DNA of 27,161 nt, taken from IMG/VR virus record IMGVR_UViG_3300017963_000223; one strand, written 5' to 3'. The notes below the pieces were generated by a model. It was given only the letters and a program-made list of their open reading frames with translations, was not told the origin of the DNA and ran no database searches. Shown here in pieces: positions 1-27,161 of this stretch. How positions within the stretch are numbered: position 1 is the stretch's first letter; the number at the start of each line of letters is the position of its first letter. Origin of the DNA: a virus (Duplodnaviria > Heunggongvirae > Uroviricota > Caudoviricetes). The position numbers and the translations under genes are program-made.

Positions 1-1
1 A

Positions 2-64
2 AAAGACACGGATGAAATGGATGCCTTCTGGGGCGAAGTGAACAAAAAGGAATACCGGGGATGA
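2..64 (+). CDS. 3' end of an upstream CDS (partial, ...KDTDEMDAFWGEVNKKEYRG*)
   Basis: Open frame from the window edge to TGA 62-64, overlapping the next start as ATGA. Confidence 0.6.
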   Translation, partial: KDTDEMDAFWGEVNKKEYRG

Positions 65-534
65 TCAGAGTCTACAAAGGAATGCTTCGTGACATGCCGC
101 ATGTCACTAACTTGGATGTTCAAACGCAAGAGTTTGCTTTGGATGCGGAGGAAGTCAAGCAGTGGTTTATACAGATAGGCAAAGCTGTCTACTTAGCGCA
201 ATTAGGAAAGCGCGAGGTCGGCTTTGCTTTGATGACCTATGACAAGGAGAAGGGCACGGCCTTTATTGATCGCGTTGGCACCCACCCGAGTTTCCGACAG
301 GCAGGAGTCGGTCGGAGGCTAGTCGAACGTGTAGTGCTAGAAGCCACAACGGAGAGCGCCAAGAAGGTTCAAATGATCGTCCCGAACTACGCCATCGATG
401 ACAAGGAAGACCCTTGGAACATTGAACAGTGGCTGTGGAAGTTAGGCTTCAAGGCGGTTGGCGTGTTGACAGACCACTTCCACCGGTACGGTCGGGACTA
501 TGACGGCTACGTCTTTGAAAGGATGAAATCGTGA
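61..534 (+). CDS. GNAT-family (RimI-like) N-acetyltransferase
   Basis: Acetyl-CoA binding motif A: FIDRVGTHPSFRQAGVGRRLV; later WLWKLGF; 157 aa. Confidence 0.85.
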   Translation: MIRVYKGMLRDMPHVTNLDVQTQEFALDAEEVKQWFIQIGKAVYLAQLGKREVGFALMTYDKEKGTAFIDRVGTHPSFRQAGVGRRLVERVVLEATTESAKKVQMIVPNYAIDDKEDPWNIEQWLWKLGFKAVGVLTDHFHRYGRDYDGYVFERMKS

Positions 535-752
535 TTCACAAACCGTCTGTTGAACGTGTGACGAAGTCAGTCGACCCGGAAGGCTTCCTCAGCATCTTCC
601 AAGCGATGGCCGAAGAGGCTGAGGAGTTGGACCGGGACATCAACCAAGTTTGCATGCCATACATTGAAGACAGCGATGAGTTTGTTGAAGGTACGTGGGT
701 GCCTGAACTGTGGCTGGTCGTCAGAAAGGTGCTGCCCGATGAACACAATTGA
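531..752 (+). CDS. Hypothetical acidic protein, 73 aa
   Basis: GTG start in a GTGA overlap with the GNAT stop, preceded by GAAAGGA; fills the gap before the MTase. Confidence 0.7.
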   Translation: MIHKPSVERVTKSVDPEGFLSIFQAMAEEAEELDRDINQVCMPYIEDSDEFVEGTWVPELWLVVRKVLPDEHN

Positions 753-1476
753 CATTGCCAACATGGACGCGATTGATTGGCTGCATCACCCGCACCACGA
801 CAGGTACAGATGTATGATAGCTGACCCGCCGGATGGCATCAACCTGAAGTACCGAGGCTTCAAGGACAAGATCACCGACGAAGCTTATGAGTACATGCTG
901 TACACGATACTGAACCGTGGCACCTTTCTGTGCGACTTCATGTGGCTCAGCATCAACCCGAAGTGGGCGCCGATGCTCGGGCACGTCACCTATGAATGGC
1001 AGAAGATGCACCCTGATTGGGAGTTCAAGCCCTGTGTGCAGACATTCACGTTCGGTCAGCACAATCACAAGGACTTCGGCAACTGCCACCGTCTGTTGTA
1101 CCGATACCAGAGGAAGGGTGTGTGTCGATACATGGATGCAGTGCGAGTGCCCTCCTGGCGGCAACAGAACGGTGACAAGCGAGCCGACCCGAGGGGAAGG
1201 GTGCCAGGGGATGTCTTCGATTTCGCCCGAGTCACCGGCAACTCCAAACAGCGGCGTGCATTCAGCCCGACCCAACTTCACGAAGGCCTGTACGAGCGGT
1301 GCATCAAGTCATGTTGTGCTCCTGGGGACACCGTAGTGGATCTGTTCGCTGGGAGCGGGACGCTCGGCCGAGTGGCCCCTCGATGCGAGGTGAACGCTCT
1401 GATGATCGAGTGGAGTCGCGAGACTGTTGACAACATTCTGGCTGACCAACCAGAAACTGAGGAGGTTTACTACTGA
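739..1476 (+). CDS. Beta-class N4-C/N6-A DNA methyltransferase (N6_N4_Mtase-like) with DPPD catalytic variant
   Basis: Motif IV IADPPDG near the N-terminus; HPTQ-like SPTQLHEGL; motif I VVDLFAGSGT near the C-terminus (beta order). Start re-assigned to ATG 739 after GAAAGGTG. Confidence 0.85.
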   Translation: MNTIDIANMDAIDWLHHPHHDRYRCMIADPPDGINLKYRGFKDKITDEAYEYMLYTILNRGTFLCDFMWLSINPKWAPMLGHVTYEWQKMHPDWEFKPCVQTFTFGQHNHKDFGNCHRLLYRYQRKGVCRYMDAVRVPSWRQQNGDKRADPRGRVPGDVFDFARVTGNSKQRRAFSPTQLHEGLYERCIKSCCAPGDTVVDLFAGSGTLGRVAPRCEVNALMIEWSRETVDNILADQPETEEVYY

Positions 1477-1823
1477 TGCCGATGAAACAATGCCCGAACT
1501 GCGGCTATGTGTGGGGCTCACGCAAGAAGGTGTGCGACTGTGGTTATGAATTCATAACGGGCAGGCACCCACTGGCACCGGAGCCGGGCGCTTGGGTACT
1601 CAATGACACCAAGGGATTGCCCAAGCTGGAGCCGCCGGGAGAGTTGCCCGACGGCAAGCTCAGCACGGCCGAGATAAGGGACCAAGTAGAGTATGAAGGG
1701 CTTGGGTTCTGCATCTATGAGTATATCCCCGCCGAGAAAATCAAAGACCCCATACTGCGAGCCTTGTGGATGCGAGCACAAGACGCGATGAGGGATGTGG
1801 TCACACAAATGGAGGAAGCATGA
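1476..1823 (+). CDS. Hypothetical protein with N-terminal zinc ribbon (CPNC...CDCG)
   Basis: ORF overlaps the upstream stop (TGATG); two Cys pairs. Confidence 0.7.
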   Translation: MPMKQCPNCGYVWGSRKKVCDCGYEFITGRHPLAPEPGAWVLNDTKGLPKLEPPGELPDGKLSTAEIRDQVEYEGLGFCIYEYIPAEKIKDPILRALWMRAQDAMRDVVTQMEEA

Positions 1824-2080
1824 ATAAAGACGTGAGGGATGTTCGCGGCAATCGAATCAGACTGGGTGACATCATTGTGTACCCGGTTCGCCGAGGGTCC
1901 GAAATGGTCTTGAAAGAGGCCACCGTCTCAGACGTTCCTGGCAAGGGGTGCGTTGCCAAACGAGGCATTGTTGCCCTGAATGTTAATGGTCGGCGGGTGA
2001 TCGTCTCCCGGCCCGACCGATGTGCTGTTGTTTCCGACTTCATGGAGAACCGAAGAAAAACCGAATCCGGAGAGCAATGA
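1820..2080 (+). CDS. Hypothetical protein, 86 aa (SH3/KOW-like start IRLGDIIVY)
   Basis: GGAGG 5 nt upstream, ATGA overlap; start re-assigned from 1766. Confidence 0.7.
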   Translation: MNKDVRDVRGNRIRLGDIIVYPVRRGSEMVLKEATVSDVPGKGCVAKRGIVALNVNGRRVIVSRPDRCAVVSDFMENRRKTESGEQ

Positions 2081-2277
2081 TGCCTGCTTATGATTTCAAG
2101 TGCGCCTGTGGTGATGTGACCGAGCATCGTGTGCCGTCGACCCAGAAGACAGCCAAGTGCCCGGCGTGTGGCAAACGTGCAAAGCGGCTTCCGCCGTGTC
2201 CGAACGCCATCTGTCGTTACAGTTTATTTGAGCGGAACGCTGGGAATCCGCGAGTGACCCGTGGGAGGGGACGATGA
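2080..2277 (+). CDS. FmdB-family zinc ribbon protein
   Basis: MPAYDFKCACG...CPACG...KRL matches the MP-x-Y-x-(F/Y)-x-C CxxC/CxxC pattern; GGAGAG RBS; alternative start 2077. Confidence 0.8.
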   Translation: MPAYDFKCACGDVTEHRVPSTQKTAKCPACGKRAKRLPPCPNAICRYSLFERNAGNPRVTRGRGR

Positions 2278-3068
2278 ATCGACTCTACAATACCAGAGCC
2301 TATCTCTGTGGTGCCATGGACCGAGTGTCCGATGGTGGTGAAGTGTGGCGTTTTCGTATTCGTGAACGTCTTCCACACTTGGGAATCAACTGGCTCGACC
2401 CGACGAACAAACCAATCGACATTGGAAAGGAAGACAAAGAAAGTCGGGAGATAAGAAACCAAGCGAAGAAGGACGGGGACTATGACTTGGTCGCCACAGA
2501 GATGAAACCAATTCGATGCGTCGATCTTCGCATGGTTGATGTCTGCGACTTTGTTGTCGTTTACATTGACATCTCGACCCACGCTTGCGGAACGTATGAA
2601 GAAGTCTTCTTGGCCAATCGGCAGAAGAAGCCCGTTCTGTGTGTCATTGAGCAGGGCAAGGAGAACACCCCAAACTGGATGCTGGCAGCACTTCCACACG
2701 AGTATTTCTTCTCGTCTTGGGAAGAGTTGTACTGCTATCTGGAGAGGGTGGCCTACGACAAAACGTACAAGGATACCAAAGGCCGCTGGTACTTCTTCAA
2801 CTGGACCGGACAGTGTGAAGACGATTCCAGTTATCGTACCACCTCTGCGTACCACCCCGATCCGAGCCGACGCATCCGCACGTTGGTGAAGTCAATCGGA
2901 TGGGAGTCGTTCTCGTTCCTGCTTACTCTACTGGTGCTCTACTTCACAGTGGGCAGCGTGGAAAGGGCCAGCGTGGCGACAGGAGTCTTGTTTGGCCTCA
3001 AGGTAGGCTTCCTCTACCTGTACGAACGCCTCTGGCACAAAATCCGATGGGGGAAACACGATGCTTAA
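2274..3068 (+). CDS. Nucleoside 2-deoxyribosyltransferase-like domain fused to a C-terminal DUF2061-like membrane domain
   Basis: AYLCGAM, DLRMVDVCDFVVVY and GTYEE (NDT fold). C-terminal RTLVKSIGW...KVGFLYLYERLWHKIRWG is DUF2061-like with two hydrophobic segments. Confidence 0.75.
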   Translation: MNRLYNTRAYLCGAMDRVSDGGEVWRFRIRERLPHLGINWLDPTNKPIDIGKEDKESREIRNQAKKDGDYDLVATEMKPIRCVDLRMVDVCDFVVVYIDISTHACGTYEEVFLANRQKKPVLCVIEQGKENTPNWMLAALPHEYFFSSWEELYCYLERVAYDKTYKDTKGRWYFFNWTGQCEDDSSYRTTSAYHPDPSRRIRTLVKSIGWESFSFLLTLLVLYFTVGSVERASVATGVLFGLKVGFLYLYERLWHKIRWGKHDA

Positions 3069-3591
3069 CGACCTAAGAATAGCGTTGTACTTGTGGCAGG
3101 CGTACACTCACGCCAAGCTGTCCAATGATCGCTCGACTCAAAACGGTGCAATCATTATTGATGAGGCCAGGGAAAGCGCCTCTCCCCTGTCGGTCGGCTG
3201 GAACTCCCTGGTGCCGGGCTGGGGACACAAGGACGAAGCCTACGAGCGGCCCCTGAAGTATAGCTTGACGGAGCACGCTGAGCGGGCGGCCATCTACAAG
3301 GCGGCCCGCAAAGGGGAACGTCTTGAAGGAATGACGATGGTCGCCAACTGGGTTGCGTGCCCCGACTGCGCTCGTGCGATCGTGTGGTCCGGCATCAAGC
3401 GAGTTATCTGCCACAAGCAGTGCATGGACCGCACACCACCTCGGTGGAAGGAGATGGTCGACCTCGGCCTGGAGATTCTCACAGAGAACAGGATGCACCC
3501 CGTTGAAGTGATTCAATGGGACGGAAGCGTCAAGGATGTGACCGGCATGGAAGTGCCTAACCTCAACAGTGGCGAATTCTGGTATCCATAA
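3061..3591 (+). CDS. dCMP/cytidine deaminase-family zinc enzyme
   Basis: TEHAERAAIY (HAE) and ACPDCARAI (CxxC) motifs; N-terminal SNDRSTQNGAII is typical of dCMP deaminases. Confidence 0.9.
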   Translation: MLNDLRIALYLWQAYTHAKLSNDRSTQNGAIIIDEARESASPLSVGWNSLVPGWGHKDEAYERPLKYSLTEHAERAAIYKAARKGERLEGMTMVANWVACPDCARAIVWSGIKRVICHKQCMDRTPPRWKEMVDLGLEILTENRMHPVEVIQWDGSVKDVTGMEVPNLNSGEFWYP

Positions 3592-3601
3592 AGGAGAAAC
3601 C

Positions 3602-4147
3602 ATGCGTCTTATCGAGTATCAGTACCAAGCCGTCCGAACGGCAATCTATCCGCACACCCACAAGCTGATCTACCCAGCCCTCGGCCTGTGTGGTGAGGTG
3701 GGCGAGTTGATTGGTTATGTCAGCGCAGAGCAAGGTCTTCAACTGGCGTTGGTGTTGGACAACATCAAGAAAGAGATAGGGGACGTTCTCTGGTACGCTG
3801 CTAATGTCGCTGAGGACATGGACGTTCTTCTCTGTGAGGTCATGGAAGAAGAGAACTTCCCAGAGTACATGGGGCCTTGGGACGCCAACGAGGTGATCGG
3901 CGAGTTGCCGATTCACGCTGGTGTGGTCGCCGAGAACGTCAAGAAAACTATCAGGGACAGTAACGGAGCCCTGTCCGCCGTCAGGCGTGACAACATTGTG
4001 CTAGCTCTCCGGTGGTTGCTTCGTTGGGCGGCCCGACTCTGCTCCAATTACAATATCACGCTCGAAGAGTGTGCTCAACTCAACTTGGACAAGCTTCGCT
4101 CGCGTGCCGAGCGAGGCGTCTTGAAAGGCGACGGCGACGATCGCTGA
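3602..4147 (+). CDS. mazG: MazG-like nucleotide pyrophosphohydrolase with internal duplication
   Basis: YQYQAVRTAIYP, LGLCGEVGEL, KKEIGDVLWY, then AENVKKTIRD and NLDKLRSRAERGVLKGDGDDR. AAGGAG RBS; start re-assigned to 3602. Confidence 0.88.
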   Translation: MRLIEYQYQAVRTAIYPHTHKLIYPALGLCGEVGELIGYVSAEQGLQLALVLDNIKKEIGDVLWYAANVAEDMDVLLCEVMEEENFPEYMGPWDANEVIGELPIHAGVVAENVKKTIRDSNGALSAVRRDNIVLALRWLLRWAARLCSNYNITLEECAQLNLDKLRSRAERGVLKGDGDDR

Positions 4148-4159
4148 GAAAGGGGTACT

Positions 4160-5020
4160 ATGAGATTTCTACTTGTTGCTATGTTGTTCTGTGTGCCTGC
4201 CCAAGGGCAAACAGTGGTGGAGCTACGCAAGCATGTTGAGTACCTGGCCTCCGACGACTTGGGCGGCAGGTATCCAGCATCTCCAGGCATGCAGAAAGCC
4301 AAAGACTATGTGCGAGGCCAGTGCAAGGAACTCGGCCTAACCATGTACCTTCAGAACGTCCAGGTGAAGAGTGGAACCTGCCAGAACATCATTGCAGTGC
4401 TTCCCGGCCGCGATGAGTCGCAACGCATCGTGATCGGCGCCCACCTCGACCACATCGGCACGAGGCGCGGGCGGGTAAACAACGGGGCGGATGACAACGC
4501 CTCGGGCTCGGCCTGCGTCCTGGCGCTGGCAAAGAAGCTGTCCGGCACAACGCCTCCTGTGACTATTGAGTTCCATTGGTACACTGGCGAGGAGCAGGGG
4601 CTGATGGGCTCACGTTACTATACCAAGAGGCCGATCGGAGACATCAGCGAGTACAAGTTCATGCTGAACCTTGACATGGTCGGCCGGATGCCCAAGAACG
4701 AACTGTTTAGCGGCTCGTTCCCGTTCGACGACATCCTTGAGGCGCTGTATGCCAAGTACGACTTCGCTGAGGACATCACCTGGGCTCGGGACACGAATGA
4801 CAGCGATCATGCGTCCTGGTGGCGGGCGGGTGTGCCTGCTGTGATCCTGCACACCGGGGGCCATGCCGACTACCATCGGCCGACCGACGATGTGGACAAA
4901 ATCAACTTCCTCGGAATGTTGGACGTGTGCAAGTACGGTCTTGATCTTGTTGAGATGGTCGGCAAGAAGCTGAACGCCCCCGTCGTTGTGGTCCCGGAAG
5001 TCCCGTTCGTATTGTACTAG
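4160..5020 (+). CDS. M28-family zinc metallopeptidase with signal peptide
   Basis: GAHLDH, NGADDNASG, GEEQGLMGS, NLDMVGR, SDH, YHRPTD; hydrophobic N-terminus ending AQG. Confidence 0.92.
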   Translation: MRFLLVAMLFCVPAQGQTVVELRKHVEYLASDDLGGRYPASPGMQKAKDYVRGQCKELGLTMYLQNVQVKSGTCQNIIAVLPGRDESQRIVIGAHLDHIGTRRGRVNNGADDNASGSACVLALAKKLSGTTPPVTIEFHWYTGEEQGLMGSRYYTKRPIGDISEYKFMLNLDMVGRMPKNELFSGSFPFDDILEALYAKYDFAEDITWARDTNDSDHASWWRAGVPAVILHTGGHADYHRPTDDVDKINFLGMLDVCKYGLDLVEMVGKKLNAPVVVVPEVPFVLY

Positions 5021-5027
5021 GAGAGCC

Positions 5028-5243
5028 ATGACAAAACAAGAACTAGAAAAGTACGTCGGCACTTACGCTGTCACGAAAATGCGAATACAGTCCGACCGGG
5101 GTGAGACGATAGAGGCATACACCGACCTGTTTGTCAGAGAAGCGGTCGGAGATCAGCACCTCAAACTTCATTGGTGCGGGCTAGGAGGCGAGCTAGCAGC
5201 CAGTCGGGTTCACTACACCAAACTGTTTCTGACGACGCATTAG
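5028..5243 (+). CDS. Hypothetical protein, 71 aa
   Basis: AGGAGAG RBS overlapping the upstream TAG; start re-assigned to 5028. Confidence 0.7.
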   Translation: MTKQELEKYVGTYAVTKMRIQSDRGETIEAYTDLFVREAVGDQHLKLHWCGLGGELAASRVHYTKLFLTTH

Positions 5244-5253
5244 GAAAAGAACA

Positions 5254-5505
5254 ATGAGCTATGACGGTGTCCAACAATTCGCGGATGTGCTCAGCTACAT
5301 GCAGGAGACTCGGCAAGAGTTGCTCCGGGGTGACAACCAAGACGTTCGCCTCGGGCAACTGCTGGACGAGGCGAAGGACTGCGTCAAGGATCGCTTTGCC
5401 GAAGAGACGTTGGTCGACACAGAGATGGTCGCCCGCTCGATGGAGGCAATCGACGAGGGAGACACAAAACCGGTTCAAGAGATCATCGACGAGTTGGAAC
5501 ACTGA
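5254..5505 (+). CDS. Hypothetical acidic helical protein, 83 aa (last gene of the + operon)
   Basis: ORF with AGGAAA upstream; its stop abuts the stop of the convergent gene at 5506. Confidence 0.7.
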   Translation: MSYDGVQQFADVLSYMQETRQELLRGDNQDVRLGQLLDEAKDCVKDRFAEETLVDTEMVARSMEAIDEGDTKPVQEIIDELEH

Positions 5506-5964
5506 TCACGCTACCGACAACCCCAGGGTCTTGTGTCGACCCCGAAATGTATTCAGCAAGTTCACGGACCAAAGCTCCATGATGTTGTTCGCTGGAACCG
5601 GATCGAGAATCAAATCAATCTGCTGTTTGTCAATCGTCAAGTGGCCAATTGAAAAATCACAAGTGAGCCGGAGCAAATCATCAGGATTCTCTTTGCAGAC
5701 GGTCAAGGCCGAGCTACTTGAATCATAGTCGACCGCCAAGAGGACCAAGTCGAACGAGTCGTGCATGACAGCGAGCGAAGTCAAAACAACAAATGCCTCC
5801 TGGTCGGTCAACTCTTCCTTCCACACCCAGATTGCGTCACGCGGAAGCGTAGGCACGCTCGCCAGGAAGATGTCGTACTCATGCTGGCGGATCGGGGCCG
5901 GGAGCATCCCCTGGTGTTGAATCTGCTCCCATGCCTCGTGGGTTGTGTAGTGGTAGCCGATCAT
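5506..5964 (-). CDS. Hypothetical protein, possible ADP-ribosyltransferase-fold (HYT motif)
   Basis: Starts MIGYHYTTHEAWEQIQHQGMLP, then an aromatic strand AIWVW; AAGAGG RBS; ATGA overlap with upstream gene. Confidence 0.55.
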   Translation of the reverse strand: MIGYHYTTHEAWEQIQHQGMLPAPIRQHEYDIFLASVPTLPRDAIWVWKEELTDQEAFVVLTSLAVMHDSFDLVLLAVDYDSSSSALTVCKENPDDLLRLTCDFSIGHLTIDKQQIDLILDPVPANNIMELWSVNLLNTFRGRHKTLGLSVA

Positions 5965-6272
5965 ATCAGAAGCCTCTTGAATTCCGGCCAGACGATTTCG
6001 GCACGCACCTCTTCGACCTGCCCGGCTTGAAAGCGCTTCTTCCACATTTCGCCGTTGGACTCGCCAATCCCGGTGAGCGTGAAAGTAAACTCGGGGAAGT
6101 GTTGCGAGACATATCGCATCTCTCCTTCATGTTCGTACCAGGAGAAGAGAGACGCGACGCCGTTGTCGAAGATGAATCCTATATCAAACAAGTCGAAACA
6201 GTTTCGCACCTCTTGCAAGGCATCTTCTGTAACATTGTGCTCCAGAGTGTAGTGGGTCATGTCATCGTTCAT
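5961..6272 (-). CDS. Hypothetical phage protein, 103 aa (WYEHEGEM...FPEFTFTLTGIGE)
   Basis: AAGGAG RBS after an A/C-rich leader; start re-assigned to 6272. Confidence 0.75.
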   Translation of the reverse strand: MNDDMTHYTLEHNVTEDALQEVRNCFDLFDIGFIFDNGVASLFSWYEHEGEMRYVSQHFPEFTFTLTGIGESNGEMWKKRFQAGQVEEVRAEIVWPEFKRLLI

Positions 6273-6302
6273 CGGTTTCTCCTTGGTTAGTGTTAGTAAA
6301 TG

Positions 6303-6334
6303 CCCCACAGAGAGCCCATGGTCTCTCTGCGGGG
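6303..6334 (-). other. Strong RNA hairpin (12-bp stem), possible terminator or processing site
   Basis: On the - strand CCCCGCAGAGAG-ACCATGGG-CTCTCTGTGGGG pairs fully with one G.U; followed by a weak CATTTACT tail. Confidence 0.55.
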
Positions 6335-6463
6335 TGGTGACGTTAGGCACGGCACTCTCCGCCGAACTCCGGATCACAGCCTCTTCTCCTCACCAGCGGC
6401 CACTGGCAAGGCCGTCATCGGCTCCACGCAGCCCGAGTACAAACGAATGTCTGGCCTTAATCG

Positions 6464-6658
6464 TCACCCTTCCTTGGACTCATCAAGGGGTGCTTCGTCG
6501 GCCCTATTCAATGCGTCGGCAATGGCGTGAGCCCTCGCCGGGTCGAAGCACTCACAGACCCAGTCAGGTCTGTCGTGTACTTCCTTCTCAGTATCAACAA
6601 CAGTCGCCTCGAAACAACAGTGAGCGCTCTCGCTGCCTTTGACTACTTGGTATCGCAT
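6464..6658 (-). CDS. Hypothetical phage protein, 64 aa (HCCFEATVVD...VCECF)
   Basis: AAGGGG RBS; start overlaps upstream stop; start re-assigned to 6658. Confidence 0.7.
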   Translation of the reverse strand: MRYQVVKGSESAHCCFEATVVDTEKEVHDRPDWVCECFDPARAHAIADALNRADEAPLDESKEG

Positions 6659-6966
6659 CAGTTGCCCCTTTTCGGATGGATTGCGGACGTAGGTACGTCT
6701 GGATTCATGTCTTCCCAGTACGTTCTTAGGGAATACTTCAGCATTTCCCAATGCGTCCCACGGAACTCGTCCAATGAGCACGTCAAATGGTGAGAGTTGT
6801 TGAAGTGGCGGACCACCGCAGACACGGTTGGCAAGGATGGGTATTGCCCGTTGTCGCCCTCAAGCAGGGTTGATAGCCAAGACTCAAACATTTCTTCTTC
6901 GTGGTTGAAGGCGTCCGCTCGATCCTCAAATATCTCTCCGTCGCAGGTTTGGTAGACAGTTTTCAT
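6658..6966 (-). CDS. Hypothetical protein, 102 aa (YQTCDGEIFED...)
   Basis: AAGGA RBS and ATGA overlap at 6966; alternative start 6972. Confidence 0.7.
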   Translation of the reverse strand: MKTVYQTCDGEIFEDRADAFNHEEEMFESWLSTLLEGDNGQYPSLPTVSAVVRHFNNSHHLTCSLDEFRGTHWEMLKYSLRTYWEDMNPDVPTSAIHPKRGN

Positions 6967-7229
6967 TGCCATCCTTTCTCCGGTGTCCAGACGCTTTCGT
7001 GGCCACCGGCATGTACAAAGTCACAATAGAATTGGTCCAGGGCGTCCAGTTGTTTTGATGCTACCCTTCTGGTGCCACGGAGGTAGCGATTTCCGTACAT
7101 TGTGAACAACATTTCGTCAAGGTCCATCCGACGGGCAATGACAGCCATTCTAGCGAAGATAGCGTCCTCAAGCTGGTCGGTGGCTTCCAGTACCTTGTCT
7201 CGCTTGTCGATGAGTTTCTTGGTGATCAT
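6963..7229 (-). CDS. Hypothetical protein, 88 aa
   Basis: Tightly packed ORF with ATGA overlap. Confidence 0.65.
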   Translation of the reverse strand: MITKKLIDKRDKVLEATDQLEDAIFARMAVIARRMDLDEMLFTMYGNRYLRGTRRVASKQLDALDQFYCDFVHAGGHESVWTPEKGWQ

Positions 7230-7567
7230 ATTTGTTCTTTCTCTTCAGGGGCCGACCATAACAAGGTCTCTTCAAGTGTCGCAGAACGGAAGACACAAAC
7301 GTAAATTGAATACCGGCTGGTCTCTGCGAAAGTCAAGGAGTCAGCAAACGATTTTGGCAGCTTCATTTGCACTTCAGTCATCCCAATCCAGAAGGATTGA
7401 ACACCTTCGCTTGTCGCGCCACCGAAACCACCTAATTCACGGTACTTTTCTCTCAAATCGACATGCAGCACCAGCACATTTTCATTTTCATACACCAACG
7501 AGATGCTCTCAATAGGCTGGGCTTCATTTGGATCGTGTTGCTTGACGTTGACTTGTATCATGCTCAC
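7226..7567 (-). CDS. Hypothetical protein, about 112 aa
   Basis: GTGA overlap with upstream stop; alternative ATG 7561. Confidence 0.65.
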   Translation of the reverse strand: MSMIQVNVKQHDPNEAQPIESISLVYENENVLVLHVDLREKYRELGGFGGATSEGVQSFWIGMTEVQMKLPKSFADSLTFAETSRYSIYVCVFRSATLEETLLWSAPEEKEQI

Positions 7568-7785
7568 TCCCCGAGCCTGGCTCTGAGTTCGTCACGTTCC
7601 CGGCGGGTGGCCTCCACGTCGAAAGCCAGATACTTCACGTCGACACGGAGTTGTTGAAGGGCGTCTCTGATACGCTCCAAGATGATTTTTCTGCTGGCGT
7701 TGCTCGCTTGGATTATATTGGCAGCGGCTTGCACCGTGGGATCAGTGTAATTCAACAGAACGGTCAATGCGTCTTCTTGTCTCAT
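7564..7785 (-). CDS. Hypothetical coiled-coil protein, 73 aa
   Basis: GAGG RBS, ATGA overlap; heptad-like C-terminus. Confidence 0.7.
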   Translation of the reverse strand: MRQEDALTVLLNYTDPTVQAAANIIQASNASRKIILERIRDALQQLRVDVKYLAFDVEATRRERDELRARLGE

Positions 7786-8156
7786 TTCTTTGCCTCACTG
7801 AGTTTGAGTGTCTGTTTGCGGCGGTGTTCCTTCCGTTTGAACATCACTTGCTTCTTGCCGTACAATAGCTCGTTGTCTTCTACCTTGAAAATGGCGACAT
7901 AGTATCCGCATTCTTCCAGGTCTTCCAGCCAATCCTCGAACCAATCGAACAGGGCGTCAAGCGAATCGAAGCCGCAGTGGTGGTCCTTGCTGTATTTGCG
8001 GATACCGTCAGTGAATGGTGGCGGGTGTTGCTCGACGAGGAACTCCCGGTCCAGCTTTTCGGCCAGCTTCTTACATTTCTTGTTCATCGCATTGTAACTG
8101 GCTTCGTAAGGTCCATGCCGACGGTCGTAATGTTCGACTCGGTAGATGGTTTTCAT
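7782..8156 (-). CDS. Hypothetical phage protein, 124 aa (IYRVEH...GPY...CGF...WF)
   Basis: ATGA overlap; start re-assigned to 8156. Confidence 0.7.
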   Translation of the reverse strand: MKTIYRVEHYDRRHGPYEASYNAMNKKCKKLAEKLDREFLVEQHPPPFTDGIRKYSKDHHCGFDSLDALFDWFEDWLEDLEECGYYVAIFKVEDNELLYGKKQVMFKRKEHRRKQTLKLSEAKK

Positions 8157-8350
8157 ATTTCGTGCCACTCTGTTGTTGTGCGCGGGTAGCCTGCGTAGTA
8201 AAGAGTCACCGGGTCTTCGCTGCCGAACCAAGACCATTTCTTCCTGGCTCGTCGGGTTGCTTCCTCTTCGGTTTTGCCGACGACCACTCCCAGAAACTCA
8301 GGATGGCCGTTCCCGGAGTTCGTCTCGGCTGTCATTATGCAGATTTTCAT
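8153..8350 (-). CDS. Hypothetical protein, 65 aa
   Basis: ATGA overlap with upstream stop; start re-assigned to 8350. Confidence 0.6.
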   Translation of the reverse strand: MKICIMTAETNSGNGHPEFLGVVVGKTEEEATRRARKKWSWFGSEDPVTLYYAGYPRTTTEWHEI

Positions 8351-8616
8351 TTTGATGGTTCCAGAGATACGTTCACTTGCATAAGCTCTTCGGAGGTCGC
8401 CGCATCCCGCCAAAAGCCACCGGACGTCATGTAGGCCTCCGGGAACTCACTGCTAATCAGAGGCATAACAACACCAAAGAATGTACGATGGCTGCCTCCG
8501 CCTTTGATGCGCAAGTAGGTTTTCTCTTGATGGGCCAGCTTGCGACGCCGAACTCGGACTTGGGCGCCCTTGTCTCTCAGTTGTTTGACGACGTTCGCCA
8601 CCTTTTGTGTACTCAT
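8347..8616 (-). CDS. Hypothetical basic protein, 89 aa
   Basis: ATGA overlap with the ATPase stop; start re-assigned to 8616. Confidence 0.6.
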   Translation of the reverse strand: MSTQKVANVVKQLRDKGAQVRVRRRKLAHQEKTYLRIKGGGSHRTFFGVVMPLISSEFPEAYMTSGGFWRDAATSEELMQVNVSLEPSK

Positions 8617-10025
8617 TTCATCCACCGGATCAGAAGTCGCATGAGGAAGTTCTGAAGGTCTCGACTACAGTCGGCGCTTCCCGTTACATAGTGGCTCACC
8701 TCTTCCAAAGCTGTCTCCAGAAGAACGTCGCCGCCAAGGTCGTTCCGAATATGTACGGTGCCGTCGCCCGGTTTGACGAAGCCGAAGCAATCGCTCTCGG
8801 CATTGGAGATTTCGTTGAAGCCCTTGATCTTGGGCTTCGGACACTTCTCCAGGTCGATCAGTTCAGCGGCCTCGATCCACGACCACACCAAGTTGACTGC
8901 GTCGATTGCCTCAAAGGTCGGCACAGTGACCACTCGCCCTCGCCGCTCCTCGCCGTCGAGCACGTTGTCGGTTGTCGGAATGTCGAAAGACTTAACGACC
9001 TCCATCATCCCCGGCTCTTTGATGACGCCCAGGTCAAAGCCCTTGCGGCGGGCGAACTCGCCAACGATACCGTCGTTCTGCGAACAGGCGACCTTGTCGC
9101 CATGGACAGTTTCCCAAGCTTCCTGCCACGTCTTCTTTTGCTTTTCGTTCTCGCTGCTCCAAGTGTCAGGCTTCAGATAGTAGCTGTCCAGCTTGGTTTC
9201 CAGGCACTCTTCGCCCCGGTCGACGGCCCGGAGGAATGTGACCACGTCGTCGTGGCTGGCGTCCCGATACAGGCGGCAGATGGCTGCACGAACCCCGTAC
9301 TCGTCCAGGTTACGGCTCTCGTCAATCGCGATCTGATTGCCGGTGAAGTTGTAGTCGGCGATGCTGTCCGGGTGGCTGTTCATCTCTCGGACGAAGACGC
9401 CGTTGTAGTAGATTTGAGCCTTGCGGCGGTCGCCCAGCTTGGGAAGAATCCGCTTGTTCGGATTGTAGCCCGCCGAGAAGTGGAGGAACTTGTGTTGCAG
9501 GTTGTCCACGTACTCCTGCCCTTGCTCGTCGGCGTCGATGAAGACTCGCGTGTAGCCCGCTTGAGCTTTCTTCTTGCTGTCTTCAACAATGTCGACGATC
9601 AGGTCACAGTTGGTGTGGGCATCGGCCACAGTGTCGCCCGCCTTGATCGTGCGATCGATGGCGTTGGAGATGAACTCCCGATACGCCATGTCGACCTCTT
9701 GCCAGTCGATGGCCCCGAAGTCCAGCACCCACCCGAGGTCCAGCTTCTTCTTCGACGTTCCGCCAAACTGGACGTACACCTGACGCTTCTGCTGCTCGTC
9801 GATACCGTCGCTGATGGTGATGGTCTTGGTCTTGAATTCCAGGCGGGTGAGGCCACAGTAGACCGTGACCTTGCGGCCGAGACGCAGGAGAGTGGTGATG
9901 GCAAGCTTGGCTCCACTGCCGAACTGACCGATGAGGTCCTCGTCCGAGCGGCTGAGGCTGGCGCCAAGGAGGGTGAACGCTTCAATCGGGGCCTCGCCCT
10001 TGTTCTGGATGAGAAGTTGCGACAT
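8613..10025 (-). CDS. GHKL (HATPase_c-like) ATPase with permuted motif order and a C-terminal EExxH zincin-like segment
   Basis: IQNKG, LIGQFGSGAKLAI, W..AYREFISNAID, AGYTRVFI; C-terminal ETALEEVSHYVTGSAD. Has its own promoter and AGAGGT RBS. Confidence 0.75.
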   Translation of the reverse strand: MSQLLIQNKGEAPIEAFTLLGASLSRSDEDLIGQFGSGAKLAITTLLRLGRKVTVYCGLTRLEFKTKTITISDGIDEQQKRQVYVQFGGTSKKKLDLGWVLDFGAIDWQEVDMAYREFISNAIDRTIKAGDTVADAHTNCDLIVDIVEDSKKKAQAGYTRVFIDADEQGQEYVDNLQHKFLHFSAGYNPNKRILPKLGDRRKAQIYYNGVFVREMNSHPDSIADYNFTGNQIAIDESRNLDEYGVRAAICRLYRDASHDDVVTFLRAVDRGEECLETKLDSYYLKPDTWSSENEKQKKTWQEAWETVHGDKVACSQNDGIVGEFARRKGFDLGVIKEPGMMEVVKSFDIPTTDNVLDGEERRGRVVTVPTFEAIDAVNLVWSWIEAAELIDLEKCPKPKIKGFNEISNAESDCFGFVKPGDGTVHIRNDLGGDVLLETALEEVSHYVTGSADCSRDLQNFLMRLLIRWMK

Positions 10026-10061
10026 CGTTTGACCTCTGGGTTAGTTGGTGTTGATACTATA

Positions 10062-10089
10062 AGTATACACCAAAAAACTGGAAAGTCAA
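10062..10089 (-). promoter_or_regulatory. Sigma70-type promoter TTGACT-N16-TATACT driving the GHKL gene
   Basis: - strand GAGAATCCAT-TTGACT-TTCCAGTTTTTTGGTG-TATACT; same family and upstream element as the + strand array promoters. Confidence 0.85.
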
Positions 10090-10097
10090 ATGGATTC

Positions 10098-10451
10098 TCA
10101 AGAAATTTCTGGGTGTGCCTTGTCGGTAATGTAGTTCACCATGTAGGCCGCCATGGCGTTGGCTTCCTTCAAATTGGCGTTCAACTTTGGCAGTCTGTCT
10201 TTGTGATGCTGGATTTCAGCCTCGCTGAAGGGCAGGGCAGGGCCGAAACCGAACCCCGCCCCTTCATCATTGCTCTGCCATTCTTGTTCAGCTTGTCTGT
10301 TAGCTCGTTCGCAGGCGCCTATCTGACTGATGCAGCTACAGTGCGCTTGCCGAGCCTCCTCGGCTTGGTAAAGCCAAAACTTCAGCATGGCCTTGGCCAC
10401 GTCTCTTGGCTGCGTTGTTTCCAGTGTGAGTTCGACATGCGTGCATTTCAT
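10098..10451 (-). CDS. Hypothetical helical protein, 117 aa
   Basis: Starts 1 nt after the ugd stop; packed operon. Confidence 0.65.
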   Translation of the reverse strand: MKCTHVELTLETTQPRDVAKAMLKFWLYQAEEARQAHCSCISQIGACERANRQAEQEWQSNDEGAGFGFGPALPFSEAEIQHHKDRLPKLNANLKEANAMAAYMVNYITDKAHPEIS

Positions 10452-10452
10452 C

Positions 10453-11790
10453 TCAAAACTCCGAAGGGTCTCCGATTGATGCGTAGTGGAAGCCAGTGGC
10501 CCGCATGCGGGTTGGGTTCAACAGGTTCCGACCGTCGAAAAGCCAAGCGGGTCGCTCCATGCTGCGCTTGATGGTGTGCCAAGGCAGATCGATGTACTGA
10601 GGCCAGTCAGTTGCAAGGATGACGGCGTGGGCCCCGGTCGCACACTTCAGTGGATCATCAAAATGAGTGAAGCGAGTCCTCTCATACGTCTTCAGTGTAG
10701 CTTTCGGATCAGTGATACGAACGTCCGCACCTTCATCGGCGAGGAGTTCGCAGAGGCGGAGCGCTGGCGACTCGCGGGTGTCTCCGGTGCCAGCCTTGAA
10801 GGCATACCCAAAGACGGCGATTCGCTTGTCCTTGAGGGTGCCGAACAGTCGCTTGCTGAGCCGTCGCACAAGCCGGTCCTGCTGGTGCTCGTTCATCTTG
10901 ATGACGGACTCCCAATAGTCGGCCACCTCGGTCAGTCCCTTGGAGCGTGCGATGTAGACAAGATTTAGCACATCCTTCTTGAAGCATGAACCACCGAAGC
11001 CAAGCGACGCCTGTAGGAAGTGCTGACCGACGCGCGGGTCGGTGCCGACGGCTTTGGACAGTTCGTCAACGTGGGCGTTGGTGTGTTCGCACACCTCGGC
11101 CAGAGAGTTGATCGACGACACACGCTGAGCCAGCATTGCATTGGATGCCAGCTTGGACAACTCGGAAGTCCAGATGTCGGTCAGGATGATGCGGTCGCTG
11201 GGCACCCAGTTGTAGAGTGAAACCAGCTTAGCCATCGCATCAACACCTCGGCCCGAGCCGGTGCTTCCTATCAGAACTCGATGCGGGACCTCCAAGTCGG
11301 CAATCGCTGTGCCCTCGGCCAGGAACTCCGGATTACTCAGTATGGAGAAGGTTTTGTCGTCGGTGTCTTCCAAGACTTCATGGAGCATCTCGTTCGTGCC
11401 GACAGGTACGGTGGTCTTCTCGATGACGACCGTGTGGCCAGAAGCGAACTTGTTGATCTGTCGAGCCACGGCTTCGACCTTACTGGTATCACAAGCATAC
11501 CCGGCCCCGGTGCCTTCCGTCTTGGTCGGGGTGTCCACCGAGATGAAGATGATGTCGGCCTTGCCGATCTCTCCCCGAACGTCCGTCGAGAACGTCAGGT
11601 TATAGCCCCGGCGGTCCTTGACGATCGCATCCAGGTTTGGTTCGTAGATCGGCAACATGTCGGAGTTCCAATCGCAGATTCGTTGGCGGTCGATGTCCAC
11701 AACAACGAAATGATGCTCCAAATTATACTTGGCCATGACAGCCATCGTCGGGCCGCCTACATAGCCAGCGCCAATACACAATACTCTCAT
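10453..11790 (-). CDS. ugd: UDP-glucose 6-dehydrogenase (eukaryote-like subfamily)
   Basis: CIGAGYVGGPT, VIEKTTVPVGT, SNPEFLAEG, SELSKLASNA.LAQRVSSINS, catalytic GFGGSCFKKD, YAFKAGTGDTRESPA, FDGRN. Confidence 0.97.
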   Translation of the reverse strand: MRVLCIGAGYVGGPTMAVMAKYNLEHHFVVVDIDRQRICDWNSDMLPIYEPNLDAIVKDRRGYNLTFSTDVRGEIGKADIIFISVDTPTKTEGTGAGYACDTSKVEAVARQINKFASGHTVVIEKTTVPVGTNEMLHEVLEDTDDKTFSILSNPEFLAEGTAIADLEVPHRVLIGSTGSGRGVDAMAKLVSLYNWVPSDRIILTDIWTSELSKLASNAMLAQRVSSINSLAEVCEHTNAHVDELSKAVGTDPRVGQHFLQASLGFGGSCFKKDVLNLVYIARSKGLTEVADYWESVIKMNEHQQDRLVRRLSKRLFGTLKDKRIAVFGYAFKAGTGDTRESPALRLCELLADEGADVRITDPKATLKTYERTRFTHFDDPLKCATGAHAVILATDWPQYIDLPWHTIKRSMERPAWLFDGRNLLNPTRMRATGFHYASIGDPSEF

Positions 11791-12401
11791 GCTTGTTCTC
11801 CTCGGTAGTTCTGGTAAAACTCTGGTAGATCGTGTCCGGGTGCGTCGGTTAGCCGACTGTATAAGTATGATTCATGCAGTGGTTTGAAGTTCCCGGTCAG
11901 CTTGTAGATGTGGTCCACGCCGACATCCATAGAGCGGCGTTGCCACCCCAGTGCCTCGTCCAATGTGCCCTCTCGCTGCCCATGGCAGTGGCCATACAAA
12001 TGAGCCCAGCCCTTGTGGCTTCCTTCCCAAAATGCCATCGGGGTGTGACAGAGAACTGTCTTCAGTCGGCCGCCGTACCAGCCCCGTAGCTGGGTCAAGC
12101 GGACTCGGGGAATCTCGCCGAACACCCTGCGACTCTTCTCTGGTCGGTCGTGGTTGCCTCGGATCAGATGGACGTGCTTGCACTTGATCCTCATCCGGTA
12201 CTTGCCGGGCTTGTCCAGGGCGAAGTCGCCAAGGACAAATAGCTCGTCATCCACACGGATGGAGCCGTTGATGGCGTTGATCAAATAGTTGTCGTGCGCC
12301 TCGACGCTGGCGAAGAGTTCCTTGGTGCCGGGCCGATAACGAGGGAAGTCCATTATCAGCTTCTCGTGGCCAAAATGACAATCGGCTATGAAGTATCTCA
12401 T
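11787..12401 (-). CDS. Calcineurin-like metallophosphoesterase (phage type)
   Basis: ADCHFGH, LGDF, RGNHD, CHTP, LYGHCH; ATGA overlap; start re-assigned to 12401. Confidence 0.9.
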   Translation of the reverse strand: MRYFIADCHFGHEKLIMDFPRYRPGTKELFASVEAHDNYLINAINGSIRVDDELFVLGDFALDKPGKYRMRIKCKHVHLIRGNHDRPEKSRRVFGEIPRVRLTQLRGWYGGRLKTVLCHTPMAFWEGSHKGWAHLYGHCHGQREGTLDEALGWQRRSMDVGVDHIYKLTGNFKPLHESYLYSRLTDAPGHDLPEFYQNYRGEQA

Positions 12402-12808
12402 CGCTCTACTCGCTCGATCTTGACAGTGGGGTCTTCGTGAAAGCCTGGGTGGCCTCCGCCCTTCCACAGTTCATCGAACTCCTTCTCTGCTTCGATGGAC
12501 CACCGGCTCTTTTGCCAGGTCTCAGTTAGATGCACCATCTCGTTCCCGTACTTCTCCATAGCTCGCTTCTGGCAGCATTGATACAGGGCGTTCTTGATGC
12601 ACATGCGGAGCCCTTCCTCCACCATCTCCGCCTCGAATGGGTGTCGGCCGTCGCGCCAGTCATGGAGGATTCGGTTAAGGGCGGTTGCGAGGTCGGGGTC
12701 GACCGGGCTACCATACTGAGTCATCTCAAAAGTGAGCGTCAGTTCGTAGTGGTGCGGTGTGGGCACCGGGTCGTCGGCCTTGATGGTGCGCTTACTGACT
12801 AAGTTCAT
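12398..12808 (-). CDS. Hypothetical protein, 136 aa
   Basis: ATGA overlaps at both ends. Confidence 0.7.
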   Translation of the reverse strand: MNLVSKRTIKADDPVPTPHHYELTLTFEMTQYGSPVDPDLATALNRILHDWRDGRHPFEAEMVEEGLRMCIKNALYQCCQKRAMEKYGNEMVHLTETWQKSRWSIEAEKEFDELWKGGGHPGFHEDPTVKIERVER

Positions 12809-13035
12809 TGAGATTCTCTTTCGTGAATGTCCAAGTGTATGTAGTATGCGAGCGCCGCCAACAAGAACGCCGCCAAACCAAACAGTGAGCCCACGTAGGT
12901 TAGCCGCTCTACGATCGGCGGCGATTGTTCAGCTAGGATGTAAAACCATGCCGCCGCACCGACGCAAGCTATGCACACGAAAGCAAGGACAGTGACGGTG
13001 AAGGCCACTACAGCCTTGAGATACGTTCTAAGCAT
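12805..13035 (-). CDS. Small two-transmembrane-helix protein, 76 aa
   Basis: Two long hydrophobic segments; GGAG RBS; start overlaps upstream stop. Confidence 0.65.
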   Translation of the reverse strand: MLRTYLKAVVAFTVTVLAFVCIACVGAAAWFYILAEQSPPIVERLTYVGSLFGLAAFLLAALAYYIHLDIHERESQ

Positions 13036-13229
13036 CAGTGTCTCCTCGGTTTCAGGTCGACCATCCAATCGAGTACACAGTCGGTTCGCGTGACTATCAC
13101 AAGCTCATCGCACTCGTCAATAATCGCTCGCACATAATTCGTGCCTCTCCATACTTGACGACACATATTCATTATAGGTTGAGGCCCTCTTTCTTCCACA
13201 AACGCCACCAGTAGCTCTCGGTCGGTCAT
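13035..13229 (-). CDS. Hypothetical protein, 64 aa (possible winged-helix)
   Basis: GAGGAG RBS, ATGA overlap; start re-assigned to 13229. Confidence 0.6.
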   Translation of the reverse strand: MTDRELLVAFVEERGPQPIMNMCRQVWRGTNYVRAIIDECDELVIVTRTDCVLDWMVDLKPRRH

Positions 13230-13660
13230 TCCGGGCTCCTCGCTGCTGTTGCCGGGACCACCTTCTCTACTTTCTGGATTCGGTGAAGGCATCCAGCCGT
13301 CCAATCATGTACCTCTCCGTCTTCCACGGCAAGAATGTGATGTGCGGTTCTCACAAGCCACTTGCCCTTGCGACCTCTCATAACTCGGGCCAGGGTGCGG
13401 ACGGTGCGACCACCCATAATGTCTCGCCACAGTTTCGTTTGATCCTCGGTGGTGAGGTCCAAGAAGTCCAAAGCCTCTTTGGTTTGGTAGTAGAAGGTGC
13501 TTCTGCGGCGCTTCCTACCTATCAATTCAAAAAGGCAGTGAGCATCATAATAAGACAGGTCGCCGACGATGGCGATGGCCTTGACCGCACAGTCTTGGGT
13601 CTCACCCAGCACATTGGAGTCGGAGGCCAGTTTCAGGAATTTGTTGGTGAGTTCACTCAT
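13226..13660 (-). CDS. Papain-like/peptidase C39-like fold protein, probably leaderless
   Basis: QDCAVKAIA (Cys), AHHILAV (His), VHDW (Asp); ATG lies 7 nt after the -10 box of the 13667-13694 promoter. Confidence 0.6.
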   Translation of the reverse strand: MSELTNKFLKLASDSNVLGETQDCAVKAIAIVGDLSYYDAHCLFELIGRKRRRSTFYYQTKEALDFLDLTTEDQTKLWRDIMGGRTVRTLARVMRGRKGKWLVRTAHHILAVEDGEVHDWTAGCLHRIQKVEKVVPATAARSPE

Positions 13661-13666
13661 ACCTAA

Positions 13667-13694
13667 AGTATACACCATGAAACGAGAAAGTCAA
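13667..13694 (-). promoter_or_regulatory. Sigma70-type promoter TTGACT-N16-TATACT; -35 box overlaps the upstream TGA stop
   Basis: - strand TTGACT-TTCTCGTTTCATGGTG-TATACT-TTAGGT-ATG. Confidence 0.85.
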
Positions 13695-14065
13695 GTGAGA
13701 GACTCAATTTCGTGCAACTTTCTCAGTCGCCAGTTGTAAACAACCTCCATGATGTCGTGTACCACATTGACTCCTGGGCACTTTACAAAACGATAGAATT
13801 CTTGAGGGGCTCGCTTTGGGTTAGTAAAATCAAATTGCGGGATGTCACTCTTAGCCTCCACGCGCACAGCCGCCAAAGCGGCGTCCCCAGCCGGGCCCTC
13901 GAAACCGTCGAAAATTGCATTACCCAAGCGAATCCGTTGCAGCCATTTGGCAAACTCATCGGCCAGCGTCACCACAGCGGTGTCAATTTCATCTCGACTT
14001 GTCAGCGGGAAGCGTGATTCCAACACGGCTATACATGCCTCCGCTGCTTGCTGCTTCTTGGTCAT
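13691..14065 (-). CDS. Hypothetical protein, 124 aa
   Basis: GAGGT RBS; start re-assigned to 14065. Confidence 0.7.
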   Translation of the reverse strand: MTKKQQAAEACIAVLESRFPLTSRDEIDTAVVTLADEFAKWLQRIRLGNAIFDGFEGPAGDAALAAVRVEAKSDIPQFDFTNPKRAPQEFYRFVKCPGVNVVHDIMEVVYNWRLRKLHEIESLT

Positions 14066-14075
14066 TTCGATTACC

Positions 14076-14402
14076 TCAAACAAGGTAGCCAGCGTTTTCC
14101 CAAAGACACTCACCAAGACAGGAACAGCCATCATCCAAGGCTGCCTGCACAGCGGTGTCGGCGATCGCGTCCAGCGCTTCGAGCCACCCCTCGGTCAGAT
14201 CGTCGGCTGTCAGGGTATAGACCTCGTTGCCGTCGAGATCATACCCGATGATCCGAGAAGCCCTCACCTCGATGTTGTATAGCTGCCCTGTTATGACGTA
14301 GTCGCCACAGTATTCGGCGGGCTCCGCACTATACTCAATGAAACAGATGACTTCGCACCCTTGGTCTGGGCTCGCGAACTTGTATTCGTACTCGTGGGTC
14401 AT
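14076..14402 (-). CDS. Hypothetical acidic protein, 108 aa
   Basis: ATGA overlap with upstream stop. Confidence 0.7.
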   Translation of the reverse strand: MTHEYEYKFASPDQGCEVICFIEYSAEPAEYCGDYVITGQLYNIEVRASRIIGYDLDGNEVYTLTADDLTEGWLEALDAIADTAVQAALDDGCSCLGECLWENAGYLV

Positions 14403-14749
14403 TGCTTTGCCTTTCGCTTCGCTTGGCGCTTAGCCTTCTGGCGGCGCTTAGCCTTTGCTGCCTTTGTTTGTTTTGGTGGCAGTTTTCTGTGCTCTACATA
14501 GTATTCGAGCGCTTTGACTGCGGCCACCCTAGTTCGATGCGCTGAGAGAATGTCAAACCACTCACCACGCCTAATCATCACACGATAAACGATCGGGTAG
14601 CCCAGCGGCTCTTTATTTTCGTTGCGCTTACGTCCAAATCGGATGTGCGACTTCTCGATGTAGTAGTTCTTGCAACGGGTCCACCATTGCCACCGCTCAG
14701 CAACGGAGGTATCCGCTCGCTTGCATCGTTTTTGCCAGTCCATCGCCAC
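14399..14749 (-). CDS. Hypothetical basic protein with Lys/Arg/Ala-rich tail, 116 aa
   Basis: C-terminus KAAKAKRRQKAKRQAKRKAKQ suggests nucleic-acid binding; start overlaps upstream stop. Confidence 0.65.
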   Translation of the reverse strand: MAMDWQKRCKRADTSVAERWQWWTRCKNYYIEKSHIRFGRKRNENKEPLGYPIVYRVMIRRGEWFDILSAHRTRVAAVKALEYYVEHRKLPPKQTKAAKAKRRQKAKRQAKRKAKQ

Positions 14750-15057
14750 TACTCAGTCTCCACTTCGATGACACAGAACATCTCGGTGCCGTCCTCAACA
14801 TCGCCTTCTACCTGCTGCCAGTCAGACTGCATGTTCATCTGGACTCGCTCGTTGATCTGGTCAATGATCGCTGCTGATGGAGTGTCCCGGAAGCCTGCGA
14901 TCGCGTTGATGATTGCCTTGGCGCGACTAGGGCCACTGCCGACACCATAACGGCCTGTATTGTCAAACTGTGCCAGGCAGCCGAAATCAAATAGCTGGCG
15001 AGTCATAGGCCCATGGAACGTGTAGCGAAAGTTCGTTAGCTTCGTTGGTTTCATCAT
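14749..15057 (-). CDS. Hypothetical protein, 102 aa (first gene of the leftward unit)
   Basis: GGAGG RBS downstream of the 15091-15119 promoter. Confidence 0.75.
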   Translation of the reverse strand: MMKPTKLTNFRYTFHGPMTRQLFDFGCLAQFDNTGRYGVGSGPSRAKAIINAIAGFRDTPSAAIIDQINERVQMNMQSDWQQVEGDVEDGTEMFCVIEVETE

Positions 15058-15090
15058 TCGAGAGCCTCCAAGGTTAGATGGTCATACTCA

Positions 15091-15119
15091 AGTCTACCAT
15101 ACGAACGCCGATTTGTCAA
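15091..15119 (-). promoter_or_regulatory. Leftward sigma70 promoter TTGACA-N17-TAGACT with extended -10
   Basis: - strand GAAAATCCAT-TTGACA-AATCGGCGTTCGTATGG-TAGACT; divergent from P1. Confidence 0.85.
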
Positions 15120-15130
15120 ATGGATTTTCG

Positions 15131-15183
15131 AGAAATCGGCCCGGTTATTGATCCCAAACTGTCCTAGAGATCGGCCCGGTTAT
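15131..15183. repeat. Two 18-bp direct repeats AGA(A/G)ATCGGCCCGGTTAT, 35 bp apart
   Basis: Copies at 15131-15148 and 15166-15183, one mismatch. Confidence 0.85.
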
Positions 15184-15306
15184 AGGCGGCTGGGGATCAG
15201 CGTAATCGGCACAATCGTAAAAGTCCAATTAACCTGGAGGCGCCGCGCTTAGAGCGCAATCGGAATAATCGTTGCAACCATTGCAATCGCTATAATTGCT
15301 ATGACT

Positions 15307-15337
15307 GGAACATTTGGAACATTCGGAACATTCGGAA
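15307..15337. repeat. Three tandem 9-bp repeats GGAACATT(T/C) just upstream of P1
   Basis: ggaacattt-ggaacattc-ggaacattc-ggaa. Confidence 0.85.
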
Positions 15338-15343
15338 ATCTAT

Positions 15344-15371
15344 TTGACTTTCGGGCGGGGTGTGGTATAGT
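15344..15371 (+). promoter_or_regulatory. Cassette promoter P1: TTGACT-N16-TATAGT, TGTG-extended -10
   Basis: ttgact-ttcgggcggggtgtgg-tatagt. Confidence 0.88.
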
Positions 15372-15410
15372 TGAGTGTTGGCGGAAACAAACCCACCGGA
15401 GGTAACGATT

Positions 15411-15683
15411 ATGACTTTTGAGCTAACTTTGAAGGGTTTTGACGGGTCTACCGATGCCACCGACCACTTGATAAAGTGGGTGAACGCGATTGATCGGCCC
15501 GCGCTAGAAAAATGGCTGCATGATACCGGATTGCAATCTGCCCTAGCTTGTGCCCCTAGCGAGTTGTCGCGACCGTTGACCCATGCTGACGGTGTTGACT
15601 TCACACTCGGAAAGACCGACCCAAAAGTGATCGACAACTGGAAAGACCAGTCTACAACCGGAGGTAACGATTATGTCGAATGA
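15411..15683 (+). CDS. Hypothetical protein, 90 aa (cassette 1 gene a)
   Basis: GGAGGT-AACGATT-ATG; start re-assigned from 15375. Confidence 0.75.
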   Translation: MTFELTLKGFDGSTDATDHLIKWVNAIDRPALEKWLHDTGLQSALACAPSELSRPLTHADGVDFTLGKTDPKVIDNWKDQSTTGGNDYVE

Positions 15684-15957
15684 GAAGATTGAGAAGGCTC
15701 TGCGCTTTTTCGGGATCAATGAGGCGCCGGAGGATTGTGACATCTGTGAGGACGGTAGCGTTTACCATGGGCTCACTCAGATACTCCCGGCCGGGTCAGT
15801 CGCGCCGCCGTGGTTCATCAACCACTACGTTTGCCCTACGTGCGGGGCCACTTGGGACGATGAGTGGGATTGTATGTGCGATGACGAATGCCCTGGTTGT
15901 GGCGCTGTTTGCAGTCCGGTTGACGGTGAGGCAATACCCCACCCCGATTTTCTCTGA
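15673..15957 (+). CDS. Cys-rich acidic zinc-binding protein, 94 aa (cassette 1 gene b)
   Basis: CDIC, CPTC, CMCDDECPGC; 19-bp translation-start region identical to gene a. Confidence 0.75.
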   Translation: MSNEKIEKALRFFGINEAPEDCDICEDGSVYHGLTQILPAGSVAPPWFINHYVCPTCGATWDDEWDCMCDDECPGCGAVCSPVDGEAIPHPDFL

Positions 15958-15965
15958 TTTTCTAT

Positions 15966-15993
15966 TTGACTTTCGGCTAGAGTGTGGTATGAT
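15966..15993 (+). promoter_or_regulatory. Cassette promoter P2: TTGACT-N16-TATGAT
   Basis: ttgact-ttcggctagagtgtgg-tatgat. Confidence 0.88.
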
Positions 15994-16006
15994 TGAATAG
16001 TCAAAC

Positions 16007-16077
16007 GACGGCTATCACTAGGCGGGATCGCGGGATAGCATAGCGGCCCCGATCGCTTCCGCCCAGTGATAGCCGTC
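16007..16077 (+). other. 71-nt 5'-UTR stem-loop with a 13-bp perfect basal stem
   Basis: GACGGCTATCACT (16007-16019) pairs with AGTGATAGCCGTC (16065-16077); further pairing inside. Confidence 0.85.
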
Positions 16078-16104
16078 ACAACACCACAACAAGGAGTTCC
16101 GATT

Positions 16105-16761
16105 ATGTCGAACGTATCAGCCAGTTACCTTTACTCCGGTATGTCTGATTTCTTCAGTGGCTACGGTTGTAACGACAACCAGTCACTCCTTTACGCTTTC
16201 TACGGCCCGCGCACGACTTTGCGGGATATAGTAGATCAACTGGTTAGTGAGACTTGGAGCGGTCCTGCCAGTGAGGACGTTCCGGAGGATCTTTCCAATG
16301 ATGAGGTTCGTGCGGCGATTCTCGATTGTCTGACTGAGCAGGGTCGTGCCGATTATGCCAGCGGCGCAATCTCTGAGTTTGCTGAGAAGTATGCGGCTGC
16401 GAACGATCTTGACGGTGAGGAGGAAGATGACGATTGTATGGATTCGCCCGTCGTTATCTTCCTGCTCGAATGGGAGGCCTGTGCCGATTGTGGCGCTTTC
16501 ACCGAGTTGAACGAGGATGAGGTCTGTGCCGAGTGTGCGGCCGGGGTTCCACCTGTGACGGTCACGAAGGAAGAGTTGGAAGCTAACGGTTATGTCGAGA
16601 TTGTCGAGCAGAACGATGACGGCAGTGTTGTCATTCTTAACGGCGACGGCGGTTGTGACCTGTTTCAGGTTCGTGACAGTTATGCGGGCTGGTGCCTGGA
16701 GTGTGAGTGCGGGCGGGTCCTGGAGTTTTGCCGGTCGCTGAGTCGTGGCGGAAATTTCTGA
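16105..16761 (+). CDS. Hypothetical acidic protein with Cys pairs, 218 aa (cassette 2)
   Basis: AAGGAG-TTCCGATT-ATG; EEEDDD tract; CADC, CAEC, CECG. Confidence 0.8.
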   Translation: MSNVSASYLYSGMSDFFSGYGCNDNQSLLYAFYGPRTTLRDIVDQLVSETWSGPASEDVPEDLSNDEVRAAILDCLTEQGRADYASGAISEFAEKYAAANDLDGEEEDDDCMDSPVVIFLLEWEACADCGAFTELNEDEVCAECAAGVPPVTVTKEELEANGYVEIVEQNDDGSVVILNGDGGCDLFQVRDSYAGWCLECECGRVLEFCRSLSRGGNF

Positions 16762-16768
16762 TTTCTAC

Positions 16769-16796
16769 TTGACTTTCGCGCAAGGTGTGGTATGCT
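16769..16796 (+). promoter_or_regulatory. Cassette promoter P3: TTGACT-N16-TATGCT, followed by hairpin GGCCGA-CGG-TCGGCC (16804-16818)
   Basis: ttgact-ttcgcgcaaggtgtgg-tatgct. Confidence 0.88.
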
Positions 16797-16849
16797 TGAG
16801 TGTGGCCGACGGTCGGCCGGAATCACCCACTACATGAGGAGTAACGATT

Positions 16850-17293
16850 ATGTCGGATTTGCGAGATGCGCTTAGGACACTGGCGGATAACGGATTGACG
16901 GAAGATTCGATAGTCGGGATTGTGCAGGAGGTTGTCGAGGGTGACGCCCTTGACGATAATGACGATCAAAAGTGGTGTGCGCTTGTTGCGGAAATGGGCG
17001 CTGACATGCTTGACGCCGACGAGTTCATCCATGACGATTGTGTGTTTGAGGTGGGCGGGTCCGAATATCTCGTTCTTACCGAGGATGAGAAAGAACAGCG
17101 CTGGGACGATTGTCTCGAAAGTTACCTTGATGACGGTTGTGTCGATGGTGCCGATTCTCCCTACTTCGACCGGGAGCGATGGAAGAAGGACGCGCGTATC
17201 GATGGTGCCGGTCACGCGCTTTCTTCCTACGACGGCAACGAGTACGAGTTCTCCGGGTTCGGAGAGTATTTCTACATCTACCGAATCAACTGA
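16850..17293 (+). CDS. Highly acidic protein, 147 aa, with ArdA-C-terminal-like YFDxExW motif (possible DNA mimic)
   Basis: GAGGAG-TAACGATT-ATG; 40/147 residues D/E by hand count; EYLVLTEDE...YFDRERWKKDARIDG...YDGNE...YIYR. Confidence 0.75.
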   Translation: MSDLRDALRTLADNGLTEDSIVGIVQEVVEGDALDDNDDQKWCALVAEMGADMLDADEFIHDDCVFEVGGSEYLVLTEDEKEQRWDDCLESYLDDGCVDGADSPYFDRERWKKDARIDGAGHALSSYDGNEYEFSGFGEYFYIYRIN

Positions 17294-17304
17294 TCGGAGG
17301 GGTC

Positions 17305-17460
17305 GTGGTAGAGCTAGCAGCACTGGTGATTGTATGGATTGTTCTGAATGTGTGCGAAAAACTGTATACGCCGGGAGAGCGGCTTGACCTGATTGTGTGG
17401 GCTGTAGCGGCTGTCCTGTTTATCGCACCTATCTGGATTGCCTTCAACTCAGGGGGATAG
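17305..17460 (+). CDS. Small two-TM membrane protein, 51 aa (this start not called in the ORF track)
   Basis: GGAGG 4 nt before GTG 17305; MVELAALVIVWIVLNV...LIVWAVAAVLFIAPIWIAF. Confidence 0.6.
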   Translation: MVELAALVIVWIVLNVCEKLYTPGERLDLIVWAVAAVLFIAPIWIAFNSGG

Positions 17461-17461
17461 C

Positions 17462-17995
17462 ATGTTTGACGATAGTAAGGTTTCGTTCGAGATTGAGGTT
17501 GAGGGGAGTGATGTCGAGGTTCGCGGTAATGCCATGTGTTCCGGTGATGCCGATGCTGACCGTGAGTATGAAGATGCCATCATTGCGCGTATCAACGATG
17601 GTGACGTTTGGGCATGGGCGCTGGTTCGCGTGGTCGCTCGTTACGATGGTATCGATGATGCCTATGGCGACGATTACCTCAGCGGTTGCAGTTATGCCGA
17701 TGAGGATGACTTCAAGGCTGACGGCTACTATGAGGATATGTGCGAAGTTGCCAAAAAAGAGCTTTATACCGTGTTGGAGCTTCGCGCTGATAAGTTGGGC
17801 CTTGACGAGTTGATCGATCCTTACGAGGGCGACCCTTGTAACGAGATTGCCGATCTTGCCACCGAGTTCAATTCTGACTTTTGCAAGGATGGTAGGGTCT
17901 ATGCCGAATATCACGATGATGGTTTTCACTTGCGGCTGACTGGTACGGTCGAGCGGGTTCTGACAGTTCTACGGGCGGCTCACGGTCGCGCTTAG
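17462..17995 (+). CDS. Hypothetical acidic phage protein, 177 aa (DYLSGCSY...YYEDM)
   Basis: AGGGGG RBS; start re-assigned to 17462. Confidence 0.75.
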   Translation: MFDDSKVSFEIEVEGSDVEVRGNAMCSGDADADREYEDAIIARINDGDVWAWALVRVVARYDGIDDAYGDDYLSGCSYADEDDFKADGYYEDMCEVAKKELYTVLELRADKLGLDELIDPYEGDPCNEIADLATEFNSDFCKDGRVYAEYHDDGFHLRLTGTVERVLTVLRAAHGRA

Positions 17996-18012
17996 AAAAT
18001 CCCGATTTCTAT

Positions 18013-18040
18013 TTGACTTTCCGCGCTTTTGTGGTATGCT
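18013..18040 (+). promoter_or_regulatory. Cassette promoter P4: TTGACT-N16-TATGCT, followed by CGGCCG-ACGGG-CGGCCG hairpin
   Basis: ttgact-ttccgcgcttttgtgg-tatgct. Confidence 0.88.
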
Positions 18041-18094
18041 TGTATTGTTCGGCCGACGGGCGGCCGGGAAACCCACCATAGGGAGATTGTAACG

Positions 18095-18580
18095 ATGGCA
18101 GCGATTTATCAAGCGGATGTCTGGTGTGACGATTGTGCGGATGTTATCAAGGATCGCCTCTGGGCGGAATCTGAGGATGGTCCGACCTTTTCCAATCGCG
18201 CTGAATGGGAAGAGTCTGTCGGTTACGACGATGAGCGTAACTATGACAGTGGTGAGTATCCGAAGGACTGTGACGATGATGAGGAATCTGACTGTCCTGA
18301 TCATTGTGCCGCTCATTCCGGTTGTCTCAATGCTGAGGTTCTTTCCGATGATAGCGTTGTTGGCTATTTCTTCGGTAATTCCTTGACTACCGACGGTGCG
18401 GATTATGTCAGGGATGCGGTTAGGGACGACGTGCGGGCGGGTGATACCGATTCTGTCGCCTGCACCCTTTGGATGCCCTATTACGATTGGATCGATTATG
18501 ACGGCATCGCCACCTGTTACGGTTGTGGCAAGCTTGCCTTTTGTGACGAAGACGGTTTCTGTAAGAAATGTGCCAAATAG
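18095..18580 (+). CDS. Acidic Cys-rich protein, 161 aa (cassette 4 gene a)
   Basis: AGGGAG RBS; CDDC, CPDHC, C-terminal CYGC...CKKC; start re-assigned from 18029. Confidence 0.78.
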   Translation: MAAIYQADVWCDDCADVIKDRLWAESEDGPTFSNRAEWEESVGYDDERNYDSGEYPKDCDDDEESDCPDHCAAHSGCLNAEVLSDDSVVGYFFGNSLTTDGADYVRDAVRDDVRAGDTDSVACTLWMPYYDWIDYDGIATCYGCGKLAFCDEDGFCKKCAK

Positions 18581-18589
18581 GGGGATGCT

Positions 18590-18937
18590 ATGGCGACCAT
18601 CAATTATGGCGAGTTGACCAGTTATGACGACTGCGTCAGGTGTTTGGGTGGTAGGGATTCGCTCCGGCTGCGCTACGCTGTGCGGCTTGTGCGGGATGGC
18701 GCGGACATAACGGTCGTGCATCATGCCACCCCGATTATCCGGTATCGGCCGGATGGAACGGTTGTGCTGGACTGTGCCGGTTATCGCAGTGCTACCACAA
18801 AGGCCAACCTGAACCGTTATACCGGCTTTCGGGTTTGGCAGAAAAAGGGGGTCTGGTATCTTTCTACCGGTCGGTGTGACCCTGTGGAATACTTCGATGG
18901 TATCGAATATGCCGGTCGCACGCCTTGTGCAGCCTAG
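18590..18937 (+). CDS. Hypothetical phage protein, 115 aa (HHATPII...GYRSATTKANLN)
   Basis: AGGGGG RBS; beta-rich pattern. Confidence 0.75.
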   Translation: MATINYGELTSYDDCVRCLGGRDSLRLRYAVRLVRDGADITVVHHATPIIRYRPDGTVVLDCAGYRSATTKANLNRYTGFRVWQKKGVWYLSTGRCDPVEYFDGIEYAGRTPCAA

Positions 18938-19018
18938 GCGCTTGCGGCCGGGCGCCGGGCGCTTGCGGCCGGGCGCCGGGCGCCGGGCGCTTGCGGCCGG
19001 GTGGCCGGGTGGCCGGGA
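18938..19018 (+). repeat. GC array 1 (GCGCTTGCGGCCGG x3 interspersed with CGCCGGG, then TGGCCGGG x2)
   Basis: Starts at the stop codon and runs into the upstream element of P5. Confidence 0.9.
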
Positions 19019-19038
19019 GAAAATTCCGAGAATTCTAT

Positions 19039-19066
19039 TTGACTTTCGCGTAAGGTGTGGTATGCT
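19039..19066 (+). promoter_or_regulatory. Cassette promoter P5: TTGACT-N16-TATGCT
   Basis: ttgact-ttcgcgtaaggtgtgg-tatgct; one mismatch versus P6 over about 60 bp. Confidence 0.9.
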
Positions 19067-19123
19067 TGTATTGTTCGGCCGACGGGCGGCCGGGAAACAC
19101 CACCACCGCAAAGGGTTCCGATT

Positions 19124-19603
19124 ATGACACAAGACCAAATTGATTCGATTCTGACGGACAAAGGGGTCGCGCTGGACGTGACGTTGGTTCGCGACGACTT
19201 TGACGGTCGCGAGGGTTCGACGACCTGGGCCGTTACAATCACCCGAAACGGCCAATCGTTCCAAACGGAATACACCCAAGGATGCTACCATCGGCACTAT
19301 CGGAGTGGGCGCCCGATCAATCTCCCCTTTGGAGGGGTGACGATTGCAACGGTTGAGAAGAACAAACGGACCCGGCCGAATAAGCCGATTCTGGCGGATG
19401 TGCTGCACGCGCTTGTGTCGGATGCGCAATGTGTAGCGTTTGGGCAGACCTTTGAGGATTTTGCCGGCGCTATGGGTTATGACACTGATTCCCGTGAAGC
19501 GGAACGTGTCTATAATGGCTGCCGGGATGAATACTTCGGGCTGGTCCGGCTGTTCGGGTCCGACGGCCTGGAAGAGTTGTGCGAGTTGTTCCAAGACTAT
19601 TGA
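19124..19603 (+). CDS. Hypothetical phage protein, 159 aa (P.LADVL..LVSDA...TFEDFA..MGYD.DS)
   Basis: AAGGG-TTCCGATT-ATG; start re-assigned from 19055. Confidence 0.8.
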   Translation: MTQDQIDSILTDKGVALDVTLVRDDFDGREGSTTWAVTITRNGQSFQTEYTQGCYHRHYRSGRPINLPFGGVTIATVEKNKRTRPNKPILADVLHALVSDAQCVAFGQTFEDFAGAMGYDTDSREAERVYNGCRDEYFGLVRLFGSDGLEELCELFQDY

Positions 19604-19623
19604 TTCCACCGGAGGTGACGGTT

Positions 19624-20103
19624 ATGTCGACGAAAGTGAACGGCGTGGTTCTATCGGATATAACGGCTCGGTATCTTGAAACGATACTGTGGGCTGAGAC
19701 GGTTCTGATGCCTGTGCCGGACGATGAGCTTGTTGACGGTCGTATGGATGTTGACAAAGATCATCCCTTGCACGGTATTGTCGAGGGTTTCCCTCTTGAC
19801 GAATACTTCGGTCTTGACGACTTTTCCGATGAGTCGCTTGAGAGGGCTGAGAGCGATTGTGCCGAGTTCTTCGATCGTATCGACGATGCCGATCTTCTCG
19901 AACGTGCCAATCGGTTCGCCGATGACGAACATATCGCTTATGACTTCTGGTTGACTCGTCAGGGTCATGGCGCTGGTTTCTGGGATGGCGATTACAAGGA
20001 CGATACCGACAATGTCGGCGACGCGCTTTCTGAGGTTGCTGCGGAGTTTGGCGAATGTTACGTTGTTGTCGGTGAGGGCGGTCAACTGCATATTGAGGGT
20101 TAG
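19624..20103 (+). CDS. Acidic phage protein with DFWLTRxGHGAGFWD motif, 159 aa
   Basis: GGAGGT-GACGGTT-ATG; start re-assigned from 19579. Confidence 0.8.
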   Translation: MSTKVNGVVLSDITARYLETILWAETVLMPVPDDELVDGRMDVDKDHPLHGIVEGFPLDEYFGLDDFSDESLERAESDCAEFFDRIDDADLLERANRFADDEHIAYDFWLTRQGHGAGFWDGDYKDDTDNVGDALSEVAAEFGECYVVVGEGGQLHIEG

Positions 20104-20151
20104 TCCGGTTGTGCGGGCGAACGGAAACAACGAGCAAAAGGAGGTGGGGTT

Positions 20152-20385
20152 ATGATGGTTGCAGCAGTCAAGCAGGTTGTGATGGTCAAGCGGGAATATC
20201 GGGATCGTTTGGATGATCCGCCCCGCACCGATAGTGTCGAGTTTGCCAGTCGGTTCGATGCTATCGATTATGCGACTCAGTTGTATCGGGCGGGTGTTGT
20301 CGAACGTGTTGAATGTATCGATCATACCGGTCGTCCGTTCTTTGCCGCTCGTCGCAATCAATTCGATTTTGCGCTTGCACGATGA
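20152..20385 (+). CDS. Hypothetical protein, 77 aa
   Basis: AAGGAGGT RBS. Confidence 0.72.
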   Translation: MMVAAVKQVVMVKREYRDRLDDPPRTDSVEFASRFDAIDYATQLYRAGVVERVECIDHTGRPFFAARRNQFDFALAR

Positions 20386-20417
20386 CGGCCGACGGGCGGC
20401 CGACGGGCGGCCGGGAG
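20386..20417 (+). repeat. GC array 2: CGGCCGACGGG x2 + CGGCCGGGAG
   Basis: Lies between the stop codon and the P6 upstream element. Confidence 0.9.
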
Positions 20418-20435
20418 AAAATCCCGATTTTCTAT

Positions 20436-20463
20436 TTGACTTTCGCGCAAGGTGTGGTATGCT
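20436..20463 (+). promoter_or_regulatory. Cassette promoter P6: TTGACT-N16-TATGCT
   Basis: ttgact-ttcgcgcaaggtgtgg-tatgct. Confidence 0.9.
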
Positions 20464-20551
20464 TGTATTGTTCGGCCGACGGGCGGCCGGGCGGAACGGT
20501 TGCCACCGGGCGGCCGACAATCCCAACCCCACCACCGAGGGAGTTCCGATT

Positions 20552-21358
20552 ATGAGCGAAATGCAGATGACGCTGGACGGGGCGCTTGTACCAACTGCGC
20601 CACATGTTGACGACATTGTCGTTTGTGTCGATGGTTCCGAGTGTCGGCATGGTGACGCGCTTTTCGATTGTGAGGGCGGCGCACATCGTACCGACGAGGA
20701 TAGGCACGACCGGGATGTACAGGTTGTGTCGGATTTTCTGGATGAGGTCGGAAAGTGGGCTGAGGACTATTGCACCGGCAATTCCGATTATCCCGATGCT
20801 TACAGTTGTCTCATCAATGAGGGTTGTCACGATTGGGACGATGATGTGCGTGAGTGGATTGAGAACGAATACGGCGACGAATGCGGTCACACCAACTTTG
20901 ACGACTATATCGAAGAAATCGTTGAGAAGGTCTGTGAGGAACTTGACGGTGAGTTCGATTGTGAGGCTGAATACAATTCCAACGAGTATGCCGCTTACTC
21001 CGGTTCTGGCTGTTGTTTGGGTTCGTTTGATATTGGCGAACATGAGGAACAGATCGAGATTAACGGTCACGACGTTCTTCGGGTTCTGCACGAACGTGGC
21101 GATCTTGACGATGTGTTGGATGATGTCAATTGTGACGTTTATATCAATCGCGACCGTCGGCGCGAGAAGAACGAAGAGACCGGATATTACGAGCCTGTCG
21201 GTCGTGAGACTTACATGCCTTATGAGCATAATCGCGAACATCCGGATCTTCTCATCTATGTCAACATTTCCGGTCAGTGGCAGTGGGTCGTTCCTGCCGA
21301 TCGCATGGAAGAGTTGGTCTGTGAGGCGCTGTTGGATTATCACGGTTATACCGAATAA
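20552..21358 (+). CDS. Extremely acidic protein, 268 aa (possible DNA mimic or anti-defence protein)
   Basis: GAGGGAG-TTCCGATT-ATG; hand count 72 D/E versus 17 K/R. Confidence 0.8.
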   Translation: MSEMQMTLDGALVPTAPHVDDIVVCVDGSECRHGDALFDCEGGAHRTDEDRHDRDVQVVSDFLDEVGKWAEDYCTGNSDYPDAYSCLINEGCHDWDDDVREWIENEYGDECGHTNFDDYIEEIVEKVCEELDGEFDCEAEYNSNEYAAYSGSGCCLGSFDIGEHEEQIEINGHDVLRVLHERGDLDDVLDDVNCDVYINRDRRREKNEETGYYEPVGRETYMPYEHNREHPDLLIYVNISGQWQWVVPADRMEELVCEALLDYHGYTE

Positions 21359-21376
21359 TACCTTGTGGTGGGGTAT

Positions 21377-21468
21377 CGGGCGGCCGGGCGCTTTGCGCCC
21401 GGTCGCCTAGTCTATTGTCGGCCGGGCGGCCGACGGGCGGCCGACGGGCGGCCGGGAGCGGCCGGGAG
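21377..21468 (+). repeat. GC array 3, preceded by hairpin CGGCCGGGCG-CTTTG-CGCCCGGTCG (21381-21405)
   Basis: Words CGGCCGGG, CGGCCGACGGG x2, CGGCCGGGAG x2 before P7. Confidence 0.88.
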
Positions 21469-21486
21469 AAAATCCGAGAATTCTAT

Positions 21487-21514
21487 TTGACTTCCGGGAA
21501 TGCGCGGATATACT
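21487..21514 (+). promoter_or_regulatory. Cassette promoter P7: TTGACT-N16-TATACT
   Basis: gagaaaatccgagaattctat-ttgact-tccgggaatgcgcgga-tatact-tgaatagtcggccgacgggcggccg. Confidence 0.9.
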
Positions 21515-21572
21515 TGAATAGTCGGCCGACGGGCGGCCGGGCGCAACACCCCACCACCACAAGGGTACAATC

Positions 21573-21890
21573 ATGGCGAAAATGACGATTGGTCCGAAAC
21601 ATCCGATCCGGGCGCTTGTGCAAGGTCTGCCGACCTATGCCGATTCTAAGGGTCGATTCGTTGAGTTGGTCTGTAAGGCCTTTGACGATTGTGACCTCGA
21701 TGTCGTTTGTTCCGATATGGACGGCGATGAGGGTCGCGTCAATTGGGCGATTCGTCCCAAAGATAACACTCGTGTCTGTTGTGACGAATGTGCGGCTCGC
21801 ATGGATGCTGCCAGTTATGACAACTGGATGGTTATTACGTGGTATCGGCTTTCTGCCCATACTATCGAATTTGTCGCTTATGTCAGCTAG
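21573..21890 (+). CDS. Hypothetical protein, 105 aa (CCDEC)
   Basis: AAGGG RBS after an A/C-rich leader. Confidence 0.75.
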   Translation: MAKMTIGPKHPIRALVQGLPTYADSKGRFVELVCKAFDDCDLDVVCSDMDGDEGRVNWAIRPKDNTRVCCDECAARMDAASYDNWMVITWYRLSAHTIEFVAYVS

Positions 21891-21906
21891 GCAAGGAGTA
21901 TCAACT

Positions 21907-22314
21907 ATGTCGAAAATTCAACTGAATCGGATTGTGAAGCCTGTGACGGTCGTGAGTAATGATGGCGCTCGTATCGAACAGCGCACTGAGTCCGTTGGTG
22001 TCAGTTTTGCCGGTCCTGACGGTCGTACCGTTTCGCTCGCCTTTGACGGTCGATGCGATTGTAAGGCTGATGCCCCTGGGATGATTCGTGAGACCTACGC
22101 GCCTTATGCCGATTGTGCCGTTATTGACGGCGAATACCGGCAAAGTGGACCTATGCCGGATATTCAGGTTATGCGCTTTCTGCGGGATGCGCTGATTGAC
22201 CTGGACCTGGGGGATTATGACCCTCGTAGGGTCTGTATCGTTTGTGGCGGTGAGTTCGAGCCTGCGAGTCCTGGGTGCTGTAACGTCTGTGCCGATTGTG
22301 AGGATAGCGACTGA
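21907..22314 (+). CDS. Hypothetical protein with C-terminal zinc finger (CIVC...CCNVC), 135 aa
   Basis: AAGGAG RBS; start re-assigned from 21589. Confidence 0.75.
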   Translation: MSKIQLNRIVKPVTVVSNDGARIEQRTESVGVSFAGPDGRTVSLAFDGRCDCKADAPGMIRETYAPYADCAVIDGEYRQSGPMPDIQVMRFLRDALIDLDLGDYDPRRVCIVCGGEFEPASPGCCNVCADCEDSD

Positions 22315-22317
22315 TTG

Positions 22318-22518
22318 CGGCCGGGCGGCCGGGCGGCCGGGCGGCCGGGCGGCCGGGCGGCCGGGCGGCCGGGCGGCCGGGCGGCCGGGCGGCCGGGCGG
22401 CCGGGCGGCCGGGAGCGGCCGGGAGCGGCCGGGAGCGGCCGGGAGCGGCCGACGGGCGGCCGACGGGCGGCCGGGAGCGGGCCCAGCAAGCCGGGAGCGG
22501 CCGACGGGCGGCCGGGAG
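22318..22518 (+). repeat. GC array 4: (CGGCCGGG)x11, (CGGCCGGGAG)x4, (CGGCCGACGGG)x2, then mixed words including a 20-mer; G-quadruplex-capable
   Basis: Parsed directly; the GGG-N5-GGG-N5-GGG-N5-GGG pattern recurs. Confidence 0.95.
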
Positions 22519-22536
22519 AAAATCCGAGAATTCTAT

Positions 22537-22564
22537 TTGACTTCCGGGAATGCGCGGGTATACT
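22537..22564 (+). promoter_or_regulatory. Cassette promoter P8: TTGACT-N16-TATACT
   Basis: ttgact-tccgggaatgcgcggg-tatact; 61 bp identical to P12. Confidence 0.9.
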
Positions 22565-22620
22565 TGAATAGTCGGCCGACGGGCGGCCGAAACACCACAT
22601 CACATAGGGGGGTTCCGATT

Positions 22621-23061
22621 ATGACGACCATGCCGACTTATTCCGATGTGACGCTTGACGCGATGACTGCCGATTGTAACGAATGGGAGAATGCTGTCGT
22701 TCGTGCGGCCTTTACCACTCGTGGCGTTCGTGACGGCGGTAAGCTTCGTGCCAATAAACCGTTTCGCACGGTTCACAACAAGTGGGAGGGTTGTGCCAAT
22801 TACGTGTGGCGTATGCTTTGTTTCGATCTTGTCGGATCGGGGAAGCATGCCTGTATGCCGGTCTGTGCCGACTTTGACCTTCACGACGCCGTTAGGGAAG
22901 ATGCGGGTTATGCCGATATTACCGATCGTCACGACCGGTATCAGGTTGTGCGGGATTTGACGGCTGACATGGATGCCCTGGTCAAGCGGGTCGAATCGGC
23001 TTTGCCGATCACAGAGCAGAAAGGGATTCTGCGGTGGGGACGGGCTTTGGGGATGGTGTGA
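22621..23061 (+). CDS. Hypothetical protein, 146 aa (cassette 8 gene a)
   Basis: AGGGGG-TTCCGATT-ATG; start re-assigned from 22315. Confidence 0.78.
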   Translation: MTTMPTYSDVTLDAMTADCNEWENAVVRAAFTTRGVRDGGKLRANKPFRTVHNKWEGCANYVWRMLCFDLVGSGKHACMPVCADFDLHDAVREDAGYADITDRHDRYQVVRDLTADMDALVKRVESALPITEQKGILRWGRALGMV

Positions 23062-23075
23062 GTTGTGACGATTGT

Positions 23076-23099
23076 GCGGGCGGCCGGGCGGTCGCCCGC
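23076..23099 (+). other. GC-rich 10-bp hairpin between two genes, built from the array word
   Basis: GCGGGCGGCC-GGGC-GGTCGCCCGC (one G.U), preceded by CGATTGT. Confidence 0.75.
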
Positions 23100-23119
23100 T
23101 ATAACCGGGAGAATCCGCA

Positions 23120-23347
23120 ATGAAGATGCGACCCGACGATTACGAACGACTGACAGAATCGATACAGTCGTTACTGAAGCGACAACCGGAAGTATCGGTA
23201 GAAACCTACCTTGGGCAGGGTATGACGGCTGAGCGGTTTAGGTGGGATGCGCTACATGCTTCCGGATTTGACACTCGTGCGCTTTATGACTATCTTGACG
23301 ATGATCACATCGATACCGCGCTTCGCCGGATAACCGGTACAAACTGA
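23120..23347 (+). CDS. Hypothetical phage protein, 75 aa (RFRWD...LYDYLDDDHIDTALR)
   Basis: GGGAGA RBS; the pattern resembles a widespread small phage family (from recall). Confidence 0.78.
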   Translation: MKMRPDDYERLTESIQSLLKRQPEVSVETYLGQGMTAERFRWDALHASGFDTRALYDYLDDDHIDTALRRITGTN

Positions 23348-23408
23348 CCGGGCGGCCGGGAGCGGGCGGCCGGGAGCGGGCGGCCGGGAGCGGGCGGCCG
23401 GGCGGGAG
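23348..23408 (+). repeat. GC array 5: (CGGCCGGGAGCGGG)x3 plus flanking words
   Basis: Between the stop codon and the P9 upstream element. Confidence 0.9.
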
Positions 23409-23426
23409 AAAATCCGAGAATTCTAT

Positions 23427-23454
23427 TTGACAATCGCGATAGGCGCGGTATAGT
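23427..23454 (+). promoter_or_regulatory. Cassette promoter P9: TTGACA-N16-TATAGT
   Basis: ttgaca-atcgcgataggcgcgg-tatagt. Confidence 0.9.
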
Positions 23455-23514
23455 TGAATAGTCGGCCGACGGGCGGCCGGAAAACACCCCACCACCGATT
23501 ATGAGGATTTTACC

Positions 23515-24078
23515 ATGAGTAGCGAACGTAGCAAAGGTGTCGTGCTTGTCGGTCGTAAGGGCGATGAGTATTATTTCGTTGATTCCGTCTTTCGGCATGA
23601 TGACCGTCTTGCGGGTTGTACCGGAACGGTCGTCTGTCCGGTGTCGACCGAATATGCCGATCATCTACTTTCTGCCGATCAAGTGGAAGATCGGTGGTTT
23701 GACTCTTGGCGCGAATATGCCTTTCGGTGTATTGAGTCCGATTGTAGGAATTGTCGGAATGGCGTCGATGAGGAGGGTTGTGAGGATTGTGGCTATCAGT
23801 CGCTTCGTGAGTTTGGCGCCGAGATTGCCAACGGTGACGGTATTGACGCCATGATCGATCGCACCGATCAAGAGTATGTTGACGCCTTGAACGAACATGC
23901 TGATCTTGACGATGAGGCCAAGTATGCCGATTGTATCGGCTGTGGCAGAATCTTCGGTCGTCTGGGTCTTGACGATTTTGACGAAGTGTACAATCGCAAG
24001 GCGCTTGTCGCTATTCTCGCTTATGAGGATGGCGCAACTGATTACGATTATACCCGTCGTGTGGTCTATGGCGATTAG
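23515..24078 (+). CDS. Acidic Cys-rich protein, 187 aa (CRNC...CEDC, CIGCGRIF)
   Basis: GAGG RBS; overlapped by a 5-codon upstream ORF (23501-23518). Confidence 0.8.
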   Translation: MSSERSKGVVLVGRKGDEYYFVDSVFRHDDRLAGCTGTVVCPVSTEYADHLLSADQVEDRWFDSWREYAFRCIESDCRNCRNGVDEEGCEDCGYQSLREFGAEIANGDGIDAMIDRTDQEYVDALNEHADLDDEAKYADCIGCGRIFGRLGLDDFDEVYNRKALVAILAYEDGATDYDYTRRVVYGD

Positions 24079-24086
24079 TCCGATTG

Positions 24087-24151
24087 CGCGGGCGGCCGGG
24101 CGAGTGGAGCGGGAGCGGGAGCGGGAGCGGGAGCGGGCGGCCGGGCGGGAG
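24087..24151 (+). repeat. GC array 6: includes (CGGGAG)x4
   Basis: Begins after TAGTCCGATTG; ends at the P10 upstream element. Confidence 0.9.
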
Positions 24152-24169
24152 AAAATCCGAGAATTCTAT

Positions 24170-24198
24170 TTGACAATCGCGATAGGCGCGGCTATACT
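24170..24198 (+). promoter_or_regulatory. Cassette promoter P10: TTGACA-N17-TATACT
   Basis: ttgaca-atcgcgataggcgcggc-tatact (P9 spacer plus one C). Confidence 0.9.
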
Positions 24199-24249
24199 TG
24201 AATAGTCGGCCGACGGGCGGCCGGGCGCAACACCACAAGGAGTCCGATT

Positions 24250-25536
24250 ATGACGATTGCAACAGATGACACGGTCGTGACACTGGCAACGGTCAGTGTG
24301 TTTGAGCGGGGTTTGTCGGCTTTGCGGGTCAAGGTGGCAAAGCTGAATAAGCGGGCGGCGCGCTATGGGATGGTGCCGCTGGAATTGAGGATTCTGTCGG
24401 CCGAACCGACCACACGGGATTTGCGGGTTGGCGGGGAAGTGCGGGAAGTGCCGGATGTGCTGACCACAGTCGAGATTGCGGGTTGTGAGCCCTGTATCAA
24501 TGGTTACAGAATTATCGCCAAGGTCGAATTTAACGATCTTGTCGGTAATGTCGTTCGTGTCGCTCCTGGCAATGATGACGATGGTAGCTTTGAGCAGTAT
24601 CGCACCATTGGTCCGGTCTGTGAGCATTGCAACAGTCGTCGGCGTCGTAACGATGTTTACGTCCTTGCGGGTCCTGACGGTTCTCGCAAAATTGTCGGTC
24701 GCAACTGTCTTGCCGATTATGTCAGGGATGGCGATGCTGCGGCGCTTGCGGCCTGGGCCGAATTTGCCGATCAGTTGCGTGATGCGACCTGTGACGGTGA
24801 TCCGGAAGATGACGATTGGCGGGAGTATACCGGTGATCGCGGTAATCCGAATATGCACCTCGGAGCGTATTTGCGGGTTGTGGCGCTTGTGAAGCGTAGG
24901 TTCGGTTGGATGGGTCGCACGGCCGCTAGGGATTCGTTCGATGGTATCGCTACTGCCGATGATGCCGCTCGTTTCATCTATGGGCGTGGTAGGGCGCATG
25001 ACGCTTGGGTGAGTAAGAACGAATTGTATATCTGTGAGGATGATGGCGATTATGCCGATCGTGCCATCGCATGGGCGGCCGGGTTGGATTCTGCCGGCAA
25101 GTCCGAATATATCGATGTGATCAGCAAAATCGCTCGTGCCGGATATGTCGATATGCGGAAGCTTGACGGCTATGCGGCTTCGATCCTTATTGCCTATGAT
25201 AAGGCCTGTGAGCGTGAGATCGAACGTAAGGAACGTGAGGCTGGCGCCAAGAATAAGGTCTGGTACGGTGAGGAGAAAAAGAGGGAACGTAGCGTCCGTG
25301 TCAAATGTGTCGGTCTTAACAGTTTTGAGGGTCAGTACGGTGTCACCACATTGGTGAGATTTGAGCATTATCCGAATGACACGGATGTGGCCGTTCTTGT
25401 CTGGTTTGCCAGTGGTGACAAGTATAACGATTGGGACCTTGAAGAGGAATATGTCGTTGACTTCACTTGTAAGGGTCACGACGATCACGACAAATATGGC
25501 AAACAGACCAAGATCAACCGGGTGAAGCAAGTGTAA
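24250..25536 (+). CDS. Hypothetical phage protein, 428 aa: CEHC...VGRNC zinc module and probable C-terminal OB-fold
   Basis: AAGGAG-TCCGATT-ATG; C-terminal FEGQYGVTTLVRF...VWFASG...KGHDDHDKYGKQTKINRVK. Confidence 0.8.
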   Translation: MTIATDDTVVTLATVSVFERGLSALRVKVAKLNKRAARYGMVPLELRILSAEPTTRDLRVGGEVREVPDVLTTVEIAGCEPCINGYRIIAKVEFNDLVGNVVRVAPGNDDDGSFEQYRTIGPVCEHCNSRRRRNDVYVLAGPDGSRKIVGRNCLADYVRDGDAAALAAWAEFADQLRDATCDGDPEDDDWREYTGDRGNPNMHLGAYLRVVALVKRRFGWMGRTAARDSFDGIATADDAARFIYGRGRAHDAWVSKNELYICEDDGDYADRAIAWAAGLDSAGKSEYIDVISKIARAGYVDMRKLDGYAASILIAYDKACEREIERKEREAGAKNKVWYGEEKKRERSVRVKCVGLNSFEGQYGVTTLVRFEHYPNDTDVAVLVWFASGDKYNDWDLEEEYVVDFTCKGHDDHDKYGKQTKINRVKQV

Positions 25537-25544
25537 CGATTGTG

Positions 25545-25706
25545 CGGGCGGCCGGGCGGGTGGAGCGGCCGACGGGCGGCCGGGCGGGTCCAGGTGGCGG
25601 CCGGGCGGGTCCAGGTGGCGGCCGGGCGGGTCCAGGTGGCCGGGCGGCCGGGCGGGCGGCCGGGCGGGCGGCCGGGCGGGTGGAGCGGCCGACGGGCGGC
25701 CGGGAG
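25545..25706 (+). repeat. GC array 7: includes (CGGCCGGGCGGGTCCAGGTGG)x3, flanked by CGGGTGGAG-CGGCCGACGGG-CGGCCGGG blocks
   Basis: Begins after TAACGATTGTG; ends at the P11 upstream element. Confidence 0.92.
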
Positions 25707-25724
25707 AAAATCCGAGAATTCTAT

Positions 25725-25752
25725 TTGACTTCCGGGAATGCGCGGGTATACT
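25725..25752 (+). promoter_or_regulatory. Cassette promoter P11: TTGACT-N16-TATACT (no 5' hairpin)
   Basis: ttgact-tccgggaatgcgcggg-tatact-tgaattgt. Confidence 0.9.
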
Positions 25753-25789
25753 TGAATTGTAAGGGGAAAACACCACAAGGGGAAACGCC

Positions 25790-25933
25790 ATGCCGGGACG
25801 AATAAACAAACGCCACGCCATAACGCATTGCCGGGAGCTATTCCGCATCGGCGGCTTGCGTCTGATTGTAGCGGTTATGCTGGCCAAGCCGGGTACTCCG
25901 TTCCTAACGATTTTCACGACTGTATGCAGATGA
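25790..25933 (+). CDS. Small basic/hydrophobic protein, 47 aa (MPGRINKRHAI...; not in the ORF track)
   Basis: First ATG after P11, with AAGGGG RBS and CACCAC leader. Confidence 0.55.
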   Translation: MPGRINKRHAITHCRELFRIGGLRLIVAVMLAKPGTPFLTIFTTVCR

Positions 25934-25944
25934 GGGGTTGTGCC

Positions 25945-26178
25945 ATGTGTGATGATTATGTCGATGATTCACCTCTTGACTTTTGTCCGGCCTGTGGCTA
26001 TGATCACGATTGTCCGGTCTGTACCGGTGAGTTCGATTCTCACAAAGAACTCGATCGTGCCGAAGATGACCTTCTTGCCGATTTGATCGAGTGTCCGGTC
26101 TGTGGCTATGATGCCGACTGTGCCGATTGTATCGGTGAGGCCGATCCTATCGATCTTGTCGACTTGCTTGACGGGTAG
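25945..26178 (+). CDS. Acidic protein, 77 aa, with duplicated CPxCGYDxDCxxCxGE zinc motif
   Basis: GAGGGG RBS; 9 Cys, 24 D/E, 2 K/R; start re-assigned from 25828. Confidence 0.75.
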   Translation: MCDDYVDDSPLDFCPACGYDHDCPVCTGEFDSHKELDRAEDDLLADLIECPVCGYDADCADCIGEADPIDLVDLLDG

Positions 26179-26303
26179 CCGGGAGCGGCCGGGAGCGGGC
26201 CCAGCAAGCCGGGAGCGGCCGGGAGCGGCCGACGGGCGGCCGGGCGGCCGGGCGGGTGGAGCGGGCCCAGCAAGCCGGGAGCGGCCGACGGGCGGCCGGG
26301 GAG
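26179..26303 (+). repeat. GC array 8: mixed words including two 20-mers CGGGCCCAGCAAGCCGGGAG
   Basis: From the stop codon to the P12 upstream element. Confidence 0.92.
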
Positions 26304-26321
26304 AAAATCCGAGAATTCTAT

Positions 26322-26349
26322 TTGACTTCCGGGAATGCGCGGGTATACT
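26322..26349 (+). promoter_or_regulatory. Cassette promoter P12: TTGACT-N16-TATACT (5' hairpin truncated)
   Basis: ttgact-tccgggaatgcgcggg-tatact-tgaatagtcggc. Confidence 0.9.
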
Positions 26350-26389
26350 TGAATAGTCGGCAACACTCACCACCACAAGGGGACCGATT

Positions 26390-26521
26390 ATGTGGATTAC
26401 GCGAATTCTGAGAGCTTTGCGGAACGTGACGGATGCAACGGTCAGTGAGGATGTCCGGATGAAACGGTTGATCCGGAAAAGCATGCAACGACGGTCGTAT
26501 CGACCGTGCGGATCGTATTGA
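26390..26521 (+). CDS. Small Arg-rich protein, 43 aa (MWITRILRALRN...; not in the ORF track)
   Basis: AAGGGG-ACCGATT-ATG, the shared cassette start context. Confidence 0.65.
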   Translation: MWITRILRALRNVTDATVSEDVRMKRLIRKSMQRRSYRPCGSY

Positions 26522-26576
26522 CCAGAGGGCGGCCGGTCGGACGACCGGGACAACCATCACAACCAGGAGAATCAAC

Positions 26577-26750
26577 ATGACCACGATGATCGACACAAGC
26601 GGCAATGAGCATGAAATCGCCAGACCCGACAACGTCCAAACATTCCGATCGATCGGATGGACCGTCAAAGGCGCCACAGACCTGCGAGACCAGACAACCC
26701 GCAAAATCCCTGTGACCGAGCACGACTGGGATTATCTGTTCCGTGAGTAG
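26577..26750 (+). CDS. Small protein, 57 aa (MTTMIDTSGNEHEIARPD...; not in the ORF track)
   Basis: CAGGAG RBS after an A/C-rich leader; open to TAG 26748-26750. Confidence 0.65.
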   Translation: MTTMIDTSGNEHEIARPDNVQTFRSIGWTVKGATDLRDQTTRKIPVTEHDWDYLFRE

Positions 26751-26832
26751 AATCGAACCAACCTGCGCAATCCCGTCAGGGGAGCCGAGGTTCGGCTTGT
26801 GCCGATCACCCCGACAATTCCGATTGTGCCGA

Positions 26833-26860
26833 AAAGGGCCCCTGTAGGGGTCCTTTCTTA
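26833..26860 (+). terminator. Intrinsic terminator-like hairpin
   Basis: AAAGGGCCCC-TGTA-GGGGTCCTTT followed by CTTA; A-run on the 5' side suggests it may be bidirectional. Confidence 0.7.
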
Positions 26861-26906
26861 TGCGCCGATGGCGCCGAAAATGCCGATTAGGCTGCGCCGT
26901 AAAATG

Positions 26907-27161
26907 CCGGGCGGGTGGAGCGGGCCCAGCAAGCCGGGAGCGGCCGGGCGGGTGGAGCGGGCCCAGCAAGCCGGGAGCGGCCGACGGGCGGCCGGGCCCA
27001 GCAAGCCGGGAGCGGCCGACGGGCGGGCCCAGCAAGCCGGGAGCGGCCGACGGGCGGGCGGGCGGCCGGGAGCGGGCCCAGCAAGCCGGGAGCGGCCGAC
27101 GGGCGGCCGGGAGCGGGCCCAGCAAGCCGGGAGCGGCCGACGGGCGGCCGGGCGGGTGGAG
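26907..27161 (+). repeat. GC array 9 (at least 255 bp, truncated by the window end) with six CCCAGCAAG-containing words
   Basis: Words CGGGTGGAG, CGGGCCCAGCAAGCCGGGAG, CGGCCGACGGG, CGGCCGGG(AG) in varying order. Confidence 0.93.

Follow-up and report, generated by a model that had tools for sequence, protein, structure and literature searches.

The closest described counterparts of the locus analysed here, which lies in a 27,161-nt stretch of DNA (the window, meaning the whole stretch), are the promoter-early stem-loops (PeSLs) known in the T4-type phages RB49/phi1, T4/PST and KVP40/nt-1, for which terminator activity and mini-circles have been demonstrated experimentally (Arbiol et al. 2010, PMC2839356; Comeau et al. 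2014, PMC4122927). PeSLs and the elements of our phage are built alike: both are ~100-bp repeated composite motifs in which an AT-rich region is combined with a sigma-70-like early promoter, a GC stem-loop, a Shine-Dalgarno (SD) site and a start codon, and one PeSL subclass carries its stem-loop downstream of the -10 element, as is the case here. Both are concentrated in a plastic region before ORFans, in both, where two motifs flank a gene in one genome, an indel leaves a close relative with a single chimeric motif, and homologous recombination between motifs has been proposed for both. In contrast to PeSLs, however, our phage belongs to a clade unrelated to T4-type phages, and its modules are longer, much less variable (exact stretches of up to 76 nt; ~98% identity in relative L010) and all co-oriented in one contiguous row, with explicit homogenisation within the genome. 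Most promoters here are also preceded by GC-rich hypervariable arrays of 30–750 bp, a component that PeSLs are not known to have.

Two further systems invite comparison. The host-takeover module of Bacillus phage SPO1, which Stewart et al. are said to have described in 1998, reportedly consists of 24 genes in 12 operons near the genome end; these operons have strong early sigma-A promoters and strong ribosome sites. It resembles our locus in packing about two dozen small early genes, mostly of unknown function, compactly into ~12 short operons that each carry a strong host-type promoter and ribosome-binding site of their own, but the SPO1 promoters do not sit within near-identical modules of >100 nt with hairpins and arrays, and we know of no recombination-driven cassette turnover at promoters in SPO1. 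Integrons depend on the tyrosine recombinase IntI, on attI and attC sites and on a single shared promoter. They share with our locus the rows of small, co-oriented, exchangeable accessory cassettes, and excision as circles has been proposed in both; here, however, each cassette has its own promoter, the window ORFs scanned include no integrase, and crossovers fall at varying points of the repeat, indicating homologous exchange as opposed to a site-specific one. The term 'integron-like', used in the initial annotation, is therefore a loose analogy, there being no integrase, attC site or common promoter.

Layout of the cassette row

The window contains 12 sigma-70-type promoter modules (P1–P12), all on the + strand and spanning 15339–26349. 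The regular expression TCTAyTTGACw-N14-19-yAkrnT gives exactly 12 matches (at 15339, 15961, 16764, 18008, 19034, 20431, 21482, 22532, 23422, 24165, 25720 and 26317) and none on the - strand, with 597–1555 bp between neighbouring modules, so that the initial count of 12 co-oriented modules ~0.6–1.6 kb apart stands. A consensus scan returned 34 promoter-like sites in the window vs 7.8 ± 3.0 in shuffles, the 12 being among the top scores. The modules, their cargo ORFs (g01–g22) and the closing elements are:

15307..15410, +, module P1: (GGAACATTC)x3.4 upstream repeat, TTGACT-16-TATAGT with TG, leader, SD, CGATT-ATG
15411..15957, +, cargo of P1: g01 (15411-15683, 90 aa), g02 (15673-15957, 94 aa, 9 Cys)
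15958..16104, +, module P2: promoter and distinct long 5' leader hairpin (~16007-16079)
16105..16761, +, cargo of P2: g03 (218 aa, pI 4.1, 12 Cys)
16762..16849, +, module P3: extended -10 promoter, variant hairpin GGCCGACGGTCGGCC
16850..17995, +, cargo of P3: g04 (147 aa), g05 (51 aa, hydrophobic), g06 (177 aa)
17996..18094, +, module P4: promoter, TGTATTGT, 17-mer hairpin, leader
18095..18937, +, cargo of P4: g07 (161 aa), g08 (115 aa)
18938..19123, +, module P5: GC array (18937-19017), promoter, hairpin, leader
19124..20385, +, cargo of P5: g09 (phrog_4273), g10 (phrog_1915), g11
20386..20551, +, module P6: two overlapping 17-mers upstream, promoter, 17-mer hairpin, long leader
20552..21358, +, cargo of P6: g12 (268 aa, pI 4.1, 13 Cys)
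21359..21572, +, module P7: terminator-like 14-bp stem (21378-21408), array, full promoter module, hairpin
21573..22314, +, cargo of P7: g13 (105 aa), g14 (135 aa)
22315..22620, +, module P8: 202-bp array (22317-22518), full promoter module, hairpin
22621..23347, +, cargo of P8: g15 (146 aa), g16 (75 aa), with a 10-bp-stem hairpin after the CGATTGTG boundary motif in the gap between them
23348..23514, +, module P9: 14-mer array, full promoter module, hairpin
23515..24078, +, cargo of P9: g17 (187 aa)
24079..24249, +, module P10: (GGAGCG)n array, promoter, hairpin
24250..25536, +, cargo of P10: g18 (428 aa, phrog_2319), which is conserved as the clade's anchor gene
25537..25789, +, module P11: array (161 bp), promoter, downstream hairpin absent
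25790..26178, +, cargo of P11: g19 (47 aa, basic), g20 (77 aa, four CxxC pairs)
26179..26389, +, module P12: 124-bp array, promoter, truncated hairpin
26390..26750, +, cargo of P12: g21 (43 aa), g22 (57 aa)
26833..26862, +, intrinsic-terminator-like hairpin with T-run at the end of the cassette row (z -2.5; conserved in L002)
26900..27161, +, terminal GC-rich array of 31-41-nt units, inside which the window ends

The modules had been called near-identical, which holds for P4–P12, where three subfamilies (P4–6, P7/8/11/12 and P9/10) share exact stretches of 39–76 nt, but not for the looser P1–P3, where such stretches are just 10–17 nt. The P11 promoter is identical to those of P8 and P12, and the spacer sequence of P10 is the same as in P9. 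A 17-mer, CGGCCGACGGGCGGCCG, has 21 exact copies (0.05 expected), all on the + strand and past 18050, and flanks the P6, P7 and P8 promoter cores on either side, as originally noted; exact copies of a 21-mer, GAGAAAATCCGAGAATTCTAT, are found in P7–P12 only. The complete module, from array through CGATT-ATG, had been presented as the general formula and is found in P7–P10 only: the 17-mer is missing downstream of the promoter in P1, P2, P11 and P12, and P1–P4 are without an array. CGATT-ATG starts 9 of the first genes of cassettes; in P9 the usual ATG starts a 5-codon mini-ORF overlapping the g17 start. The P2 leader hairpin (-50.4 kcal/mol, z -6.05) had no match in Rfam. P12 is the final module; in L002, g22 is followed by an intrinsic terminator, a 456-bp array with no promoter after it, and a non-coding region.

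Behind the 12 modules lie 22 ORFs of 43–428 aa with SD sites, 1–3 per cassette. No paralogy was detectable among them, in keeping with their earlier description as unrelated small genes, although g18, being 428 aa long, does not fit the label 'small'. The proteins are mostly very acidic (pI about 4.1 in most) and Cys-rich (4–13 Cys). Pfam searches of the cargo ORFs matched no family, g01 and g02 had no match in either Pfam or PHROG, and no functional annotation was obtained for any cargo protein from Pfam, PHROG and others. Homologues of g03 are present in L008, L009 and L012, and those of g12 in L007 and L008.

Cassette turnover and promoter homogenisation among relatives

Among close relatives, the P9 cassette (g17) is absent from L002–L006, five metagenomic contigs from five samples with 96% identical g18, in which a single module separates g16 from g18. 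In the alignment of this junction (A1), the P9 upstream flank with a P9-type -10 runs into the P10 leader, which places the crossover in the -10-to-hairpin stretch (L002); run X5 has low depth across the P9 cassette. In L009 the P4 cassette (g07–g08) is absent and a single module lies between g06 and g09. Here (A2) the P4 upstream flank continues as the P5 spacer and leader, the crossover falling within TTCTATTTGACTTTC, in the -35 region. The same cassette is nearly absent from run X2, where depth is 1.1–1.8 over 18248–19059 vs 15–23 on the flanks, while run X1 has full depth there; the X2 evidence is depth of cargo sequence, and the long X2 contigs, among those listed, have zero or almost zero differences from the window. 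These two cassette indels, A1 and A2, are resolved to the nucleotide. At each of the two readable junctions the module is chimeric, and the crossover falls at a different point in each, as expected of homologous exchange and not of a site-specific enzyme; both crossovers sit in the promoter/hairpin part, outside the arrays.

More distant relatives, at 55–67%, keep the layout with different sequences and a shuffled cassette order (L007, L008, L010, L012 and L013): g15 precedes g13 in L008, L010 and L012, and g12, g06 and g03 are permuted. Relatives thus differ by whole cassettes, with breakpoints inside the shared module and altered order, and the initial suggestion that cargo is gained, lost and swapped by recombination between modules is well supported by the P9 and P4 indels, their chimeric junctions and the shuffling. 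The g18 promoter shows identity of 0.75–1.00 to paralogous promoters of its own genome vs 0.35–0.76 to the orthologous promoter elsewhere, the five L010 modules are ~98% identical among themselves, and P8 and P11 share one spacer in the window and another common spacer in L002. These comparisons show that the promoters are homogenised within each genome, a pattern of concerted evolution whose extent, across six lineages, implies frequent exchange between modules.

GC-rich arrays and hairpins

GC-rich tandem arrays lie upstream of P5–P12, with one more at the window end. Promoter-coupled arrays occur in at least six lineages with lineage-specific words: in L007 they reach 750 bp and precede 8/8 lineage-specific promoters, in L010 they precede 4/5, and they are upstream of promoters in L008, L012 and L013 as well. 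All are GC-rich with a G excess on the sense strand. The P8 array, 202 bp in the window, has only ~55 bp in L002, and array length before P11 is 189 nt in the window, 118 in L002 and 89 in L004. On sequence grounds the arrays are hypervariable minisatellites that most likely arose when slippage amplified the module's GC hairpin or terminator portion.

Could the arrays instead be functional, as multi-hairpin terminators or insulators, as recombination stimulators (G-quadruplex/R-loop prone, switch-region-like or Chi-like), or as binding arrays through which a phage protein shuts the early promoters off? Their position directly upstream of promoters in so many lineages and the strand bias of G4 motifs in the window (12 on +, 0 on -, vs 4.2 and 0.3 in block shuffles) are in favour, as is the terminator action reported for the GC stem-loops of PeSLs (PMC2839356). 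We nevertheless consider such roles unlikely. P1–P4 apparently work without any array, length varies between near-identical strains in a way resembling neutral slippage, G4 motifs were absent when searched for in L009, L010 and L013, the terminal array has no promoter following it, and the readable crossovers lie in promoter and hairpin instead. The arrays are not followed by a U-tract, as canonical terminators would be, and folding of hairpins and arrays is no better than in composition-matched shuffles (z -0.2 to -1.0). As for the GC hairpin predicted in the module leaders, L007 has (GGGCAAC)n in its place and in L008 the stem begins ~19 nt past the -10, and therefore a strictly 5'-terminal protective role is not universal.

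Proposed cassette exchange by homologous recombination

We propose that the early-gene region of this uncultured tailed phage is probably built as 12 PeSL-type cassettes shuffled by homologous recombination. Each cassette would run from an A/T-rich upstream element through a near-consensus host sigma-70 promoter and a conserved initial transcribed sequence to, usually, a 6–7-bp GC hairpin close to the message's 5' end, an A/C-rich leader, an SD site and 1–3 ORFan genes. General homologous recombination and gene conversion between the 40–76-nt identical stretches that modules share, driven by recombinases of phage or host with no integrase involved, would delete, insert, reorder and convert cassettes, and each incoming gene would get ready-made expression signals. 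This putative mechanism matches the PeSL model set out in PMC2839356 and PMC4122927; the initial annotation was right about the likeness to PeSLs but treated as a mere analogue what is, in mechanism, the one already published for them.

The repeats might instead belong to an ordinary multi-promoter early region (as in SPO1, T5 or T4) and serve strong early transcription alone, with the indels incidental and the modules not specially suited to shuffling; what mainly separates this view from our proposal is whether shuffling is what the arrangement is 'for'. Large lytic phages commonly have clustered early promoters of near-consensus, host type, and just two cassette indels could be read to the nucleotide. 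This view is nonetheless quite improbable, because both indels and the X2 depth gap match cassette boundaries exactly, because the junctions of both indels are chimeric modules, because homogenisation within genomes in six lineages needs frequent module exchange, and because cargo order is permuted in relatives while the module architecture is retained.

It is very improbable that an integron-like site- or structure-specific recombinase, encoded elsewhere, acts on the 17-mer hairpins or on CGATTRTG words. The 17-mer does flank several promoter cores, and since the stop codons of g15, g17 and g18 are succeeded by CGATTGTG or CGATTGCG and CGATT-ATG stands at starts, an 8-nt direct repeat encloses some of the cargos. 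However, the crossover points differ between L009 and L002, and CGATTGTG within genes invariably reads as the codons GAT-TGT (Asp-Cys), in proteins with many of both residues, so that coding accounts for much of its excess. The window ORFs scanned (29 for integrase families, part of the left half included) gave no hit to an integrase or resolvase family, consistent with the earlier statement that no integrase is present.

Least probable of all is that the gains and losses are artefacts of short-read assemblers collapsing repeated modules: most clade contigs span 1–6 kb and stop within modules or arrays, each module interrupts the Logan contigs and the window itself ends within an array, but five assemblies, from five samples and at least two pipelines, agree exactly on the g17-less junction, which has a promoter spacer unlike both P9 and P10, and so cannot be a collapsed window-type genome, the L009 junction has substitutions of its own, and the unique P4 cargo is missing by depth in X2, independently of assembly paths.

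By analogy with the described systems, the predicted promoters may fire early with host RNA polymerase, the 5' hairpin may stabilise the message or attenuate read-through, and the acidic, Cys-rich cargo may act on host proteins or defences, as the initial annotation supposed. The distinctive feature of this locus is the hypervariable GC-rich tandem array immediately upstream of most promoters. Phage evolution by module shuffling, known from T4-type phages, would here be seen in an unrelated phage clade.

Promoter modules of the cassette row

In two papers on T4-type phages (PMC2839356, PMC4122927), promoter-early stem-loops (PeSLs) are repeated units in which an AT-rich region is combined with a sigma-70-like early promoter, a GC stem-loop and a Shine-Dalgarno/start site; they cluster before ORFans in hyperplastic regions, and genes are lost or inserted when the PeSLs on either side of them recombine, which can also yield mini-circles. 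Judged from its sequence, the row of cassettes (each a promoter module, P1-P12, plus the cargo ORFs behind it, g01-g22) matches this description. Its main elements and some neighbouring ones are the following.

8613-10025, - strand: 470-aa ORF, matching only the unknown-function PHROGs phrog_6077 and phrog_8203
15119-15091: predicted leftward promoter
15307-15337: (GGAACATTC)x3.4 repeat upstream of P1
15339-26349, + strand: exactly twelve matches to TCTAyTTGACw-N-yAkrnT, spaced 597-1555 bp apart
15994-16108: P2 leader, with a long near-perfect hairpin where other modules carry the 17-mer hairpin
23501-23518: 5-codon mini-ORF (ATG AGG ATT TTA CCA TGA) begun by the usual module ATG of P9
24250-25536: g18, 428-aa anchor gene, cargo of P10

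All twelve sites carry the core TTGACw-16/17-TAtrnT with GAGAAAATCC-GAGAATTCTAT or variants upstream, joined by a TG extended -10 in P1-P6, and these predicted sites supply the repeated sigma-70-like early promoter and AT-rich upstream region of a PeSL. They rank among the best scorers of a neutral consensus scan, which scored 34 sigma-70-like sites across 14500-27161 where shuffles give 7.8 +/- 3.0. The 17-mer CGGCCGACGGGCGGCCG has 21 exact copies where 0.05 are expected, only on the + strand and only beyond 18050, and with the twelve promoter matches this confirms the twelve-module row reported in the initial annotation. The 17-mer lies downstream of the promoter in P4-P10 (P3 has a 2-mismatch variant) and also upstream of P6, P7, P8, P11 and P12, and a 21-mer upstream element occurs in exact copies in P7-P12. 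By the length of exact shared stretches the modules form the subfamilies P4/P5/P6 (39-43 nt), P7/P8/P11/P12 (44-76 nt) and P9/P10 (64 nt), while P1-P3 have merely 10-17 nt in common with any other module. Twelve is the full count, since the close relative L002, a contig that extends past the window end, shows no further module beyond g22: an intrinsic terminator and a 456-bp array come first, then a non-coding stretch of about 470 bp, and the genes after it are unrelated and lack the module.

The GC stem-loop attached to the promoter is represented by a 6-7-bp stem, CGGCCG/CGGCCG, predicted in the leaders of P3-P10, and other stems occupy the hairpin position in three more distant contigs (L008, L010, L012). 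It is not universal, being missing in P1, P11, P12 and contig L007. No U-tract follows the hairpins or the arrays, their RNA folding did not differ significantly from shuffles, an Rfam scan of 14800-27161 at E<=0.1 gave no match, and neither did a search for RNA runs containing an 8.3-kb stretch or g18 alone. In E. coli, 5'-terminal stem-loops stabilise mRNA, and we infer that the role of the 5' hairpins is mRNA stabilisation or attenuation. The P2 leader hairpin stands out by its predicted stability (-50.4 kcal/mol, z -6.05, 0/200 shuffles as stable) and has no Rfam match. The repeat upstream of P1 has a counterpart in L008, where similar GAACATT(C/G)-GAATTC words precede promoters (upstream of 7030, 7975, 9818 and 11629), and these words may be a conserved upstream element or a regulator site.

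To the left of the row, GC skew and ORF orientation place a divergence point near 15100-15340. Products of the left 15 kb include nucleotide and sugar enzymes of phage type, namely a DNA methylase, a deoxyribosyltransferase-like protein, dCMP deaminase, MazG, an M28 peptidase, UDP-glucose dehydrogenase and a phosphoesterase. Megablast of both window halves against deposited phages gave no match and there are no T4 core genes among the window genes, so that by both measures the phage falls outside the T4 superfamily.

Gain and loss of whole cassettes

Metagenomes contain 138 homologues of g18 at E<=1e-10, and five contigs from five samples (L002-L006) carry a g18 that is 96% identical to that of the window. 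All five are collinear with it over g13-g16 and g18-g22, and all five lack g17. Both the segment 22492-23509 and that from 24088 onward align to one L002 module, and in the junction alignment (A1) this single module follows P9 in its upstream flank and its type of -10 (TATAGT) and then continues as P10, with that module's leader and the start of g18; its spacer is unlike both window copies. For depth, Logan contigs of four public runs were mapped onto the stretch; in one of these, X5, a ~95% relative, depth is 0.5 across g17. The stop of the P9 mini-ORF overlaps the g17 start and its AGGA is the ribosome site of g17, and the arrangement looks like a scar left when the module was joined, at its start codon, to a foreign gene.

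A second cassette, P4/g07-g08, is absent from L009, a ~90-95% relative spanning g03-g14. Between g06 and g09 it has a single module (A2) in which the P4 upstream flank is joined to the P5 spacer and leader, and the crossover therefore lies inside TTCTATTTGACTTTC. The single chimeric motif that marks PeSL indels is thus found at both the P9/g17 (A1) and the P4/g07-g08 (A2) junction. Run X2, whose listed long contigs show no or almost no differences from the window, has a depth of 1.1-1.8 over 18248-19059 compared with 15-23 on either side, and in X1 the same region is covered at about 17-18. X2 retains the P4 promoter to 18059 and picks up again at 19069, and therefore its junction, placed by depth and not read directly, should fall in the 43 nt common to P4 and P5, which makes it a different event from the L009 crossover. 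Joints that pair two arrays, or a gene end with an array, as in X5 contigs (e.g. 21426 to 25635, 23352 to 25664), were left out of the evidence because both sides are repeats.

Cassette content thus varies among relatives, with breakpoints in the modules, rather than being invariant. Collapse of the repeated modules during assembly is an unlikely source of the junctions: an identical one is present in five assemblies, the junction modules bear substitutions of their own, and the X2 signal is the depth of unique cargo sequence. No integrase families were found among the ORFs scanned, and the variable crossover points argue for exchange by general homologous recombination, against a site-specific enzyme. 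The row has been likened to an integron, and this does not hold, as each cassette has its own promoter, crossovers vary and the scanned ORFs include no integrase; integrons have IntI, attI/attC sites and a common Pc promoter, whereas att sites and a shared promoter are lacking here.

More distant relatives, recognised by g18, likewise have rows of co-oriented promoters before small genes, with module sequences that differ and cargo genes in a permuted order.

Relatives of the cassette row (contig; g18 identity; module and cargo order)
Window; reference; cargo order g03, g04, g06, g07, g12, g13, g14, g15, g18
L007 (96.8-kb contig); 55%; one promoter in eight copies, each followed by a (GGGCAAC)n leader; cargo order g04, g12, g07, g13, g14, g18
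L008; 59%; promoter then CCCCCC-loop-GGGGGG hairpin; cargo order g12, g06, g03, g15, g13, g14, g18
L010/L011; 66%; in L010 five modules about 98% identical, with a CGGCCG-GGGGA-CGGCCG hairpin; cargo order in L010 g15, g14, g13, g18
L012; 58%; promoter then CCCCCC-loop-GGGGGG hairpin
L013; 67%; promoter row

The promoter preceding g18 has an identity of 0.75-1.00 to promoters of its own genome compared with 0.35-0.76 to the orthologous promoter elsewhere. P8 and P11 co-vary, with one common spacer in the window and another common spacer in L002, and L009 has a P4-type spacer upstream of g12. The promoters, as their sequences indicate, are undergoing concerted evolution via exchange between modules. 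An exact module 26-mer had no match in viral_contigs, and a 23-mer matched a single contig of metagenome_contigs, L009; with g18, viral_contigs gave only L001, a 29% relative that lacks the cassette architecture.

The excised circle expected of PeSLs has a candidate in L010, a 6038-bp contig of five cassettes with near-identical modules, whose ends (1-178 and 5861-6038) overlap by 178 nt at 99.4%. The closing junction is independently present in contig L011 (124-2607) of a different sample, where it reads g18, an 89-aa gene, a module and a g15-like gene. The self-overlap may reflect a circle of 5.86 kb, tandem duplication of the cassette block or an assembly loop, and look-ups of two L011 proteins brought no added context.

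GC-rich arrays at the promoters

Tandem Repeats Finder detected GC-rich arrays upstream of P5-P12 and at the window end. They are 32-262+ bp long, 83-95% GC and G-rich on the sense strand, with words around GCGGCCG and periods of 6, 8, 10, 11, 14, 21 and 31-41 nt. Their lengths vary between near-identical strains: at P8 the window has 222 nt between stop codon and promoter where L002 has 64 nt; the corresponding gaps at P11 are 189 nt in the window, 118 nt in L002 and 89 nt in L004, and those at P12 are 144 and 281 nt in near-identical strains. Arrays directly upstream of promoters are also found in L007, where they reach 750 bp and precede 8/8 lineage-specific promoters, and in L010, L008, L012 and L013, with words specific to each lineage. 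On this sequence comparison, arrays and promoters are coupled throughout the clade, but the array sequence is not shared. Modules exist without arrays (P1-P4), and the terminal array exists without a promoter. In the PeSL papers (PMC2839356, PMC4122927) arrays coupled to promoters have no precedent, and a literature search on intergenic tandem repeats at phage early promoters found nothing among the papers covered.

The arrays are best read as GC hairpin words that have undergone fast slippage or unequal exchange at each cassette's 3' edge, and both readable crossovers fall outside them. They could possibly insulate, stabilise 3' ends or stimulate recombination. Since at least six lineages retain arrays, each lineage with words of its own, it is conceivable, if rather unlikely, that they are functional and not slippage debris, insulating cassettes and/or provoking the breaks or R-loops that drive exchange; cassette circles or amplifications, hinted at by the self-overlapping 5.86-kb five-cassette L010, could then exist. 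If true, functional arrays would be a phage counterpart of switch-region-type, transcription-coupled recombination. The G-quadruplex fails as a general explanation: its motifs are about 3-fold enriched in the window (12 against 4.2 in shuffles) and absent in L009, L010 and L013.

The non-coding DNA of about 470 bp beyond the row and terminal array of L002 (L002:5170-5650) contains an inverted pair of GAGGGAGCGGAA (5224 +, 5509 -). A link between the arrays and this word was rejected, as it is missing from the window and present in L002 just as the inverted pair beyond the row.

Cargo genes and relation to known systems

Behind the modules 22 ORFs were called, every one with a Shine-Dalgarno site, and in nine first genes the start reads CGATT-ATG. 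The encoded proteins are mostly Cys-rich and strongly acidic (pI about 4.1, Asp+Glu 17-31%), and no paralogy was found among the ORFs. None of the 19 cargo ORFs scanned contains a Pfam family above threshold; g09, g10 and g18 alone match PHROGs, all families of unknown function; PDB sequence searches with these three gave no match, and the Atlas returned only viral hypothetical clusters for the cargo searched. As with PeSLs, the modules lie in a plastic region, directly upstream of ORFans, and gene content differs among relatives. The core of the proposal in the initial annotation, integrase-free turnover of genes at the modules, is thus borne out, but the host-takeover and anti-defence functions that it gave the cargo find no support in functional annotation.

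The anchor gene g18 is a member of a large family confined to phages (phrog_2319; Atlas clusters 81-97% viral). In its Atlas model the C-terminal ~90 residues have a weak OB-fold/RecG-wedge likeness (TM by hit 0.33-0.56 over about 81 aa). Two homologues, P0006 and P0024, are filed at NCBI under Planctomycetota MAGs, which may point to the phylum of the host or be due to mis-binning of phage contigs.

Within the row (15300-27161) the + strand has 27 copies of the word CGATTRTG (e.g. 23069, 24081, 25537, 26821). Nine copies are at first-gene starts and four lie directly behind the stops of g15, g17 and g18 or close to the final terminator, where they read CGATTGTG or CGATTGCG, then CGGGCGGCCGGGCG; intragenic copies always form the codon pair GAT-TGT or GAT-TAT (Asp-Cys, Asp-Tyr). 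On the + strand CGATTGT has 21 copies in the right 12 kb and one in the left 15 kb. Cargo genes have up to 0.5 G at codon position 1, and since their use of T-ending codons (T3 0.3-0.47) is far above that of left-half genes (1-15000, about 0.1-0.25), the early cassettes have a codon style of their own, set apart from the left half.

In layout the closest match to the row is the host-takeover module of SPO1, where about 24 early genes are split among about 12 operons, each led by a promoter. The likeness to PeSLs is one of mechanism; the present phage is not T4-like, which makes its modules an analogue and not a homologous family member. Overall, the row combines PeSL-type shuffling with minisatellite arrays coupled to its promoters, in an uncultured phage clade that is not of the T4 type. 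The general shuffling principle is already published, and the promoter-coupled arrays are a testable addition to it; they also account for the poor metagenomic assembly of such regions. PeSL-style modular shuffling is not peculiar to T4-like phages: it operates in an unrelated, uncultured phage clade from sediment and seawater metagenomes, with junctions located at nucleotide level in environmental populations, and early-gene cassettes are gained and lost whole between otherwise identical strains. Because whole cassettes come and go in this way, the row is a natural inventory of early genes that turn over fast and are candidates for a host-takeover or anti-defence role.

Follow-up and report, generated by a model that had tools for sequence, protein, structure and literature searches.

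GC-rich tandem arrays at the borders of what appear to be self-contained early-gene cassettes, in an uncultured tailed phage of about 94 kb, look from their sequence like fast-evolving, recombination-prone spacers rather than G-quadruplex (G4) switch regions. We read them in this way because related phages carry arrays in the same places that are composed of quite different words. The window, by which we mean the whole 27,161-nt stretch of IMG/VR record IMGVR_UViG_3300017963_000223, contains nine arrays of 36 to at least 257 bp between positions 18938 and 27161, as a sequence-only reading had noted, and eight of the nine occupy the slot described there, between a stop codon or terminator and one of the promoters P5–P12 (Table 1). 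The -35 hexamers of these promoters lie 18–34 bp past the ends of their eight arrays. The arrays are indeed G-rich and T-poor (52–67% G and 0–11 T residues per array), and their proposed growth along the region amounts to a weak trend only (Spearman rho 0.62, p 0.08).

Table 1. Positions of arrays, promoters, hairpin words and terminators in the window.
Feature	Position	Strand	Description
Array 1	18938–19019	+	Before P5; other words, including GCGCTTG three times
Array 2	20384–20419	+	Before P6; word order C-C-B
Array 3	21415–21470	+	Before P7; A-C-C-B-B
Array 4	22315–22520	+	Before P8; A eleven times, B four times, C-C-B-D-C-B; begins directly after stop codon
Array 5	23347–23411	+	Before P9; 3.9 copies of a 14-bp unit
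Array 6	24083–24153	+	Before P10; 6-bp unit G, about 5 copies
Array 7	25538–25707	+	Before P11; words A, E, C, F
Array 8	26177–26303	+	Before P12; words B, D, C, A, E
Array 9	26905–27161	+	Words D, C, B, E, A; cut by contig end, next promoter out of view
Promoters P5–P12	19039–26349	+	Eight, sigma-70-type; -35 starts at 19039, 20436, 21487, 22537, 23427, 24170, 25725, 26322
Promoters P1–P4	15344–18040	+	Same family, without upstream GC array
17-nt hairpin word	18050–24223	+	Two CGGCCG arms, 5-nt loop; P4–P10
Hairpin-word copies	18050–18066, 19076–19092, 20473–20489, 21523–21539, 22573–22589, 23463–23479, 24207–24223	+	
Terminator-like hairpin, weak T-tract	21378–21408	+	Between stop codon at 21358 and array 3
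Canonical hairpin and T-tract terminator	26836–26860	+	About 49 bp before array 9

A word grammar shared among the arrays was recovered by a greedy parse with the previously proposed words A–G and an added 4-nt remnant, CGGG, which tiles 89–98% of seven arrays; coverage is lower in the array at 24083–24153 (76%) and in the first array (56%), which uses other words. Words number seven or more, measure 6–20 nt and follow one another in irregular order and spacing without helical phasing, and all units are direct repeats on a single strand. The noted C-B ending before the A-tract is exact in three arrays and takes the form C-B-B in one. There are 98 copies of CGGCCG, where shuffles give an expectation of 12.9, and none of 100 shuffles reached 98. 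We rejected a coding role for the arrays, as their open frames are a by-product of GC richness and their unit lengths of 6, 8, 10, 11, 13 and 20 nt break frame.

The twelve promoters are near-consensus sigma-70 copies, matching 9–11 of 12 consensus positions with 16–17-bp spacing, and include three near-identical sub-families (P4–P6; P7, P8, P11 and P12; P9 and P10). An A-tract and a short palindromic element lie directly ahead of each promoter from P5 to P12. The noted absence of GC arrays at P1–P4 was confirmed; a small repeat of another kind, with a 9-bp unit, is present at P1 (15307–15337). The hairpin word sits 2–4 nt after the likely transcript start of P4–P10 (at about +3) and joins word C to the beginning of A or B. 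The same pair closes many arrays, and in several of these the closing hairpin word is about 20 bp before the -35 hexamer.

The genes between the borders encode small ORFan proteins that match only PHROGs of unknown function. Pfam searches of the cassette proteins tested gave no family at an informative score and no DNA-binding domain, and the subset of 30 window ORFs scanned against Pfam contained no transposase domain. A profile search with a 428-aa marker protein against PDB sequences returned noise only, and neither Rfam (E up to 0.1) nor a tRNA scan gave a match in the 15–27 kb region. No paralogy was found between cassettes. Different borders of the window share exact identities that reach 43–76 bp, although the flanking genes are unrelated.

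Metagenomic relatives have a common layout of stop codon, array, A-tract, sigma-70 promoter, leader and ribosome binding site (RBS). At 38–77% identity in the marker protein the arrays are in the same position and their words are different; unit lengths and sequences vary widely, and among these lineage-specific words some lack G-runs and some have a C-rich gene strand. Arrays of one genome have a median 9-mer containment of 0.72, against 0.00 for arrays of different genomes, and the value decays with protein divergence (0.44 between the window and L005, 0.35 between the window and L003). Promoters of unrelated genes are identical within each of L005, L015 and L020 and differ from those at the orthologous border elsewhere. 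Cassette gene order is altered in L005, L007, L008, L013, L016, L021, L029 and L084, with genes always co-oriented. GC content is at least 0.65 in 24 of 29 relatives' arrays, 22 of the 29 have a G excess on the gene strand, and array size reaches about 400 bp in L013; the close relatives L004 and L008 have no arrays. An 11-kb contig (P0001) is a 96%-identical relative; the GenBank phage collection held no near-identical phage, IMG/VR gave no exact border or array match, and a literature search on tandem GC-rich repeats in the intergenic DNA beside early phage promoters turned up no account of such arrays.

Copy numbers here derive from short-read metagenome assembly, and contig ends of relatives are enriched inside arrays, which contain 12 of 56 ends but make up 6.4% of bases (p 2e-4); the array lengths should accordingly be read as minimum estimates. 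These are also the grounds on which the arrays might be attributed to an assembler that mis-joined or invented them, although this is scarcely credible given that they are 100% identical in independent assemblies (L012, L034 and L037), and that they always take the same place in the border and join stop codons and promoters cleanly. Most arrays were likewise recovered alike in L026 and L028 (99.7–99.9% identical), where one array differs by a single 126-bp block. The only cassette-scale indel seen between near-identical genomes, 1.48 kb in length and distinguishing these two, is not bounded by arrays.

The explanation we favour, tentatively and without rating it as high as probable, is that the arrays are minisatellite-like spacers that arose from GC hairpin words at borders resembling the promoter/early stem-loop (PeSL) cassettes of T4-type phages, were remodelled by slippage and unequal exchange, and supply the 43–76-bp identities for cassette recombination. 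Each border is a composite regulatory unit in which a GC hairpin word, an A-tract with its sigma-70 promoter, a further copy of that hairpin word where the transcript begins, and an RBS follow one another. Replication slippage and unequal exchange would have raised the number and variety of the GC-rich, self-pairing hairpin words in the sole unconstrained DNA, between the stop codon and the promoter A-tract, and gene conversion may keep words alike across the borders of one genome. As a consequence each border would share tens to hundreds of base pairs with other borders, and such shared sequence could make the borders preferred crossover points for the loss, gain and reordering of cassettes that keep their own promoter. 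The length of the shared sequence is consistent with the fewer than 50 bp needed in T4-type recombination (PMC2839356).

Several observations temper this proposal. No crossover points were mapped inside arrays, and as the promoters already provide homology for recombination, the contribution of the arrays may be small. Many lineages keep non-coding DNA at each border, up to about 400 bp of it, which suggests selection for something else, since deletion would be the expected fate of a neutral by-product. Neither the GC richness nor the prevailing gene-strand G excess in relatives is required by the spacer model. Arrays are absent from L004, L008 and P1–P4 and thus dispensable for cassette function, and a direct influence on expression, if any, is probably secondary; the proposal that they act as slippage-tuned expression rheostats is weakened because the variable part is distal to the fixed junction between array and A-tract.

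The sequence-only reading had cast the arrays as switch-like recombination hot spots, and part of this stands: gene reordering, homogenisation within genomes and the 126-bp block difference between 99.8%-identical genomes all point to recombination-prone cassette borders. Its mechanism, in which transcription of a G-rich non-template strand would lead through G4 and R-loop formation to breaks and switch-like recombination, is very improbable. Canonical G3-N1-7 motifs are present in six of the nine window arrays, GC skew is 0.24–0.48, and G4Hunter, which that reading had named as a check, gives 25-nt windows of at least 1.2 in five of nine arrays, with arrays 6 and 9 locally the most G4-prone; a G4 enters the predicted minimum-energy RNA fold in three. 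Array-wide G4Hunter means are however modest (0.67–1.18), as interspersed C permits competing duplex, and flanking coding sequence has a similar G skew, that of the arrays being no greater. The motif is not conserved in relatives, where five of 29 arrays have one, most score below 0.8 and four have a C-rich gene strand. Terminators also precede two window arrays, and the arrays measure 36–257 bp against kilobases for immunoglobulin switch regions. Like these, the arrays have a G-rich non-template strand that is composed of short, degenerate repeats and located downstream of promoters; they are, however, shorter than switch regions by a factor of ten to a hundred, their G4 scores are modest and unconserved, and no deaminase-type targeting is known for them. 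G4 or R-loop formation as the defining property of the arrays is thus not supported.

Most arrays directly follow a stop codon, so they would be transcribed as 3' tails, and these tails could serve as RNA-level insulators by stopping or slowing RNA polymerase, by providing RNase III-type processing sites or by protecting 3' ends, in the way that the 5'-terminal hairpin would shield the transcript that follows. We consider this unlikely, although several features speak for it. No canonical terminator precedes seven of nine window arrays or 34 of 41 arrays overall, predicted RNA folds have high stability (-0.37 to -0.73 kcal/mol per nt), and the terminal word pair forms a 6–7-bp GC hairpin that recurs at the 5' end of P4–P10 transcripts; moreover, PeSL stem-loops are experimentally effective terminators (PMC2839356). 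The stability is nevertheless no better than that of dinucleotide shuffles (z -2.5 to +2.1), and we rejected RNA structure beyond composition (z about 0). The arrays do not resemble intrinsic terminators, as they end in an A-tract with no U-tract after them, and the hairpin and T-tract terminators are elements separate from arrays 3 and 9 that lie before them. Seven arrays are located behind a genuine hairpin and T-tract terminator, such that little RNA would reach them, and words in several lineages (e.g. L011, L006 and L016) do not self-pair. At 72 promoter borders there is no association between arrays and terminators and most borders have neither; we therefore rejected arrays as terminator substitutes.

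Another possibility, which we regard as rather improbable, is that the arrays are sites on double-stranded DNA bound by a protein of phage or host origin, for instance a regulator, gyrase or a nucleoid or partition-type protein, that controls or insulates the strong promoters. Words flank the promoters on both sides, as the upstream array and as the hairpin word at about +3, the junction between array and A-tract is fixed, and a lineage-specific vocabulary would fit a co-evolving protein and site. REP/BIME mosaics, which bind gyrase and IHF, offer a precedent. Against this, the seven or more words differ in length and are irregularly spaced, rather than forming an operator or iteron array (stoperator or parC-type) with a single fixed-length, regularly spaced site; units vary widely among relatives; P1–P4 use the same promoter without arrays; and the cassette proteins tested lack a DNA-binding domain. 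REP/BIME elements of enterobacteria and pseudomonads are likewise GC-rich, hairpin-forming extragenic units after stop codons, transcribed, with a recognisable motif grammar and genome-specific vocabulary. They are alternating 20–40-bp imperfect palindromes spread by RAYT transposases, whereas the units here are much shorter, repeat directly on one strand and occur in a single region of the phage, with no alternating palindromes and no transposase in the 30 ORFs scanned. Restriction-site avoidance or decoy function seems unconvincing, as CGGCCG is not avoided outside arrays; the decoy idea is weakened further because relatives use non-palindromic words.

The 7-mer GCGCTTG is the most over-represented and most strand-polar 7-mer of the early regions outside arrays. 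It serves as an array word in four lineages, its strand counts in the window are 14 and 0, and in a complete 129-kb relative 20 of 23 copies are on one strand within 47 kb. All 33 copies of the AddAB-type pentamer AGCGG in the window arrays are on the top strand, and L007 and L013 show a comparable bias. The Chi sequences that are known are short G-rich words that differ from species to species, and it is conceivable, if doubtful, that the arrays are tandem strand-polar signals, for example host-specific Chi-like sites that tame RecBCD or AddAB at phage DNA ends, with a vocabulary that follows host recognition. Phages with many terminally clustered, co-oriented Chi sites have been documented (PMC12315714). 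The G-rich words are all on one strand, arrays become more frequent towards the contig end, and both AGCGG and GCGCTTG have the appropriate bias. However, a likeness to one or other known Chi is to be expected of any G-rich array, and copies counted within an array are not independent of one another. In four lineages there are arrays with a C-rich gene strand, GCGCTTG is missing from most window arrays, and the contig end is probably an assembly break and not a genome end. As the early genes are all co-oriented, polarity is inseparable from transcription direction.

The Chi clusters of the lambdoid phages LLS and MD8 similarly consist of short G-rich words nearly all on one strand in one part of the genome, but these are single dispersed octamers of known host specificity and mostly inside genes (PMC12315714), whereas the arrays are tandem and intergenic. 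We accordingly give little credence to the broader proposition that the arrays and the clade-wide GCGCTTG are strand-specific signals deliberately multiplied in the early region, possibly with a Chi-like or anti-nuclease role. The polar 7-mer and one-sided words do leave room for a more interesting DNA-level function, and were the arrays Chi-like, the host specificity of uncultured phages could be read from them.

Under the spacer reading, the arrays would also explain the fragmentation of these genomes into 1–4-kb metagenome contigs, which is a practical warning for viromics, and their vocabulary could be a natural barcode for lineage tracking. The setting of the arrays recalls the host-takeover and early regions of SPO1 and T5, with dense series of strong host-type promoters each followed by one to three small genes of unknown function. 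To our knowledge, early regions of this type have not been described with modular GC-rich arrays at each border. The closest likeness is to the PeSL cassettes of T4-type phages, in which many near-identical sigma-70-type early promoters are joined to a GC stem-loop and lie, co-oriented, between small ORFans in a plastic region, with lineage-specific motifs and with gene content and order that vary at the borders between relatives (PMC2839356; PMC4122927). The repeated near-consensus promoter, the GC stem-loop joined to it and the plastic ORFan region are all found here. The phage is not a demonstrated T4 relative and any terminator activity of its stem-loop is putative; a PeSL also has a single stem-loop, whereas here the stem-loop word recurs many times over in modular arrays that measure from 36 to more than 250 bp and combine several word types, and a second hairpin copy is present at the transcript 5' end. 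If the spacer reading holds, it bears on how phages shuffle accessory early genes, and a clade of uncultured sediment phages would extend the T4-type principle of the mobile regulatory cassette to a border element built from a genome-specific repeat vocabulary with fast turnover.

From 15.3 kb on, twelve near-consensus sigma-70-type promoters (P1–P12) lie on the + strand, each leading into one to three small genes. The sequence-only reading had described nine GC-rich tandem arrays in the slot between a stop codon or terminator and the next promoter, and all nine are present where it placed them. Eight span the interval from stop codon to the A-tract of P5–P12, with the qualification that array 3 is preceded by a weak terminator hairpin, not directly by a stop codon; array 9 comes after a canonical terminator and is truncated at the contig end. 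The arrays are indeed missing at P1–P4, are G-rich and nearly T-free (52–67% G), and several terminate in the word pair C-B. A greedy parse with the repeat words A–G, to which we added the 4-nt remnant CGGG, covers 89–98% of seven arrays and 76% of one, but only 56% of array 1, which uses other words. The suggested growth along the region amounts to a weak trend and no more (rho 0.62, p 0.08). There are 98 copies of CGGCCG, where 12.9 would be expected. That the arrays serve as protein-binding sites is quite unlikely.

The pair C-B consists of two CGGCCG arms and a 5-nt loop, forming a GC hairpin of 6–7 bp, and the same 17-nt hairpin word recurs 2–4 nt past the likely transcript start of P4–P10. 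The hairpin thus stands both at the array end and after the transcript start, and a border reads as hairpin word(s), A-tract and short palindrome, -35/-10, hairpin word, CA-rich leader and ribosome-binding site. The promoters group into three near-identical sub-families, and exact identities of 43–76 bp connect different borders whose flanking genes are unrelated.

Several smaller elements accompany the borders. In every promoter of the clade, the stretch from the A-tract to the -35 hexamer holds a small AT-rich palindrome (AGAATTCT / GGAATTCC type) with its centre at about -42 to -45; a common activator or repressor may bind there, or the palindrome may belong to an UP element. A 9-bp repeat with GGAAC (3.4 copies) sits directly upstream of P1, and this same word also precedes promoters in L007 and L009; the repeat resembles an ECF-type -35 element. 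The ten or so nucleotides that follow many stop codons look like the conserved spacer between ribosome-binding site and start of cassette genes, with GTG or GCG at the start-codon position just ahead of the array; these stretches may be relics of lost downstream genes or of a recombination junction.

Coordinates of features in the window and in relative loci (L numbers).
Feature	Sequence	Positions	Strand
Arrays 1–9	window	18938–19019, 20384–20419, 21415–21470, 22315–22520, 23347–23411, 24083–24153, 25538–25707, 26177–26303, 26905–27161	
AT-rich palindrome	window	19024–19037, 21472–21485, 22522–22535, equivalent sites before P9–P12	
AT-rich palindrome	L003	1–40	
AT-rich palindrome	L005	36–55	
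AT-rich palindrome	L012, L015, L017		
GGAAC 9-bp repeat	window	15307–15337	
GGAAC 9-bp word	L007	~5545–5575	
GGAAC 9-bp word	L009	~840–870	
Post-stop spacer-like stretches	window	23063–23075, 24079–24090, 25537–25548, 20104–20118	
Post-stop spacer-like stretches	L007, L010, L012		
GCGCTTG	window	1588, 10343, 10564, 16979, 18938, 18959, 18987, 19409, 20371, 20582, 21612, 24001, 24742, 24883	+
GCGCTTG, further loci	L004, L007, L008, L012, L013, L026; record G002		
CA-rich leader repeats	L021	1667–1765	
CA-rich leader repeats	L009	925–953	
CA-rich leader repeats	L015, L016, L019		
1.48-kb indel	L026	15228–16704	
1.48-kb indel	L028	~5061	
N6/N4 DNA methylase	window	664–1476	
Deoxyribosyltransferase-like gene	window	2274–3068	
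dCMP deaminase	window	3061–3591	
MazG	window	3569–4147	
UDP-glucose dehydrogenase	window	10453–11790	
Phosphoesterase	window	within 1–15.1 kb	
428-aa protein	window	24250–25536	

Genes for nucleotide metabolism and modification occupy bases 1–15.1 kb of the window. A role in DNA modification is possible for this cluster; modified DNA, if true, would bear on the restriction exposure of CGGCCG, GGCC and CCGG sites. The cassette proteins gave no informative Pfam match, and the PHROGs matched were all of unknown function. Among them the 428-aa protein corresponds to phrog_2319; it and its homologues share an invariant Cys-x-His-Cys and an Arg-rich motif near residue 124, and GenBank phage annotations of it are inconsistent (RecT-like, DNA-binding).

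Searching with this protein as marker turned up metagenomic homologues in large number, most of them located on 1.3–4-kb contigs, and the analysis drew on 80 metagenome, 43 viral and 3 MAG loci. Relatives at 38–77% identity have the layout of the window, with words private to each lineage. Arrays in L003, L005, L007, L010, L012, L013 and part of L026 are GC-rich and G-skewed as in the window; words lack any G-run in L011, L009, L006 and L017; and the gene strand is C-rich in L014, L019, L035 and part of L026. GC arrays are absent from L004, which has short runs of GCGCTTG-type words, and from L008, which has small arrays of other words. L007 and L021 carry repeats within the 5' leader, a 4-bp unit being repeated about 25 times in L021. 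CA-rich tandem repeats occur in the leaders of several relatives, indicating that repeat formation affects all non-coding cassette DNA, beyond the upstream spacers.

The idea that the arrays act as switch-like sequences through G-quadruplexes and R-loops fares poorly, and we consider it very improbable. G4Hunter means across whole arrays are 0.67–1.18, with 25-nt windows of at least 1.2 in five arrays, and G-quadruplexes are part of the minimum-energy fold in three; these scores are modest, and the feature is not conserved in relatives, where 5 of 29 arrays have a canonical motif. The G excess of the arrays is about that of the surrounding coding DNA (GC skew +0.12 to +0.3 across 16.5–26.5 kb). 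Predicted RNA folds are very stable, yet not beyond dinucleotide shuffles (z -2.5 to +2.1), and the z-scores in relatives spread from -5.8 to +2.2. Given the varied words, few G-quadruplex motifs and scattered folding scores, conservation concerns where the arrays lie and that they are repetitive, mostly at high GC, and not the potential for G-quadruplexes or hairpins.

A hairpin and T-tract terminator precedes 7 of 41 arrays. Over 72 promoter borders of the clade the presence of an array and of a terminator are unrelated, 47 having neither, so the arrays appear neither to be needed for termination nor to replace terminators. Wherever there is a real terminator the array sits behind it, which speaks against a purely RNA-level role, and insulation at the level of RNA is unlikely.

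Arrays are similar within genomes and dissimilar between them (median 9-mer containment 0.72 and 0.00, respectively), and sharing falls with protein divergence (0.44 for window–L005, 0.35 for window–L003, 0.46 for L007–L010). Promoters of unrelated genes are identical inside L005, L015 and L020, while the orthologous border elsewhere differs, a pattern of concerted evolution. Cassette genes of the window have homologues in altered order in L005, L007, L008, L013, L016, L021, L029 and L084; orientation is the same in every case. It is scarcely credible that the arrays are assembly artefacts, as three loci from separate samples, L012, L034 and L037, match at 100% across the arrays. L026 and L028, 99.7–99.9% identical, have one array of 7-bp units in which a single 126-bp block, delimited by a punctuation word, makes up the whole difference; their other arrays are the same. 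Reproducible arrays with a single block difference indicate that arrays are mutable by block gain and loss, and not wildly unstable. The same two phage genomes (99.8% identical) also differ by a 1.48-kb indel that takes out two or three small genes, along with the opening codons of the gene that follows, and ends at neither arrays nor promoters. Whole-contig ends fall inside arrays in 12 of 56 cases, against 6.4% of bases (p 2e-4), which explains the fragmentary assemblies and makes array copy numbers uncertain. In several long contigs the gene for the 428-aa protein sits 0.4–2.2 kb short of the contig end.

GCGCTTG, a 7-mer among the words of array 1 and of certain arrays in L004, L009 and L026, has 14 copies in the window, all of them on the + strand. 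Once arrays are masked, no 7-mer is more strand-skewed in the early regions of the window and ten relatives (82 to 10), and in those of the window and seven relatives it is also the most over-represented on the top strand, with 75 copies against 9–20 expected (Markov orders 1–3; rank 1–2 of 15,449). Copies fall in each of the three reading frames as well as in non-coding sequence, and where codon usage predicts 13.7 occurrences of the codon pair spelling it, 49 are present. A complete 129-kb relative has 20 of 23 copies on one strand, all in its first 47 kb. Clustered, co-oriented Chi sites in phages are a documented precedent (PMC12315714), and GCGCTTG could be a Chi-like or a transcription-linked polar signal; the early genes are all co-oriented, so the two polarities are inseparable. 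That polar Chi-like signals account for the arrays would fit the one-sided over-representation of this word, but most window arrays lack it and its polarity coincides with gene direction, and we regard this as improbable.

The reading we favour, tentatively and at somewhat under even chances, is that the arrays are minisatellite-like outgrowths of the border hairpins, suggested by the proliferated stem-loop word together with a likeness to the promoter-early stem-loop (PeSL) cassettes of T4-type phages. Slippage and unequal exchange would generate the arrays and gene conversion would homogenise them; the main effect would be a larger shared homology at every border, with crossovers presumably falling inside the arrays. 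PeSLs are strong sigma-70 promoters in repeated copies, coupled to a GC stem-loop and set in plastic regions rich in ORFans; by recombining with one another they cause genes to be deleted, inserted and circularised, and their motifs vary by phage lineage (PMC2839356, PMC4122927). They are the closest described system. The window borders likewise carry repeated sigma-70 promoters and a GC stem-loop among plastic cassettes of small ORFans, but unlike in PeSLs the stem-loop word is multiplied into modular arrays and duplicated at the transcript 5' end.
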